Positions 1 through 64,000 of a stretch of 64,000 bases of DNA are shown piece after piece (position 1 is the first letter of the stretch; every line of letters starts with the position of its first letter). The notes under the pieces were generated by a model. The model saw only the letters and a list, made by a program, of their open reading frames with translations, did not search any database and was not told the DNA's origin. This DNA comes from Phoronis australis (Eukaryota > Animalia > Phoronida). The position numbers and the translations under genes were made by a program. The stretch spans positions 1,021,182 through 1,085,181 of the forward strand of contig NMRA01000079.1 of NCBI GenBank assembly GCA_002633005.1, in the 5' to 3' direction.

Positions 1-215
1 TCTTAAGATGTATTTATTAAGTTCTTTTTGAGATACAGGGTCATGGCGGGAACTGTTTAAGTGAACAATGTATGTTTGCATTTGATAAAGTTTTACCTAA
101 GTTATGACTGAGGGACAGCAGGGATACACATTTTGTCACTTCCACAGACTTATATGGTGTGGAAACTGTTTACGTTACTTGGTTGGATTTTAGGAGCTGT
201 GGTCTTATGTTTCAG

Positions 216-308
216 TTAAACAAGCTATTTGATGACGATCAATTTGGAAACGACGTTGGTATCAGACTGGATTTCCCTTTCATCTACACGATGTCGGATA
301 AGGACGAG
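216..308 (+). CDS. Gene A coding exon 3
   Basis: ttcag|LNKLFDDDQFGNDVGIRLDFPFIYTMSDKDE|gtatgg; 93 nt like paralog exon [20 protein letters not shown]...EE. Confidence 0.85.
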
Positions 309-3300
309 GTATGGTGGTTAATCTGCTTAGAGCTAGGAATAATTCCTTATCAGCATACACGTGCGTTTGTGCACCCATGAGGTGCTGTAAATACACTAAT
401 TGATTTTGCATAGGCTTTCAAGGGCACTGAAGTGCCCGTGACGTACTGTAGCTTGCACGCCCCAAAATGGTATACAATGAAGTCTAACCCGGCTCGATTA
501 CATTATTGTGAAATCATCCTGATCTCATCAAAAACGTACAGTCGTGTAAAAATGCATTGTACACATTTTAACAGCTCTGCCATAATGTTTATTTAAGAAA
601 GTGGTCCATTTTTAGCTTTAGTGTCATAAGTTTAAATTTGATCGAAAATAAGGAAGTATTTGTAATTCAATCCGTGCGAGCAGACATCTACATGTACATG
701 TACGTGTAGATCTGAAGTTGTTCATTGCTGTTCCAGAACGAAGTGCTAGAGATGGCGCGCCGTATGAAGACGAGAGCTCCGAATGCAACTGCCTTGTCTT
801 TTCTTCAGTGGGCGGTGAGGAGAGCTGATTACCAAGCCAGCAAATCACATTTGCCGGTCCTCATTGTAGACGGGTATAAACTCACATCTGAGCTCACCTC
901 TTAGTGTGTTCATTGTTGTAGACTACTTTTGTGATCGATAATACAGGGATTTTCAAAATAGTTCACCATTTTAGAAAAGCGACTAAGATAGACGAATGTC
1001 GCCTACAGGGCGACTTTGAAACCTTCTTCAGAGATAGGAATGAGTTCTAAACCTTCGCGCTGATATACCAATCAAGAAAACTACTGGGCTTACATGTACG
1101 TCAGGTAATCAAGTCATTAATTTATGTCCAAAGTGAAAAGTGAAAAAGTCCTTCACACATTCCAGCCAATGTAATTGATTCTTCCAGTTCGACTGTCTGA
1201 TTTGACATTGGAAACAACAGCTGGCATTGAAGTAAAGGCTCCTAGCATGATATATCCAGAGTGCATTAATTTTCTTAAATTCTGCTTAGGCACGCGGCAA
1301 CAATACTATGTAACCGCCAATCAAATTTCTCTCCGTGCCCTTGGATTTGATTCCAAAACGCCCATTGTCAAAATAAACAAACTGGATCAATAATCCGTGT
1401 AATGACAAATTTTTCTCCTCTTCAGCGAAACGGAGTTTCGTTACTCCGCATACAAAACTGGGCTTTATGTGCACGCAGGAGACATCTGCAACCATCGCGT
1501 TGCTTTGGTGGAAGAAGGTCGCATACTAGACAGAGAAGGTGATCCCATATCAGACATGCAGATGGCGCATGACGTAGGGAGGACGTAAGTAACCTATTCT
1601 GCCAAAACAAACATCTAGTTTAACAGCAGATTTGGCTGTGCAGTCTGAGCATAGCATGCCTCAAGAAATGTCGTCTTAGTGTAAATCCGTCGTTCGTTAA
1701 AATTACGGATTGAATTACACGTAGATCGCTTCTTTCAGGAATCGATATCTTGTACCACTAGTCTAAACTTGTTCACTTCTCAGATTAAACGTGCTCACCG
1801 AGTTCGGAAAGGAATGGCAGATTATTTGAGCATAGGGGAATGCCACGTCATGCAGTTTGAGTATTTATTCAATACCTTTCCAAGTTGGAAGTCAAGTATC
1901 CAGGTTAAAGGCCTGTGGTCCGAGTTATAGACAAAAAACGTTTAACGCCATTTTAGCCGGGTTTTTTGGTATGACGTAAAGTTCATATAGAATATTACAT
2001 GGCGAAGTCGTTATCCCCCGTTATCTAGAGCCCGAGTGGATAATATTGTGGTATAAAAAAGTTATTAACTTTGAATACGTGCACAACATTTGCAAAAGTC
2101 GTTTTTAATGTTACCAACAAATGAGATGTTTACAAAGAATAAAAAGGATAGTCATTAAAATACAAAAGATATTACAATAACGCAACGCATGCGCAGCCAC
2201 AGGGGCAATACCGATACAAAATGCAAAGGTGTACTGCCGAAGGCGAAACGCGGGCGTACTGCTCTACGAGATTCTGAAAAGGACGAATTAGTCAGCAGAA
2301 AAAGCGGCACTACCGACAAACCGTGTACAAAAGCGAGTCGTTCGAAAGGTGTGAAACAATGAGGACAAGATTCAATCTTCGAACTCATAAAAATATTGAA
2401 AGTCTTTCGATGGACAAGTAAGTGTGCTGTTTGTAAAATGTTCAGTGACTCGTATGTACATATGTACGCTTCGAGCGTTCACTGCATGGGTAACTGATCT
2501 CAGTCGACATACATCAGACCAGATTTATTCTGAAGTTAATTCAGTCAGCTGTTCAGTGTTTCTCCTGTGATTTGTTGCCTTTACTTATACCGATTCACAC
2601 TGGCTGAGACTAATTAGTAATTTACACTTGTGAGTGCCAGGTCCTTTCATACTAACGTCGATCCGGCGATATTATGGGGATTTGCGGTCAATGTGAACGG
2701 TTAACTTCGGTCCGTGACCCAAGTTAACAACGCCAGTTAACTTCGCCGTTAACAGGTGACTTATCAGCGGAGCGCAGACGCTGCGGTGCAGTATGAACGG
2801 TCCTTGAACTTCGGTCCCATCGAAGTTATCGCCAGGAGGCACTGTTATCGTCAACGATTACAGAGCAGTGTTCTCGCTAATTGGTTGCTCATATTTTGCT
2901 CAATTCGAATTAGAACTAGGTTTTTGTGCCAATGATTAGCTCGTCAATATTCCCAAATTATAACATAGCGTGCAAGCGATGAATCAGCGCTACCTCGCGA
3001 TTACTTCGATGACAACAGCGCCAGCCACCGTTTACTTCGATGTCCGTTAACTACCGAAGCCTTTATGAACGGTTCAGTTAACTTCGCAGTTTACGCTCAG
3101 ACCGGAGTTAAGTCATTATGAAAGGGCATTTGTATTAGGATAGCAGTTGCCCTGGGGGAGGGGTGGGGGGAGTTTTTAGGCCGTGTAAGGGAGGTGTTGC
3201 CCACTCTCCCTCACATAGCTTTATTAGAAAGCTCGACTTGTCCCTGTTGGTCGTAGTGAGTACACTGGGTGGTGAGTTTTGGTTGACATGGCTGTCTACA

Positions 3301-6300
3301 TGTAATTACATGTAGTTCTGCTTTATGTTGAGCACTTACACATGCCCGTGTAAGTGTAGGTTGATATCTCTTATCCCATTAAGTTTTAAAAGAAGGAACA
3401 AATGTGACAAACTGGAGCTTATTATAGATAGCCAGTTTAAAAAGTTTTTGTGCGTTTCCATCTTAGACTTTTCAAGTAAGGAGAATTTTTTTATTTACAA
3501 CCGGCATGGTCCAACCACATTACGTGAACCCACAACCTCAGAAAATGAGACAATCAAGTCTCACGATTGGAGTAAAATTCTGTAAGTTTTCTCATGTCAC
3601 GGAATTTCTCAATTTTCCAGTTTTGTATCGAATGCAGATTAGGCAATGTGCTCTAATCCTTATTGTTTGTCAATATTAATATTACTTTATCAGTCTTTTA
3701 TGTTGCTGTCAGGTTAGAATGATCGTGTCTCAGCTATAAATGTTACCTACTGGTAAATCAAAGTTGTTTTAAACATTAAGGTATGACATGTTTACTTAAA
3801 GTGCATTCTTTAATCTTGGGATTTCTCCTGGTAAAATGAGACAAATTTTAGTATTTAAACCCTTCTTCGTCACATGCACAATCAGATTGAGTGCTTTAAA
3901 CGAGCTGCCCATACAAACTTTCTTTAAAGGAGTCCCAGACTGGTTATAGAAGCAGATCGCCTAACGAAACCTTGATGTTTTGTTCCATTTTAGTGCCTTA
4001 ATATCTCATGGGGGGATATTTCACATTTTATTCAGCTCACAACTCTTAATCGTAACCAAATGTGTCATCGTGGTCGTGTAAAGCATTAAAACTTACCTTG
4101 TTTAAAGCAAATTGTATTGCGGGAATCATCCATGACCCCAATATTTCAGGGATTACGTAATTCCGACAACTCTTTACCCCACCACTATGCACCAGCAACC
4201 TCCCCCCACTCAGCGATTTTTACAAAAAATACATTTACCAAGGCGTTTACATATGAGTTTTCAAAATGACCTCCCTGTGGCGGGCTTTTTTACCAAAAAA
4301 CTGCAGGTTGGACCTAGATTTCTACGTCTAAACAACCAAACAGCTTACCAAACAAATATTCGAGATATTTTTGAAAGATGCGTGCACTTCGAAGATGATT
4401 TGTGGTTTATATTTTGGCAACAGAACAATGTACATTAAAATGTATGAAACAGTATTTAGTTTTAGTTGTTTATGATAGATTTGTGTAATCCCTTCATCAA
4501 TCATATCTGCGTTATGTTTTTATCAGTGGTTTGTAAGATTTCCAGTTGAGCTAAGAACAGTTACAAAGTAACGACTTTGCCAATGAACTGGCTTAGAAAT
4601 GTATTTTAACTGCAATCGAATTTGAAACTTTGTGTATCCACAGACCTTCTTTTGATTACCCTAAAACAATTAATTATCATGCCCATGTTGCAGCATTCCA
4701 GGCTTGGCTATCCAAAACTCACAGGCGTTATAAAACAATTATCTGTTTAACCAGTAGCACAGAACTTTTATTACGCTGTGTTTACTGACACAGGCAAACT
4801 GGGATATTGCGTGATCAAGAACAGGCTTCACTGCACTTGCATGTCACTTTCACAAGGCTTATAGCTTGGGAGTTAGAAACCGATGATCTGCAACCACAAA
4901 TACCCATGATATACATGTACCACCATCACCATTACTACAAGCCAGTGTTTTGCCTAGTTGCCCCTTCCAAGCCCACAATGGGACCTAAGTCCACTCGTCT
5001 CCCCTAAATTCGCGTTTGTATGGTTTTATCTTGTCGATTCAATGTCACCGCTTCAGATTCACATATTCTTGTCTGAGTTTTCAGTATAGATGCCTCAGAA
5101 CGCATTTTAAACTGAAGGTCTTCTTACAAATGTCACTATTGCCATATTGCAGCGATTCAGAGCTGCTGTTCACCCTTGTCCTTATCTTCTTTGCATCCTT
5201 ACAATCTGCCATAAAGTTTGTGTCTACTCTTGTACAGACTCTGTGCTCTTTTGGAAATTAAGGTAGATATAAGCCTGCCTACTGTCAATAAACCAATTTT
5301 TCATTTGAACCAAGTATCATTAGTATGAAATTGATCTCGAATCGTTCCTTGATAAAAGTAGGTGTGAATTTCGGGCTAGAAAATTTCTAACAATTTGTTA
5401 TTATTCGATAAAGTTTCCTTACGTTGAATTGTCACAGCATGTCATTTTATTCACTTGACATGATCTCAACCATAGTGAACTGCCAGATCTGTTCAAGACC
5501 AAAACTGATCTCAATAAGGAATAAGGAAAATGCCGAGACCAATTCTATACTTAAACGTATAGTTAAAACGAAACGTCAATTTGCTTGGATAGATTAAGGT
5601 AGCCACAGTAATTGTTCTGCAAAAATCCAACTCTGTCGTCCCTGAATGTTTGTTTATTGTTGCTTCCTGATAGACGATGGTAGTATAAACCTTATTTGAG
5701 CATGATGAAACAGTTGCGTGGTAGCTATATTCATTCAACGGCTGGTGAGTAGCACTTGGGTTCAATTTCCAGTCTTAGAACTCTAGGATCCATGTTAAAA
5801 GGTTTTGCTTTGGCCATGAAAAGTTATGATGCGATGAAGATTCATATCAAGAATCAAATGACAATGTGCATTAGTTCATACATCATCTTTCTAACTTGTA
5901 ACCTCTCACACTTGTTGATACTAGCTTTCAGTCGGTGGAATGGGGGCGGTAATCATTGGCTGTACCCAACGGTGGTTTTCTTTGCATCGTTTCTTTGGTT
6001 ATGGTGCTTCCGTGCTCAATTGTATTGTACTTTTGCACAATCTTTTACAGGCTATAACGGTACTTTAGTGAGAAATCCAAGAAGTGTGCAGTTTATATAT
6101 CACCTATTTCACGAAAGCGCCATCTTCCCGCGCCATCTTTAAATACTGATCGAAAACGAGGCACACTGATAAAACCTCGTGAGTGATCATCAGCTGGCCA
6201 TGGTGTACTGTGCAGTGCCTGAACGTACCAATTCCAGTAATATCTTGTCGGTATCCTTCCCAGGGATATGCTTAGCCATTCGCCCAGTCACCAATGCTAG

Positions 6301-9300
6301 TAAAAATGGTGCTGGGTGAGTAGAAGTTGACTTGCCGGTCGCCCGGTGGCGAGCGAATTTCAGAGCGCAAAAGCACTATATATCGTTTCCCAGATGAATA
6401 TGAATAATTTTCCTCCTCCTTGTGCTGTTTTTATCATGAATTTAAGGTTCAGTTTGGTCATCGTGTCGATGCTCCGGCAGTAAAAAACATCGGCGCAGTG
6501 CGAACCTACCGATTCAGTACATGTCACCCGTTACGCGATTCGTCAAAAAACACAGTGTGTGGTCGTGCACAAAGAATTTGTGGACTAGTCCGAAACGAAG
6601 AAAAGGGGAGAAAGGTGGAAGACCGGTCCATGTGCTCATAGCAAATAAAATACCATATTTCTTGGAACTGATTTCTTATTGTAATGTACAATGTCATTTT
6701 AGCCAAAATTATTTTTATAACATTCGTCCTAATAAGCGCCCATGCCCCTATAAGCGTCCCCACTCGTTTTCAGACTTCGCTAAAATAAGCGCCCAGTCCA
6801 TGAATGTGTATATATCAGTGCGAAAAATGTCTTACCTCACAGTTCTAAAATTCTACAGTAAATGTATTCAATTTATCAATAATATCCGACAGTTCTGAAA
6901 AATCATTGTGCGCGTAATTTCTAGTAGACCACGAGCCTCGCCGCTATGTCGGTATTTAGCCGTGGCTGTACACTTCAAACCATTCCGCAGTGCTTCAAAA
7001 AGAACGCAAAAGATTTGCTGATCTTGCGCGGAAAGTGTCACACTACATGGTCTGGCCCTGATCAGAACAGACGCAGCGTACTCAGGTCAACGGGATTGGT
7101 ATTGTATCTTTCCCGTACAGATCTTCTCCCACAACAGGAATCCAGATTGTTTTGTACACGAAAAATTATAAAAACCGCGAATCGAAACTTGGCCAAGAAG
7201 CGCGCGCTAGGGCCCACATATAACATGTGGGCCTGCTCAATGAGATAAATATACTACATTATACAGCTCATTGGGCCTGCTACTCTGGCAAATGAACACT
7301 GATGACACGCACGCGCTCGCTCACTCGGTGCACACCAGCTGATTCACTTCAATACAAACGTCACGTGACAACAACATATGTGTTCGTCCAGATTTTTCTC
7401 GTTGCGGGGTGCGATCTAGCGCAGATTTTGACTTAATCTGCGGTTAATCCCGACTCCGAGTCCACAGGAACTTAAGAATCTTAGGAAAGGCTATTTGGGA
7501 GGATTTCAGGTAATTTGAGTCGAAACTATTTTTACTCAAGAATTCAAGTTGTCCTATCGACGATCGCGAAGCAGCGACGCATCAGTCGGCAAGTTTTCGC
7601 CCTGGGATTTCAGCACATTTTTTTTAAAAAGATCGTAATTTAACAACAGAGTTTGATAGCAATGCACCACAGTTTTGTAGCTAGTCTGTCATAGGTTACA
7701 CATACGTCACAGCGCGTAAATTTGATGAATCCTAGCTTCCGATTTCACCCGTTTCGGAGACCAGGTTTTAACTGCCGTAGGCTACAAAAAGAGTCCCCCT
7801 GGGCGCTTATTAGAGCGAATACGGTAGCCCTAATAGATGGTGACATCAGTGCACGAAACGATGATTTTTATTTAAATTAGCAGCAAGTTTGTGGTGACTG
7901 GCGCCAACGGCCGGGTGACCGAACTTCGGGCTTGGCGAGTAGATTTTCTGGCTCCGGCACTCACCCAGCTCCGGGCGAGCAGAAAAGCCTGGATATATCC
8001 CTGACTTCCACACTTTTTCAAAAGAGGGAAAACTATAAGGAATGGCTGAGGAGGGTAAAAGTCTAGTTGCCATAAGTATTGGTATGTTTTTGGAGATCGA
8101 TTCAACATCAGACAACTTGATTTTTGGTAACGTTGATAAGTCTTTTGACCACAACAACTTGCAGGACGATGCAATGTTTGTCAAGGCGCCGCGTTTTCGA
8201 GCAACACGACAGCAGCGCCCCGCGTTCGTGAAAGAGGTGAATACAGCACTGCAACTGGTGTCCATAATTAGTATACATGTATGCTTGGGAGAAGATCACG
8301 GCGTGCACAAACTTGACACATGAATTCCAGGGTCCAGCCTGTCCATTGCTTGGAGGTCAATGGTCTTGCAATGGCAACAAATGATAACTGATCTATCAAA
8401 CGAAACTATCACTGCCTTTGTGAACACTTAACAATTGACACTATCTTTAAAGTTCCTTTTGTACAATAGCTTGACCTTGATAAAACCTGTAGTCATCACA
8501 ACAGGACACAGTAGTATTTTTCATCTTATCAATTTACTGTTCAGTAGGGCCTATACATGTACAAGTTTAGCATTTTACTTTAGATTATATACGTTTAATA
8601 AACCAGCACTGCTTGATGACTGTCTCCTACATGCGACTCCAATACAGGGATACAGGACCTGCTTTGTAATTGAAGTGTTCATGTAACTTGGTTCAGGTTG
8701 AGTCTATCATCTGCTTTTGTCGATCCCGGTGGTAGTTTGAATTGACTACGTAATTAAAATAAATGCGTCCATGACTTAAGCATATTACGATTTATTACAT
8801 GTCATGTAGCAACTCTTGTTTGCATTTTCATGTATGTGATGTTGAGAATTACTGCTGTGAAATGCATTTGTTGTTGTGCAGGTTAAACTTTGGCACGGAA
8901 AATCCATTCTGTTCGTTAATGTGATTGCGTCATTGCTGTTAAAGCTACTATAAACATGCCTTCCATCAAATAAACCAACTCTTGATTTTGACTATTTATT
9001 GTCTCGGCCCATTCCTTACCCATAAGTGCAAGTGATTCCTGGAATTAGAAAAAAATGGCCTCAGCTTATGAAGTTGGCTTGAAACAGCGTGTCAATTTTC
9101 TAGGTGAATTCTTTCCAAGCCAAGAAACCTATCCTCACGTTCATACACAATGCAAGTCTAAGCAGTACATGGGTAACAGTGATACATTATATTCCATAGG
9201 ATACACATTAATGCAAATTGAAATTTCACTGTTCTAACTGTTTCGGACCAATTATGTTTAGTTCTCGAGTTAACTTGTCAATACTGACGCTAGAAATCTG

Positions 9301-12300
9301 ATAGCAGTCGACATTCAAGGACGATGGTTTTCGAAGCACACGTTAGGCCCTCTGTCCTGTGATCTGATGGATTGTGTTCTTGATAACGTGAGTCGCATAC
9401 TCAAACTCCGAAAAGGGTACAAAAGATAAAAGCAAGAACTTTTACCAACCTCCCACTGTCCCTAGCCTTTTATTTACAAAATCGAGACCATACCACCGAT
9501 AATACAAAGTCAACGAGTATGTTTTATTGGTTTCTGTGCAGTATCACGGTATTTTTAAAACGGATCATGTGAATTGAATGTTCGGTAACACTAGTATTCG
9601 CTGAAATGTGGCCGAAATCACATGGTCTAATTTAAAATGCTCTGCAATATCTCACGTAATCTTGTTAAGTCTTGTTCTTATCGAGGTCCTAGCATTACTG
9701 AACTCTACCCAAGTTAGGGTTATGTAACGCTAGGATCTGCGGAAGGTCCCACGAGGTTGTTTGATATAGTGCCGCGTGTTTTTAATGAGAACATGCTCGT
9801 AAAATTGATATTTCTAGTCGCGAGTCAGCTACATGTAGTGAGCTCTACCCTTTTTTAAATACAGATCGGTACTGCAATATAATTGAAGGTTTGAAACAAA
9901 AGCATTGCCAAAGCACCTACTGTATAAACCTGCGTGCAATCCAAAAAGCGGACTTTAGATTAAAACGGTCAAACCTTGATGGCATTTGTGCCCGCATAAT
10001 TACCGCTTTGTTAAACTAACATGTAGTCTGGCTTCCGTCAAGTATTACGATTCCTACTGTATGTTCTTTACAAGGCGTGAAATGATCTCTTTCCTAGGGG
10101 ATATTTTGGTATCAATTTGAGTGGCCTTTGATAAATCAAAATATTCTTGTTTGGTAACAGAACTGAGACCTGCCTTATTGAATATAAACNTAGCATTACT
10201 GAACTCTACCCAAGGTAGGGTTATGTAACGCTAGGATCTGCGGAAGGTCCCACGAGGTTGTTTGATATAGTGCCGCGTGTTTTTAATGAGAACATGATCG
10301 TAAAATTGATATTTCTAGTCGCGAGTCAGCTACATGTAGTGAGCTCTACCCTTTTTTAAATACAGATCGGTACTGCAATATAATTGAAGGTTTGAAACAA
10401 AAGCATTGCCAAAGCACCTACATGTACTGTATAAACCTGCGTGCAATCCAAAAAGCGGACTTTAGATTAAAACGGTCAAACCTTGATGGCATTTGTGCCC
10501 GCATAATTACCGCTTTGTTAAACTAACATGTAGTCTGGCTTCCGTCAAGTATTACGATTCCTACTGTATGTTCTTTACAAGGCGTGAAATGATCTCTTTC
10601 CTAGGGGATATTTTGGTATCAATTTGAGTGGCCTTTGATAAATCAAAATATTCTTGTTTGGTAACAGAACTGAGACCTGCCTTATTGAATATAAACTCTG
10701 GGAATGAATTACATACTTGGAGTGGTTCGGTCAGGATTTTTTTATGTTCTTTTTCAGTTTAGGTCTGCCAGGAAACCAGCTATCATGTTCCGAGGGCATT
10801 ATGGAATCCCGGGAGACGCATAAAGGTTGGTCCGCTTGTAGCAAGCAGAAATTAAAGAAGATACTAAGGTACTGAAATTAAACCTTCTACTAACCAAGGC
10901 TTTACATGTTACTTAAACGTTAAAGTATATTTGAGAACAGACGACTTGGTTTCTTTTGCTGACATCGCTTTTTGCATTCATGAACATAATTTAAAGTGAT
11001 GTCATTACCGACAACATCGTGTGCTACGCATGCGCAACCCAAGAACGGAAGCCTCAAGAGAAAAACCTGGTGACATGTACCATCAAGAGATGATTGACTA
11101 CACGAATCGAATAACTACATGTATTCAGATGAACGGAGGGCGGTAATAGTTCCCGTAGTCACAGTAGTTTTCTATATAGGCCTACACTGGACAATTAAAC
11201 GTACGAAATCCACGCATAAAACCGCAATTACAGATCACTCTTTTTAGAATCCTTTCTAATCCTGACCAAATCTCGACAAAATCTCCTCAGGTTTTCTATG
11301 TTCATTTTGTCGAAGTTGTTACAATTCATTTCGCAAGTCCATTGTATCAAGTGACATTTAATGCCCAAGCAAACTAGTAACGTAGATCAATTACACTGTG
11401 AACACTATTTTATTGCGACTAAAGGTCGAACAAACTTCTTAAGTCGGAGTTCTGTCGAATTTTGCATATACTATTTTGAAAAATACTTTAGACTGGGCTA
11501 GCCCAGCTTTCAGTTACATGAACACAACATCGCCTAACCCCACCTATCATTCACATGTTGATCATTTCGGTGTGACCGCAATGAAATTTATCTGGCAATG
11601 GAAACGTGTGACTTACAAAACAACACCAATGTGCAAGCTGCCGCATTGACTGAATCTTCGGGATTTTGACTGGATGCCTTAAGCATTGTTGGTTGTTATC
11701 AACATTTGTTGGCATCCATGCTTGATTACCCCTAACAACAGAACAATCATTTATCGTTCAAACTTGCATATTTATAAGAAAACGCACAGACGTGGATAAC
11801 ATCTGGTGGACAGACGTCCTATTTGACGCCTTACGACAAATTAGGGTAACATTTTAAGAAAAGGGACACATTAAGATGGCCGATATCCTGGCAGATAACT
11901 TGCGACAGCCTTTCGCCAATAGAGCCTAATCAAAAATCATTTAATTGGAATGTATACATTTAGGTATATCATTGCCAGAGTAAATTGGTGTGTTTTGTAT
12001 CCCAACACAATTAAGAAATAGCTACCGTGATTACACTTTCCGTCAATGGCGGAATCTGGCAAAGCTAGTGCCTCGTCTTCATTTTTCGCAAAGTAACCTG
12101 TTCTACGAAAAACAGCCTTGCTCTGCCATCTGATTCGTTGGCAGACGCTTAAAAGGAAGAACTGACTACGGTTTGTTTCATCATGCGTGTGGTAAAATAA
12201 TACTCCTTGTGATCGTAGGGCACGGAAGCATTGTCAAAGGGTGTGTACTTTTGACAATCATCCTCCACTAAATTTGTTCACAAGATCACTTTACTCCATT

Positions 12301-15300
12301 CCCAGCGACCCGTGGATATACTCTTGCTTGGAATATCAAGAAGGTTCCATGCCAGTGCCGAAGGCTTCTCTTGGCCTTATTTCAGCGGAGGACTTTGAGG
12401 CAATCAAACAAAACTGTAATGATGACATGGTTGCTACTCACTGGGTATACAAAGGCAAGTTCTCCAGGACAATTAGCTACACACTTCTCGCCAGACGCTT
12501 CTCGCCATGGGTAAGTCGGCTAGGGACACAGAGCATTGTTTGAGAATACATATATTTCGTGTTCACTAGTCAAAAATGCCCTTGTACCTCTTGGCCCCAT
12601 TCATGTTTCAGTGTTAAAGAGTTCCAAGTATTAATTAAAGGTGTATTTGCATGAACCTAACTATGCTAATAAATAGCAGGAACTAAACGTCAATCTATTT
12701 TAACTTCATATGCACTAAACGAGGTGCAGATGTATTCGTAGACACAATGTAAATGTAAAAACAAAAAATAGGAAATAGGTGGCCTTTGCACGAATGGCGT
12801 ATCTTAGGCGCTCGCATAGCCAAGGTCATGCACTGTTATTCCTCACAACCACGTCACGATAATTACTGGATTCGGTTGAGTGATTTACGGAGGATCATTT
12901 TCGACCCAAAATTCGTCCAAAAAAACATTTGGCAGTTTTCAACCTACTTCATATTCACATAATCGCTTGTTTCTAACTAATGTGACCAACTATGAAACAA
13001 TTACAGCAATAAGGAATTAGCGTGCATGTTCCACTTTAAATTCTAACCGTGTCAGTCTGTCAAACTCATTGCATTATTACGTGCAGAGCTACCTAAGATA
13101 GAACTGAGGGACCCACATGGATTATATGTGTGCTTGTATGCTACATCTAATTTCCCAACATCAACCTAAATCAACGCTTCCACTTACCAAGCTATCGCGT
13201 AGTCTAGTACACGTTAATCTTTAAGACCGGCCTCTTTCGTCAGTGGATAAGGGAATGTTCATGCACAGTGAGGGTATTTGACATCGCCACTGCCCGGGTG
13301 AGATTGTGGATTATGAAAACTAAATATGTCTTTGGAAATCGAACTCGGTTTTTCATCGGCAACAGACGAATTTAGAATGGTTTGCCAAAATCTTAGCTGC
13401 CTGAGTAGCACAATAACGGGTTGAATTGTATACATCACTGCACAATAGTGCTTAACTGGGTGGTCTTGATTTCCTGAAAAGAATAGTGTTGTTTCAGCGA
13501 GTGAGCACGTCACGCACGCTTGGCAGCCTTCATAAAGACAACTCGTAAAAATTTAGACGGGATGGGCCTTAAAATCTTTGCTACCAGGATACATGTTCAA
13601 GCAACCTGGGGCTTATGTAGAAATTTGTAGTTACTGGGATTAAAATTTGTTACAACTAAATGTGGTTCTCGACTTTTTTTAGCTGAGGTTTTCCGAGAGA
13701 TCGTTATCCGACATTCAGATCAATTTCAAGTCGCCTTGATGACTTTTGGCTTAGGTAAAACTGGCTGTATTGAAACAAGTCATAGTACGTCTTTTGTATG
13801 TATCGCTACATATATTTCACGCGCTTTGATTAGCAACGCCTGGACAATATCTGCAAGTGGACGCCGTGCAGACGACAAGTTGGCAGATTCAACCAACAAT
13901 TCTATTCTGCAACTCCAAGAAACACAGTGGGTTATCTGTGCGGAAAAAACAAGGTAATTACCTGTTTTCAAAACGGTGTCATATCCCGTTGCGCTGTTGC
14001 TTTGAAAATGTGATTCCGTTTTTTTTGCCTGCTCTGGGGTATCTAAAAGAACACTAGTGGGTGAAATCGTTACCAAAACACGTATTTTGTTTAGATAGCG
14101 TCCCCTAAATCTTAGCTTTTTGCATGGATTGGTGCGTTAACGTAGGTCAAGTGAACCTTTGTCCTAAAATTCTCCTAATTTTCGTTCGTATAGCCGCAAG
14201 TGGTCACAAATAGAAATTCAAATATAAGCAAGCAGTTGGCTCTACAAAGGATGGTGAATACCATAATGCACAATTTCTTGTGCTTACTACGCGCATATTT
14301 TCATATCCTCCCATTGTTAGTGTTTTCCACACAAAGTCTTCGGTCTTTTTATTTTTGCTCATTTTTATGGCATTCAGGACAATGGTGCGACCATTACATA
14401 ATATGTAGGCAGCGTTTTACATGTACACATTTTAGTACCATACTACGGATTGATCTAAAGCTCCGTCTGCGATCCCCTCGACCCCCACACCCTTTGACCC
14501 TCTCAATCCAATTTACTGTGCACAATCTCGACTCTATCTGAAAATACAAAAAGCGCTGACTTGCAGGAACAACGAGTCGGGCCGTGAGTTCGACTGACTT
14601 TCCCCTTTTTGCAATAAAGAGAGTAGATTTGGCAAGTTTGAAAGCCAAAAACGGAAAAATAAACTCGACCTAATCAAACTAAAGACCTACCAACGTTACA
14701 AATGTCGTCCCTGGCAGAGTTCAATCGTCTCGTCTGCTCTTCAGTGAATGATAGATTTAACCTTTTACGTAGAGTGCGAAGAACCGACAAAAACGTAATT
14801 TCATTAGTAAATACAATTTAGAAAACAAACTGTTGACTTAAAAGCATCTCTACTTTACATGGAGTATATTATAGACGAGTATACAACAGAAAGCAAATAA
14901 TAAAAATGTAAAATAATATACATTCACGATAACGTATCTCTCACTAAGTTTAGTAGAACTGGGCCATTGGTAACCAATTAAGAATCTATTTCCGTCGCAG
15001 CGGCAGCACAACCACAATTCGTTATTTCAGAACACGTTCTCACACCAATTTCTGTTTGTAAGCACCCACCTGAGTCAGAGTAGACTCTCGTGTAGTTATG
15101 TCTTTTGGGAAAGTAATTCAGTGTCGTATTAATGATTATAAAATGTGCAGGAAGCGAAAAGATACATCTCTTGCCACAGGTCGTTGGTCAAGGAGGTGTG
15201 GGTCGTGGGTTATGGGTCATGGGGTTGTGGATCGAGAGGCGTGTGGGGGTTGCGAGGGCTTTAGAACAATCCGTATCATATATTCACCGCCTTTTCTTCT

Positions 15301-18054
15301 TCCTGCAACGAAGTCCGCTCCCAGTCGCGGATTTAAGGGGGCATGCCCCCCTAAAATTCTAACAGATACCATTTGGCAGTTCGGGATGCGAATCGATGAC
15401 TAGCATATGCGCGCGCACAGGGGAGCTCGGGGGACGAATGCACAATGCATAGGCCTTCAACTAATCATGTTCACCGTTTTGTTTTAGTAAAAATGTTCGC
15501 AAACCCAAAAATTCGATACCCCAGCATCCCTAGGTTTAGGTTGGACGCGCGCGAGTGGTGAAATTCTGGTTATTCCTGTGCCCTGACTCCCCAACACAAA
15601 ATCCTGGATCCGCCCCTGCCTCCGAGACGCTCCATTAGTTGTCATCAAGAGGGACTGGCATAACTTAGATTATTCATGTATGTGAGAAAAAGTTTTGGGA
15701 CAGTACACAGTAGATACACTGTTGGACCCACCCCCATTTGTCTCATTGTTTTGTCACCCCGCTGCTATCCACAGCATGTCTCGCCGGAAAATATCACCGT
15801 TTTTGAGTAGTATGAACTGACCGTCAGCAGTTCACCCTCGTGTCAGAATATCTCTTCCCAAAAATGCGAATCAAAGCACCAATAGTATGATGTCCTTTAG
15901 GTTATGTATGACCTCTGGACATAATTATAGTTCATTATGCATTAATGGAGAGCTTTAAACGCAATTTCTAATAACGTTTTTTAGAACGGGGAATCTAGAA
16001 TAGAATGTAAAATTTCCATATGAACCCGATCAGGCATATCTTAGGAATGATGATTCAAATTTAGACACATACATGTATGTGTGTACATTTTACTAGGGTC
16101 TAACACGACCGTAGATGTATATTCCTTACCAACCGACATTAAAATTGGTACGCAATCTGACAAGATCTGACAATTCTTGATGGAACGTTTGAGAATACTT
16201 CATAAGTGACCTCGGACTTAACACATTTTTTGTCACTTGTAATGGTACTTGCGTAATCAGAAACGCAGTCAGCACATTTATAATGCTACAGGGTACTGAC
16301 TAAGCACGTTATTTTGTTTTATGGAGCTCGTTCCAGTTCGGTTACCCAGATAGATATACATGTATTGCTAACACGCTCGTGTTCTTCGATTTTGGATTAG
16401 ACCTCCACTTAATTCGCCCAATTCGATTTTCACTAAATTCACTTTGAACATCTATCTTCAGTATCTATCAACAGCTATCTTCACAATTTCAGATTTGCGA
16501 AAATTCAAACCGTTGTGTATCGGCTGGAAACTCAGGCTGTGGTCAAAGAGAGACGTTAACAGAACCCGAGGGAGCCTTGTCTTCGTTTAGATTCAATGGC
16601 AAAGATTTCTACCTTCCGAACATGTTTTGTTCTTGGAGAATCAGGCTTAATAAGAAACAGCAAGTGTCTGTAAGTGACGTCAAATGTACTATAGTTCCGC
16701 AGGGTGTATCACGGCTCATGTATTTTTTCTCCACCTGCCACGAACTCCCAGAGCAATATGATACATGTGCACGTAAACTCGTTCTTAATCCGACAGCATA
16801 CGTTGTAGGCGAGTGAAAGTGACAGTTGGTAATAACACTGACCGTCAACTTCAATTGCAGTAGTAATGACCACATTAGGCTGTTTTTCGTCATTTGTTTT
16901 TGGTTGTTATAATTTAGTTAGGACATTGTGAAAATTGAGAATTCTTTTCATTCACCATTTGAGGAAGAGACATCATGATCGAGGACACGCATACGCCCGT
17001 TGTGGCTTAGGTGGATTATACTATGGACACACTGTCTCTAAATAAGACCAACTGGGTGTTCCTTTCATCAGCATACAGAACAACTTGTCTATACCCCGAG
17101 GGAATAGTAGCTACATGCACGAAGAGAATTTAAGTTCACGAATATATTATTTTTTGAACGTACACGTACATGTAACTCCTCAAATTTGAGTTTTCCTTAG
17201 GTTTTGCTATGCCTATATGCTGCTTCCTGAGTCCTGTTGTGCAATCATAACCTTAGCTGAGGGTAATTTGGCACTCATGATGGTGTTTGTTTGAAAAACA
17301 TTTCAACTAAAGGATCGGTTTCATGAAAGTGGCCTAACGCAGAAACTTGGTCTTAATCAATACCTTGAAATGATGGATAGTAACTAGCAGTTACGTGTGT
17401 AAATTTAAGGAGTTTCCACTTTTGATCAAGTGTGGTTTAAAGTTTTTTAAGAAACAGTTGTGTATACATGTAGGAGCATAAGACTAAACTTTGTCGTAAC
17501 TTTTGTGAAACTTTTCATGAAACACACCCCAGCAGCAATGCACAGAACAAAATTTTAAAGGTAACGTTCAAACGATACTATAAGTGACCAACGTGTGGAC
17601 AAAGGTATTCTTTTTTCTTTAAAATTAGCTGGAAATCCAGGTAATGGATGTCCTCGGCTACGATGATGATAACTGCATGGTGAAAACCGGCTACGTCATA
17701 ATTGGTGACCGGGTGTCTGTTTTCGACGGACCGAGCTCCAAGTCAAAGCACGTGATGACGTTCTGCAATGGAAAACGGGCGATGATTATTTCTTCTACAT
17801 ATATGCTTTATGTAGAATTTGTAACAGACAGTAGCCTAACGTCAGTAGGTACCGGGTTTAAGGCAACGTACACATCCGTTGTGCTTGAAAATGACGGAGA
17901 GCCGTACGTGGTGATATTAGGCCTACCAGAAGAAGACGGTGAGACTCGTGTGGCAAAGTTCCTCTCCAACGGATGCATGAAACCAGTGATATCAATCGAC
18001 ACTATTGTCTCTGCATTGCATATGTTAGTTATGGGAATGCGTGGTCTACTGTAG
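216..18054 (+). CDS. Gene A (5'-partial): ADAMTS-like M12B fold + Cys-rich + CUB protein, predicted catalytically inactive, possible GPI-anchor tail; join(216-308,737-873,1426-1584,10758-10868,12306-12510,13834-13953,16493-16669,17629-18054)
   Basis: 8 GT-AG exons with the same phases and near-identical lengths (93,137,159,111,205,120,177) as paralog exons 3-9; spliced frame open for 475 aa; zinc-motif region reads MAHDVGRTLGLPG; CUB motifs GCG...YLPN..CSWRI...GDRVSVFDG...FCNG...FVTD...GFKATY. Confidence 0.88.
737..873 (+). CDS. Gene A coding exon 4
   Basis: ccag|NEVLEMARRMKTRAPNATALSFLQWAVRRADYQASKSHLPVLIVD-gg|gtataa; 137 nt, phase 0/2 as in paralogs. Confidence 0.8.
1426..1584 (+). CDS. 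Gene A coding exon 5 (degenerate zinc motif, first half)
   Basis: ttcag|ETEFRYSAYKTGLYVHAGDICNHRVALVEEGRILDREGDPISDMQMAHDVGR-ac|gtaagt. Confidence 0.85.
2641..3127. mobile_element. MITE-like non-autonomous element
   Basis: Imperfect terminal inverted repeats gtcctttcata...ccgg / ccgg...tatgaaagggc; multiple internal gttaacttcg sub-repeats. Confidence 0.55.
6261..8003. mobile_element. Non-autonomous hAT-like element
   Basis: Termini CAGGGATAT...ATATCCCTG, subterminal tcgccc/ggcgag repeats at both ends, flanks ccttcc / acttcc resemble a degenerate target duplication. Confidence 0.55.
6718..7826. mobile_element. Tc1/mariner-type MITE nested in the hAT-like element
   Basis: Inverted termini attcgtcctaataagcgccc / gggcgcttattagagcgaatacggTA. 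Confidence 0.65.
9580..9850. mobile_element. Two adjacent copies of a ~140-bp MITE family
   Basis: Shares gttcagtaac.ctaggacct / aggtcctag..tactgaactctaccc ends with 34641-34793, 44558-44680, 60430-60555. Confidence 0.5.
9690..10696. repeat. ~500-bp direct duplication flanking N at 10190 (probable haplotype/contig overlap)
   Basis: 9690-10189 nearly identical to 10191-10696; differences include a 6-bp indel. Confidence 0.9.
10758..10868 (+). CDS. Gene A coding exon 6 (Met-turn)
   Basis: ttcag|LGLPGNQLSCSEGIMESRETHKGWSACSKQKLKKIL-ag|gtactg; 111 nt as in paralogs. Confidence 0.85.
12306..12510 (+). CDS. Gene A coding exon 7
   Basis: ccag|DPWIYSCLEYQEGSMPVPK...RRFSPW|gtaagt; 205 nt. Confidence 0.9.
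13834..13953 (+). CDS. Gene A coding exon 8 (Cys-rich)
   Basis: ttag|QRLDNICKWTPCRRQVGRFNQQFYSATPRNTVGYLCGKNK|gtaatt. Confidence 0.88.
15322..15618. mobile_element. MITE with CAG.GGCGGAT-type termini
   Basis: cagtcgcggatttaagggg ... cctggatccgcccctg; related degenerate copy near 43000-43129. Confidence 0.5.
16493..16669 (+). CDS. Gene A coding exon 9 (Cys-rich end, CUB start)
   Basis: ttcag|[20 protein letters not shown]...YLPNMFCSWRIRLNKKQQVS|gtaagt; 177 nt. Confidence 0.9.
17311..17532. mobile_element. MITE-like element
   Basis: Inverted gtttcatgaaa / tttcatgaaac termini. Confidence 0.4.
17629..18054 (+). CDS. Gene A coding exon 10 (CUB end + C-terminal extension)
   Basis: ttag|LEIQVMDVLG...GFKATYTSV followed by 57 extra residues ending SNGCMKPVISIDTIVSALHMLVMGMRGLL-TAG. 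Confidence 0.85.
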   Translation: MEIQVMDVLGYDDDNCMVKTGYVIIGDRVSVFDGPSSKSKHVMTFCNGKRAMIISSTYMLYVEFVTDSSLTSVGTGFKATYTSVVLENDGEPYVVILGLPEEDGETRVAKFLSNGCMKPVISIDTIVSALHMLVMGMRGLL

Positions 18055-18860
18055 CATACATTTATTATTTACAAGAAAGATTGCAATGTGTCAAGTTGTC
18101 AGACTTCCTTAACACTTTCCAGGCAATTATAAAGTTTCATAAGCGTCAACCGTGTACTATTCGCGTCTTAGGCGGAATCTTTGCACTCGAAACCTAACCC
18201 GAAGTTATCTTTGACATTTTCCGCTCTAGTTTAGTGCAGTTTCAACATAAGCGATCATTGAGCTTGTTTGTTGACTGTCCAATACCAGTTAAACTGAGTT
18301 TTAAGAATCAGCCGGAACTAAAAATGGAGTTTTTGCTCGAAAACTATAAATTTTACGTGGAATCTGGGCGTAGTAAACTCAAGTTTGTGGCTTGAAGTTT
18401 GAAGTCATCTAGCACGACGCTGGACTAGATATTTTTTCTGTGTAAACAGTCAGGTAATCGACCAAGGAGCAATAAGCATTCAGGTTGACCTCGTACCAGA
18501 AGATAACGGGAATTGTCAAAACAATTTTGAGTTCGGGTTTGAGTTAAGAGCTTAAACTGCGTGACCTGATCTGGGCAGGTTGCTTATCATTTTGGTTGTT
18601 GAAGGGATAATAATTTGTAAAAACGCACATGCGATTGCAGTGCACAAAAAGTCGTATACCAAAGTCTCGTTTTCCCATGCACCGATTTCGGGTCACCGCC
18701 AACACGCTGTCGTCGTTCAGAAGTAGTCGTGGTAGCAGATGGCGTCTGCCAAATCAAGATTTTCGCCTCAAAAGAGGGATCCGACGTTTCCTGGGGTGGT
18801 CATCCCTCGAATTACCAGTTAGTTAATGGAGCAGGCATCGGCGTGTAATTTCAGTTGTCG

Positions 18861-19228
18861 TACCGCGAATTTCCGTAGATAAGCCAATGGGTGTGTTTTC
18901 GGAAAATGAAAAATTCCAAGCGTTTTAGCAACACCAAATAAACACCAGGGTGTCTATCCAGAAAAAGAGGCGTGTAAACGCAAAAATATGGTTTTGCTGA
19001 CTTTGACATTTTTTACTTAATTTTATGTTATTAAATGCATAGCTCGCCAACACCTTGTTCGCTTTTAAAATGATAGGTGCTTCACAACATTGAATTTGTG
19101 ACAAAAAGTTGAGGCTTAATGGAACTAGACTCCAAATAAACGCCCATGGGCGTGTAATCGGCATAATTTTCCAAATAAATGCCCATGGGCGTTTTATGGG
19201 TTGGGCTTATCTATGGAAAATCCTGGTA
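18861..19228. mobile_element. Tc1/mariner-type MITE
   Basis: TAccgcgaatttccgtagataagcc ... ggcttatctatggaaaatcctggTA; TA at both ends; gcccatgggcg subterminal repeats. Confidence 0.6.
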
Positions 19229-19271
19229 GGGTCGCCAAAATTGCCAAAACATGCTACTATTCGACACTCAA

Positions 19272-19274
<3 letters not shown>

Positions 19275-19352
<78 letters not shown>
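19275..19352. repeat. (TA)n microsatellite
   Basis: Two TA runs separated by cacagtg. Confidence 0.95.
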
Positions 19353-19353
<1 letters not shown>

Positions 19354-20102
19354 TCAAACTTATGATGCTACAAATTCACTGATATTTAGTAAATCCCACG
19401 TCAACTCAACTGCTTCATTCAGCCTATTTTAGGACATTTAGCGAAGCCGATATCAACTCAACAACTTCATTTTTTAATTTTATCGTTCATTGCAAACACA
19501 TTACTACTTCGTGAAATCAATCGTGTTTAAAGGCGAAGGCAACCTTTTTCCATCTCATTTTGAGCTAAAATAAGGTTGGTTGGTTATCCTAGACATATTT
19601 TCCACTTAATTACAGCTTTTCGTAATTTTATTAATTACTCGTCTGCTACTCCGGAAATGACGTTTTAGGAGGCAAGCGTTTCCCGCCACTTGGTTTTGCG
19701 TTGACTTTACCGTGCGAATCTGTTCTATTCTACTTTTGTTTTGTGCTNTCTCCCTCGTGTAACGACTACACCCCTAAGTTGTCTAAATCTGAATTACAGT
19801 AGGTTTCTCCCACGGAAAGTGGATTCCGCTGTAAAACGATTTTGAAACAGTGATGATGGTGGTCTCATTTACGTTTGCATGTAGCAGCGTTATACCTTCC
19901 GAGCAACAAGACGAACCGATATTATGAATAAGAATCGTCAAAATGACGTGACCTTATTCGTTTCAAACTCTAGAAAATCGATGATTTGTTCAACCTACTC
20001 CACATCTCGTTGTTTTACCGCGTAAGAATATCAGTTTTGCTACTTAGTCACTGCGCTTCTGTATCCCTGCGCGGGCGTATGTGTACTCAACGCTCGCGCA
20101 TG

Positions 20103-20196
20103 TTTAAAAGCACGTCACACCCACGTAGGAGATGACTGGTCCCACTGGAGAGCCACCGCGTGGTGTTGAATCCATCAAGCGCTAAAAGAAATTGAG
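20103..20196 (+). promoter_or_regulatory. Candidate TATA-like box and non-coding first exon of gene B
   Basis: TTTAAAAG at 20103 and donor GAG|GTAAGG at 20196/7; the ATG exon starts with an acceptor so an upstream exon is required. Confidence 0.3.
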
Positions 20197-21464
20197 GTAA
20201 GGTACTTCACGCAGATAAGAGTGATCGATTTGAATACAATTGGCAACGTAAAAGATGCCTTTTCCGCCAAAATGCACGTTGGTGTGAAAGGACAATTCCC
20301 TCATTTAATGTGTAGGCTACGAAAACGATACGTACATGTCATATTTAGTAACGCTTTAAAAGGCAATGTCCAGTTCTCACTGGGTTTTGCATGACGGTGC
20401 ATAGGTGAAGAGTCGTTGTCTTCCTCTCACAATGTTGAAAGCTGTAAGAACAAAATGAAACTGTGAGTCTTTAAACAAAAAGAGCACTACTATACACATG
20501 TATGACTATAAAAATTGATTCCGTCCCATATTTGAGACTCTTCCATTTCCACCGACAGAGGAAGCGATGCTCCGAATATAGGTGGAAAAATATATTGACA
20601 TTTTGAGTCCAACACCTACTGACTTCACCAGTAGGGTATAAATACAATGTTCTTGATCCAAATCGCATTTTGAAAAACTGTGATCAAGAAGTGCTGCCAT
20701 CCAGCTAGAATTTCAATTAGGGTTTGTCTGAGGACTTTCTAGAATCACAGAAAATTCTTTAATAGCTTCGCAGAAATTTAACAATGCTATGAAGGGCAGC
20801 CATTTCGAAGAAACGTTTATCCACAATCAAACTTTTTATCATTCTCAGCTTGTTCATAAATAAAATAAAACGCGACGATACGCTGGTCCTTTTAATGATG
20901 CCTACATCGGAACTGCTGCAAACCTGCCTTTCCCATTTTTAGACGGGAAATTGGCATCTGCTAGAGTTCAAAAGTACGTTGCCTGCTTAGTGATAAGGAA
21001 ACGTTGTGTTGTCCTTTTAAAACCGAAATACATATAATGTCTTCACTTGTGGTGATCATCAGTTCTGTCCGTCTGCCCAATTTCCTTTGCACGACCCTTT
21101 GTCGTGTCAGCACGCTATCTCCTCGTCTAGAGATCAGCTCTTCCCCGTTCCACTGACAGGATTACGAGCCACCGACTGACCATTGTTTCCCGTAAGGCTA
21201 CGTGTGTACATGTACATACGGATCAGTATAACAGCCTCCTTCGGAGTGGAGACGGACTGGTGTGCAAACGAGTGAAGATGTCGCGCCTCAAAATCACCTA
21301 ATAATTACTTGTGTCAGCTCTTCATATCACTGAGTAGCAGTACTTTTTATTTAAGAATAGCGAAATATTTTAACAGTGATAAAATGACTTATGAATATGG
21401 AGCACTGTGGGAAGACCCAGCAGGATCAGAGTTTGGTTATGTTATTTCCAGAAACTTTGCGTGC

Positions 21465-21501
21465 ATGTTGATGTACATGCACAACGACCTTTGTCTCTTC
21501 G
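21465..21501 (+). CDS. Gene B coding exon 1 (start)
   Basis: ATG 13 nt after tttccag acceptor; MLMYMHNDLCLF-g|gtaaga; 37 nt phase 1, same geometry as start exons of C and D, but less hydrophobic. Confidence 0.55.
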
Positions 21502-24500
21502 GTAAGATAATCTTAGGAAACTTTTCAAACATTTATTGAGAATTTACTATTTGGCAATACAATACATTGTATCGTCGTGGCAAAGACATGAAACAATTAA
21601 CATGAGTCCCACACCAGCACCCAAAATGATCACACAGTCATCTGTTTACAAAAAAAGTTCCAAATTTAACCCATTTTTTGTTAAAGTTTGAAATATTTGA
21701 GTTTTTATTGGCTATATACTTCCCAGAATTTTAGTACTCACTGACGATATTTAAAATGATGTTAACACAGAAAATTTTAGCCTTTACTAGAATTTAACAT
21801 GAATTGTTTTTCCAAAAGTAATAACGTGTCAGGTAGAAATTATAGTTTGTTAGCTTTACCAAAGATTACTTTTTGAAAGAGATAAAGCCAACATGGCGAC
21901 CAGCACACTTATCAATAAACTGCCACAACGGGACACCACAGTAGTCAAACTGTCCAAAATCGCCAACAATATTTTTCCCTCTAGGAACGCATTTACTATT
22001 TTCTTAAGAGTGCATTGGCTGAATAAGAGCTGAACGCCAAGGCAGACTAAACTATAAACATGGCCACGTTTCATGTCTTTTTCCCACGTAAGAAGATAAG
22101 GTCAATTTTCACAATGATTTAAAGAGTTGTTTGGCCAACAGAGAAGGGAGGCCAAAAAACAGACTCAAAAATGAGAAAAATGACTACTAGGTCGCGTACA
22201 CTACAGTTGTACGTCAAATTCATCTGAAACCAAACACGATATCCTCATCTCTCATAGAAATATATGTGCCACATTGAATAAAAATCCCTCCCGGAACTCA
22301 AAAGATCTACACAAAAAGGAAAAAAATAAAGTTGCCTCTAGTGAGCACATCGCCTGTAAATACGTCTGAATGTCTTCGTCACATGATGTCATACAGTTTT
22401 TAAAAGTACACTTGTCAAATTTAACAACGATCCTGCTTAGGGCTTGGAAGACATTATGTGCAAATTTTCTTGAAAGTATACATATACATGTATTAAGGGG
22501 TTTTGGAGATACAACAGCGGACGCCAGACTGACAGACGGAAAGAAATGACGGTATCATACGTCCACAAATTTTATACGTGGATGAGTAAATATTTATTTT
22601 CTCTAAGGTTTTATTTTACTTACTGTTCTGCCACTGTTCGCAAATTTCTTTAGCAATGGCCAGATTTTTTATACTCGCATGTGCAATTTAATCCAGTATA
22701 CACTATCCCAAACTCAACGGTTTCAATTAGCAAACATATTACAGCACCAAAAGTTTTAATAATCCAGTGCCAAGTTACTCGAAACCGTAAGGGACGCAAT
22801 GACTGCATCAAACATCTAATCCACTGTTTCGGCCACTGTCTAATTTGATTTCCGTACACTGTACACTAAGCGCAGCGCATTGATTCAGCAGTAACAGAGC
22901 AGGCATACCTAATAAAATACAATCAAATCTAGTCCGTAATCCGTGGCAAATCCGTGTGTTATTATCTGAAACAGAGGAGGAATTTAATAGCTGGATTATT
23001 GGTTTTGTAATTAAGCGTGCCATTATTAGCAATAAGGTTTCTCGAGATTGTTTAATGTGTGTTCTCAGTTAGGTTGTGTTGGACATTGCCAACAGGGCTT
23101 TAGAGTTAGCCAAATATGTATAATTCAGCTCAGAAAAAGTATAAATTTTCTACAATGGACATTTGTTTTGTTTTGTTTTGATTCCAATCTATCATCAATT
23201 AGTTCACGTGACCATGCTATTTAGTACAATTTAGAAAAAAAAAGAAAGGCACGTTCATAGAAAGGCAAAAACAACAGCAGCATAAAAAACAATTTTGCAG
23301 CTTTCAGAGCTACATACGTGAGTACGTGCGTGCGTGCGTGCGTGCGTGGATGCGTGATTGTTTGTGTACCACTGCGTGCGTGTGTTTATATAATCGCTAG
23401 ATATCCAAAGGTAAAAACTGCTTCAATCAGGATTGCCGTACAATGCGAAATATTAACATTAACAAGTAAGGAATAGACATTTTGAGACAGCATTTATTTA
23501 ATGCTCATACATATACATATACATATGACATTCAATTACACGACTAGCACATGCAATCATAGATATATGTACTTTAATACATAAACATACATATAAATGA
23601 AACTGATACTCTACTAAAATATATAAATGAGTACGTAAGAGTTCCATGTGAATACGACCAGCCAGTATTCAACTTGATGTTCGAAATCGGCCAGCACTGG
23701 AAAGTTTAGGGTCCTAGATAAGCCTCGAAACAAATGTACCTAGCGAATGGAACACTGAAAGTTGGAACATGGTCAAAGAAAAGTCAAGAAATATCAATAA
23801 TGTAGAAGCTAAAAGTGTTGATATAAACATCAAGGCAGCATCAGATGTAGGCGGCGCAATTGAATAGTTTGATGAGTACCGCTTGTACATTTCAAAACGA
23901 GGGGGTTGTGGGAAATGATTCGTAGAGTGAACCTTTATTAATATTCATATTTAATGATACTAGCATTGATGATTTAATTATCACGCGCAATGCCAGGTTA
24001 AAATCTAGACTATGACAACCATGAGAATATGGTCTCCTAAGCCGTTTTCCTGCTCTCTCTTGGGACACCACATTACCCATTTACCTAAACTACTCATGTG
24101 CATTTACATGTACAGTGGTCTACACAGCGGCCTTAATAGATGCATGTACATTCTCAAATAGATTCTCTGATTCTTCAAAGAAAACTATCCAGACGTTGAC
24201 GTGACTACAAGACTCTTCTCGGTCTCGGACAAACATCTTGACAGAATTATTTGCCAGTTTAATCACTTTCTGTCGCAGTTAAATAGTGTTTTTGTCGAAA
24301 TTTTGTCGGACTTTAATGTGACTGTAATGCGCTAGTAACCTTTAAATTTACTTACAATAAGTTGTCATTATATGAATAGCATGCATGGAACAATACTTGT
24401 CAACAATTCGTTGATAAATTAGCCAGAATGGAAAGTTAAGTATTTCTAATCGAAAACAATATTTACTTGCAGTTTTGTGCGCCGAAATTTTTGTCGACTA

Positions 24501-27500
24501 TCAAAGTCCGCATTTGCTCTTCAGACAACTGTAATGCACTCATCACTTGAAGGGAAATGAACAACGCAAACTGCAGTCGAACAGGGTGCACATTTAATAT
24601 GTTCACACAATTAAAACATTCACATTGAGTTAATGATAGTGAAGACCTTTTGATAAAATGACCATTGTTTAATCTGAGTTTACATTTTCCAGGATAATCT
24701 CAGCATAATGCGATTGCTGTTATGGTTAGTGGTTTTCTCTGCCGGTGAGTACGTAACACTACCGTAGGCTACTACTTTCCTTGATTTTATGTTGCGTATG
24801 AAGAATAAATTATTTAAAATTAGCAACACCAGTCTCCGGGAAGTTTTCGTTTTTTTTGTGGGAATCGAACTCGAACTATGTCCGTTATACTGAAGTGTAG
24901 ACACAAGAGAACTGCCAATACTTCCATTATAGGGGTATATTTTGGTTTGCCAGGCTGACTGCGAGATCTTATTTTGCAATTGATTGGGTTCGAGTTCTGA
25001 GTCTGAACACAAAATGTCGAAATTTTACCCGAGTTTCAAGTTGGAGTTTAATGGTCAGCAAGTGCGAATTTGGACTGCACATTACACAAACCAAACCAAG
25101 CACAGAACAGCAGACACTCGCTCGCACTACAAGTAGAGGAGAAGAAAAATGCCAAAAGTACTTTTAAGTTCGTTTACCATATAAAGACGTGTTCTCGAGC
25201 CCGCATTGTCTTTGTCTCTCTCAAACCTGAGATTAATTGTTGGCTTCTCATCGCAATTGTACAAAATTGAAACGTGTTTCCAGCAAATGTTAAATCAAAC
25301 ATGTGCTAATTGGTTTTATGTGTATATATTGAAAAGGCATTGAAGGTAATTATTTATCAGTGGGTGTTTGTTAACGTAGTTGAATAAGTACAAGTAGACT
25401 GATGAAACGCAAATACAAATGGTTATATGAATTCATTTACATCCACATTTGTAAACTTGCATTACGCCTTCTTGGAAGAAAACACGTAGAACGAAAACTC
25501 AAATAGCGTGGCTTAGTGTTTTCTGTAAACAAAACTTGGATTATAGTAGCTGGTAATTTTTCTTGCACGTGCTTAATCCCAGATAAATCAATGCCATCAG
25601 TCAACTAAACGTGCACGTTATTTGCAAAATATCTCGTAATTTTGATTTGGCGTGAGCCCTAAATTTCTTTTTTGCAAAAAAAAAACGCAAACTTGCCCAT
25701 CACTGATATTGTGATAAGAACAATACTCCTACCCCATTGTGAAAATGCATGGGCCATATACTGGAGGAAAAAGAAAAGACAGTTACTGGTGTTTTATGCC
25801 GTTGCATTGGCTATAGGCCTGAAGTGAAACTTTCCCCAAAGTACAGGCCTACATCTAAGGGAAAAGGAACGGTATTTGGATGAGATTAGTCGGGAGCTGC
25901 TTGGTTTCGCCCATTCAGCCATGCAGGATTTTTTCGTTTTCGTTAAAATGCTTCATTTCCAGTATAATGCTTCTAAACGGAAACAACTAACCACAGGCCA
26001 ACTGATCCTTGACCTCCAGTGATGCGTGCATGGATAAATCGTCGACTTGCTCTCAAGTTTTCCTTGGATTCTTAACAGTTACAAATAAAAATGATGCTAT
26101 TATATTACTCTGAAGTGGTGATTTGTGTCTTTCAGTTTCAGTGAGTGGCAGCGGCGCTCGGCGGCACAGGGCAAGGGTTCGAGGCGACGAGGGGATGCGA
26201 CGTAAAGTTCGAATTGCGCTCTTCTTCTCCAAAAGTCTCATGGATTCGTGGGTGTCTAGGAAGAATGTGCCTGCAAGCGAATTGACCGACTATCTGCAGT
26301 CCACATTTCTGCAAGAGGTAGGGTTTTAGAATCCCATAAGTCATTTGAGTTCCACGTTGTCAAAGGCAGCTTACAAAGTCTATGAGTTCTTGATTGTTCA
26401 TTCTCAGCGGTACTATCGTGTGCATGCATTGCATGCCGCCGTTCCCTGCATTTGTAAACGCTGCTCCGGGGCTAAGATTTGATGTCGTTTTGTTAAGGCC
26501 AGTTTAGCCAACGATATTCTCATTTGCATCATATCTTTTATGCCCAAGACCGACATAACGCATGTTCTTATTACAGAATCCAATATTCTACGATACCAAT
26601 TTGACAATTATACCATTGATTATCCCCAGTCTGGTCATTTGCATCTACATGGATGCATGAAAACTGATAATAACCTTATTAAACAAATTTAGTCATTACC
26701 AGTTGATGCAACAAGAATCATCAGAGTGTCCAGAAAAATTGAGCAAGAGCCAAGTTTGTGCGGAACTGCATTATAGTTTGCGTTGTCAGAATCTTTCTCT
26801 TTGAACCCACACCAAGTATTAGTTGAGGGCTTAGGTTAGCCAGTGATCTATTACAATGTAATGCTCAGTCTATGTGTGTTGTTACTGAGTGGTCTCGAAC
26901 GACCTTATTACATTTTCAAGTTGCAGAAGCTTTTTGTTTGGTATACTACACTGTTAGACTTGAATAATTCGGTAAATTTTAACCAGCTCAATTTTAATGA
27001 CTCGATTATTACTATTACTACTTTTATTTTTATTATTGTTTTTGTTATTAATATTACTATTATTATTATTATTATTATTATTATTGTTATTGTTATTGTT
27101 ATTGTTATTGTTATTGTTATTGTTATTGTTATTGTTGTTGTTGTTGTTGTTATTGTTATTATTACACGAATTATACATGTAAATAGTGCTATACCGGAAG
27201 TAGTAGCTCAGCACTGGCGGCAGCACATACAGCAGCCGCCGCCGATCTAGGATTTAAGGTACAGGATTTTACTGTACCTGCGGCGTCATCTTTGTTGTGT
27301 AGGCCTTATTTTTATGGTGCCTCCTGATCAAACTAAGAGCATCAGTCTCACTAGCAGCATTACTTGATACAGTAGGCGCAGCAGTAGTAGCGCCTTACCG
27401 CTAGTCGAACCAGTGGCACTAAGAAGCAGAAGCCGTCCCGGTAGTTGGGACGTGTAAGTAAAGTGAGCTATAGAAGCGCCGGTTACACTACTCGCGCTAG

Positions 27501-30500
27501 TTATAACAGCTGTGCAGCAACAAGTGCAGTAGTCTTACCAATAGCAGTAGCCCTCCCAGTACTTGAATCATTAGCAGTAGCGAGTAGCAATTAGCATCCT
27601 ATGTTACTTTACAAGAACAAGCCTGTACGATATTGTAACTGAGGCATAACATTTTCAAATAGCAGGAGATATACCAGTGGCAATAGCCGCACTATTGAGG
27701 TAGGCTCATCGATATTAGGAGTCCTACAGTTAACAGTAGTCACATCAATATCAATACCTCTAGCAGGAGACTTCAAGTAGCAGTGGACATACCCTAGCCT
27801 CATCGGTAGCAGGAGCCCCAGAAATATCAGATGTTAAACCAGTACCAGTAGCTGCACCCGTTACAACAGCAGTAGTAGCAGCATCACTAGTAACAGTATA
27901 ATGAGAGGTTATAGTGGCAGCCATATTGGTTGTGGTCGTGTGTTGTACATGTACCTGTAGTGCCCAATTAACAGGAAGTGGATGTCAATTAGTACTAGTA
28001 GTAGTGGCAGTGGTCTTATGTTTTGTCTTAGCACTATTTGTGTTCAACGACTCTATCCATGTTTATCACTGCTGGTAGCTGTTTGTTGTACAGTATAACT
28101 GCATCTTTACATGGTTTCTAGACTCCACACCCTTGTACAATTAGCCTGTACTTAAAGAGTTTTCACCAGGACCTCAAAAAGTATTTTATTAATACACCCT
28201 GATAGATTTAATAGCCTTTAGTATACCTACTGTAAAGAAACAAGTCAAAAATTAAAGAAACAATCTGTTATCGCGGTTGTGCGTAATGGGTGGAAGGCCG
28301 TCTCAGCCGTCGTTGTTTTATACCAGTACGCTGATACCGAGGAGTTTTGAGGACAGTCCGCGTAGAACACGTGGAGAATTTGTCGCTCAAACTGGTGACC
28401 CACCGCTCTTATTTTCTAAGCCCCAGACACCTGTTATGATGTCTATTCAGCACGCCCTCTGTATTGAAGTAGTGGAAAGGTAATTCCTAGCATTACTGTC
28501 TCAACAATAGGTTGTTGTTAGTACCCCCAATTTGGTTTTCTCTGACATTTGCTGAGTTATAGCCTGCAACGCTGGAGAGTAGGTTTAACTTGGTACATTA
28601 TAAATATTACAAAATGACTAAAAAGGTTTACTTGTGTTTATCTTCACAAAGGGCCACTTCCCAAAGGAACGATAAGTTTCATATTTGTTTTCTTTATTTA
28701 ATTTTTAATGCTTCTGCCCATTTGTTGTTTTTTTTTCTTACCGGGAACGGGTTGATAACTTGTTATCCAAGTTTTGAACTTCAAGTGAAGTACCAAAACA
28801 GAGGTACATTTTGATCGACAGCTACACTTAATTAGTTGAGTTCATTGTGAGCCCATCCCTAAACTTACCACATCACAGGTACACTAAACATTTCACGTGT
28901 CATTAAAGTTTATTATCTACTCGAACTCAAATCATGAAATATGTACAAAAGTGCAAATATGGCGATTACCAAACTGAAGGTTTGCAATCGCTGGACAATT
29001 TCGGTGGCACTGACTATTTAACTATCAGTCAGTAAGAAAAAATGAAAAGCAGGCACAACAACTGTTTCCTGGTCAAAAATCTGATTAAACGAGATTGAAA
29101 AAATATTAGAAAATGAATCCATGTGATATTGTTAACTCTGATCAGCGTTTGTATATCCACCGAGTACATGTATATCAATACGCGCGGTAGTTTATCTTCA
29201 ATCGTACCCAATGGTTGTAGTTTCTAGGTTATTAGTTCATCGATTTTTAAAAATCGAAAACCGTACGTGGTTGGTTTGTTTCCAGCTGAATACCGCCGTG
29301 GTGTTTGTTTATAACAAAATTGGTGGTTCGTGCATTTTGAAAATTCGGCATTATGTACAGTCAGAAATGTCTAATACAGTTTATGGTCGGATAATTACAT
29401 TTAATTGGGCCTTGCTTGCATTGGGCAATGCGGTCATCACAATTCTGCATGATTCCGGCGCCGCGCGGTGAAAATTTTCGCATATTCTTAGAAATGCGTT
29501 ACTTCCTTCTAAGCTTTCTACGCGTTTGTGAAGGTTGTAGTAACATGACTGAGAACGTCTCTGCATTCGAATTTCCTAAATACATGTACCTGAAACGGAA
29601 TACGTTTGTACTCTGCACGAGAGTGTCGAGTGTGGAAAGAGCGATTCAGTTGGGAGAAACATTTTGTTCGCCTGCACCTGTTCAAGGAATCGCGTTTCGG
29701 GCAAACACAGAAGCGACGTTACTGAGTAACGTCCTTTATCGTAACTTACGATAAAGGACTCGACACCTTGTAAGTGTATAAGCAAAATAACGAACAAACT
29801 TGCTTCCATTCTAAAGTGATCGAGTGATGTCAGGCCCTCGACGCCGGTCCACATCTAGTCCTACGACACGTAGTAGGCTTATGCATTACGTTTAGACCGT
29901 GCTCATTCCGTCATAGCAATGGTGAATGTGAGTGACCCAGCTTTACTGTGACCTATATGTATGCCCCTGATTATTAAGAATCTAATTTTGTGAACATTAA
30001 CTACCCCCTGGTTCAATTGGTTGTGCCTCGCATATGACTGCAGTATTTCTCCTGTAAGTGGGTTTGGGTTCATACTGCCTCAAAGCTGACGAAAGTTGGT
30101 ACATGTAAGTGGGAAATCGAATTCATTCTCTATTCTTCATTTACTCGAGTATGATGCCCGTATTCACTCTCTCCCACTGTCTTCTCCGTCTGCATAATAA
30201 TTGTCCACTTCCCGTTCAAAATCGCCCTCGCCTTCTTGTCTGCTGTTTTCCGCCATTGCAGTTGATTGTCAAGTGACCAAACGTCTCCCCCCATTACATC
30301 AATTGGTGGAAAAACTTGGAAATAACTAATTTTTCTTCAAAATAAAAAATGGCGATTATTCGGCATAAAAAGTGCTTATTTAATTTTGCATTAGCAAACT
30401 GAAATCTCAAAAACTAAGAAAATGCATGGCAGGAACTCTTTAAGCAATGCATTTCATTTGAGTGAGCACTTGCAGTCCGCACGCATCAACCAGGTAACCA

Positions 30501-33500
30501 CAACAATTAGTAAAACACAATCAGAGTTTAAATGCTTGACTTATTATGTGCTTTAAAGCTGAATAACAAGGTTATCGGTCTGTTATGCATTTAACCTCTT
30601 CTGTTTGGTTAGTTGACCAGGCTAAGCCGACAATCGCTTATTGCATGTACAGTAAGAGATACGTTTACAATCGTCAGTAGTGGCATTTAGGGATGTATCG
30701 TAAATAAATTTTCTTATTGAAATCACCATTAATCTTGAATCTAATCAATGATACAATCAACCTCTTAAGCCTGATATTTGCTCCAACTACTCAGTTGTAT
30801 ATCTTCGTTTGATGTAACTTCATAAAGACTCACCAAGGTGGCTCCTAAGTTGAGAGCAACTACCATGCTTCTTACAATTAAATCTAATTATTCTCAAGAG
30901 CTTAATTAATTAGTTCGATGCTACGGAAACGAGAGACTTCTGTTAATCAGTATATTATTTCGCAGTGCACGAATATTTTGTGTGGAAAGGAAATATATCG
31001 TACCACCTCGATGTTGAACTTTGACTTGCAAGCCGTAATTTTATTGACATTGTTTGCGACGGCGTATACATGTACTTGTAGCTTGTAGAGTGATTTCACA
31101 TGTATTAATTATAAGTCTAATAATTTGTATTTTTAGTTTAACAAACTGTGGTCCGAACCTCAGCTAGGAGCAGGGATAGACATAAAATTTGAGATCACAA
31201 GAATACAGTACTTGACAGCGCATGAAGAGGTAACGTGGTAAAAAGTTGTATAAAAAGCGTTAACCCGTCAATAATTTTGTTCATTGAGATACAGATGCGA
31301 TTAATGAAGAGTAGATGTAAGTGAAGCGAACTAGAGCAATTGAAGTTAAGACACGCTCGGATGTATATGTCAATGAAACTATCAAATAAAAAGAGTAGAT
31401 TTACGATTCCATTAATTATAATTATGGTGAATCACGCTAACGCAAAATTATACGGAACAAGGTGTATTTTTCTGTCCGTAGGCAGAGTTGCGAAGGCGGC
31501 AGATACAACTGAAACGCACCAATGGCGACTACGCTGGAGCAGCGGCGTTCTGTGACTGGTCAAAAGATCGAATGTCTGCTGCTGACGAGTGGAATATACC
31601 AGCATACATTACTGATGGGTAAATAACCGACCATTCTTGATATGTGAAACAGCGTGGCAAAAAGTTAAAACTCCTTTAGTATGCCTGCAGATATTGAAGA
31701 AACTGGCTTCAGATATTAACAAAACGTACCTATATTTATTGCCTGTAATGACAGCGTATTGAACATCCCGATGCCTTCAATACATACTGAACGTATACAA
31801 TTTATAGGAAAATTGATGCAAAAATGTATATTTAAAACAAAACAGCTGGATCAATGACACAATCAGATTTACTATTATAAAAACGTTTGACGGTTTTTTG
31901 AATAGTTGTTTCGATGTCATTTTATGCAACTTGAATTTGTTTTATTAAAACCACGTACGTCGCATAAGTGCTACGTGTCAAAGACAATTCCTAAGATTTT
32001 TTAAGAACGTTGTAAGGCTTGGTATGTTAATTTTTTGTGAATCCGTTCAATCATTTCTTACAGTGTAGCTACAGAGTTCCGATGTTGGCTGTAGTCTGTG
32101 TCCCTTTTCAAGCTAATTTGAAAAATCAAATAGGAAATGAAACTCGCTCTCGACTAACGTCTACTGTAGGCACAACATAGGTTAACACAACTTCAATACG
32201 TACACATCTGCATGCACAGTGTATGAATGTATGCAGAAATTGCAGGGAAAGGTAGATTTGGGAGATGATTTTTTGTGATTTTCACCAAATAACCGAAGTC
32301 CCTCGGTGAATCGAGGTTTCTTGAATTGCATTTTACTCTTTACCAGTGTGTAACTGTAATCTCCATTACTGGGAAGCACTTTTTAATCCTTTGTTTGACT
32401 AGTTGGAACATGTTCAATCACTAAGGACACGTTTCCATTTTCTCCCAACAGGATACGGCAAGCGGATTTCAACGCTCGCACACCAGGTCGCGCGTTTGGC
32501 ATGGGGAGAGTGTGTGAGAAAAGCTGCGTAGTGATGGAAGGAAAGGTTGCTGATTGGAGATTCGAACCGCTATTCGCAAATCTGCTTGCGCATGAAGTAG
32601 GACACATGTAAGTAAAGAAACTTCGGTACGCCAAGAAACGCACTAATTTTGAGGAACTCTCATTCATCGTGTTTGCCTCTTAATTCGAATTCTTCCCTCA
32701 TTGGACAATAAATATACGGTATTTTTCACACTGCTTGCAGTTTTGGTTTTCAACACCCTCCCGCTGGGTGCCGCGCAGACATCATGTGGTCTCCTGGGCG
32801 CAATGACAATTGGTCCGTGTGCACAAAAAGAAAAGCTCTGGAAATATTCAGGTGAGTACGTGCAATTAACTGTTTCCGTATGACATCGTTTGCGACATGA
32901 ATTTAGGTACTTTACGATCGCACCACCTGTCGACCGATTTGTAAAATGTAAAAGGTAAAATTCCACCGGCTATGTAATTTCTAAAAGCATATACTATATT
33001 TCCCTAAATGCAGTCTGTGCATGAAGAAATGCTCCTACAAAACTTTAAAAATTTGCTTGCGCAACTCCCGTAGTGGTCACGTCTACTCTTTTGGTTGTTA
33101 GACTTGTGCTTACATTTCTACAATGCAGTAACCCATGGGTATATCCGTGCTTGGACTACCAGTTTGGAATAATGCCTCCGCCCACTGTTCCTCCTGGCCG
33201 AGTGTCTGAAGGAGATCTGGCGGTGATTACGCAGAACTGTCCAAAAGGTGAAGTAGGAGTACACACCGACTACAGTGGACAGTTCTTCTACGCTAACGGC
33301 TACTTAGACTGGTTTAAGAAGGCACCTCAGTGGGTACGCATCTCTTGAAGAAACATACCGTTTTTAGAGTTAATAAACTGGTATTTTGTACGTAAATGAT
33401 ATACAAAGCGACCATCAAACCAGGCTCATGGAACTCTAGTGAACTGCAGAATGTCAAGAAAATTTAAATAACTTCCCGTTTTTACGAAAGTATTATATTG

Positions 33501-36092
33501 TACCTCCCGAGTTTATTTGCCGTGCTTCTAACCTTTATCGAATTCCTCAAATTCCACGGATACATGTAGCTACACGTTTCCTGGACACTCTAGTCTGCCA
33601 CACAACAATATTACTCCCCGCTTTAAACGTTGTACTTAAAGCTCCCAACGTATTTCAGTGGCACGAGGAGAACGTCTGCAGATGGCTGCCTTGCCGCCAG
33701 GAATATAAAGGGAAGGCGTTGTTTTACGCTTTGGCTCCGTTGACTGGATTCCGGTGTGGCGAAAACAAGGTGTGTCAATTTTAGAAATTTGTAGGACACC
33801 TCGATCCGATGTAATTAGTATGCTTGTTTACTGGTGCACGTACGTTCTATGTTGGCGAATCTAGTCAACATTAAAGGCAGATGCTTTCATCTGCCGCACT
33901 TGAAATAATCATAACGATAAATCGTCGTGAGAGACCGTCCGGAGTTGGTACATGTATATGGCGCAAGTCCGGACGGTCTGGGGTCAATAAAAAACCACAG
34001 TTCAATTGTGCAATGCGATAAACGAGAGTAGTTCTACTTGATGCGTTGCAGGTATGCTTATCTCTTTTATGACAAACAATCTGAGACCAGGCAAAGTGTT
34101 TTTAAAATAATGTGGATAAATCAGTGGAGTGTGAGACCCCTGAGGTCCCTGTCAAGTCCTCACGACAATTCTACCTTATGATGTACATTTGTAGCATAAA
34201 AAGCACGCAATACGTGTCCACGTCATTTCGTTTGCTGGAGAAAGTTTTCCCATCAATATTTCTCCGGTTTTCACTGAATGGATACATGCACAGGTTACAA
34301 CATGTGCCATTCCTTTTGATTATCCGATAATTGGATTTGTGATTCGCCCTTTTATGTGTTTGTTTCTGATCAAGAATCTAGATACCGTTTTCCTAAAAAT
34401 GATTTGTTTGAAAATAACTTCACAATCATGGATCGCATTACTGATGCTAAACGCGAAATAGTTGGGAAGTGGACTTTACCTCGGTTGCACTGTATTGTTC
34501 TAAATGAAAAACACAGCGCTGTGCTTCAGACCAAAATAGCTACGCAAAAATCTAGATACGAAAACGCATGCGCAAACTATGCCAGAATGGCCTATTTGAT
34601 TGATGACTTACATGTACTGCGTAGGATTTGAATGCACCAGCCTCCCGTTCAGTAACACTAGGACCTCGCTAAAAAGCAAGACTTCGCGAGATTACGTGAG
34701 GAATTACCGTGTATTTTAAATGAGAGCACGTGACTTTGACTAGGTTTTAGCTAGGTCCTAGCGTAGGTCCTAGCGTCTACTGAACGCACGCCAGCTTTGG
34801 TAATATGATCCTGGCCTGATATGAATGTTCAAACACATTATCAGATGGATAAAGTCAAGTGTTGAGTGTAATACTCAACAACAGAAACAAATCACGGCAT
34901 TATGAGATGTGACTGGTGTTACCCAACAACCAGACGCGTTCAGATGACAGAAGACCAGCACGAATTTGGCAAGGTGACAAGGACCACACCAAACTAAGCA
35001 AGTGACTTCGAGTGTTACGCAACTGAGCTCGAGTTCCTACTCGCATACACCAGCTAAATAGTTGAAGTAACTCTGGCGAGGGTCTAGTGTTTAATTATAG
35101 AATACATATAGAGGCCATTGTTTCCCAGCTAGAAAGTTTCTCGCCGTGAGATCCAAGCAAGTGTCTTGCTGTCGACTTTCCCGGGCTCTGAATCTCAGAA
35201 TGTAACGTCAAGACACTAAACAAAATTTGTTATGTCTTACACAGATTTGTGAAAGTGAAACCAGGTGCGTATCGGCCGGAAACTCTGGTTGTGGAAAGAC
35301 GAGCGAACTAGGAGGGCTGAAGGGCTCGTTCTCGTCGTATAAATACAACGGACTAAGACGTTATCTTCCCAACTTAAAGTGTGCTTGGCGAATTACAGTA
35401 CCAAGAGGGCTACGAGTCAAGGTAACTGGTTTGAGAGAAAAGCTTGATGTAACAACGATTTAGTACCAGTGCTGTGGTTGTCATAGTTACATTGCCACCT
35501 ACTTCCACTACATGTACATATGTACATTTTCAATATGTTGATTTATAGGAAGTCTTACGATAATTTGTTTAATATATTATTTTTATCCACGAGATCTAGC
35601 AAAACCACATTATAAATGTTCTCTGTGTAGATGTCTTGTTAAAGTGCCTTTCATTAATGATTTGAAAGGGATGCTTACATGTATCTCGTTCGCTATCATT
35701 TTCTGCTGATGAGTTTGCATACTTTGTATGAACATGAAGGTTACACTCTACAGTGTATAAGCCCTGTGCTCAAGCTGTGATAAAGGAATGTGTTTTTCTC
35801 CAATCACGCGCAGGAGGTAACAATACTTTAAACCTGTTGGTATGCATTACAGCTAAGTTTCGAGAGCATGGACGTACCGGGCAGATTTGGTTGTGGCACC
35901 GGACCGTATGGCGGCGACAGTGTTAACGTCTATAATGGAGACGACTCCGCGGCACCGTTAATGGCAAAATTGTGTAACTCTCGGTTGAAGACCGTCAAAT
36001 CTTCGTCAAACGTCCTTTACGTAACTTTTACCTCCGACCATAATGCCAAAACAGCAGGGTCGGGTTTTCAAGCGGTTTACAAGGCATTCTAG
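21465..36092 (+). CDS. Gene B: secreted ADAMTS-like zinc metalloprotease with Cys-rich and CUB domains, 482 aa; join(21465-21501,26136-26317,31137-31229,31482-31618,32452-32607,32741-32851,33129-33333,33659-33769,35245-35421,35853-36092)
   Basis: 10 GT-AG exons total 1449 nt with no internal stop; HEVGHIFGFQH, Met-turn DIMWSP, ADAMTS-type FCDW, VC..SC, WS.C, PCL; CUB domain. First exon least certain. Confidence 0.9.
21560..22590. mobile_element. Decayed interspersed element, Helentron/DINE-like
   Basis: Ends in gact/gaca/gacg tetramer run followed by short hairpin (tccac...gtgga) and A/T-rich tail; boundaries approximate. Confidence 0.3.
23325..23348. repeat. (GCGT)n microsatellite
   Basis: cgtgcgtgcgtg run. 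Confidence 0.8.
26136..26317 (+). CDS. Gene B coding exon 2
   Basis: SVSGSGARRHRARVRGDEGMRRKVRIALFFSK...FLQE|gtaggg. Confidence 0.88.
27006..27163. repeat. (TTA)n/(TTG)n compound microsatellite
   Basis: Direct reading; produces poly-N/L/I pseudo-ORFs. Confidence 0.95.
31137..31229 (+). CDS. Gene B coding exon 3
   Basis: [31 protein letters not shown]|gtaacg. Confidence 0.9.
31482..31618 (+). CDS. Gene B coding exon 4
   Basis: AELRRRQIQLKRTNGDYAGAAAFCDWSKDRMSAADEWNIPAYITD-gg|gtaaat. Confidence 0.9.
32452..32607 (+). CDS. Gene B coding exon 5 (HExxH)
   Basis: IRQADFNARTPGRAFGMGRVCEKSCVVMEG...LLAHEVGH-at|gtaagt. Confidence 0.92.
32741..32851 (+). CDS. Gene B coding exon 6 (third His, Met-turn)
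   Basis: gcag|FGFQHPPAGCRADIMWSPGRNDNWSVCTKRKALEIF-ag|gtgagt. Confidence 0.92.
33129..33333 (+). CDS. Gene B coding exon 7
   Basis: [26 protein letters not shown]...KKAPQW|gtacgc. Confidence 0.92.
33659..33769 (+). CDS. Gene B coding exon 8
   Basis: WHEENVCRWLPCRQEYKGKALFYALAPLTGFRCGENK|gtgtgt. Confidence 0.9.
34641..34793. mobile_element. ~150-bp MITE (best copy of local family)
   Basis: cgttcagtaacactaggacct ... aggtcctagcgtctactgaacg inverted termini. Confidence 0.6.
35245..35421 (+). CDS. Gene B coding exon 9
   Basis: [17 protein letters not shown]...[20 protein letters not shown]|gtaact. Confidence 0.92.
35853..36092 (+). CDS. Gene B coding exon 10
   Basis: LSFESMDVPG...GSGFQAVYKAF-TAG; AATAAA downstream at 36581. 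Confidence 0.92.
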   Translation, partial: LSFESMDVPGRFGCGTGPYGGDSVNVYNGDDSAAPLMAKLCNSRLKTVKSSSNVLYVTFTSDHNAKTAGSGFQAVYKAF

Positions 36093-37277
36093 TGTTTCAT
36101 TTGGTTTCATCAGTTGATTACTTACATTGTATGTCACACATTGTGTATCTTAATTGACAATAACGCTATAGTCCTACAAGATAAGGCATATCGGTAGATG
36201 TGTTTACAGTCTAAGTTCGTATTCAAATACGTGATAGTTTGGAGACCTATACAGAGCACCAACAGGTGCCAAGTTATGACGTACGTTGTTTTACACTGCA
36301 ATTGTCTGGTAGTGTCTGATATAAGGGTCAAAAACATGTTCAGACAATTGAATGAGCTCAAGCAGGTGGCCTCTGAATTTCCCAGTGAGTAGGGACATTT
36401 CTCTATCACTCCACCAGATGGTGTGTTAATTGGATGTCAATGGACACATCGACCTTGTTGCGTCACATGTTTTGTAAATGTAGCCCTCCGAATCTCTGCG
36501 CTAAGCAGCTTAAGGTGTCAAACCACAGGAATATAAAGTAATTTTTTTCAGATGAGATGTCAAACTTCAAGAAGTTACTTAATAAATGTCAAACCTAAAC
36601 GTATTGCATTGATATACACGAGCGCATCCTACTGCATGTTCTTACTGTAATCATGGCGGGTATTGCCGAGCAAACCGAACAATACTGTGGTGAAAGGATT
36701 AATGTGACGTTTCAGAGGCCCTCACATACAATGTACGTGTTTTTTTACTGGCAGTCCGAACCCTACTAAACTTGCAGATGTAAAATTCTACATGCGGACC
36801 CAGTGCGTGGTCAACTCGAACATACGCTCGGGAATTACAGGTTATTCCACAACCACAGGTAAAATATAAAGCTCTCTACATACAAAATACTCGAAAGCTA
36901 TCGATATACAAGGAGAACGAAATACAGACAGTTTCAGCTAAAGAAGGCACACGCGAAATAAAACTTAAATAAACTGACACTCACCAACATCTCTACAAAA
37001 TGGCAGATACTAAGAGTGAACGTAAAAACTTGACCAAAAAGAAACAAACTCCATATAGTAACATGAAAGAAAAAATAAGTAAGTTATACAAAATGTAACC
37101 TAACACAATCATCCGTAGCACTGCGCATGCGGTTTATAAATGTCTGAATGAGTGCTTCGGGCAATTGTGAAAAATATGTACATGAATCACAGGAGTGATA
37201 TTCATTGAGGTATGACGTTAACGTGGAAGTCCGTATGGTATTCCGTGTGTGTCATTTGAGGTTTCTCACAACCTAAC

Positions 37278-37358
37278 TTGGACTTAGCCTACCGTCCATA
37301 TGGATTGGACTTAGCCTACCGTCCATATGGATTGGACTTAGCCTACCGTCCATATGGG
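37278..37358. repeat. 27-bp tandem repeat x3
   Basis: ttggacttagcctaccgtccatatgg(a/g) three times head to tail. Confidence 0.95.
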
Positions 37359-37937
37359 TTGAATTAACTTGCATATACAGTTGTATTGCATTCATACAAA
37401 CGTGAAGTAGACAAGAATGCCCTCGAAATTGGAAACCAGAGCCGTGTTAAGTGCTTGATAATCTCCTCACTCTCTTCTATCAACAGTCTTCTCCTGGCAA
37501 CTAATTTTCTCGTACATGTATATACCGACGTTTAACCTAAAAACAAACCCGTGCACGCATTTTAAAGCCTTCCTATGTATAAGTTTAAGCCACCGAGGGC
37601 GCTCGCTTTACTACGGAAAGCGCCACCTCGCCGCTCAAGAACAGATTGGGAGGAAGTCTAACTTTCCGATAAAATATTATTTGAGTGCCGAAATTCATAC
37701 TACCGGTTGTTTTAAGCACTATGCCAAAACACAAGTAAATATTGCTGTAACTCAAATAATAAACTAACTACACCAAAGACGTGGCCGAATTCAAAATGAT
37801 AAATGCGGTTCGTGCTTCCACCGTGGACTAGGAAGAATGAAATCATGACGATTGGCAACAAATTGTAGCAGTATTACATTTAATCACACAGCAGTGTTTC
37901 CTTGTAAAATTGTGTGTACACAGGGCGAGTATACTCG

Positions 37938-38037
37938 TATTTAAAGGCAGCCACATCCTTGTCTCAGATATTTGTGGATTACCGGAAGGTATTGGATTTT
38001 AGTCGTGGGCCTGGTATCAAGTGCTAACAGGTTTCAG
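37938..38037 (+). promoter_or_regulatory. Candidate TATA box and non-coding first exon of gene C
   Basis: TATTTAAAGG at 37938; donor CAG|GTAAGA at 38037/8, 1 kb upstream of the acceptor at 39047. Confidence 0.35.
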
Positions 38038-39072
38038 GTAAGAGCCATAATTTCGTGTCTTATTTTCCTTCGATTAACCCATTTGCATGAGATATGAAAT
38101 GTATTCTAAACACAATAGCACGGCGGTACATCCACGGATTTGGGAAAGTTTGCATTGCTCGTAATCAAGGTTATTTTGTGTAGATGCACACAAAATAAAA
38201 GATTTAAGTTTCGGAAGAAACATTCAGATTTCCCGCCGGATAGTTTGATATTCACCATTTTTTGTAACATTAAAACGTGCCCTTGTAATGTAGCAGAATG
38301 CAATCCGAGTCGATATGTCACACAAAACGGTGCTTGGAATTAAAACATATGGTAGTTGTCACAAAAAGCCTTTTAACCTTTGCGGCACACTGAGCTCAAG
38401 ACACATGTTAAATGTTCATCTTTTTATGATGTCGTAGCAAATTCCGTTCTATAAATTATAAATGATGTTTTACTATATTATTGCAATTTCTCAACACGGT
38501 TTCTTATGGCTTGAGAATATTCACGTTGTGCACGTGCAGTCCAACGCTTTGCAGCAGGAACTAAACAACACTTTCACAACGAAAGAATATATCAGCGCAT
38601 TAGACGAGTAAATACACTCGCGAACGACTAGCAGACTTCGGCAGGAATTGGGGATTTGCAATAAACTCATTTAAAGTTCCTGTTTTTAAGCTCTGGTCAA
38701 AGCTAATAACTTCAAAAAGTCTATCTTATCCAATAACATTTCCTGTCATAAATTCGATAGTGTCCCTTCAAAACATTATGCTCTTGATTACGTTTGATGT
38801 CACTATCCCAACACATGTCATTCAATTTTATTTTTACCGTTAGCTGACACCGTGCAGCGGGGATTTAATTGTAACTTTTTCTAAGTCAACCACGGTATAC
38901 GGTGCTTTTGAAACAGATAGGGGATACTTTTCCTTGTGAAGTCAAAGACTTTGTGTAATACATGGCAAGACCACGTTATTTGTAAGTTACTAAAACCTGA
39001 AGTCATATTATTTCTTAGAAACTGCCAACTTGCTTATTCTCTTACAGGTGTTGTGCATGTACCTCCGATAAA

Positions 39073-39109
39073 ATGCGATTGGTGTCTCTGTTGTTAGTTT
39101 TCGCTGCAA
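39073..39109 (+). CDS. Gene C coding exon 1 (signal peptide)
   Basis: aaa[15 protein letters not shown]-a|gtaagt; 37 nt; acceptor cttacag ends 39047. Confidence 0.82.
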
Positions 39110-42100
39110 GTAAGTGCCCGGCACGTCAGAGATGATTTTGTTTAGCGATCATGACATTCGGCTTTACTAATGTTAATCAAGAAACCATGGTATATCAAAC
39201 TTTACTACTTTTGCAATACGAGACTGTGCCAATTACTTATGAATTGTCTTGATACCCATTTACTTTTATAGAAAGGTGTGCCTCACCCGCACATTAAATG
39301 AGTTGATTTGTATCAATACATATGCCTCACTGTATAATGTCACGTTCCAATACACGTCCGTGAACAGAAACGCATCAGTAGTTTGCTTTCTCACTGGCTG
39401 AGTTTTTTAAGACGTCAGGTAATCGCTGCATACATGCACGTGTACATGTACCAATCTTTTACGAGCAGGGCAGTTAGACTTAGTAAAAACGCCAGTTTAC
39501 TCCAGGTGCACGATTTCGATTGTGCCAAGTGACATTACGTCACAACACTTAACTGCACTGATGTACTTGAATGCGTAGTTTGACTGGGTAACGTGTCGAG
39601 CGAGAATTTGAACAAAAATATTCATTGGAAATAAACAAAGTAGTACTGTTAATTTATTGAATATGTGGGACTAGACAAATGAAAATTGACCAGCTCAATT
39701 ACAGTGCGAAGTATAGACTCTCACTCAAACGACATTGACACAAGCGATGGAAGGGGCGACGGAATGCGACGAATCGTTCGATTAGCGCTTTTCTTCTCCA
39801 AAACCCTGATGGACTCTTGGGTGAACAAAAAGAACAGACCAGCCACCGACTTAACTGACCATCTGCAGTCGAAATTTCTGCAAAAGGTAATGGAGTCTGG
39901 ACCTGCAACTTCATTGTAGAGAAAAATTTAGCAATGCATTCACTGCTTGAGACTTATGGTTTCAAAAATCGTCCAATGCCGAAGAGGGTTCTCATTTCAA
40001 AACTGATCAATGTCTGTTTTAGCTCTTCAACAATTTGTTTACGGGGTCTCGGTTTGGAGGACACGAGGCCCTTTGGAAAAATGTGAATGCGTCCTCTCAG
40101 CTATTTACACGTACACGTATAGGAGCAGCCTGTACACTCATACATGTATGAGCTAGTTCAAACTCACTGCGTGTACATGAATGATAGTGACTGCCACGTG
40201 ACAATGAAACAATTCATTCAGGCAACACAAGAGTTTTTCACCTGCCAACAACCTTTAAGATGTCTATCAGCAGCAAACTGAGGTATCAACAACTTCAAGT
40301 CGCAATTTCGCCTTTCAACGAAGTAGAACAACCAACTTCAGAACAAGTTTCAGTGCGGACCACTGAACGATTAACTACAATACGTTTAATTACTTTTCTC
40401 AGTTAACAAAGGCATCGTTCCACATTTCAGTTTAACAAGCTGTGGGCCGAACCTCAGTTGGGAGCAGGGATCGACATTAGATTTGAGATTGTAAATATCC
40501 GTTACCTGACGGCCCGTGAAGAGGTAATCTGATCTGTTGTCGCTCACAAGTCACGCCAGTATTAAAATTGTTGTTGGTGTAAAATCAAGTGACATTGAAC
40601 ACGAGACAACGGTTTTGGTTAATGTGACATACATGTAAGACCTAAAACAGAAAATTGGATTGAAACGATCCCATTTCACAATTAGTGAAAAAATGATAAG
40701 CGCATCAAATTTAGACATGATTTATAGAAATTAATTTGAAAACTCTCAGTCACTTTTCATAAAACAGCTTCCTGTGTCTGTTGAAAATCACTATAAAACA
40801 TACATGCATATGTAGTGCCACAGAACCAAGAATGTTAACGCCGTATTAATGCACATGTATAAACGTACACATGTGTCCTAAATCCAAGGCAGATATATAC
40901 ATGTACATCTACTGTTCATTTGATTCAATAGAAATGAGTCCACTCTATCTTTTTTCTTTAATATAGGCAGAGTTGAAAAACCTGCAAGGAAATCTGAGAC
41001 CTGCCAGAGGAGACTCCGCTGGTCTAGTGGCCTTTTGTGACTGGGCAAAAAAACAAAAATCCGGGGAAGACCAGTGGGATATACCAGCGTATATCGTAGA
41101 TAAGTAAGTTTTTGTAAGCTTTAATATGTTTCCTTTCATGCAGACAGAGGGGTTGGCAGCTGGACGCCAGTTTCTTTAGTTACAAACACTTTCTTAAAAT
41201 TGTCACCAATAGATTAGATTTGAAGGTACATGTACATGTAGCCTGGCAGTGAGAGTTAAACATGCCGTCGTCATTTTCTACCAAATCGGTGATACATGTA
41301 CACTGTAACTGCGTGTAAATCATACGAATATCTACATATAGTGCACACGAGTGCCGTAATATCCATCAGCACATTGGAAAAGAGCGGGTATTATTTCCTA
41401 CTCTAACTCTGGGCGGGGAGAGTCTCCCTGCGTACATTGTGCACTTATAAAATGTTTATCACTTCCCGTAAATCTATTTTGTTGGCCGACAAGCAAACTA
41501 TTCTAGTCTTGTGACAATAACTGCAGCGTAAAAGATAAACTGTAAGTTTTGTCATTTTCAGTGAACGTTAAAAATTCCACGGTGAACAATTTTCGAATAG
41601 TTGTGCCAATTTCGACTAAAAATTTAACAATTTTAAATTGAAACTTGAAAATTGCTAAATCATGGGCAATCCTTTTATCTCACAGATCATCGGACTCTCG
41701 CACGTGACCTAATTGGCCACCTCGAGACTAGTCGCGAGAGTTTGCACTGAAGATTTCCGGCCACCTACTCGACTGAGCTTTGATCGAATCAAACCAAATT
41801 TCACTTCTCATTTTCATTTTGTTTTATTTTTCATCAAGTGAGACTCTTGAGGTACGGTAAACTCAGCGAAAAACCTCGCCAAAGTTAGTCAGCAAACCCC
41901 ACAATTACATGTACACTCAGTGGTCATTTCTCATAAGCGCCGACCTGCCGGGAGTAGTTTGTCCTCTGATGTCTTTTTAGCTCCAGTCCTACAGTACATG
42001 TAGAAGTACTTTTGACAAGCTATTATACATGTACTACATGCCATGAGTGTTTCAACAAGACAGATGCTGGTGTTAATTTTTTTATAGTAAGAAGCTACAT

Positions 42101-42283
42101 TTGGCCTAGATAAAAAGTTAAGGCCCTGAAACAGGTGTGTTTACTTAACTCTCAAGCAAATTACTCACAATTCCTGAGCTAAGTGTAAGCGTGGGAGACT
42201 GCGTGTTTGTGGGTGTGTGTGTGCGTGCGTGCGTGTTTGTGTGTGTGTGTGTGTGTGTGTATGTTTGTGTGTGTGTGTATGTT

Positions 42284-42314
<31 letters not shown>

Positions 42315-45300
42315 GTGTGTGTGTGTGTGTGGGTGTGTGCATGTATATGTGCGTTTGCGTGAGCGCGTTTGTCTCTGTGTGTAATTACTTTTTTCAATTG
42401 TTTCTATACTTCATTTGTGCAATGTTTACCTTTTGTCGATATGCCGTTTTTTGATAATTTTATTACAGAGAAGTAGCTCTCCTGTTGACTGTAGTATTTA
42501 CGTATACAGCTGTACCAGCGAAATGAAATTTCAAAAATGAAAAGTTTACATTGTAAAAGAACCGAACCCAGTGCTTCATATTACTGACAGTGTTTATTGT
42601 ATTTGCCAATTGCCCTGCTGTTGTCTCACTGTCACATTTTTTATTTTTTCCGCCATCTTGCTACACCACCAGAATGTCCCAATTTTTGACGCACTGCCAA
42701 ATGAATTTTTGCATACATGTGCATGTACTATTTTAATTTCCCACGTGACCTAGCCATATTTTCTCGCTGGACTGAAAAGAAACAAACCAGTTTCCCTTTC
42801 AGATATAAAAACTGCAACGAAAAACTAGAGCTCTTTTTGGAATTTTCGGTGTTAAATCTCTCTTTCGACAAAATAGATTGTCGGTACGTCACTGTGAGTT
42901 GCAGCGAACACTTCACTCTTACGTTTGGTTCTAAATATCCCGTTATATATGTTCTGCAGCGGCAGACCTTCGTTTTCAGTAAGGGGGCGTTTGGGATTCG
43001 CGCGGGTCCAAGGAGGGGGCTTTGTAGCTGATTTCGTTTTCCTGGTGACTTTTTTTTAATTTTTATTTCTGATCCTGTCACAGGGGCTGTGGTGTGAACC
43101 CACTGAACCCCCCAGTAGATTTGCCGCTGTACTAAGTCCCAAATTGCAATCCAGTTGTGCTGTTTTTCCTTCTTGATTGTTGACCGTGACAACTATGCAA
43201 CAGGTGTTCAAAATTACTTCTTTCTTGAATGAATATTGATATTTTTTTAAGAATCCACTTTCTTTAGTAACGTAACAATCACAAAATTGTGTTGCAGTGT
43301 CTCTTTTTACGGTAACATACACTACATGTACAGTATCAGAATGAGAAAATAGTTACACAGTTCCACACGACGAAGATTGCTTGTACTGAAAATGTGCACG
43401 TACATGTACTGTACATGTACTTACACTAATAGGAAACGGCAACCGGATTCCCTTAGTCGCGACGCAGTAGGAGAAGCGCGGAGTGGTATGAAAGCAGTGT
43501 GTGGCTCAAACTGCTTGGTGATGAACGGCCGAGTGGTGCATTGGCGATTTGAGCCGATTTACGCAAATCTGCTTGCACACGAAGTAGGCCATATGTAAGT
43601 AATTATGTTTACTCTACCTTCCGAAACTTAGTATAACCGTGAAAAGTTATTTTTGTATGAAATATTGCAACGTAGCAAGGAGAACAGGAGCGTCTGGTCA
43701 CGGGTGTTGCCCCTAAACGGTGACAAAACTAAATGGTGGATTAGTAAAGTTGTTGAGGATTCCGTACTGGTTAGCGGCGTGTAATTGTCGGTGCAGTTAG
43801 TCACGACCTAAGAGGCGGCCCTGCGAATTTGGTGACAGCACGAGCAACCTAAATGAGCGCGGAATGCACAACGTGATGAGTACTGGATGCTCATCAACAA
43901 CGATAGTGAGCATAAAAAGAAGGGCGGGGGGGGGGGGCAGTCAGTTGTACATGTACGCTTCGCTTCTTCTCGATGATAAACTTGGCTACATGTTTGTGTT
44001 CGTGAGACCGAGGATGCCCGTTAAAGGTCTCAGTGGAGCGACTGAATACGTGTAGTTTCGACAATCGCCGATAGACCACGTTTACCACAGCTATACATGT
44101 AGCTACGATTTTCCACACGGCACCAAAGCAAATATTAGGGAAATCCTTTGCAAGCTTACTAAAGTAGCAGGATTTTTGCGATGTGATCACATTTCACTGA
44201 CTATTTTGTCACATACAGTCAATCTGTCAAAGTGGGTCCTGGGGAACTAAACACAAAATAAGAGACATGTAAAACAAGTGAAATCTCGATAACAGTCTAT
44301 TCTGGCCCGGCGTATACATGTACTTATATGACTGTAACCTCTACTCGGTATATGTACAGTTTTGTACCTGCTTTTCTCGTCTTCAAGCATCGAATATTCT
44401 ATCTGTCCCACCAAGCGCATCATAAAACTTCCTATCAACTACTGCTTGTGTGACAGAGCTGGAAGTTCGGTCAATTATTTGCGTTTATATTTTCCTGAGA
44501 CCTGATTGGTTGGAAGTATTGGCTTGGTTGACACGTCATGATAGAGATCAATACGGACCAACGCTAGGACCTCTATAAAAATAAGACTTCACTAGAGTAC
44601 GTGAGATTTTCTTTTTTTATAAGAACAAGTGATTTTGGTTAGATTACTCCGTCGCGAGACAGGTACTGAACTCTATTCAGAACTATCCGTTCCTTGCAAG
44701 TATGTCGAGAAAAGGCAACATCACATTAACGGAGACACATTTTACAACTGCTTAAACTGATTTATCGTAGAAGCAACTTCTTGGGGACGATGCGACTTTA
44801 GTGGTATACATGGAGTCGAAACAATAGATAAAACTTCTGCATGATTATAACAAACCTGGAATAGGTGCTAGATTATGGGTGGAGCCTTTAGCTTACTACT
44901 AGACTTATAGATTGAAAGTGCGTTTAGAATTATACTCTTCCGGCGTGTTACTTAGTTTTAGCTTTGGTTACAAGTCCAGAAAAAGGCACCTCGTATTTTA
45001 AGTATTTTCGGTTGTTATGGTTAGTCTTATCTTAGTTGCAATGCGTTTCTCATTTCTTTAGTGCAACATGGCCATTCAATGTTCAATAATTAAATATTAT
45101 AAATTAAATGAAGTAGGCATAAGTTGTCTGTGTGTTGTAGTGAACAATTACCTATACAGTGTATGTTATACGTTACAAAGCCTTACGTTAAAGTTCCATG
45201 AAAGATTGCGGATTAACCGTGGCTAACCTGCCATGGCAGGTTGGGATAATCTAGAAATATGTCAACCAACTTGAGCTTGGAAATTGTTTCGTGAATGTCA

Positions 45301-48300
45301 CTGAAATGAGGATCGCATAACGCAAAATGTAATTTCCACTCTTGTCATTTCACCGTGCTATGTCAATATCTATTAAATGTGACACTAGCAATGTTAATAC
45401 GGATTGTATTTCCTTGTTTAAGCACGATTGTTCGTTTTTCATGGTTGTGTTGTAGTTTGGACTTCCAACATCCTCCCGCTGAGTGTCACGAGGACATCAT
45501 GAGATCCCCTGGGAGATATAGTGTGTGGTCAGAGTGTACGAAAAAGAAAGCCCGGAAATTGTTCGGGTGAGACTATCGAAATGCTGATCCATTAACGGCT
45601 TTGGAGAGTTTATATACCTGTGTGTACATGTAACCACCGTTGCTAAACTAAACAAAGTTGATTTTGTAATTGTATTTTTCACTGATCAACACTTCCTGGA
45701 ATTGTGTGACCAATCATCTCTTACAGCTATTACACCTGGAGAGAGTTCTTCGTTTCCATGTGAACATAGTAGAGGGCATATACATGTAGTACACATCATT
45801 TTCATTTGACAAATTGCACCAATGTGATATTACTTAACCGGTTGCTATTTTACATAGTCGTCTCAAAATTGATCACGTAGCCAACCGACCAGAGCGACGT
45901 CATTCGTGAAAATGGTAATTGGTACAATGAACACATCCAATAACGTTGTCACAGTCTCCATCGTGTCAACATCATCACTAACCATCATTATCATCACCAG
46001 CAGCATCGTCATCGCCTTCACCGTCATTAACACCACCATCATTATCAGCGTCTTCCTAATATCAAGATTATCACCGTCAGCATCCTTGGCATACTCATCA
46101 CCGTTACAAATATGACCGCCATAACCATTGCCCTCAGCACCACCGCATTCACCATCAGTATCGTGTCACCATCTTCTTTGTCATCGAAAACGTCATAGTC
46201 CACTTTAGTACAACGCCCAAAAGTGGATGTTCATATCAAATAAAAAGAAGTGCTGTTTATTATAACACATAATGTTTCGAGGCCTGTCTTTTCAATGGCT
46301 ATACATTGCACAGAGAAGGGGGGGGTCTCACTTGCGTTACTTCCAAACATTTAGGGCTTCTCTAAGATGTACTTATTCAAATACTGCGAAAAGAAACTAA
46401 CTTTAGAGGGAGATATTGCGGCCTCATTATATTTCCAGTATATAATAAGTTTATTATATAGTCTGATTATGATCTTTCGGGTTTTATTTTGAATATTCAA
46501 CTAAATGTTTGCTACCTGTGAACTCCGTACTAAGACTTGACTTCCTCATTAGTTTTGTTGTTTTCCCCGTGTACATCTGTGTACTTTAGTTTGTTTCACT
46601 GCACATATAATCGCCTGTAATACAATTTAGTTCTTAATTTCACAGAAAACATTTCGAAAGTAAAGACAGTGATTTCGAATTCTCACTAAAAGAGAACATA
46701 TTTATGTACAAAGTGTAAAAGGATATGGATGTTTGAGTTATAATAATAGGTACATGTATTAGACAGTGACAGGTTTCGTGGCGGTTGACATAATCACACG
46801 GATCGAAATCGGACAATCGGTAGAAGTATTGGGTTCAGTTCATAAAATTTGGCGTTGTGTTTAAGGTTAAGTTCATGTTTAGGTGCAGGGTTAGAATTAG
46901 GGGGAATGATCTGGTTAGGTTGGTAGGACACGGTTAGGGTTAGATTAGGCATCTATGTGAATTCGTGTGATATCATTTCCTTTAGATTTTATTCCGTGGT
47001 ACGCGTATGTATCACGTCACAGTAACTTCATGCTCGCTGGAAAATTTGGTAACCCATGCTGCGTGTCCACGTGCTTTTACGCGGCGTGAACGGTGTAAGT
47101 TGATTTCAATCCAGCTCCTGTTGTCTCCCATTATAGGAATCCTTGGGTTTATCCGTGCTTAGTTTATCAGCACGGAACAATGCCTCCGCCAACTGCCCGG
47201 CCCGGACGGGTTTCGCAGGAAGATCTTGCAGTGATTAAGCAGACCTGTCCCAGCGGCAAAGTGGGTAGTCACATGGATTTCGATGATCAGCATTCTTTTT
47301 ACGCTAATGATTACTTCAAATGGAACGATGTGGCGCCCCAGTGGGTAAGAATCTGCTGTTCCGGAGATAGCCCTGCTTTCTTATGTAAACATTAGTTAAT
47401 TCAACCAACAAGCGCATGCATGTACAGCAATATGAAACTTAATTAAGTACATCAAGGAAATTAAAACATTATGGAGCCCTATGAAGTCTACGGTGCGACC
47501 ATTCGTGACATTATTTAAGAGAAACTCTTAGTTTCATGTGTTTATTATAATGGAATTAGTCCCCTCACATGTACATCCCGTATGTTTAATGTTCAACGGT
47601 ATGTATCACAGATTTGTTGATGCCTGTGATCGAGCGGGAATAACCGATCTCTGGTTAAACTTTCAGTGGCACAAGGAAAACGTCTGCAAATGGCGGCCTT
47701 GTCGAACGGAAGACGGACCATCCTATTACGCTTTGACGCCGTTGACAGGATATCGTTGTGGCGTTAATAAGGTGCTACCGTAACACTGTTNTCACGTCAC
47801 AGTAACTTCATGCTCGCTGGAAAATTTGGTAACCCATGCTGCGTGTCCACGTGCTTTTACGCGGCGTGAACGGTGTAAGTTGATTTCAATCCAGCTCCTG
47901 TTGTCTCCCATTTCAGGAATCCTTGGGTTTATCCGTGCTTAGCTTATCAGCACGGAACAATGCCTCCGCCAACTGCCCGGCCCGGACGGGTTTCGCAGGA
48001 AGATCTTGCAGTGATTAAGAAGACCTGTCCCAGCGGCAAAGTGGGTAGTCACATGGATTTCGATGATCAGCATTATTTTTACGCTAATGATTACTTCAAA
48101 TGGCACGATGTGGCGCCCCAGTGGGTAAGAATCTGCTGTTCCGGGGATAGCCCTGCTGTCTTATGTAAACATTAGTTAATTCAACCAACAAGCGCATGCA
48201 TGTACAGCACTATGAAACTTAATTAAGTACATCAAGGAAATTAAAACATTATGGAGCCCTATGAAGTCTACGGTGCGACCATTCGTGACATTATTTAAGA

Positions 48301-50458
48301 GAAACTCTTAGTTTCATGTGTTTATTATAATGGAATTAGTCCCCTCACATGTACATCCCGTATGTTTAATGTTCAACGGTATGTATCACAGATTTGTTGA
48401 TGCCTGTGATCGAGCGGGAATAACCGATCTCTGGTTAAACTTTCAGTGGCACAAGGAAAACGTCTGCAAATGGCGGCCTTGTCGAACGGAAGACGGACCA
48501 TCCTATTACGCTTTGACGCCGTTGACAGGATATCGTTGTGGCGTTAATAAGGTGCTACCGTAACACTGTTGGAATCTGTTTTTGATGTTCTGCACGCGGA
48601 CACGATGAAACGGAATGATGAAACTTGAGCACACAAAGTCCCTTACACATTGTTGTTCGAATTTCAGAAGGAGAAAGGTTTAAAATGTGTAGGCAAACAG
48701 TTTCCCATTTCTTTAACATGGACCAATCGCCAACAAAAATTAAATTCACCAGAAAAAAAGTGTTACATGCATTATACACGTATCCTGACGTGCATACTGC
48801 CATTTGTATTCTGGATGCAGACATTGTATTCAAAAGGTCTGTCGCTATTAATATTTTAAAATGCGTTCTTTCATTCTTTGAAAATCAATATTCAAAAACC
48901 TATTCATATTTTTTCACTATGTCATGAGTGCCTCGTGGAAAGTACTTTCTGAGAACGTTGTCCATAGGTAGTTGCTATGTGACGTACATATAACAACTTG
49001 TATTTTTCAGATATTACATTAGAACCTCATGGATTAAACATGAAACTTCTTAAATTTTATCATTTAATTTTTTCCGCAACTATGTATAATATTCATTACG
49101 CCACATCTTAAATGTCATTTGTCATATAGTGATTTTACTTTATTTCTGTTTCTGTTGACGGAGGACATTATTACATCCGAAAATTTCAGTTGATTCATTC
49201 TTGTTGTTTTCATTATTTACCTATTTATATTTCAGATATGTGATAATGAGACGAGTTGTGTATCAGCCGGAAATTCTGGTTGTGGAGCGACACGTGACAT
49301 GGGAGGAATAAAGGGCTTGTTTTCGTCGTACAAGTACACAGAGCGAAGTCATTACCTTCCTAACTTAAAGTGTGCCTGGAGAATTACAGTTCCAAAAGGA
49401 CAAAGAGTAGAGGTAAGTGAACAGGATTATGCAGTTGAATTTACCGTAGAGTAAGTCAATACAAAATACATGCAATCTTCAAAAGAAGCCTGACAACGTC
49501 CAGTGTTGACAATGTTCCAACGCTCAAAACCATGGGGTTAATTTCCGCCAAATCTCACCAGATGGTGCTCCTGAAATTATTTACAACTTATCTTGCAACA
49601 CATTCACATAAGGAGGCGGGGTTAGAAACGCCACGATCAACTCTGGCAAAAGTACGACAAAAACATTCTAGTGGTACGAAAGTTCAACTTAACTGCCACA
49701 CAGTTCTGGTAGGAATTGCAATCAAGATTGACAAAGTCTCTGTTGAAAAGTGATTTAAATGTATATGGATTTAAGCGTTGTGTTGTTTTTCTGAGTGGAG
49801 TAACAGATTGAGTTGTACGCTCACGTCACATTTAACACTGTTAAAACTATTTTACTAAAAATGGTTCCAGTGCTACTACGTGTACATGTACCTGGAATTC
49901 TGAGGAATGGGCTCATCATTTAACCAAAATACTACCTCGTCGTGGATACGGTTTACCCATTTCAGCAGTCATGTGGTATCTGGCCTTAAAACCGACTGCA
50001 AATTGACGTAGATTTTGCAAAGTTTGTAACGAGCTATGAAACGATCCCCATACTCAAGTTTTAATCCTGTGGAGTAAAAGTGGATACAACTCAATGATAT
50101 ACAAAACATTTACTAGTTACAAATATAATAACTCCTGTTTCAGTATCACTCCAAAATTTAAAACGAGGCTCTGCGTGGTGTGCACTGTGGGTTCATGAGT
50201 TACTTCCGTTGATTTCAGCTGAGTTTCTTGACTATGGACGTTCCTGGCCTGGCCTATTGTGGAGTCAACCAGTACGGGGGAGATAGCGTTGACGTTTACA
50301 ATGGGCGTGACACCAACGCATCACTAGTTGCATCGCTGTGCAACGGCATCTTGAAAACTGTCAAATCGACGCCAAATGTCCTGTATGTGACGTTTAGGTC
50401 AGACAGGCATGATCTCATAACAGGGAAGGGCTTCGTGGCAGTTTACAAGTCAGTGTGA
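39073..50458 (+). CDS. Gene C: secreted ADAMTS-like zinc metalloprotease with Cys-rich and CUB domains, 483 aa; join(39073-39109,39705-39886,40431-40523,40967-41103,43433-43594,45456-45566,47137-47344 [or 47917-48124],47667-47771 [or 48447-48551],49236-49412,50219-50458)
   Basis: 10 exons total 1452 nt open frame; N-terminus [12 protein letters not shown] signal-like; HEVGHILDFQH, DIMRSP; exons 7-8 appear twice around an N. Confidence 0.9.
39705..39886 (+). CDS. Gene C coding exon 2
   Basis: [32 protein letters not shown]...FLQK|gtaatg; 182 nt. Confidence 0.85.
40431..40523 (+). CDS. Gene C coding exon 3
   Basis: [31 protein letters not shown]|gtaatc. Confidence 0.9.
40967..41103 (+). CDS. 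Gene C coding exon 4
   Basis: [45 protein letters not shown]-aa|gtaagt. Confidence 0.9.
42200..42380. repeat. (TG)n microsatellite
   Basis: Direct reading. Confidence 0.95.
43433..43594 (+). CDS. Gene C coding exon 5 (HExxH)
   Basis: [32 protein letters not shown]...LLAHEVGH-at|gtaagt. Confidence 0.9.
45456..45566 (+). CDS. Gene C coding exon 6
   Basis: gtag|[36 protein letters not shown]-gg|gtgaga. Confidence 0.9.
45950..46200. repeat. Degenerate (CAT/CAC)n low-complexity tract
   Basis: catcatc/caccac-rich decayed trinucleotide repeat. Confidence 0.65.
47137..47344 (+). CDS. Gene C coding exon 7, copy a
   Basis: [26 protein letters not shown]...VAPQW|gtaaga. Confidence 0.8.
47667..47771 (+). 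CDS. Gene C coding exon 8, copy a
   Basis: [35 protein letters not shown]|gtgcta. Confidence 0.8.
47917..48124 (+). CDS. Gene C coding exon 7, copy b (probably the other allele)
   Basis: 780-nt offset copy of 47137-47344 with 4 substitutions. Confidence 0.7.
48447..48551 (+). CDS. Gene C coding exon 8, copy b (probably the other allele)
   Basis: Identical to 47667-47771. Confidence 0.7.
49236..49412 (+). CDS. Gene C coding exon 9
   Basis: [21 protein letters not shown]...[20 protein letters not shown]|gtaagt. Confidence 0.92.
50219..50458 (+). CDS. Gene C coding exon 10
   Basis: [10 protein letters not shown]...[14 protein letters not shown]; AATAAA at 50489 and 50519. Confidence 0.92.
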   Translation: MSFLTMDVPGLAYCGVNQYGGDSVDVYNGRDTNASLVASLCNGILKTVKSTPNVLYVTFRSDRHDLITGKGFVAVYKSV

Positions 50459-53400
50459 TTCCTTTCTTCGTAACAGAAAAGCAATGATAATAAACCCATG
50501 ATACATTTGCTAAAGATGAATAAAGAAAAGTGAAAATGTGTCAAGATGTAAATTAATTGTGTTAGTTGCACCTGCAATCTAGTCGCGACACCACTTATGC
50601 TCCATCACAAATAGTCCAAGTCGGCAAGAAGACCCACTTTACCGCGAATTGATTTTTAAAAAAGCTTATTTGTGTACCGTTACGCAGGTGTTTATTATAG
50701 AGAAAAAAAACGTAGTGTGAGAGAGATAAAAAACATATGGAACATTTTGCTCAGGATCTGAGGTCAGTCCACAGGGGTACATGTACATGTAGGTTGTTTA
50801 CACAACTGTTAACTAAGACCCAGCATGAAAACTTCTGTATGCCAGGCCACAGAAATTGGTGTTCTTCAATGGAACTATTTTAAAGTGTGCAGAGAGTGCA
50901 CATCTCTACCGCTAGCTTTTTCTTGGTATTGATGCTTGGTGATATAAATTTATTTATTTCAGTATCAGGTTTCCCATAACAAAAAATCCAAGTATTGAAG
51001 GATTATTTCACTTCTTTGTTAGGGAAGTCGAAGGTCGCGGGCGGAATACGTGCACATCGCAGGGTAGACAAATTAAAAGAAAAATTGCTTCGCATGTGTC
51101 GTTTTTTACCGTGAACAGAGTTTACGCTTTTGTGATTTGTACGTGTATCCTGCTAGATACAAAGCAATCGAAGCTACATGTACTCTTTCAACGTCATTTC
51201 ATTTATAAACTTCGTCAAACGGATTTCAATGCGTGATAGTTCATTCAAAGCTAATGCTTAAATGATGCTTATTCAAGACAACCTGAACTACATTAAAACT
51301 TTGAGTTCAGACGTACACCATCACCTAAATATCTGCCATAGTGAGTGACCCTGAGCTAACTCTTTCAGTTTGGGTTTTCTGTAGTGATAACGCAAAAACT
51401 CCCACAAAAATAAAATCAAATTATTTGTAAAATAAGGCCAATACAGTCGTGGCTGTAACTTCAAAATTATTGGTATTTTAGTGACATTTTTCATTTTTCG
51501 ACTGACAGAACTACTTTTTTTTAAATTGTTGAGTGATACGGAAGGGTATAGGCACAAAATGCTCTGTTGCGTATTTACAGACTTGAGCCGTCATATCTTG
51601 AAAATACCTATAGTTATTTAACACAGCACTGTCCTCAGACATAGTATAGTCCGGTTACCTATTGTCGTCAGGCTCCAAAGGTCGTCCGCCATCTTGTTTC
51701 GCGTGCAGCGCAACCATGCGGGACTTAGCGTTCCAATTTGGAGTGCTCGTCTGCACGTTAGGTACTAACTTATCGGAAGAGACATGTATCAAAGTAATGA
51801 GACAAAAATCGGTGAGTTTACCGATTGTTTTTTAAAACCACTTAAAAATCAGTAGATTTTACTAATACACTTTTTTGTGCGTTTTCAGAAGATGTTTTCG
51901 AATTTAAATTTTCTTCCGACGGGACACAAAACATGATCCAGGGTTTGTTTATGCAATGTATCTGTTTGTCCCAGGCACTAGTAGGATCTAGAAGGCCAAA
52001 GGAAAAATCCGCAGACAAATGCGATACGCTGGGTTCTTAACATTTTTGCCTCACGCATTCACCATTAAACTGCATTGAAATGTTGTCCAATTGGCTTTTA
52101 TTGGAAACCACAGTGCAGAGCTCAACATCAAAGCTTCAAATCGAGTTTATGTCAATAAAAACAGGCTGTTGCAATTTTCATTACTTCGTTGGCCTTTTTC
52201 TGCATGTTTCTCAGTTTTTACAAAAGGGGGCAGCATATGACGACCTTAGGTGTCACAATAAAATGGCTGCCGAAGGCAGTGCACATTTGAAATAACTCGG
52301 CACAAATTAAAGAAAACTTCCGAATCGATGAATGCGGTATATCTGTGAGAGTTAAATCGAATCCTATTCAGATCATAACTTTGAAGTGGAATAATTCGGT
52401 GAGTACAACAGCAAGTCGGTTTTATGCTTAGGCGGACGACCATTGGGTTCCCGAGTATACATATTGTAACACCAAACACCATGGCTGTACAGTAGTGGGT
52501 GGGAAAAGTTATATGTAAATCAAACGTGTTTAAGAAATCAACCTCAAAATTTAGGGGAACTCAAAGGTCTGAAAATAGCTGAAACGGAAGTCTTACGGTT
52601 CGCCATGTTTTTAATTGTGGTTCCTAAAGATTTCGAATTTCTGCGTATGGCAAAGCACGTCTCCGTGCGAAGCAATATACGGCTGTGCACTCACATGCAG
52701 ATAACATGCAGATCTATACAAATAAAGCCCTACTGACAGTAGTAACATAAGCGGTTATATAGATTGAAGCACCGCAACTACGACAAGAAAAAAACATGCC
52801 AGTTACAGTGGCATTCACACGACGCAAGTCTGATTTTACACAACAAAACTCTGCCAATTCCTAAAGCCGTCAAGAGAACATAGACTATCACCGCATGTGG
52901 TCCCTCGTTACCCGGCGAGTCACGGTTTATCCAAGCTTCGTACAGTTATGTGCCTCAACTCTTCACTTGACCTATCGCCAGGGTTTTGAGTGACGGCTTA
53001 ACTGACCATTTAAAACTCATCATTCTTGACACACCTTCGTTTCCAAGCCGCCATTTTACCCGACAAACAACACGTTGCCGGGTAACACTTATTGTTCGTT
53101 AGTCGACATTACGCAAGGAGGCGCAGCTTCCGAATTGGTAGCATTCACCCAATAGCCGGGCTTTACGCAATCGACACAAGGAGTTCTAAGACACGCAATG
53201 ATTCGGATGCAGCCTGAAAACGCGCGTAAATGGTAATAAAATATCAATAATGATAATAATGATAAAAATAATGACAATAATTAGTAATATCCAAATAGAA
53301 AGGACAAATATAATTGTTATAATAATTTCATACTCTGTTACAAAGTAATAGTAATAAACATCACAATAATAATGGGAATGACGATGGTTATAAAAACTAC

Positions 53401-54099
53401 AAATTCGAAAAGAATATGATTAATATTTCTATAAACGATGACATATTCAAAAATAAGTCCATGTTTTTAGTAGTCGCAACTGTTTTAACAACGCTTCTGA
53501 TATACCGTGACGCTCGGTGAACTCAAAACCATCGTAAACCAATCACACGATAGTTAAATATGCTTGAATTCGGTTATCAACAAAGTTTGTATGGTATTTT
53601 AAGTGTTTTTCTTCAATCTGTGTACTTTGCGACGTCATGAGTGGATCCACTCTCCACCATTATGTTGTTCTACACCCGCCGTGACCCGAATTGAACTCGA
53701 AAACCGAGTTTGACTGAGTGTTTTGAAAAGTTTTATGATCGGACATTATTTCCGTTTTTGCGTTTCTAAAAGACCCTAATATCGCCCAAAAGTGACACAA
53801 ATTCGTCCGTCCAACGGTACACGGCACACAAGCGAAACGTTCAAGGGTATGCTCAGCCTATTATGTGGACGCGTGCTTCGATCTGTCGCAGAAACGGAGA
53901 TTGTACAAAGGTTTCTCCAGCGTGTAAGTGCATTTGATGAAAAACAGGTTATTATTTTGTGCCATTGCTTGGAACGTAGATGTCAGATACAGATGATTGA
54001 GAATGAGCCTCAACATCAAACTGTGACCGACACCATGAATGTGACTGAAGCGAGTTTCCCTCTGTCAACTCTTGTCCACGATTTGGTGGGAATGCATGC

Positions 54100-56715
54100 T
54101 ACATGTATCTACCCGTACCCTTCACGCCAAGGCCCAGTATTAGAAAATGGGATGTAGATGGCACCCGAATAGTTCGAGATCGTGACAACAGTCAGAGCAG
54201 AGGATGGAGTCGGACAGTGGACTGAAATAATCGACGAATCGCAACGGCACAAAGCTTTCATGGGTTTGGAACATATAAGGCAGAAACGAGTACCAATACC
54301 AGAGATAAAATCCAGTTAGCATAATTATAATTAGATACTTGTATGATCGTCCCTGACCAACACATTCGGCATTCGAAGATATGAAATGAGTGTCCGCTAT
54401 TCGCGACTGAGCTTCGACAGTCCGGGTACAAATTTCGGTTAGCCTTACAATTTGAGACACATCTTACTCGACACTAAACTTGGTAGAAAATGTAACCGTG
54501 ATTCAATAAAAGGCTTTAATTACCACTCCGAAATTAGGATTGTCCGTAGGCTGAGTACATGTAAGCTCCGACTCAGTTTCATTCACCGAAGACACCGGTG
54601 CATAAGGGTTGAGTTTGGACGGCCTTAAACACGCAAAGTCTGCCGATACGGCGAGGTCTAACTCATTAGCTGTTTGACCTAAGGTCCGAGTGTCGCCTTT
54701 ACCCCCATCGCCATGGCTGGTTTCATATTCGTCAGGCTCGCTCAGTAAGTCCTCGTAACTTATAAAATCACGACTATCGTCCAATGCATATACAGATACT
54801 GTCAACTGATCAAGGTCTACTATTGATGACACAACGAGGTGGGAAACCAAAAAATCCTGATTTTTGCTTTTAAATTTGAAACTTCCAAATATTTCTCAAA
54901 GTAAGTGCTTGTTTAGATACATTTTTGTTATAAATTTATTACACACGGTATAAAACCTCAAAAAGTGAAACCTTCCATTGTAAGAACGCTTTAAGTTACA
55001 ATGACTGCAATGTAAGTTAAGTCAACCATACACTAAGGTGGCATCTAGGGTGGCCTCGAGTTTACGGATTTATGTGAGTTGTGAATGAGATTCCAACTTA
55101 AGTGGATCTTAAGGCAAGGGGATTCGAGATAGCCGCCCCTGGATGGAGGAATGGACCTGCCGTTAGAGAAATAACAAGGAGTTCTCCAGCCAGTTCCACC
55201 CGGCGTAGCTTCGGATGCCATTATCTGTGACGTAATCGTAAGACATGTGTCGGACTGTAAGGTTTGGGTGCATCCCAACGAGCAAGAAACAGCGGATAGA
55301 TGTGGTCCACGATAACCTCAAGTGACTAGGAATGTAAGAAATCAAATTTAAGGCAGTCCGACTAAGTGAACATGGTGCATGGACGAGGTGAATACTTCGA
55401 GGGTGAAGTTAGCGTAGAGATGTATGGAACATGGAGTATATGGGTAATCAATTAGTACTCCACTCAGTACAAGACCTTTTGTTCATTTCGTAGCAATCGT
55501 CTGTGTCGCTTGTGTGAAAGATGAGGAACATTGCCTCATGCCCTATCAGTGGATACGGCGGAATTTCTGCATGTGGCGTCCCGACATACACTAGATGGTT
55601 AGAGGAAGGAAAGAGGAGTGCAGCACATGACAAACACTCACATTCATTTCGTCAGTGCAGGTGTGCGACTAAAGTAAGCATGTCAGTAGTCATGCATTGT
55701 AAGCGGGGTAAGATTGGAGTTGAGAGCCGACCTGTGAAGAAATTTAGTTTTTCCCAGGGTAGTGGAAACCAGTCTACAACCTGAGCGGACGCTTTGGTCA
55801 GAAGCCAAGCAGTACATACAACAATATACATGTACTTGTTTAGTATTGAACTTTAAATCCGCTGAGAGGAGAGATATGACAAGGCGCAAAAGAGGAAGTT
55901 ATCAAAGTACATTGAAGTACCTGAAAAGGGTGGCAAACTTGATTTTGTTCTGCTGAAGAGGCATGAAGATGGTTTCCCACATGGTCCGTTTGGTGGTTGC
56001 TGGAGAAGCTTGGTGTAAGAGGGAAGGCGAGGAGAGCAACAGTGATAAGGAGAAAACGTCATGCTGGCCGTGGTACCATCGTAGTGGGGGAACTTATAGG
56101 TCGCAGTGATGCACAGTGGGATAGCCACCACAGCACTGCAGACCCAACAGTGGGATAGCCACCACAGCACTGCAGACCCAACAGTGGGATGGCCACAACA
56201 GCACTGCAGACCCACCAGTGGGATAGCCACCACAGCACTGCAGATCCAACAGTGAGATGGCCACCACAGCACTGCAGACCCACCAGTGGGATAGCCACCA
56301 CAGCAATGCAGACCCAACAGTGGGATGGCTACCACAGCACTGCAGACCCAACAGTGGAGATGATAATGCTTTGGGTCGAAACGTGTCCAGGAAACTGAAC
56401 GCCATCTAACGACGGGCTCGACCTAGAACGTACATAGGCCCCAGACCCAAGAATAGATGGTGACAAGGCGTGGCAGCTATTATCGAGGCAGAAAGCATCT
56501 GTGTAATTTCATGCACCATTGACACGTAGAAAAATTCTGAATCAAATTCGTCACAGTGACGCGTCCCTTTTTTAAACTTCACAAACATCAGTTTTACAAT
56601 AGTTTTTAAAATTCCATTACATTTTACTTTGTACATTCTACATTTTGAGGCGTGTACATCATGATGCTGGCCACTCAAACCTCGACTCGAGTTTGACCTA
56701 TTGCATGCCGTCACA
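54100..56715 (-). mobile_element. Heavily decayed Ty3/Gypsy-like LTR retrotransposon remnant
   Basis: On - strand in Gypsy order: TGTGACGG start at 56715, TGGCG (PBS-like) near 56404, gag-like KFPHYDG (~56090), RNaseH-like IPPYP...FLIFHTSD (~55550), integrase-like SIH..ANFTLEVF and QIMA..ATP..TG..TP....GR..P (55430-55140); no second LTR confirmed. Confidence 0.45.
56113..56357. repeat. 34-bp minisatellite, 7 copies plus partial
   Basis: Unit acagtgggatagccaccacagcactgcagaccca, period 34. Confidence 0.95.
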
Positions 56716-56885
56716 AATTGAGAACGCTTGAAAACTCACAGCTTAAAGACACGTGACCGATTGAATTCCCAGTTTGAGATAAAAAATTAGATCCTGGACC
56801 ATGGTTGGATTGTAAAAAAACGTCGTTTTAAGTAACTAGCATTTGAATTGTGTCAACATAGTAATTTCCAGGCCACTCTGTTAAT

Positions 56886-56922
56886 ATGCAGTTGTTACCA
56901 GTGGCAGTATTTCTAGGGACCG
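56886..56922 (+). CDS. Gene D coding exon 1 (signal peptide)
   Basis: MQLLPVAVFLGT-g|gtgagt; 37 nt; acceptor tttccag ends 56871. Confidence 0.82.
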
Positions 56923-59900
56923 GTGAGTACGCGTATGAGGGTTATACGTGAAATTTACAAGAGCAAACATTAGAATGGAATAAATTTTAATAAGAAGAAC
57001 GTCATGGTATTTTTTAACAATTTTATTGTGTCAGTATATATTGTGAATAAATGTACATGTACTTGAAAGTCAATTGTTCGTTAAAATTTGAATAATTGCA
57101 TTTGAATCGTTGACCACGTTTGCCTTTTGCCTACTTGAATTGTGAGAGCAAATTGCATCAACTGAGTTTTAAGTCACCAGTGCGCATAATATGTAACGAT
57201 TAAGGGATTTTAACAAACCCTTAAGTTCAAAGTCTGCGGCTTTCATTTGAATACAGACACCAATCAGCTTTGTTTGTTGCATGATATACCACGATAGTGA
57301 TATTGATGTTGAGGTAAAATTGTGAAGACAGTTTAATAAAACTCGTGCCCTTATGATACACGTCCATGCATTTTTTGCAGAAGTCGCATTTCTATCTTAC
57401 AAACGTGAAACATTCTAGAGAACGAAACATACCTCAATCAAAATGTCGTCCCCACATTATGCACACGTGTTACTCAGTTTCAGTGCAAGGCCGGAACGAT
57501 GACCAATACGGTGCCAGAACACGCACAGGCGACGGTGCAGGAATGCAACGGGTTGCTAGGATTGCCCTTTTCTTCTCCAAAAGTCTCATAGACCCTTGGG
57601 TAATCAGAAAGAGAAAGACAAGAGAGGAATTAACGAGCTATTTGCAATCTAAGTTTCTGCAAAAGGTATTGTTGTTGTAACGTACGTGTACAAGAACGCT
57701 AGATTTTCAATTGCTTCTCTCGAAAACATTTTTCGAAGCATCTGCCAACACCCAGTGTTTAAAACGCCACATATTTTCTCAGTTGCTGATCCACTATTTT
57801 AACTTGAAAGCAAGAGAAAAGTCAAAGTCTCGACACCAATTTTAACCAAGCATCCGCCTCAAAAACAGTAACGAACAAAACCGATTAGCCTATAGCCAAG
57901 TTGAGAATACATGTACACTGGTACAGCGCTGAAGAAAAGAACTAATTTGTAGCAAATATCTATTTTCGTATACGTAATACTTGTGAATGACGGAACTTAA
58001 AGCATTAAACTATGTCAGGGCAAATAACAAAATCGATGTGCTTACTGAGAATCCAGTAATTATGTCATATTGGCTCAAGTGAAATACCCCAGCATTTGCG
58101 ACCCGCATATAGAAAACGTGGACTGTGCAGATTATCTCCAACATACTGTCGTTATAAACTACTATTGAAGCATTTGCACCCTGCATTCACAAAATAACAG
58201 ATCATATTTAAGTTATACGCGGTGTTTGTTTGATGTAGGTGCCTTTCAGGTGTCAACTTACATGTATCTACATTGTATACAATTCGCTGTTGGCCAACTG
58301 TGATGCCTGAAACTAGTGAATTTCTGTTTTCTGCGCAGTTCACGTAGTCAAGGCCCTGTTAATCGCTATCACATTTTAACTTTTAAGTTACTTAACCATT
58401 TATTTCAGTTGAATGCCTTATGGGCAGAACCTAAGTTGGGAGCTGGCATCGATTTGAAGTTTGAAATTGTGACAGTACGTTACATCACAGCGAATGAAGA
58501 GGTAATCAACAATTGATATTTAATACGCAGCTGTGTAATGCCAGTGTTTTAATGGCAAGCAATGTGGAGTATGTTATCAAATAATATAATCCAAACTACA
58601 CCAAATCGATCAAATTATTTGTGAATATTGCACAGTGTGGCTCTTATATATTTCCCGTTTATCGACCCTGAACGGGATTTCGAGGAAATACCTTCCAATT
58701 AGCAGGTAGAGCGACCTGAAAATGACATTGCGCGTTTCTTTTCTAATTGACTCAGAATCTCGAGCTTCCGAGTTAATTTTAATCTCGGGACTTCAAGATC
58801 ACGACTAAGGACTGTTGGAAAAATAAACTGCAGACGTGGTCAGACCCCGCTTTACTATCATTATTAGCGGCACCTTCGGCGTTTGTAGTCAATACTTAAA
58901 ACTAGCGCGTATAGTAACAATTATTCAAACATTGACGATGTGACAGGTTGAAAAATATCTGAACCAATGCAGCAACATGGTTATAGATTCGGGCACCATA
59001 AATGTGTCACTAATGGCTTAGTTGTGAAACGAAAACTGTGCAAATAATTCTTCCTGCTGTCCATACAGATGTTTTGACAATGCAGCACACCAGAAGACTG
59101 CGACAAACTGACGAATATTATCTGGGGATCTTGAGATCCTAAGATAATTTGGTCAGGATCTCGAGATCGCGAGATAAATATGTCGGGACCTGGGATAATT
59201 AAAAATAAATGCGCGATGTCATGTTTGGACCACTGTACACGGGGGATAACTGAAAGTTTTATTATCTAAATGTTGACTGAAAGCTGTGTGTAATTTTGTC
59301 AATAGGCGGAGCTGCAAAGAAGACAACGGCAACTCAAACCAACCAATGGCGGTTATTCTGGTGCAAAGGCATTTTGTGATTGGTCAAAAGAGCAAATGAC
59401 TTCACGTGATCAGTGGAATATACCAGCTTATATCATAGACGGGTAAATCTGCTAAAACTCATTGAAGAGTGTTCGTCTTCTCGACACTTTCCGAATAGTG
59501 CGAGTAAAGACCGATTACTGACATGGGAAGGCATAGGAAGCAACGATTAAACAACCTAATAGATACCCACAGTTTTGATGGTGGTCCCTTTAAAGAAAAA
59601 TTACTTAGAATTTATACACTGCACCTATTTTTATTTTTTATTTCAGTCCAACAAAAATTCAGGTTAGTTGAACATTAACATAATTGCTGAACATACGAGC
59701 TTACATTGGAGTGCCGTGCAATTTACTCTATGCTTGTTAATCATTACGTTTAAAAGGATACGGCAGGCAGATTTCAACGCCCGCACCCCAGGGCGTGCAT
59801 TCGGCATGAGGCAAGTGTGCGACAAAAACTGCGTTGTAATCGAGGGCAGAGTCGCTGACTGGAGGTTCGAGCCGCTTTTCACAAATCTTCTTGCACACGA

Positions 59901-62900
59901 AATAGGTCACATGTAAGTAAGTTGTTTTTGTAGTTTAGTGCCTAACGTTATGCTCTTACATGAAGTAGACTTGCTCTTTCTCTCTTGCTACACGAAATGC
60001 ACACCTGGATTCTGTACACCAGTTTCTCTTCTTTTTCTCAGAAACTTGATGACTTAAAGTTTTTGCACATGTAAAATATCATATTGCAAAGTATCCAACA
60101 CACATGCACAACTGCCCTGACAACTGCAATTATATAACAGTGTGCACATGTACCCTTGCATTTCTACTGTATGTGCAATATAACAGAGCCAATTATGAAA
60201 GACCTCCATGTAGTGCAGATAACAATCCCGGTGTCACTAGTTAACGGGCTACCTTAAAATAAGTTTGGTGTTGAGGGATTTGCCTGCTTTTAACGAGTTG
60301 AGGAAAGTATATGGCGAGAATACGATGCATGTAATGTCACAAGCTTTGGTTGAGAGAACAGTGTGTTTCAGAACTGTATCAGGTGTGTTGTTAATACTGC
60401 GCTAAGAACATTCTTACATGTACGTGCAGTGTTAGCGACCAGAAAAATGTAGCCAAAGTTGCTTTTTCTCATTTAAAATACGCGACAAAATGTCATGTAA
60501 TCTCCACGACATCCTGCTTCTTAGCAAGGTCCTGGAGTTACTGAACTCTACCCAGACATGTTGCCATTGCAGTTTTGGCTTTGACCACCCACCTCCTGGG
60601 TGTAGACAAGGGATCATGTGGTCTCCAGGAACAAGTGATGAATGGTCTACATGCATAAAGCAGAAAGCGCTGGAAATATTCGGGTTAGTCATTTCCACAT
60701 GTAAGCCCTGTCTACTTAACTCTGATGTTTTCGTATAGCTACTTTGTTATCGACTGTAGCACACGTATAAATAATGTTTAGAATTTTTAATTCGGACACG
60801 ACAATCAGAGCATGTCAACAATGGTCTAACAGTTACATTGTGTGTCGTATTCTACTGCGTGTTGGACGAAAGACCCTCCTCTCTGACACAGCGCCACCTG
60901 TACTGAAATTGGCCCTGTGGAAACATGATGAACACACGGAATTGCGTGTGTGCGGATCAGTGCGCATGCCCAGGTCGGAAGATTACCGATTACATTGCCC
61001 CCACGTTCACACAACTTTATGCATTTTATTTATTTAGGCTTAAGCCACTGGATCGAGGATCTCTTGATTTTGTTTACTTCCAACACTACACGTTTTAATA
61101 AAACGCAACTACTCAAGTTAAAGATGATCGTCATACTTGATAACTGTAAACTGAAAGGGGATTCCCAACTTTCAACAAATGGGAATTACTGAATGTTATG
61201 ACGCCGCTTTCTTTAATTTAACAAATGAGAAGCCAACACAAGACAATGCTACCTGTCGTAGCACTGTGAAAGAGTGTAATAAGACACTAACACGATTGCA
61301 CTATTTTCTTGTTTGTGAGAGGTGGTGAATTCTATCAAAATTAAACCCATAGACATGTTTATTGGGACAATCGCGCTCCTAGTGACGTGTCCACAAATGT
61401 GTTCTACAGTTGCAATATATATGGACAATTAAAACTGCAGTATGTATTTATTCATAAAGTGAACGAGTGTTTTGTTGAAGCAACCCCTGGGTTTACCCGT
61501 GTATGGCTTACCAGGAAGGGATAATGCCGGCATCGACTGTTCCGCCTGGGAGAGTTTCTGAAGAAGACCTGGCGGTGATTAAAAAGAACTGTCCCAAAGG
61601 TGAAGCCGGTGTCCACTCAGGCTACAGCGGGGAAATGTTCTTCGAAAATGGCTACCTTGACTTATATAAGAAAGCGCCTGAGTGGGTAAGCAACTAAGAA
61701 CTGAAAATTTACCGGACCACGATAGTACCCGAGTGAATGTACGTTTTGTGTTCTGGTATGATGAGTCACTTATCAAAACAGCACAAGGATTCCAATGAGC
61801 AACGTCGTCATTATTTGTTTAATTACACCACCACGTCACGATCGAGGTTCGCATATCAAAAAATTTTGTTCCTCTGTAAGAATGGCGTTCTACGCTGCAC
61901 CAACGTGCCTGTTCGTACGCGTGTTACGCATATTTTGATGCAAGTGTATTCTAGTTTCGCCTACTCCAATTGTAAAAGAACCTATCGGGGTACTCGATAT
62001 CCCTCAGTTTGTGATTGACCACATAAGCATGGGGGTAAAACACTTTAACAAGTTAAGGATGTTGTCTACGCCAAAAGAATATTGTTCCTCGTGTGCATTT
62101 TTGAGGAAGCATTACTTTAGTGCCGACTTTGTTGATAGAACGGCGATTTAGATTGATCACATAGTGACACGTGCTACTATACGAAACTGATGGTGCAGTC
62201 CCTGACTATAATAAGAACCTTCGTAATCTCACGTCAACAACAACTACGGAGTTTTCTTGAACATTGTTAGGAAATAACAAATATTGTTCAAACAACTATC
62301 CTAGTTATTATTCCAGTGGCATGAAAAGAATGTTTGCAGATGGTTGCCTTGTCGCAGGGATCACCAAGGGAAGCCGGTCTTTTACGGATTATCTCCCCTT
62401 ACCGGATACAGATGCGGCGTTAACAAGGTACAGGCATTAACACTGTATATATTTTTATTTTAGTTATTTAAACAGCTAATCTATACATCAACGGGCATTG
62501 CATCCGGGCTTACAGTAAGAACTACACGTAGAACACGACTCACATGTAAATTTGGCCACCGACAGATCTACCTGTACTGTACATGTAGGCCAAGGTGCCA
62601 TTAGGAAGGAGGGCCAATTTACGTTACTTTAAGCGCGTTAGTAGGGGGAAGGCTCTACTCAACAGAATTCCGGATAAAATTTGTTCCTGGCCGGTTTCGT
62701 GTTGTTAGTCGATAGTATCTTAAGTGTTCACCAAGTGCCCGAAGCATATCAGATTTTGCGAGGGTGAAATCCTCTTGGTCACCTGCAATGGTCTGGGAAT
62801 AGCAGGTCTACTTGCAAATGGACGGTTAAGAAGAATCAAATTCATTTCTTAGTGAATACTCGGACCACGAATAACATGATATGCATTCGGGCGTTCTAGT

Positions 62901-63321
62901 TAGCTTGCAACTCGTGTACTTAGTGTTGTACCTCGAAAAGCATCTTACCCTGTGTACATATGATTCAGTAGTTCGTGCACGTGATTCCGAATCAGTGATT
63001 TGTTGTTAATAATTGAAATTGTTAGGTCCAGTGCCTCTAAAGAATGCAGACATTTTGCATAACCCGAAAGGAATCTGGGAACAAACCGAGAACAAGTTAT
63101 TGGTAATCTAAGATTTGCAGACCTACTCACGTTTTCAGATATGCCAAAGCGAAACGAGGTGTATATCCGCTGGTGAATCAGGATGTGGAAGGATTCGCGA
63201 CATTAAAGCGACAAAAGGGTCATTTTCGTCATATAACTACATGTATGACGGACGAATGCATTACCTTCCCAACTTAAAGTGCGCTTGGCGAATTACAGTT
63301 CCCATGGGACAGCGGATCAAG
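56886..63321 (+). CDS. Gene D (3'-partial): secreted ADAMTS-like zinc metalloprotease with Cys-rich and CUB domains; join(56886-56922,57478-57665,58409-58501,59306-59442,59757-59912,60573-60683,61481-61685,62317-62427,63139-63321), exon 10 beyond window
   Basis: 9 exons in open frame; MQLLPVAVFLGTVSVQG signal-like; HEIGHIFGFDH, GIMWSP. Confidence 0.9.
57478..57665 (+). CDS. Gene D coding exon 2
   Basis: SVQGRNDDQYGARTRTGDGAGMQRVARIALFFSK...FLQK|gtattg. Confidence 0.88.
58409..58501 (+). CDS. Gene D coding exon 3
   Basis: LNALWAEPKLGAGIDLKFEIVTVRYITANEE|gtaatc. Confidence 0.9.
59306..59442 (+). CDS. Gene D coding exon 4
   Basis: AELQRRQRQLKPTNGGYSGAKAFCDWSKEQMTSRDQWNIPAYIID-gg|gtaaat. Confidence 0.9.
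59757..59912 (+). CDS. Gene D coding exon 5 (HExxH)
   Basis: IRQADFNARTPGRAFGMRQVCDKNC...LLAHEIGH-at|gtaagt. Confidence 0.92.
60430..60555. mobile_element. Copy of the 34641-type MITE family just upstream of gene D exon 6
   Basis: aaggtcctggagttactgaactctacccag end matches 9684-9711. Confidence 0.5.
60573..60683 (+). CDS. Gene D coding exon 6
   Basis: FGFDHPPPGCRQGIMWSPGTSDEWSTCIKQKALEIF-gg|gttagt. Confidence 0.92.
61481..61685 (+). CDS. Gene D coding exon 7
   Basis: NPWVYPCMAYQEGIMPASTVPPGRVS...KKAPEW|gtaagc. Confidence 0.92.
62317..62427 (+). CDS. Gene D coding exon 8
   Basis: [37 protein letters not shown]|gtacag. Confidence 0.92.
63139..63321 (+). CDS. Gene D coding exon 9
   Basis: ICQSETRCISAGESGCG...[32 protein letters not shown]|gtaaac; 183 nt (6 nt longer than paralogs). 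Confidence 0.92.
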
Positions 63322-64000
63322 GTAAACCAGTAACATTGTAAGGTTGCATGCGGTCTATCCATCTTCGATCGCGTGCAGGTAAGGGGTGTTACAGTGTTTA
63401 CATGGAACTACTTGAAGGCCGAACAGTAAAAACAGAGAAACGTTTACATGCCGCATGCGAACTTATTACACGTTGTGTTGTGGCTACTGAGAACAGAGGA
63501 CAGCGAGCGAAGAGATTCCTACTAAGAAAATCGAAAAAATAACAAAGAGTGAACGCATGTCTTCTGATACATCGCTAGAATCGTTTTGGTTAAGTTTAAA
63601 CAGAAAATATGTGTATGTTTAAAATGACCTTGCCTTGCATTCGCTTCGCAAATTAGCAAAGGAAATGGAAGGTGTGATTGGCTCTCCCACGATCACTTGC
63701 GTTTTTTCACTGTGATATATATTTATTGAAGGATACACAGAACATACAAAGAAATAATAACAAACCCAGAAACCGCGAAGCATTATATCTGGGTTGTAAA
63801 CAATTCATAAATGAAACTTATATACATAGAGATATATACAATTAAGTAGTATCTAAAATAAGTAGTCCAATACTTAGACATGCTAATACAGATATATAAA
63901 AACAAAAATATTTACAGATTCATATAGGGAAATCAGATGCAACAATATTGATAAACGGTATATAAAAATTTGCTAACGTTGCTTAGGAGGAATTCGTTAA

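Follow-up and report, generated by a model that had tools for sequence, protein, structure and literature searches.

A reprolysin-like gene of Phoronis australis with a degenerate zinc motif is very probably a pseudo-protease gene

When a metalloprotease gene loses most of its zinc-binding motif, does it decay as a pseudogene or does its product persist without catalysis? This question is raised by gene A, which forms with its paralogs B, C and D a row of four metalloprotease-like genes, all on the + strand of Phoronis australis contig NMRA01000079.1. All coordinates below are positions in the window, the whole stretch of 64,000 nt that was analysed. An earlier note had placed the gene at 1426..10868. 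This interval correctly covers the two exons encoding the motif, but the gene itself is visible from 216 to 18054 (+), with its 5' start and exons 1-2 off-window. Exon numbers were assigned by homology to paralog B.

Gene A, exon 3: 216..308, + strand; protease domain
Gene A, exon 4: 737..873, + strand; protease domain, without one family Cys
Gene A, exon 5: 1426..1584, + strand; carries H-D-V-G-R
Gene A, long intron: 1585..10757, + strand; 9173 bases, rich in dispersed repeats
Gene A, exon 6: 10758..10868, + strand; LGLPG, Met-turn GIM and WSAC
Gene A, exon 7: 12306..12510, + strand; end of the protease domain and start of the Cys-rich part
Gene A, exon 8: 13834..13953, + strand; Cys-rich part
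Gene A, exon 9: 16493..16669, + strand; end of the Cys-rich part and start of CUB (Pfam CUB, E 3.9e-4)
Gene A, exon 10: 17629..18054, + strand; remainder of CUB, 58-residue tail and stop (Pfam CUB, E 3.5e-5)
Paralog B: 24708..36092, + strand; 10 exons encoding 482 aa, motif intact, CUB at the C-terminal end
Paralog C: 39073..50458, + strand; 10 exons encoding 483 aa, all three His and the Glu present, Asp at the motif Gly
Paralog D: 56886..63321, + strand; 9 exons identified, motif intact; the final exon was not located within the window

Gene A very probably encodes a pseudo-protease, and is neither the gene of an active enzyme nor a pseudogene. The canonical splice sites and open frame described previously were confirmed: all seven introns between the eight visible exons are GT..AG, and the 475 visible codons run without stop or frameshift to a TAG at 18052-18054. 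A frameshift suspected at first in exon 10 was not real. Under a simple neutral simulation, an intact frame remained after 2% divergence in 16 of 500 runs, after 5% in 1/500 and after 10% in 0/500. Paralogs B-D start with signal-like hydrophobic exons and no long prodomain was seen in them.

Metzincins need three His ligands and a Glu general base for catalysis. The motif of A had been read as HDVGRTLGLPG, against HEVGHIFGFQH in B, and the splice sites bear this out: it is joined from the end of exon 5 (...HDVGR and AC, followed by gtaagt) and the start of exon 6 (T, then LGLPG). The corresponding motifs are HEVGHILDFQH in C and HEIGHIFGFDH in D. In A, the general-base position (1571-1573) is GAC, which places Asp for Glu, Arg replaces the second His ligand (1580-1582) and Gly replaces the third (in LGLPG), leaving one of three His in both DNA and RNA. 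No letter other than the genomic one is listed in the RNA at 1571-1573. The motif in the RNA is HDIGR: every read carries 1574 G>A, and some differ nowhere else. By metzincin chemistry, a protein that has lost two of its three His ligands and the general-base Glu is thus predicted to be non-catalytic. In PMC11957388, Glu-to-Asp alone is reported to abolish the activity of GP63 (citing its ref. 15). Because the motif is intact in B-D and the outgroup proteins P0007 and P0008 retain HExxHxxGxxH, its loss in A is derived; because both replaced His codons differ from the paralogs' codons at all three bases, this loss is probably old. An alternative exon restoring HExxH had been put forward as a possible refutation, and none was found by tblastn over 880-24700 with E up to 10; no family exon was found inside the 9173-base intron either. 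The motif Gly is kept, as is the Met-turn GIM (residues 143-145 of the visible protein), which has the spacing seen in B-D and lies, as in B, 10 residues past the third-ligand position. The companion claim that WSACS and SCL are kept holds only in part: the paralogs have WSxCT/I and PCL/M, and what is conserved is W, S and Cys.

Gene A is transcribed and spliced as predicted. Reads from RNA runs X1 and X2 cross all seven junctions on the + strand, with 21 and 42 reads, respectively, at 308/737, 27 and 30 at 873/1426, 23 and 22 at 10868/12306, 21 and 26 at 12510/13834, 34 and 20 at 13953/16493, and 11 and 20 at 16669/17629. A transcript across the motif junction 1584/10758, the check named beforehand, was found with 32 reads in X1 and 13 in X2; of the 51 reads leaving donor 1584, 6 go to a frameshifting acceptor. 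Exon 10 is likewise covered by RNA. Depth over the gene is ~20-45, for a rough level of 17-19 per kb per million letters, and run X3 yielded 0 reads.

Allelic differences further argue for selection on the gene. The 22 exonic differences comprise 12 synonymous and 10 nonsynonymous changes and no stop or frameshift, giving a pN/pS of 0.25 (0.27-0.32 with transition weighting; p 0.0014-0.0066). Since X1 and X2 share heterozygous sites, at most three haplotypes were compared. A pN/pS well under 1 indicates that A is no neutral pseudogene, and together with stranded, spliced RNA over 7/7 junctions it supports the earlier note on this point. Exons 5-10 alone present 11 synonymous and 10 nonsynonymous differences (p 0.0036), and significance is carried by CUB and by the C-terminal two-thirds. 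CUB is the only domain significant by itself (5 synonymous to 2 nonsynonymous, p 0.009). The Cys-rich part presents 2 to 3 (pN/pS 0.45, p 0.32), the protease domain 3 to 4 (pN/pS 0.39, p 0.20), which is not distinguishable from neutral, and exon 5 alone 1 to 4. The claim that selection acts on A therefore stands, but the case for selection on the protease fold is weaker than proposed, as this domain is the least conserved part with 3:4 and p 0.20. Synonymous sites are saturated between A and its paralogs: NG86 and YN00 returned no pairwise dN/dS estimate, and LWL85 gave unreliable values for two of three pairs (dN 0.67, dS 2.1-2.7). No ortholog of A in other species was identified among 880 candidates when an exon-7 profile was searched against longer proteins, nor among three read of the six matches of this profile in 1.84 billion representatives. 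One of these three is a relative (P0005), and P0002 and P0004 were rejected as repeat proteins; the other matches (P0001, P0003 and P0006) are multi-stretch ones. Two loci of a metagenome scan with matches of 9-11 residues were treated as chance.

How far the protease domain itself is constrained separates our preferred reading, in which it would be retained as a loosely constrained scaffold, from one in which A is a functional non-enzyme whose protease domain is a decaying spacer, with selection on the Cys-rich part, CUB and the reading frame. We regard the decaying spacer as possible but rather unlikely. Consistent with it, of the residues invariant in the family A retains 14/34 in the protease domain vs 20/24 in the Cys-rich part (p 0.0025 by Fisher's test; 12/28 and p 0.004 with the zinc motif left out), and its identity to B-D is 25-27% in the protease domain and 38-40% elsewhere, although identity among B-D is about equal in all domains (62-75%). 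CUB is also alone in its significant pN/pS. Against the spacer reading, 165/167 residues of this domain align between A and B with almost no indels, and second codon positions are 52-54% identical to B-D vs ~25% at four-fold sites. The domain also retains the Met-turn, the motif Gly and three of the five family Cys of exons 3-6, and it scores 78 bits against a profile of five intact-motif relatives, whereas 500 shuffles reach <=3 bits. Across the gene, 14 of the 16 Cys common to B and C are present in A, both missing ones belonging to the protease domain. Second positions are 52-61% identical to B-D, and four-fold sites are at random identity (36/159, summed over nine domain comparisons), from which we infer that the split between A and B-D is old. 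Measured from one common node, the branch of A has a length of 1.49 and those of B-D 0.57-0.78.

Three other explanations are less likely still. An altered metal site or weak hydrolysis, in which the one surviving His would work with Asp or with other acidic or His residues close by, would fit the retention of the first His, motif Gly and Met-turn and the conservative nature of Glu-to-Asp; it is very unlikely given Arg and Gly at ligand positions 2 and 3. The Met is kept in known pseudo-ADAMs too (Table 2 of PMC11266112), and a literature search for HEXXH together with HDXXH found no paper. The reading of A as a pseudogene that is transcribed, whether broken in the off-window exons 1-2 or lately freed from selection, would agree with the gene's repeat-filled long intron, its long branch and the empty run X3. 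However, accurate splicing, the pN/pS of 0.25-0.32 among present-day alleles and the absence of disabling changes among the exonic differences make this highly improbable. Finally, the 9173-base intron contains a 500-base duplication flanking an N, as might be expected if the motif were an artefact of base errors or of exons of two genes joined over a mis-assembled intron. This has next to no probability, as it is refuted by the 45 RNA reads linking 1584 exactly to 10758; moreover, the motif is covered by reads differing at 1574 alone, and the replaced codons are up to three bases away from those of the paralogs.

Sequence and model comparisons indicate that the gene family is a reprolysin (M12B) family, nearest to an ADAMTS-type protease and Cys-rich domain, followed by CUB. 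The M12B link of A runs through outgroup proteins, with which the ADAMTS matches were obtained: A matches P0007 at E 5e-19, and P0007 matches Pfam Reprolysin_5 at E 3e-4, below the cut-off. An outgroup-based profile search reached the ADAMTS-5 catalytic domain remotely, at E 6e-4, and Atlas features (0.93) and TM (0.56) relate the outgroup proteins to ADAMTS models. Predicted folds are poor (pLDDT 35 for P0007 alone, 39 for P0008 with two relatives); Foldseek with the P0008 model gave no match at E 0.001, its best, ADAMTS-5 at 2.4e-3, being a lead only. Taken singly, the protease-domain exons of A matched no Pfam family, and an exon-5 profile found nothing relevant in PDB. The catalytic and Cys-rich ('disintegrin-like') module of ADAMTS-5 and -1 is the best sequence and structure match for the family, albeit a remote one. 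Unlike in ADAMTS, no spacer or thrombospondin repeat was seen in B-D; no type-1 repeat was found in eight exons of A, three of B, P0007 or P0008. Nor does A have the layout of ADAMs proper, as CUB follows the Cys-rich part and no tail extends past the hydrophobic stretch, which closes the protein.

Protein searches found only three relatives, the Tubulanus polymorphus proteins XP_074656461.1 (P0007) and XP_074657019.1 (P0005), and P0008. These uncharacterised proteins share the protease and Cys-rich core of A-D (31-32% identity to B-D, 22-26% to A) and, unlike A, have an intact zinc motif; they carry N-terminal ShK domains in place of a C-terminal CUB. Because the nearest relatives are nemertean, a venom role was considered as a hypothesis. 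The family appears uncharacterised: no paper on it or on gene A was found in literature covering few subscription journals and no supplements.

Non-catalytic ADAMs act in adhesion and binding. Dead M12B receptors and scaffolds are already well known, and A is an independent new case: an expressed, constrained gene with a degenerate active site, as expected of an M12 pseudopeptidase. The non-catalytic M12B proteins include ADAM2, 7, 11, 18, 22, 23, 29 and 32 and C. elegans UNC-71; PMC11266112 (Table 2, sections 2 and 2.3) describes LGI1 as bound by the surface of the dead protease domain of ADAM22. Like these proteins, A has an M12B protease domain, a degenerate zinc motif and a kept Met-turn; unlike them, it lacks the ADAM disintegrin, EGF and cytoplasmic tail, has a CUB and arose independently inside a local tandem array. 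The combination of residues is also distinct: the table of PMC11266112 gives eight M12 pseudo-motifs, and Asp/Arg/Gly does not occur at A's positions in any of them. As an analogy only, from another family and kingdom, PMC11957388 describes Trypanosoma cruzi GP63 groups G9/G10 (M8) as arrayed metzincin paralogs without the catalytic Glu and with predicted GPI anchors. Lying beside three intact paralogs of the same exon structure, A offers a clean comparison of domain constraint after catalysis is lost.

Taken as a whole, the account in which A is a constrained ADAMTS-like paralog with no predicted catalytic zinc, acting as a non-cutting extracellular binder that is probably tethered to the surface, is reasonably likely. 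The Cys-rich and CUB domains would do the binding, and the most likely job of A would be that of an adhesion molecule, or of a decoy or docking site at the surface for the kind of ligand that the active paralogs would cut. A more specific scenario is speculative and on balance unlikely: one duplicate of a secreted ADAMTS-like array would have lost its zinc site, with an Arg-Asp pair filling the metal pocket, gained a GPI anchor through extension of the last exon, and become a receptor or decoy limiting or positioning its sister proteases or their substrates, so reinventing an ADAM22-type receptor. Gene A possibly illustrates a coupled change of this sort, by which a secreted enzyme became a binding protein with an anchor. 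Surface anchoring of its product, which we favour by a narrow margin, would depend on the 58-residue tail after CUB, present in A and in none of its paralogs. By eye and by hydropathy, this tail resembles a GPI-anchor signal and may act as one: a small-residue triplet lies 29 residues from the end, and after it comes a hydrophobic stretch whose best mean over 19 residues is 1.6. Against such a role, the hydrophobicity of the tail is no more than moderate, and Asp, His and Arg occur in it. The chance of 57 open codons is ~0.04, and polymorphism within the tail amounts to two synonymous differences and one conservative change.

The window is eukaryotic (GC ~40%) and carries four paralogs in tandem, with identical exon phases:

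216-18054, + strand, gene A, 8 exons visible, exons 1-2 off-window
24708-36092, + strand, paralog B, tandem family member
39073-50458, + strand, paralog C, tandem family member
56886 to beyond 63321, + strand, paralog D, tandem family member

Pairwise identity is 57-69% among B-D and 32-34% between A and B-D. The order of domains in B-D is signal-like peptide, short basic segment, protease domain, Cys-rich part and CUB, and the last exons of A and of B both match the Pfam CUB model. The segment preceding the protease domain in B-D (24708-26317, 39073-39886, 56886-57665) is short and basic, with RxxR motifs and without Cys; neither a long prodomain nor a cysteine switch was seen there.

The earlier note had described A as a pseudo-protease with 8 canonical exons, and this structure was confirmed: 475 open codons free of stops and frameshifts are distributed over 8 visible exons and 7 introns, all GT-AG. 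The zinc motif, interrupted by a 9173-base intron, indeed reads HDVGRTLGLPG; the catalytic Glu and two His are lost, and B, C and D retain the Glu and three His. The Met-turn was correctly noted as kept, and its spacing from the motif is unchanged. The protease domain of A scored 78 bits on a profile of five intact-motif relatives and 500 shuffles scored at most 3 bits, so the register of the motif is not in doubt. No further family exon, and hence no alternative exon restoring HExxH, was found at 880-24700 by tblastn with all four proteins as queries. In metzincins the zinc is liganded by three His and the general base is a Glu (PMC9848320), and the Glu-to-Asp change alone is reported, citing earlier work, to abolish activity in GP63 (PMC11957388). 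Without the Glu and two His, A is predicted to be catalytically inactive. In paralog C the motif is HEVGHILDFQH (45456-45470), with the motif Gly replaced by Asp and the Glu and three His intact.

RNA came from four runs under the same species label (raw runs X1, X2 and X3, ~18-19% of each being read, and contig set X4). Reads of X1 and X2 over A's exons lay on a single strand only and joined all seven junctions, including 1584/10758, for which the earlier note had proposed a transcript check.

Reads joining the junctions of gene A
308/737: 21 in X1, 42 in X2
873/1426: 27 in X1, 30 in X2
1584/10758: 32 in X1, 13 in X2
10868/12306: 23 in X1, 22 in X2
12510/13834: 21 in X1, 26 in X2
13953/16493: 34 in X1, 20 in X2
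16669/17629: 11 in X1, 20 in X2

Every read presents the letter A at position 1574 (Val to Ile) and some reads show no other difference, which indicates that the Asp of the motif stands in RNA; its Arg and Gly codons had no alternative letter among the differences listed. Of the 51 reads from donor 1584, 6 (4 + 2) use a minor acceptor at 10763, which lies 5 bases 3' of the main site and leads to a frameshift and early stop. A non-canonical joint lies just 5' of exon 8 (13612-13830; 5 and 2 reads). X3 and X4 had zero depth in A's exon-only bins (window 1-18300), and X3 covered the intronic repeats of this region as X1 and X2 did. Near-identical reads were fewer overall in X3, so that tissue and individual are indistinguishable as the cause: either expression is restricted or the individual is more distant.

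Polymorphism was taken from 21 exonic rows among the best 40 of 61 rows (19 intronic or 3' rows excluded) and, for exons 3-4, where heterozygous sites may be missed, from 1 row among the best 40 of 969. Heterozygous sites are common to X1 and X2, and at most three haplotypes are therefore compared. The exons of A present at least 12 synonymous and at least 10 nonsynonymous differences, with no stop among those listed. These listed differences (12:10) give a pN/pS of 0.25 (p 0.0014), or 0.27-0.32 with transition weighting (p 0.003-0.007), and those listed for exons 5-10 alone are 11:10 (p 0.0036). Together with the spliced RNA and the motif loss, these ratios uphold the reading of A as a pseudo-protease, predicted inactive, and not a pseudogene.

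Synonymous:nonsynonymous differences by domain of A
Protease domain: 3:4, pN/pS 0.39, p 0.20
Cys-rich part: 2:3, p 0.32
CUB: 5:2, pN/pS 0.12, p 0.009
Tail: 2:1, p 0.15

The further claim that selection maintains the protease fold is weaker, the ratio for that domain taken alone not being distinguishable from neutral. Exon 5 (1426-1584) has 5 fixed RNA-versus-window differences, 4 of them nonsynonymous, the most of any A exon. In a simple neutral simulation with our own indel rate, the frame stayed intact in 16/500, 1/500, 0/500 and 0/500 cases at 2, 5, 10 and 30% divergence. Between A and B-D, second positions are 52-61% identical and four-fold sites are identical at 36/159, the random level, which indicates an old duplication without dating the loss of catalysis. 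All three bases of A's replaced His codons differ from the paralogs' codons, from which this loss is probably old as well.

Among 58 residues invariant in five intact-motif relatives, A retains 34, with 14/34 in the protease domain and 20/24 in the Cys-rich part (Fisher p 0.0025). It also keeps 14 of the 16 Cys common to B and C; both missing ones belong to the protease domain and may represent one disulfide. Only A has a tail beyond the CUB (58 residues; chance of an open frame of this length ~0.04), in which a triplet of small residues, 29 from the end, precedes a terminal hydrophobic stretch, a pattern resembling a GPI signal. The constraint pattern across domains suggests that the working surfaces are the Cys-rich and CUB domains, with the protease domain serving as a more loosely constrained scaffold that may be either maintained or in decay. 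As to binding partner and cell location, we infer that the product is likely an extracellular protein that binds without cutting and is probably anchored at the surface; it would serve in adhesion, or else dock or sequester as a decoy the ligands of the active paralogs. Arg might take the place of zinc.

Searches yielded three outside relatives, P0005 (XP_074657019.1) and P0007 (XP_074656461.1) of the nemertean Tubulanus polymorphus and P0008, and no ortholog of A. P0007 and P0008 share the core, carry ShK domains at the N-terminus and have an intact HETGH motif with the third His. In a tree of six sequences (271 ungapped columns), they group together apart from A-D, so the intact motif is ancestral; A forms a long branch. 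P0007 matched Pfam reprolysin models below cut-off, and a three-sequence profile matched the ADAMTS-5 catalytic domain (E 6e-4). In Atlas the feature score to reprolysin clusters was 0.93, and ADAMTS models were matched at TM 0.56 across the protease and Cys-rich part. The same protease core bears ShK N-terminally in P0007 and P0008 and CUB C-terminally on the A-D side, a case of domain shuffling in an uncharacterised family.

This kind of pseudo-protease is not itself new: ADAM2/7/11/22/23 and UNC-71 have a degenerate motif, retain the Met-turn and function by binding (PMC11266112, Table 2 and sections 1, 2 and 2.3). A shares the degenerate motif and Met-turn, its binding mode being predicted, and differs from both ADAM and ADAMTS in domain architecture; it is an independent case of an already known kind. 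Nothing on the family of A-D was found in the literature searched, which includes few subscription papers.

Near-identical copies flank a single N at 9690-10189/10191-10696 (98.4%) and 47012-47790/47792-48570 (98.8%), most likely two haplotypes joined by assembly; through the latter, exons 7-8 of paralog C seem present twice. Tandem repeats of 34 bases (7.2 copies) and 27 bases and AT, TTA/TTG and GT microsatellites also occur (56113-56357; 19275-19352; 27005-27164; 37278-37361; 42203-42351). Between C and D lies a 32-codon ATG-started stretch (51716-51811) that begins hydrophobic and has a strong GTGAGT donor; it may be an orphan exon or else exon 1 of a further gene for a secreted protein.

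Follow-up and report, generated by a model that had tools for sequence, protein, structure and literature searches.

The palindrome TACATGTA recurs throughout the 64,000-base stretch of DNA analysed here (the window), and the question is by what route a single eight-base word could become so abundant. Exact matches numbered 64, about one per thousand bases. Removal of one duplicate (10331 repeats 9830) and three nested copies left 60 independent loci, distributed as follows:

689..63245, unstranded: TACATGTA field, 64 matches at 60 loci, with starts at 689, 695, 1091, 3297, 3307, 4912, 8274, 8554, 9830, 10331, 10419, 11116, 14418, 16070, 16357, 17167, 17465, 21207, 22485, 24105, 27174, 27946, 29165, 29581, 30100, 31067, 33561, 33949, 34609, 35509, 35676, 37513, 39443, 40141, 40630, 40898, 41227, 41233, 41293, 41906, 41995, 42026, 43323, 43401, 43412, 43948, 44094, 44315, 45625, 45781, 46751, 49883, 50778, 50784, 51175, 54100, 54556, 55827, 57054, 57908, 58259, 60415, 62580, 63238

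Expected counts were 1.86 from base composition, and 1.90, 2.33 and 2.43 under Markov-1, Markov-2 and Markov-3 models, the last trained with motif cores masked. The earlier note had estimated about 60 copies and a roughly 30-fold excess; this 8-mer count against Markov expectation, run on the window, bears it out (64 against 1.9–2.4 expected, a 26–34-fold enrichment). No other 8-mer of the window was as frequent. CATG occurred 352 times, with TA on both sides in 64 cases, while the next most frequent flank pair accounted for 11. Fourteen other palindromes of the form TA-xy-y'x'-TA occurred 0–5 times each; TATATATA, a microsatellite, was set aside from this comparison. Because these flanks and sister palindromes are rare by comparison, the excess is specific to TA-CATG-TA as a whole. 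Two longer forms were also raised, TACAGTGTA (5 vs 1.0 expected) and TACAATGTA (6 vs 1.5 expected), each with p about 0.004, uncorrected among about 20 words. The palindrome marks about 1.3% of TA sites.

Four sites could be paired with a counterpart in which TA-CATG-TA is replaced by a bare TA. The sequences concerned, apart from the coding case given further below, are:

10419..10426, unstranded: filled site whose partner copy has a bare TA
9918..9919, unstranded: empty TA, the counterpart of 10419
9690..10696, + strand: two near-identical copies, 9690-10189 and 10191-10696, around a single N at 10190
29165..29172, unstranded: filled site within a high-copy repeat; most other copies of the repeat show the bare TA
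28470..29320 (limits approximate), unstranded: high-copy dispersed repeat that polarises 29165, with loose ends at 28471 and 29143
9830..9837, unstranded: filled site at the end of a short repeat copy, of which a diverged copy near 44650 has a bare TA

CATG was absent within 15 bases of all four empty sites, and the flanks differed from pair to pair while the insert was identical in each (4/4). The insert is therefore fixed rather than copied from its flanks. These comparisons establish that TACATGTA arises by a fixed six-base insertion at TA, hereafter a scar. The remaining 56 of the 60 loci lack such a counterpart, which counts against extending a footprint reading to all of them.

The pairs differ in what they contribute. 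The copies at 9690-10189 and 10191-10696 differ by two substitutions in 500 bases and by the CATGTA indel that the earlier note had described, and are probably two alleles written in tandem. This pair had been selected in that note and gives no direction, which weakens it as support for a footprint. The same layout was seen around an N at 47791, where 47012-47790 and 47792-48570 (779 bp) are 98.8% identical with no indel. This overlap, too, probably holds both alleles in tandem; two exons are present twice as a result, which would lead gene models astray.

The site at 29165 was polarised with reads. The surrounding repeat reached a depth of about 370–1150 in X5, a run from another sample, against about 1–6 in single-copy bins, a roughly hundredfold or greater difference. 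Six bases at 29164, a gap equivalent to removal of CATGTA, were omitted by 688 of 1011 X5 reads; the remaining 323 need not all be filled. Four contig rows starting at 29163-29166 likewise lacked CATG. This case was one of the 12 indel rows listed, out of 45. In the X1-X3 contigs the deletion carried only 9–17% of summed depth, and depth is not a measure of copy share. With the coding case at 63238, this site is firmly polarised as derived. The pair at 9830 is the weakest of the four: the diverged copy does have the bare TA reported in the earlier note, but matches the empty form at only 22 of 30 bases. The repeat end may have been hit again at this position in another copy (60415), but the alignment there is unclear and the case was rejected. 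Two further length variants were noted. Between 38698 and 42119, sample S1 carries an allele longer by a net 6 bases (present in two records and missing from one), which is left out of the pair count, its letters not having been seen. At 30343, some copies of a mid-copy repeat have an extra TA, which could be a bare target duplication.

The fourth pair lies in coding sequence, within a set of related genes:

63238..63245, + strand: in-frame six-base insertion adding Met-Tyr in a CUB-domain exon
63136..63325, + strand: host exon, start of the CUB domain (PF00431), in the last of four tandem metalloprotease-like genes
12300-17900, 26100-36100, 39700-50460 and 57470-63330, + strand: four tandem, intron-rich metalloprotease-like paralogues

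The four paralogues combine a zinc-protease-like HEVGH/HEIGH motif with a cysteine-rich stretch and a CUB domain, and are 40–85% alike by exon; such genes make an animal source probable. Single-exon protein searches returned no homologues for them, and protein atlas scores were all under 0.8. The exon at 63238 reads YNYMYDG against YKYNG, YKYTE and FRFNG in the paralogues, so that Met-Tyr is missing in 3/3, in agreement with the in-frame +6 difference described in the earlier note. A scar whose length is divisible by three, and which reads through without a stop in all frames, can persist in exons, where it would add two residues: Met-Tyr, His-Val or Cys-Thr, depending on the frame. Depletion of TACATGTA from exons was not significant (1 of 60 loci in 5,111 mapped exon bases vs 3.2 expected, p 0.17, with incomplete exon models).

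Insertion was not random among TA sites. With the insert removed, C adjoined TA in 49 of 120 flanks (26.8 expected, p 6e-7) and A in only 16 (38.6 expected), while T at +3 was raised (54 vs 38). GTAC carried a scar at 8 of 211 sites and TTAA at 0 of 459. Scars thus prefer gTAc and avoid TTAA. Being palindromic, the scar has no orientation, and its spacing resembled that of random TA picks (CV 0.91 vs 0.98).

Once present, the copies appear to decay. Words one transition away from TACATGTA numbered 53 against 15.3 expected, spread evenly over the four half-site positions (12/15/15/11), and transversion neighbours 44 against 30.9. Other alternating pyrimidine-purine 8-mers, two to five changes away, were enriched only 1.1–1.3-fold, so the neighbour excess largely reflects decay of TACATGTA; those six to eight changes away, mostly C/G-rich repeats, were enriched 1.6–3.7-fold. 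Perfect and once-changed copies exceeded expectation by about the same amount, the pattern predicted for long accumulation. Words with two mismatches showed no excess (388 vs 402), and this counts against a long steady state, which would predict one. If gain and decay were nevertheless balanced, the rate would come to one fixed scar for about every 130 substitutions, which would be a notable class of mutation. The "very frequent" cut-and-paste activity proposed in the earlier note would not be required, as slow, long accumulation would fit too.

Some copies overlap or adjoin others:

689..702, unstranded: nested double with starts 689/695 and one-mismatch units on both sides
41227..41240, unstranded: nested double with starts 41227/41233
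50778..50791, unstranded: nested double with starts 50778/50784
39431..39450, unstranded: perfect unit after two possible decayed units, one transition each

All three nested forms listed in the earlier note are real, the second beginning at 41227 rather than 41228. Their number fits independent re-hits (1.8 expected, p 0.26, sequential simulation). In-phase neighbours within two mismatches were in excess (21 vs 11.9 expected, p 0.003), which suggests that old scars or scar-like flanks mildly attract new ones.

What could write such an insertion? Most TACATGTA copies are probably footprints of the standard route by which IS630-Tc1-mariner (ITm) elements insert and excise. An ITm-type DNA transposon with CA...TG ends would insert at TA and duplicate it; upon excision, the break would be end-joined in germline repair, and CATG and a second TA would be left behind. 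According to a passage of PMC8151067, the non-transferred strand is cut slightly within the element during Tc1/mariner excision, and the few terminal bases so left behind become the footprint upon end-joining. The dominance of the +6 class would follow if both two-base overhangs were kept. Alternatively, with ends of the form CAT...ATG or CATG...CATG, the overhangs could anneal to each other, a variant that predicts the first bases of the parent. Other classes known from model elements were scarcely represented, and this counts against the footprint: the +4 class was barely raised (58 vs 47.3, p 0.07), and the +5 class (TACAGTA) only 1.7-fold (22 vs 12.7). Also on the opposing side, such breaks in C. 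elegans germ cells are described in part of PMC13148408 as repaired mainly by TMEJ rather than NHEJ. The portions of PMC5521727 and PMC7386202 examined give no footprint or end sequences. The palindrome thus likely behaves like an ITm excision footprint, with the standing of a candidate member of that class pending its parent. The Tc1/mariner proposal of the earlier note stands as to insertion, a fixed insert, target preference and neutral-looking decay; its CA...TG element is what the window did not yield.

Known elements offer partial likenesses. The same eight letters, taCATGta, are cited as a rare Tc1 excision footprint in Caenorhabditis elegans (Eide and Anderson 1988, via a passage of PMC3520976), and likewise comprise the TA duplication and two bases of each end. 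There, however, the class is rare, whereas here it is dominant, at about one per kb, inherited and decaying, and no Tc1-like element was found in the window. The Sleeping Beauty footprint is given as cag or ctg in excerpts of PMC8151067 and PMC5224488. That element shares the TA target, the terminal bases left behind and end-joining repair; its footprint is +5 and derives from one end, in contrast to +6 from both here. A Sleeping Beauty-type footprint was rejected on this ground, the dominant filler being four bases and TACAGTA raised only 1.7-fold. Passer, of the pogo group, targets AAGTACTT, leaves footprints of 0–4 bp and is present in Cnidaria and Annelida, according to the available text of PMC9976928. 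Passer and the scars alike favour TA within a g-TA-c core, followed by T at +3, but the T at +2 of Passer is unmatched here (29 vs 35.8). Passer was rejected as the source because its ends read CCGTA in supplement rows of PMC9976928, and CC...GG ends would give TACCGGTA, which is absent (0 seen vs 0.46 expected).

No TA-CA...TG-TA element stood above chance among 18,075 end pairs in the 64-kb window; the best pair matched at 15 of 20 bases and was itself composed of scars. No full-element allele at a scar TA was found among the best 12 of 45 indel rows and 15 of 246 joints, and no transposase family among 15 reading frames scanned in the window. Since elements may leave far faster than scars decay, the lack of a parent in 64 kb is a gap rather than a refutation. 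One TA-flanked element was found:

14444..15275 (body 14446-15273), unstranded: TA-flanked 828-bp element with inverted ends CGGATTG, 16/20 first bases matching between ends

TA-flanked inverted-repeat elements therefore occur here, but the ends of this one are not CA...TG. It has C-rich subterminal repeats, and similar ends lie at 661-676 and 1704-1719. A metagenome locus (L001) retrieved by a repeat-end pattern scan was discarded as a chance match (35% G+C, 0 TACATGTA in 15,655 bases).

A different reading of the same absence is a parent-less route, in which insertion is real and recurrent, with an element inserted and removed at once or CATG added directly at a staggered TA cut. The 60 loci with no parent element in 64 kb would suit it, as would the prominence of one footprint class far above the others. 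However, a scar would be expected to last orders of magnitude longer than an element, and the standard route would then allow zero or one element per 64 kb. We know of no enzyme that adds CATG directly, nor of one that inserts and removes an element at once. On balance we regard the parent-less route as unlikely.

It is very improbable that selection has maintained TACATGTA, or favoured its gain, as a transcription-factor site, even though the word has such a history. It is bound by PsMyb37 in Phytophthora (in an excerpt of PMC11134190) and named a preferred Irx homeodomain site (in part of PMC3520976), and gene spans of the window hold 40 matches in 32.2 kb, a higher density than the 24 found in the other 31.8 kb. 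Selection on a binding site, however, would hardly account for a word that arises as a whole six-base block, including in a coding exon and in repeat copies. Spacing is random, decay is even over positions and transition-biased, and the motif at 63238 is not common to the paralogous exons. Some scars may have been co-opted later as factor sites.

Two further routes are yet more improbable. Replication slippage, or fold-back copying of neighbouring sequence, could build the nested, degenerate six-base chains and the in-phase neighbours noted above; against it, a CATG that could be copied is missing from the surroundings of all four empty sites, the same insert sits in different flanks, and perfect period-6 pairs of other sequence occur at only 32 of 60,871 positions. 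An origin by substitution could take the form of CpG deamination of TACGCGTA, or of a methylation-linked iterated palindrome like cyanobacterial HIP1, which is gained by substitution with length unchanged. TACACGTA/TACGTGTA are indeed enriched (11 vs 2.8), as is TACGCGTA (2 vs 0.5), and a TA-flanked element with CG ends is present. Yet all four comparisons show a six-base length difference, where substitution predicts none. CpG observed/expected is 0.93 in this window of 40% G+C; across 32 bins its correlation with motif count was rho -0.34 (p 0.056). The three other transition neighbours are enriched as much as the CpG one, and the copy at 10419 is perfect within a pair separated by so few substitutions. 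An assembly or sequencing artefact from adapter or enzyme junctions can be set aside almost entirely: the window is a scaffold of short-read type joined at single Ns, but contigs from X1-X3, perhaps the source sample itself, run across many motif sites with 0–7 gap letters over 0.5–3.6 kb, and neither the decayed neighbours nor the in-frame exon case fits.

Returning to excision by an ITm element, footprints of this kind have so far been known from single loci and assays. The accessible text of PMC3520976 and PMC11134190 describes the same word in Phytophthora, as motif-1 or AM-20, as very abundant and reads it as a transcription-factor site, the footprint idea being mentioned and dismissed; unlike there, insertion is shown here by filled and empty pairs. 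Scars would confound motif discovery, since this word has been interpreted as a binding site for Myb or Irx factors. Among the literature matches listed, which lie mostly outside subscription papers and bioRxiv supplements, none gave an account of TACATGTA as genome-wide scars in animals. What the window adds is polarisation from reads, a coding insertion, a target-site table and a pointer to an anomaly in the lancelet.

In the Chinese lancelet, a passage of the PMC4284660 supplement describes polymorphic 6-bp indels as excessively common, with no other size contributing as much, and offers no explanation. Their length is that of the scar, although the passage gives neither sequence nor cause, and the text of the supplement contained no hits for CATGTA, TACATG or footprint. 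The scar process would explain this excess, and scars offer a direct test of the published peak. More speculatively, and with clear reservations, CATGTA at gTAc-like sites might outnumber every other multi-base insertion in many invertebrate genomes. Its maker would be an undescribed ITm lineage, either one with annealing ends (CAT...ATG or CATG...CATG) or one that never remains in place for long. Such a process might account for the lancelet peak, write two-residue insertions into proteins, seed Irx-type sites genome-wide and provide a neutral clock of past transposition.

Other repeats were also recorded in the window. A short inverted-repeat family of very high copy number is represented at 34636-34794, with related copies near 9575-9714, 9715-9855, 44540-44690 and 60430-60560. 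At one point in the family the summed contig depth in X1 reached about 700,000, where single-copy sequence has about 41. The ends of the family do not read CA...TG. Minisatellites of 34 bp and 27 bp, and TTA/TTG, GT and AT microsatellites, lie at 56113-56357, 37278-37361, 27005-27164, 42203-42351 and 19275-19352.

Follow-up and report, generated by a model that had tools for sequence, protein, structure and literature searches.

A candidate GPI-anchor signal at the C terminus of a predicted M12B-like pseudo-protease in Phoronis australis

The gene cluster and the zinc motif of gene A

The window, by which we mean the whole analysed stretch of 64,000 nucleotides from Phoronis australis contig NMRA01000079.1, carries a cluster of four paralogous genes (A to D) that, judged from sequence, encodes proteins with an M12B (reprolysin)-like domain, a Cys-rich region and a CUB domain (Table 1). 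Gene A occupies eight exons in the window, all with GT-AG boundaries and in frame, encoding 475 amino acids with no internal stop; its earlier exons, including that of the predicted signal peptide, fall before position 1. Its two most upstream exons were located by tblastn with C (216-308) and by eye from likeness to the exon of B, C and D (737-873). A is the most divergent paralog of the cluster, and its exon 12306..12510 is 35-37% identical to B, C and D. Pfam CUB (PF00431) matched residues 25-81 of the last exon (E 3.5e-5, 24.5 bits, cut-off 21.4) and the preceding exon, 16493..16669 (E 3.9e-4, 21.1 bits). Pfam matched no disintegrin domain among eight scanned exons of the cluster, and A departs from ADAMs proper in this respect, in having no cytoplasmic tail, and in carrying a CUB domain instead. 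D runs from 57.4 kb to the window end, and a candidate signal-peptide exon of B was recognised by eye near 24708-24744. A B exon used alone gave a weak PDB match (E 0.1).

The active zinc motif of this family is defined as HEXXHXXGXXH (PMC4885070, in the portion of the review available). The full motif is present in B, and in C and D it was seen across two exons each; its core reads HEVGH in B and C, HEIGH in D and HDVGR in A. In the DNA of A the first His is kept, Glu is replaced by Asp, the second His by Arg and the third His by Gly, and the Met of the Met-turn is present. Because the catalytic Glu and two of the three zinc His residues have been lost, A is predicted to be a catalytically inactive pseudo-protease.

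Table 1. Coordinates of features of genes A, B and C in the window
Feature	Position	Strand	Basis or remark
Gene A exons 216-308 and 737-873, N-terminal part of M12B-like domain	216..873	+	
Gene A exon with degenerate zinc motif HDVGR	1426..1584	+	DNA sequence
Gene A exon, third zinc His position (Gly in A) and Met-turn	10758..10868	+	DNA sequence
Gene A exon, M12B-like domain end and Cys-rich start	12306..12510	+	RNA depth, joint
Gene A exon, Cys-rich region	13834..13953	+	paralog similarity; joints 21 + 26, 34 + 20 reads
Gene A exon, first half of CUB	16493..16669	+	RNA joints both sides
Gene A CUB second half, same exon as tail	17629..17880	+	junction 16669-17629, 16 + 32 reads
Gene A C-terminal extension, 57 codons and stop	17881..18054	+	translation; RNA depth in X1, X2
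28-residue linker, acidic, with internal hydrophobic 7-mer	17881..17964	+	sequence
Donor-like site ACG/GTGAGA, GT at 17939-17940	17936..17944	+	unused in X1, X2
Predicted omega/omega+1/omega+2, Ser/Asn/Gly, 28 residues after omega	17965..17973	+	rule scan
Predicted 7-residue spacer, omega+3 to omega+9	17974..17994	+	
19-residue hydrophobic end	17995..18051	+	mean Kyte-Doolittle 1.4
3' UTR of A, short	18055..18150	+	RNA depth about zero by 18150
Terminal coding exon of B, stop right after CUB	35853..36092	+	ends YKAF-stop, stop 36090-36092
Terminal coding exon of C, stop right after CUB	50219..50458	+	ends YKSV-stop, stop 50456-50458

The C-terminal tail and its transcription

The terminal exon of A (17629-18054) encodes the second half of CUB and then, in the same frame, the tail. 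The original prediction had held that A alone continues past the CUB end, and translation bore out the continuation, with 57 in-frame codons (17881-18051) and a TAG stop (18052-18054) following the point at which B and C end in YKAF and YKSV. The word alone holds only against B and C, because the last exon of D lies outside the window. The linker had been described as acidic, which is true of its 7 Asp/Glu among the first 21 residues, but a hydrophobic 7-mer, YVVILGL, predicted as a strand with low confidence, breaks the run. Ser-Asn-Gly-Cys and a hydrophobic end then follow as described; this end reaches a best 19-residue Kyte-Doolittle mean of 1.59, with Asp and His inside it, and runs to the C terminus with zero cytoplasmic residues after it. 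A rough total of insertion-scale values, +6.7, was given no weight. In the 3' UTR, a TATAAA at 18128 may serve as the poly(A) signal.

The prediction had also raised splicing at 17939, within the tail. Stranded RNA libraries X1 and X2 express A, X3 gave 0 reads on the last exon, and contigs of X4 matched repeats only; X1 and X2 come from the same study, share common alleles and may represent one animal. Depth in X1/X2 was 36.9/26.0 just before the donor-like site, 40.5/26.4 across it, 36.7/22.8 just after it and 18.8/12.3 over the stop codon, with zero depth in the upstream intron and all reads on the sense strand. Among approximately 66 reads that cross the site in these libraries, no splice joint or loose end was found near 17939. 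The unbroken depth through 17939 to the stop therefore places the tail in the mature mRNA, and splicing out of the tail at this site was ruled out in both expressing libraries. The site scores 6.4 bits, within the 4.7-11.4 range of 27 donors from the window's genes, and a stronger donor within the CUB part (9.4 bits at 17640) is likewise unused; donor-like sites can therefore go unused.

It is very unlikely, in our estimate, that the hydrophobic end stays uncleaved as a single-pass anchor lacking a cytoplasmic tail, or that an isoform of another tissue splices from 17939 to a transmembrane exon. The 19-22 mostly hydrophobic residues would suit the former, and the latter draws on the existence of the donor-like site and on the expressing libraries being two from one study. 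However, the best hydropathy of 1.59, with Asp and His within the segment, speaks against an uncleaved anchor, and the continuous reads over 17939 speak against an isoform. So do the nine phase-1 acceptor candidates listed up to 24690, whose encoded segments reach 1.41 at best and are not strongly hydrophobic, although an exon could lie hidden in an N gap at 19748.

Base composition and alleles bear on whether the tail could be a near-neutral extension, arisen by stop loss or from an intron start kept at 17939, in which case its GPI likeness would be chance and A would be secreted or degraded. We regard this as quite unlikely. It is favoured by the realistic strength of the donor-like site in mid-tail, by the divergence of A, and by the composition of the part after 17939, which lacks a coding-like signal: the 37 codons that hold the omega site and hydrophobic end do not stand out (223 of 887 comparable), whereas the first 19 tail codons are coding-like (GC1 0.79, GC2 0.21) and supply the signal by which the whole tail is matched by only 2 of 306 ORF ends. 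Against it stand the silence of the stronger donor at 17640, the GC content of the tail, which at 0.47 is exon-like (UTR 0.32, intron 0.38), and its alleles, among which RNA reads showed no indel, frameshift or stop. All three of the tail's common allele differences fall at third positions, two of them silent and one Met-Ile (Fisher p 0.036 for this bias, in libraries that may be of one animal); inclusion of a rare first-position Asp-Tyr variant gave p 0.11, and comparison of tail with UTR gave p 0.051. Taken together, the allele data weakly favour constraint on the tail. Its DNA also shows no likeness to the 3' UTR of B or C; an origin as a copy of either was rejected, as 33/200 and 103/200 shuffles, respectively, scored equally, and no repeat within the window matched it.

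Fit of the tail to GPI-anchor signals

Published work describes a five-region layout of GPI signals (10.1101/838680, PMC2571997, available parts), and experiments in the accessible text of PMC2119539 indicate a preference for Gly at omega+2 and for a residue other than Pro at omega+1. The original reading of the A tail as such a signal was partly supported, in that the published rule accommodates its omega and omega+2 residues, its spacer and the length of its tail; Ser-Asn-Gly is the sole site in the tail that satisfies the requirement for a small omega, a non-Pro residue and then Gly, Ala or Ser. Against the 130 human GPI signals of Table S2 of PMC9520029, used as the reference, the window-9 hydropathy sum of the tail (26.2-26.8) ranks 42-46 in an uncalibrated re-implementation, on a Kyte-Doolittle scale that favours Ile/Val-rich sequence such as this tail. 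The caveat attached to the prediction, that the tail contains Asp, His and Arg, was also correct. Charged residues occur inside genuine GPI tails (PMC3497722, part available), and charged or polar residues carry the strongest weight against a positive NetGPI call (10.1101/838680, in the portion available).

The Asp, His and Arg residues are spaced i, i+7 and i+14 on one face of the predicted helix, where they line up with Ser and Gly as a narrow polar stripe that spans 100-200 degrees of a helical wheel. This stripe suggests that the tail may instead stay on secreted A as an uncleaved amphipathic helix that packs, oligomerises, or binds membranes or matrix, a reading we consider somewhat unlikely, though a reasonable alternative. 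A helix at exon residues 123-140 in both AlphaFold models of the last exon (mean pLDDT 37.4 and 40.6, too weak for a fold search) and the hydrophobic, possibly strand-forming 7-mer of the linker are consistent with it. The 18-residue hydrophobic moment of 0.2-0.4 lends some favour, but is modest; moreover, the tail's only Ser-x-Gly site precedes the helix at the right distance for a GPI signal, and the tail matched neither a Pfam family nor a cluster of the ESM Atlas, where the queries retrieved CUB clusters only (0.86-0.87).

How readily a GPI-like end might arise by chance was gauged by simulation. An in-frame run of at least 57 codons followed 5% of start points in the window (6,519 of 127,654). 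Simulated stop-codon losses reached the score of A under the rule in 230 of 25,152 cases, and both this score and at least the length of A in 34, where starts overlap and the rule was set after seeing the tail. The lenient score was passed by 2,297 of the 25,152 (9%), a frequency that favours a neutral extension, whereas the rarity of read-throughs that reach both length and score opposes it. Shuffles of the tail's own residues passed at the score of A in 531 of 20,000 trials, and an omega-type site with last-20 hydropathy at least that of A was found at 9 of 312 window ORF ends of at least 57 amino acids. Even the lenient rule failed at the C termini of B, C and two family relatives from Tubulanus polymorphus, LOC141910207 (P0005) and LOC141909758 (P0006). 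A chance origin of the GPI likeness by simple stop-codon loss is thus unlikely by simulation, and the allele pattern agrees, weakly.

Family relatives and the proposed role of gene A

These two proteins were the only true family relatives found. A HMMER search of 1.84 billion representatives gave five matches, one of them a family relative; the other four were repeat-driven and unrelated by Pfam. A search with P0005 against longer proteins gave 1 of 87 candidates, and in the ESM Atlas it retrieved reprolysin clusters at under 0.8. Searches for an orthologue of A gave 0 of 207 candidates with the last exon against longer proteins and 0 of 926 with a four-paralog profile, and a 25-base pattern from the tail was found in no metagenome contig searched. 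P0005 and P0006 resemble the cluster in an M12B-like domain (Reprolysin Pfam E 3e-4 to 1e-3, under the curated thresholds) and in the same Cys-rich region, and window exons match P0006 at E 2e-8 to approximately 1, which ties the cluster to the M12B fold indirectly. P0006 shares the intact zinc motif of B, C and D; unlike A, it has three N-terminal ShK domains, no CUB and a polar C terminus. Neither protein is an orthologue of A. A neuropilin-like discoidin remnant was also rejected, as the neuropilin-1 alignment reaches exon residue 106 and ends before the conserved part, and the likeness beyond CUB, a short L-G-x-x-x-E-x-G-E, was taken as chance.

We give about an even chance to A being a pseudo-protease tethered by GPI, with motif-intact paralogs secreted next to it. 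It would enter the ER through a predicted signal peptide whose exon would lie before the window, and GPI transamidase would cut after the Ser at 17965-17967, removing 28 residues and leaving the linker (17881..17964) on the mature protein. Anchoring would then keep A on the outer cell surface, with B and C leaving the cell, and the M12B-like, Cys-rich and CUB ectodomain of A would probably bind instead of cutting. Its partners could be the substrates or the secreted paralogs, with A as their receptor, decoy or docking site. A fuller version, which we think unlikely as a whole, would make A a GPI-anchored, catalytically dead, sheddable decoy or docking protein that restrains or localises its secreted active neighbours, in an undescribed invertebrate family combining M12B with CUB, with a GPI signal derived from read-through at the CUB exon end, possibly from a captured intron start.

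ADAM11, ADAM23 and sperm ADAMs are non-catalytic, and ADAMs sit in the membrane through a transmembrane helix followed by a cytoplasmic tail. ADAM22 is likewise a non-catalytic ADAM (PMC4885070, available part). A resembles such proteins in its M12B-type domain, broken zinc motif, Cys-rich region, predicted membrane tether and presumed binding role. They have a prodomain and a disintegrin domain, however, where A gave no disintegrin match and instead carries a CUB domain and a GPI-like end. Like animal GPI signals, the A tail has a small omega, Gly at omega+2, a 7-residue spacer and a terminal hydrophobic run, and like human ones it has no cytoplasmic tail and a hydropathy inside the human range. 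It differs from them in the Asp, His and Arg of its tail and in its pre-omega linker, in which five polar residues are followed by Val-Ala-Lys-Phe-Leu, unlike a plain polar linker, and its GPI attachment is only predicted. Human GPI proteins include the proteases MMP17, MMP25 and testisin and the inhibitor RECK (Table S2 of PMC9520029); the host protein here is M12B-like, not an MMP or a serine protease. CEACAM5-8 are GPI-anchored and derive from a CEACAM1-like ancestor by truncation of the transmembrane exon (PMC2832619, in the portion available). A would resemble them as one paralog anchored differently at its C terminus, with its anchoring predicted, but its candidate signal lies where the CUB exon is extended, and the change could have been either A gaining the signal or B and C losing it.

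A tail that is only amphipathic or neutral would leave A as a pseudo-protease whose C terminus has diverged in an ordinary way. To our knowledge, known membrane-bound M12B proteins all use transmembrane helices. Those in the available part of one review do so, and the term GPI is absent from that part (PMC4885070); no GPI-anchored M12B pseudo-protease appeared in the literature searched, which covered few subscription papers. If the GPI-tethered reading is true, a lipid-anchored dead paralog beside motif-intact siblings would represent a compact natural example of a duplicate that changed both its location and its job, and the tail of A would offer a cheap test of the minimal sequence for a GPI signal.

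The C-terminal tail in transcripts of gene A

The original prediction described the C-terminus of gene A correctly: A runs on for 57 codons past the last CUB strand (the tail), whereas its paralogs B and C, which this comparison covers, stop directly after that strand. A donor-like site in mid-tail, with its GT at 17939, scored 6.4 bits, within the 4.7-11.4 spanned by 27 donors from genes in the window, making an intron read in frame the obvious ordinary explanation of the tail. RNA data came from three raw runs of the same species label. The libraries X1 and X2, which are from one study, have alleles in common and may be one animal, expressed A, with joints 12509-13833, 13951-16491 and 16669-17629 seen in 21 + 26, 34 + 20 and 16 + 32 reads (X1 + X2), respectively. 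When 18-19% of each run was mapped to 901 bases around the last exon (137 and 110 reads), all reads over that exon were of the sense strand. The upstream intron had zero depth and the CUB part a depth of 25-40. At the donor-like site, depth (X1/X2) was 36.9/26.0 before, 40.5/26.4 across and 36.7/22.8 after; it fell to 18.8/12.3 at the stop codon and to near zero by 18150. The 3' UTR is ~95 bases. At a threshold of 3 reads, this mapping contained no joint at 17939 in X1 or X2, and its only loose ends were the upstream exon and the repeat at 18200-18236. The unbroken depth and missing joint rule out an intron read in frame in X1 and X2, and the splicing out at 17939 that had been raised against the prediction was not seen there. 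In both libraries the terminal exon thus genuinely ends in the tail, which is a real, expressed feature of A.

The third run, X3, belongs to the study that gave X1 and X2 and had zero reads on A. The absence of the A transcript (12200-18150) there suggests expression restricted by tissue or stage.

Features in and around genes A to C
Feature	Position	Strand	Remark
Gene A, first four of eight exons in window	216-308, 737-873, 1426-1584, 10758-10868	+	zinc motif on third and fourth
Gene A, last four exons	12306-12510, 13834-13953, 16493-16669, 17629-18054	+	CUB part of last exon 17629-17880
Tail of A, 57 codons	17881-18051	+	stop 18052-18054
Gene B, part with putative signal-peptide exon and catalytic domain	24690-32610	+
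Arg-Gly-Asp, B	26177-26188	+
Arg-Gly-Asp, C	39749-39760	+
Tandem near-identical copies	9690-10700		98.4% over 502 bases, meeting exactly at single N, 10190
Tandem near-identical copies	47000-48570		98.8% over 769 bases, meeting exactly at single N, 47791
Short interspersed repeats	12640-13030, 14600-15050, 15340-15620, 18200-18236, 18870-19210		draw reads of many other transcripts, both strands
~57-base tandem repeat	56060-56420		between C and D; open in several frames, both strands

Both sets of near-identical copies are likely scaffold-join artefacts of two haplotypes, and the second doubles two exons of C.

Comparison with GPI signals and with chance read-through

GPI signals are described as a polar linker, then a small attachment residue (omega) with Gly, Ala or Ser two places on (omega+2); a spacer runs as far as omega+9, and the end is hydrophobic (10.1101/838680, PMC2571997). 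In PLAP, Gly alone works as well as Ala at omega+2, and omega+1 tolerates every residue except Pro (PMC2119539). A single site in the tail, Ser-Asn-Gly, fits the omega rule; 28 residues follow its Ser. Beyond the site come a spacer of 7 residues and then 19 residues with a mean hydropathy of 1.4. In our own re-implementation of the window-9 sum of PMC9520029, uncalibrated on its sequences, the tail scored 26.2-26.8, rank 42-46 of the 130 human signals in its Table S2. B, C and two Tubulanus polymorphus proteins (LOC141909758 and LOC141910207) fail even a lenient omega-plus-hydropathy rule. Hydrophobic residues in the linker, the off-window position of A's signal peptide and the absence of an orthologue of A among the public proteins searched were counted against a GPI signal. 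The tail agrees with four of the sequence criteria tested and is a candidate, unproven member of the class.

Charged and polar residues weigh most against a positive call in NetGPI (10.1101/838680), and Arg within genuine GPI tails has been documented (PMC3497722). The Asp, His and Arg of the tail are spaced seven apart on one face of a predicted helix, which would suit an uncleaved amphipathic helix, a possible though rather unlikely explanation. That the tail end is an uncleaved anchor, or that A has an unseen transmembrane isoform, is very unlikely: of the 9 phase-1 candidates listed as far as 24690, none was strongly hydrophobic, but an N gap could hide an exon.

Of reading frames begun at random points in the window, 5% run for at least 57 codons without a stop. 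Among 25,152 simulated read-throughs appended to the CUB part, 230 passed the omega-plus-hydropathy rule at A's score, 34 did so with at least 57 residues, and 2,297 passed the lenient threshold; start points overlap in this simulation, and the rule was framed after the tail was seen. Of 20,000 shuffles of the tail's own residues, 531 passed at A's score, so residue order matters. The GC content of the tail (0.47) is exon-like, against 0.32 in the UTR and 0.38 in the intron. Its codon-position composition was equalled by 2 of 306 ORF ends; this coding-like composition is due to the first 19 codons, which are acidic, and that of the last 37 was equalled by 223 of 887. That the tail is a near-neutral extension, which might stem from retention of an intron start, seems unlikely.

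RNA reads showed neither indels nor stops in the tail. They carried three common allele differences there, each at a third codon position (two are silent, the other is Met-Ile), and a rare Asp-Tyr variant (4/34 reads, X1 only). Six differences fell in the CUB part of this exon, and the high share that change a residue (four) may mean that selection on the binding domain is relaxed or diversifying. A Fisher test on the tail differences gave p 0.036, or 0.11 once Asp-Tyr is counted, and comparison with the first 32 UTR bases gave p 0.051. All these comparisons together make constraint on the tail probable, not proven. Simple stop-codon loss, another objection foreseen in the original prediction, is made unlikely by the simulation and, weakly, by the allele pattern; the lenient passes speak for it.

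A degenerate member of a putative M12B-like family

The window is intron-rich, animal-type DNA in which mutual tblastn of exons revealed four tandem paralogs, A to D, on the plus strand; the 5' end of A and the 3' end of D lie outside it. All introns between the eight exons of A are GT-AG, 475 codons are open, and identity to B, C and D is 35-37% in the exon aligned. The only real relatives found among public proteins were the two of T. polymorphus, the longer of which combines the same Cys-rich region with three ShK domains and Reprolysin matches below threshold, and has no CUB. The domains of these relatives and Pfam CUB matches on the last two exons of A indirectly suggest a family of M12B-type proteins that are secreted and carry a Cys-rich region plus a CUB domain.

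B, and similarly C and D, seems to have a short signal-peptide exon followed almost at once by the catalytic domain, with no room, judged from exon layout, for an ADAM-type prodomain. An Arg-Gly-Asp tripeptide just upstream of the first M12B-like strand in B and C, absent from D, could be a putative integrin-binding or processing site; in B, a basic cluster lies upstream as well.

The metzincin motif HEXXHXXGXXH, with a Met-turn downstream (PMC4885070), is complete in B and visible across two exons in C and D. In A, whose two motif exons were read from DNA, splicing and expression being seen downstream, only the first His is kept (Glu to Asp, second His to Arg, third His to Gly), and the Met of the Met-turn is still there. 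As this copy is expressed, in frame and divergent, with a broken zinc site, A is most simply predicted to be a pseudo-protease acting by binding.

A possible surface-held pseudo-protease

GPI signals on single paralogs (CEACAM5-8; PMC2832619), GPI-anchored proteases (MMP17, MMP25 and testisin; PMC9520029) and dead ADAMs (PMC4885070) are already known; the combination of a GPI-like end with a dead M12B + CUB paralog did not appear among the matches listed in open-access literature. In the likeliest mechanism, to which we give about an even chance, the tail would be cleaved after the Ser of Ser-Asn-Gly and GPI would take the place of the removed residues, holding an inactive M12B-like + CUB protein at the cell surface while siblings with intact zinc motifs would be released. 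By analogy with non-catalytic ADAMs, A may then serve as a decoy, receptor or docking site.

Follow-up and report, generated by a model that had tools for sequence, protein, structure and literature searches.

Transposon footprints that add amino acids to proteins are already known, from selected laboratory revertants. In maize, Sh2 Rev6 reportedly carries a Ds footprint that adds two amino acids to the enzyme, the element being a hAT transposon, the organism a plant and the phenotype a selected one. In petunia, PhDEF+6 excision alleles of dTph1 have 6 nt added in frame and two extra residues, and they are almost fully working (PMC10827313). In Caenorhabditis elegans unc-22::Tc1, imprecise germ-line repair restores an open frame in a coding exon (PMC4490562). 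A literature search with partial coverage found no natural in-frame TACATGTA scars in animal proteins.

Tc1 breaks carry 2-nt 3' overhangs (PMC4490562), and the usual Tc1 scar in the worm is +4 (78%; PMC13148408). In C. elegans, the word taCATGta counts among the rare Tc1 footprints (PMC3520976, citing Eide and Anderson, 1988), and the Tc1 target consensus is tabulated as CAYATATRTG (PMC2577343). The canonical Sleeping Beauty footprint is +5, with the sequence TACAGTA or TACTGTA (PMC6943129). Mariner footprints keep element ends, and Ac/Ds footprints are palindromes of the flank (PMC4561436). PMC2872659, PMC4423477, and 10.1101/447870 have nothing specific to add.

The window analyzed here (the whole 64-kb stretch of Phoronis australis DNA) carries four paralogous genes, A to D, all on the + strand. 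The open frame of gene D runs across exons 2 to 9, and its product is a candidate metzincin-type (reprolysin/ADAMTS-like) protease by the motif HExxHxxGxxH. This zinc motif is read across exons 5 and 6 as HEIGHIFGFDH in D and is HEVGHIFGFQH in B; C carries Asp for the Gly, and A is without the motif. Exon 5 of gene A (1426-1587) has HDVGR where B, C, and D have HEVGH or HEIGH, and gene A is probably without zinc-protease activity. The last exon of gene A continues beyond the CUB domain. Pfam searches on single D exons 2, 5, 7, and 8 gave no match.

In gene D, exon 9 measures 183 nt, 6 nt more than the 177 nt of A, B, and C. The original prediction had given these lengths, and they agree with the coordinates (Table 1), with the AG/GT ends of the exon in B, C, and D, and with the alignment. 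A protein alignment of the four exon 9 translations has a single 2-residue gap, located at NYMY of D. The extra 6 nt had been placed at TACATGTA, and this word does overlap the alignment gap region. The exact place of insertion is ambiguous by a few bases, and the MAFFT gap sits after a TACA common to B and C. By alignment, the event polarizes as an insertion in D and not a deletion, since A (the outgroup), B, and C are all short.

Table 1. Gene D, exon 9 of its paralogs, and the sites in the window compared with the insertion.
Feature	Position	Strand	Remarks
Gene D, exons 1-9	56400-63321	+	RNA joints in X5 and X6; exon 1 ends at 56922, its start being nominal
Gene D, exons 2-5	57478-57665, 58409-58501, 59306-59442, 59757-59912	+	RNA joints
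Gene D, exons 6-9	60573-60683, 61481-61685, 62317-62427, 63139-63321	+	RNA joints
Gene D, exon 9 (183 nt)	63139-63321	+	End of cysteine-rich region and first half of CUB domain
TACATGTA in gene D exon 9	63238-63245	+	Frame 0; encodes Tyr-Met and the start of the next Tyr
Paralog A, exon 9 (177 nt), without insertion	16493-16669	+	Distant paralog; aligns over the same length
Paralog B, exon 9 (177 nt), without insertion	35245-35421	+	TACA at the homologous site
Paralog C, exon 9 (177 nt), without insertion	49236-49412	+	AG/GT ends; alignment
TACAAGTA in paralog C exon 9	49329-49336	+	One mismatch (a transversion) from the motif, same frame
Filled TACATGTA and empty TA	10419-10426 (filled), 9918-9919 (empty)		Copies 98.4% identical, differing by these 6 nt
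Filled site	29165-29172		Inside high-copy repeat; other copies without the 6 nt
CATGTA	39056-39061		CATGTA doubled in another allele (a segregating +6), seen in an X1 contig of depth 44 and in both X5 reads

The insertion is real, transcribed, and found in all three samples able to show it. X5 and X6 are RNA runs on samples distinct from the DNA source; in both, all eight introns of gene D up to exon 9 are spliced, including the joint 62427-63139, and a loose RNA end at 63321 leads to exon 10 beyond the window. Approximately 145 reads in X5 and 116 in X6 lie at 63257, just 3' of the insertion (18 and 10 of these, respectively, bear gene B's letters). An X4 contig with three other letters nearby crosses the insertion site gap-free. 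Assembly error at the site was ruled out because the RNA reads and the X4 contig cross it unchanged. No 6-nt deletion indicating a shorter allele of D was among the indels listed for X5 and X6 at the 5% threshold.

Expression of gene D is good in both X5 and X6, and there is no D transcript in X7 despite reads with gene B's letters, a sample-specific pattern of paralog expression. Exon 8 of D has a second splice acceptor 23 nt downstream of the first (62317-62340), use of which would shift the frame; it accounts for 10 of 72 junction reads in X5 and 22 of 82 in X6.

Removal of CATGTA allows gene D to align without gaps, as had been claimed, but this does not discriminate, because removal of any nearby 6 nt aligns too. 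The original prediction also overlooked how much of the word is present in the paralogs. B and C share TACA at the homologous site, with TA at that codon in both, and C has TACAAGTA; slippage and fold-back copying are therefore real rivals to an excision scar. Slippage would have duplicated a Tyr-Lys codon pair, and later Lys to Asn and Lys to Met changes would have given TACATGTA by chance. The in-frame TACAAGTA of C, at the homologous place and one transversion from the motif, speaks for this, as do the D branch, which at 0.31 substitutions per site is longer than those of B and C, and the excess of non-motif 6-mer tandem pairs in the window (36 vs. 16). However, the Lys codon at this site is AAA in B, the closer paralog, and the per-site rate of slippage estimated from the window is approximately 30 times below the per-TA rate of scars. 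We consider slippage an unlikely origin. In the paralog tree, the B/C/D topology is poorly supported (40 and 6.7).

A fold-back (hairpin) copy of the flank after TACA, arising either through excision of the hAT type or through templated end joining, would make the palindrome a local product unrelated to the genome-wide word. The MAFFT gap lies directly after the common TACA and the right side is mismatch-free. In addition, Ac/Ds footprints are such palindromes of flanking DNA (PMC4561436), and 12-nt palindromes without the motif number 30 in the window vs. 19 expected. Against this, the per-site rate of fold-back copying is estimated at approximately 50 times below the per-TA scar rate, and no inverted copy was recognized among the indels listed. 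As regards features of hAT-type footprints, the word found across the window has a fixed CATG core and no excess flank symmetry. A hAT-type fold-back is possible for the event in D alone, but we regard fold-back copying as quite improbable.

An excision scar requires two adjacent substitutions on the D branch, whereas an insertion after TACA requires none on that side. Across six codons, a scar needs three substitutions relative to B, a Tyr-Lys duplication needs one or two more, and a fold-back needs about as few.

The word TACATGTA is abundant in the window. It occurs 64 times vs. 2.15 expected (approximately 30-fold, a density of about 1 per kb), and none of 100 shuffles reached 64. Among TA-NNNN-TA cores, CATG ranks first with 64, followed by TATA with 29, and the next has 11. 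One-mismatch neighbors of TACATGTA number 101 vs. 39 expected, an excess that decaying scars would be expected to give. At 58 non-stacked sites, the flanks are biased to C at +1 (46/116), T at +3 (51/116), and G at +4 (35/116), with p from 2e-5 to 7e-3; this bias is in line with a Tc1-like target such as CAYATATRTG. Left and right flanks are no more mutually complementary than the flank bias predicts, which argues that the TACATGTA words are not generic fold-backs. The flanks of the site in gene D score near the middle of TA sites in general (45th percentile) and low among scar sites (11th percentile), and they give no added support. Shorter scar words are weakly raised (TACATA 29 vs. 22.6 and TATGTA 32 vs. 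23.2), as are the +5 words (TACAGTA 11 vs. 6.4 and TACTGTA 13 vs. 4.6). Longer forms such as TACAGTGTA/TACACTGTA are in excess (5 vs. 0.7). Coding DNA has one scar in 5,612 nt, compared with 6.1 expected per base or 3.5 per TA; this depletion is not significant (P(<=1)=0.14 per TA), and the exon limits of gene A are approximate.

Several arrangements of the word were also observed. Scars are stacked at 689-702, 41227-41240, 50778-50791, and 43401-43419 (three are TACATGTACATGTA, and there are mixed forms as well), and no stacked scars arose in 20 simulations. Scars may attract new insertions, as a scar's own TA fits half of the flank preference. Eighteen of the 64 scars lie within 6.6 kb of gene C introns (40141-46758), approximately 2.7 times the window average. 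The scar at 33949 is inside a small palindromic repeat element (33930-33985) with 11-nt arms. A transcription factor site reading of the word was proposed for Phytophthora (PMC3520976); an Irx or MYB-like site as the origin of TACATGTA was ruled out here because the word behaves as an indel.

The same change from TA to TACATGTA acted at other sites in the window, where there are two clear pairs of filled and empty sites and one ambiguous case. The copies holding the sites at 10419 and 9918 are probably two haplotypes with a single N between them, and this pair alone gives no direction. At 29165, contigs without the 6 nt number 19 in X1, 16 in X2, and 17 in X3, and 19 of 40 X5 reads are also without them, which points to an insertion in the window's copy of the repeat. 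The polymorphism at 39056 is ambiguous: a scar may have been stacked on a TA, or slippage could itself account for the duplication. Among the 6-nt indels listed, the one at 29545 is unrelated to the motif.

Other repeated sequence in the window was recorded alongside these sites. Near-identical tandem duplications at 9690-10696 (98.4%) and 47012-48570 (98.8%) each surround a single N (10190 and 47791). Each probably represents a pair of haplotypes placed end to end across a scaffold gap, in which case the doubled exons 7 and 8 of gene C would probably be an assembly artifact. A short, very high-copy repeat has four copies (9604-9711, 34640-34790, 44560-44640, and 60445-60554), with a summed contig depth >190,000 vs. 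approximately 40; RNA reads from both strands are abundant on it. Further high-copy repeats are at 28400-30400, 60880-61280, and 63712-64000.

An insertion process that changes TA to TACATGTA does not have to be transposon excision; a bias in repair or templated insertion with a fixed product could have made the insertion in gene D. The source element was not found in the window, and the dominance of +6 over weakly raised +4 and +5 words would suit such a process. Inverted-repeat scans of the 64-kb window for an element with TA-CA...TG-TA ends gave shuffle level only, and no allele with a full element at the scar TA was among the indels listed, although an old event would not show one. However, TA specificity and the Tc1-like flank bias fit Tc1/mariner chemistry, as does the excess of TACAGTGTA/TACACTGTA. 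A +5 allele resembling TA-CTG-TA at 27672 fits it as well, with an uncertain alignment. We regard a process other than transposon excision as very unlikely. At 27672, the other allele is 5 nt longer and reads TA-CTG-TA, a Sleeping Beauty-like +5, and it is nearby substitutions that make its alignment uncertain.

Four models of the insertion were compared under HKY rates specific to each codon position, estimated from 332 codons of genes B, C, and D. Likelihoods were integrated over insertion time and place, and sites were treated as independent. With B and C as relatives, the likelihood of a scar was 67-160 times that of tandem duplication, 45-58 times that of random insertion, and 3.8-4.7 times that of fold-back copying. 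Over all ancestor settings, these ratios were 20-250 for tandem duplication, which counts against slippage, 2.5-68 for random insertion, and only 2.6-6.4 for fold-back copying. The priors came from window counts: an excess of 62 scars for 4,707 TA and, in 64 kb, of approximately 20 tandem 6-mer pairs and 11 palindromes of 12 nt. The posterior for a scar was 0.99 at face value and 0.95 with a tenfold penalty for a null-allele phase. Under the harshest penalties (null-allele phase, young process, and boosted slippage), which are assumptions, it was 0.41-0.76. The two flanking changes were not assumed to have come about rapidly through CpG mutation, as the CpG observed/expected ratio is 0.93, indicating no depletion.

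The filled and empty pairs and the likelihoods favor the origin first proposed. We put the probability at roughly 70% that the 6 nt in gene D are the excision scar of a TA-targeting DNA transposon of the Tc1/mariner type. The element would have entered the Tyr codon at its TA, duplicating the TA. Excision would then have kept and joined both 2-nt ends (CA and TG), giving TA-CA-TG-TA and a gain of 6 nt. The resulting frame is stop-free and encodes Tyr-Met-Tyr, and the gene yields a spliced, expressed mRNA. The scar would have survived in a length-variable CUB loop of one of four paralogs, and two later substitutions would have altered the codons following it.

The two residues were added in the CUB domain of D. 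Pfam CUB matched residues 16-61 of D (profile positions 1-40) with an E-value of 5.6e-4 and 20.6 bits, just below the 21.4 cut-off for this half domain; exon 10 of B passed (E-value 6e-8, 33.4 bits). Further matches were PCPE-1 6fzv and 9en2, and the loop of D aligns with the PNW...YPP loop of PCPE-1. The position of the loop in the CUB domain was derived from alignment alone; a half-domain structure prediction of D (pLDDT 64, pTM 0.39, an isolated hairpin) was set aside. The loop, counted from the G-x-F-x-S strand to the C-x-W motif, has 16 residues in D and 14 in A, B, and C. Among 684 pattern matches in 150 listed CUB proteins, the same loop has 12 residues in 460 and 13-17 in 119; matches of at least 18 residues were mostly mis-anchored. 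Because CUB domains differ in the length of this loop, the effect of two added residues is probably near neutral, and the insertion in D was probably tolerated.

Searches for longer homologous proteins with D exon 9 and with an exon 7 alignment gave no D orthologs. An HMM search returned 175 generic CUB proteins, and the 150 listed were compared by BLAST with D exons 2-5 and 7-9; exon 9 alone matched, at 33-49% identity. In an ESM Atlas search with exon 7, every match was below 0.9, which is no evidence of an ortholog.

It had also been proposed that cycles of insertion and excision add frame-preserving dipeptides to proteins. From the genetic code, CATGTA at a TA is stop-free in all three frames, and such additions are known from plant and worm revertants. 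The 148 coding TA in exons 2-9 of B, C, and D would yield Tyr-Met (44), His-Val (55), and Thr-Cys (49). However, B, C, and D differ by seven in-frame indel blocks, of which one carries the motif and would be explained in this way.

The case in gene D is a likely natural, transcribed example in an animal gene family. At less than even odds, we tentatively suggest a wider role in this animal lineage, in which the fixed +6 scar of a resident transposon would be a directional mutagen writing Tyr-Met, His-Val, and Thr-Cys into loops across the proteome. It would then account for a measurable share of two-residue insertions, with gene D as one fixed product. A long-standing notion, that scars left by excision supply variation in protein length, becomes countable with a fixed scar sequence and three predicted dipeptides. 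A lone near-neutral loop insertion is modest, and its value is in the proteome-wide test that it defines. Where a genome is enriched in TACATGTA in this way, a check for empty sites should precede any reading of the word as a transcription factor site.

Compared with the known systems, the probable scar in gene D is closest in sequence to the rare Tc1 footprint taCATGta, which is the identical 8-nt word and has a TA target. That footprint is rare in the worm, whereas the +6 scar is the dominant word here, at approximately 1 per kb, with the element not found in the window. The unc-22::Tc1 revertants are like gene D as interpreted here in that a Tc1-type element was excised from a coding exon and the frame was kept open; they are unlike D in being laboratory-selected and mostly polymerase theta deletions with many distinct products (PMC4490562). 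Sleeping Beauty footprints likewise have element-end bases between two TA, but their +5 length (PMC6943129) shifts the frame in exons, and their words are weakly enriched here. On this comparison, the dominant +6 scar is not canonical for Tc1 or Sleeping Beauty. The petunia PhDEF+6 alleles resemble gene D in having an in-frame 6-nt footprint that adds two amino acids, although dTph1 alleles are laboratory revertants with an 8-bp target duplication and varied footprints (PMC10827313). Unlike them, gene D has a natural insertion, present in all samples examined, with the fixed sequence of a TA scar.
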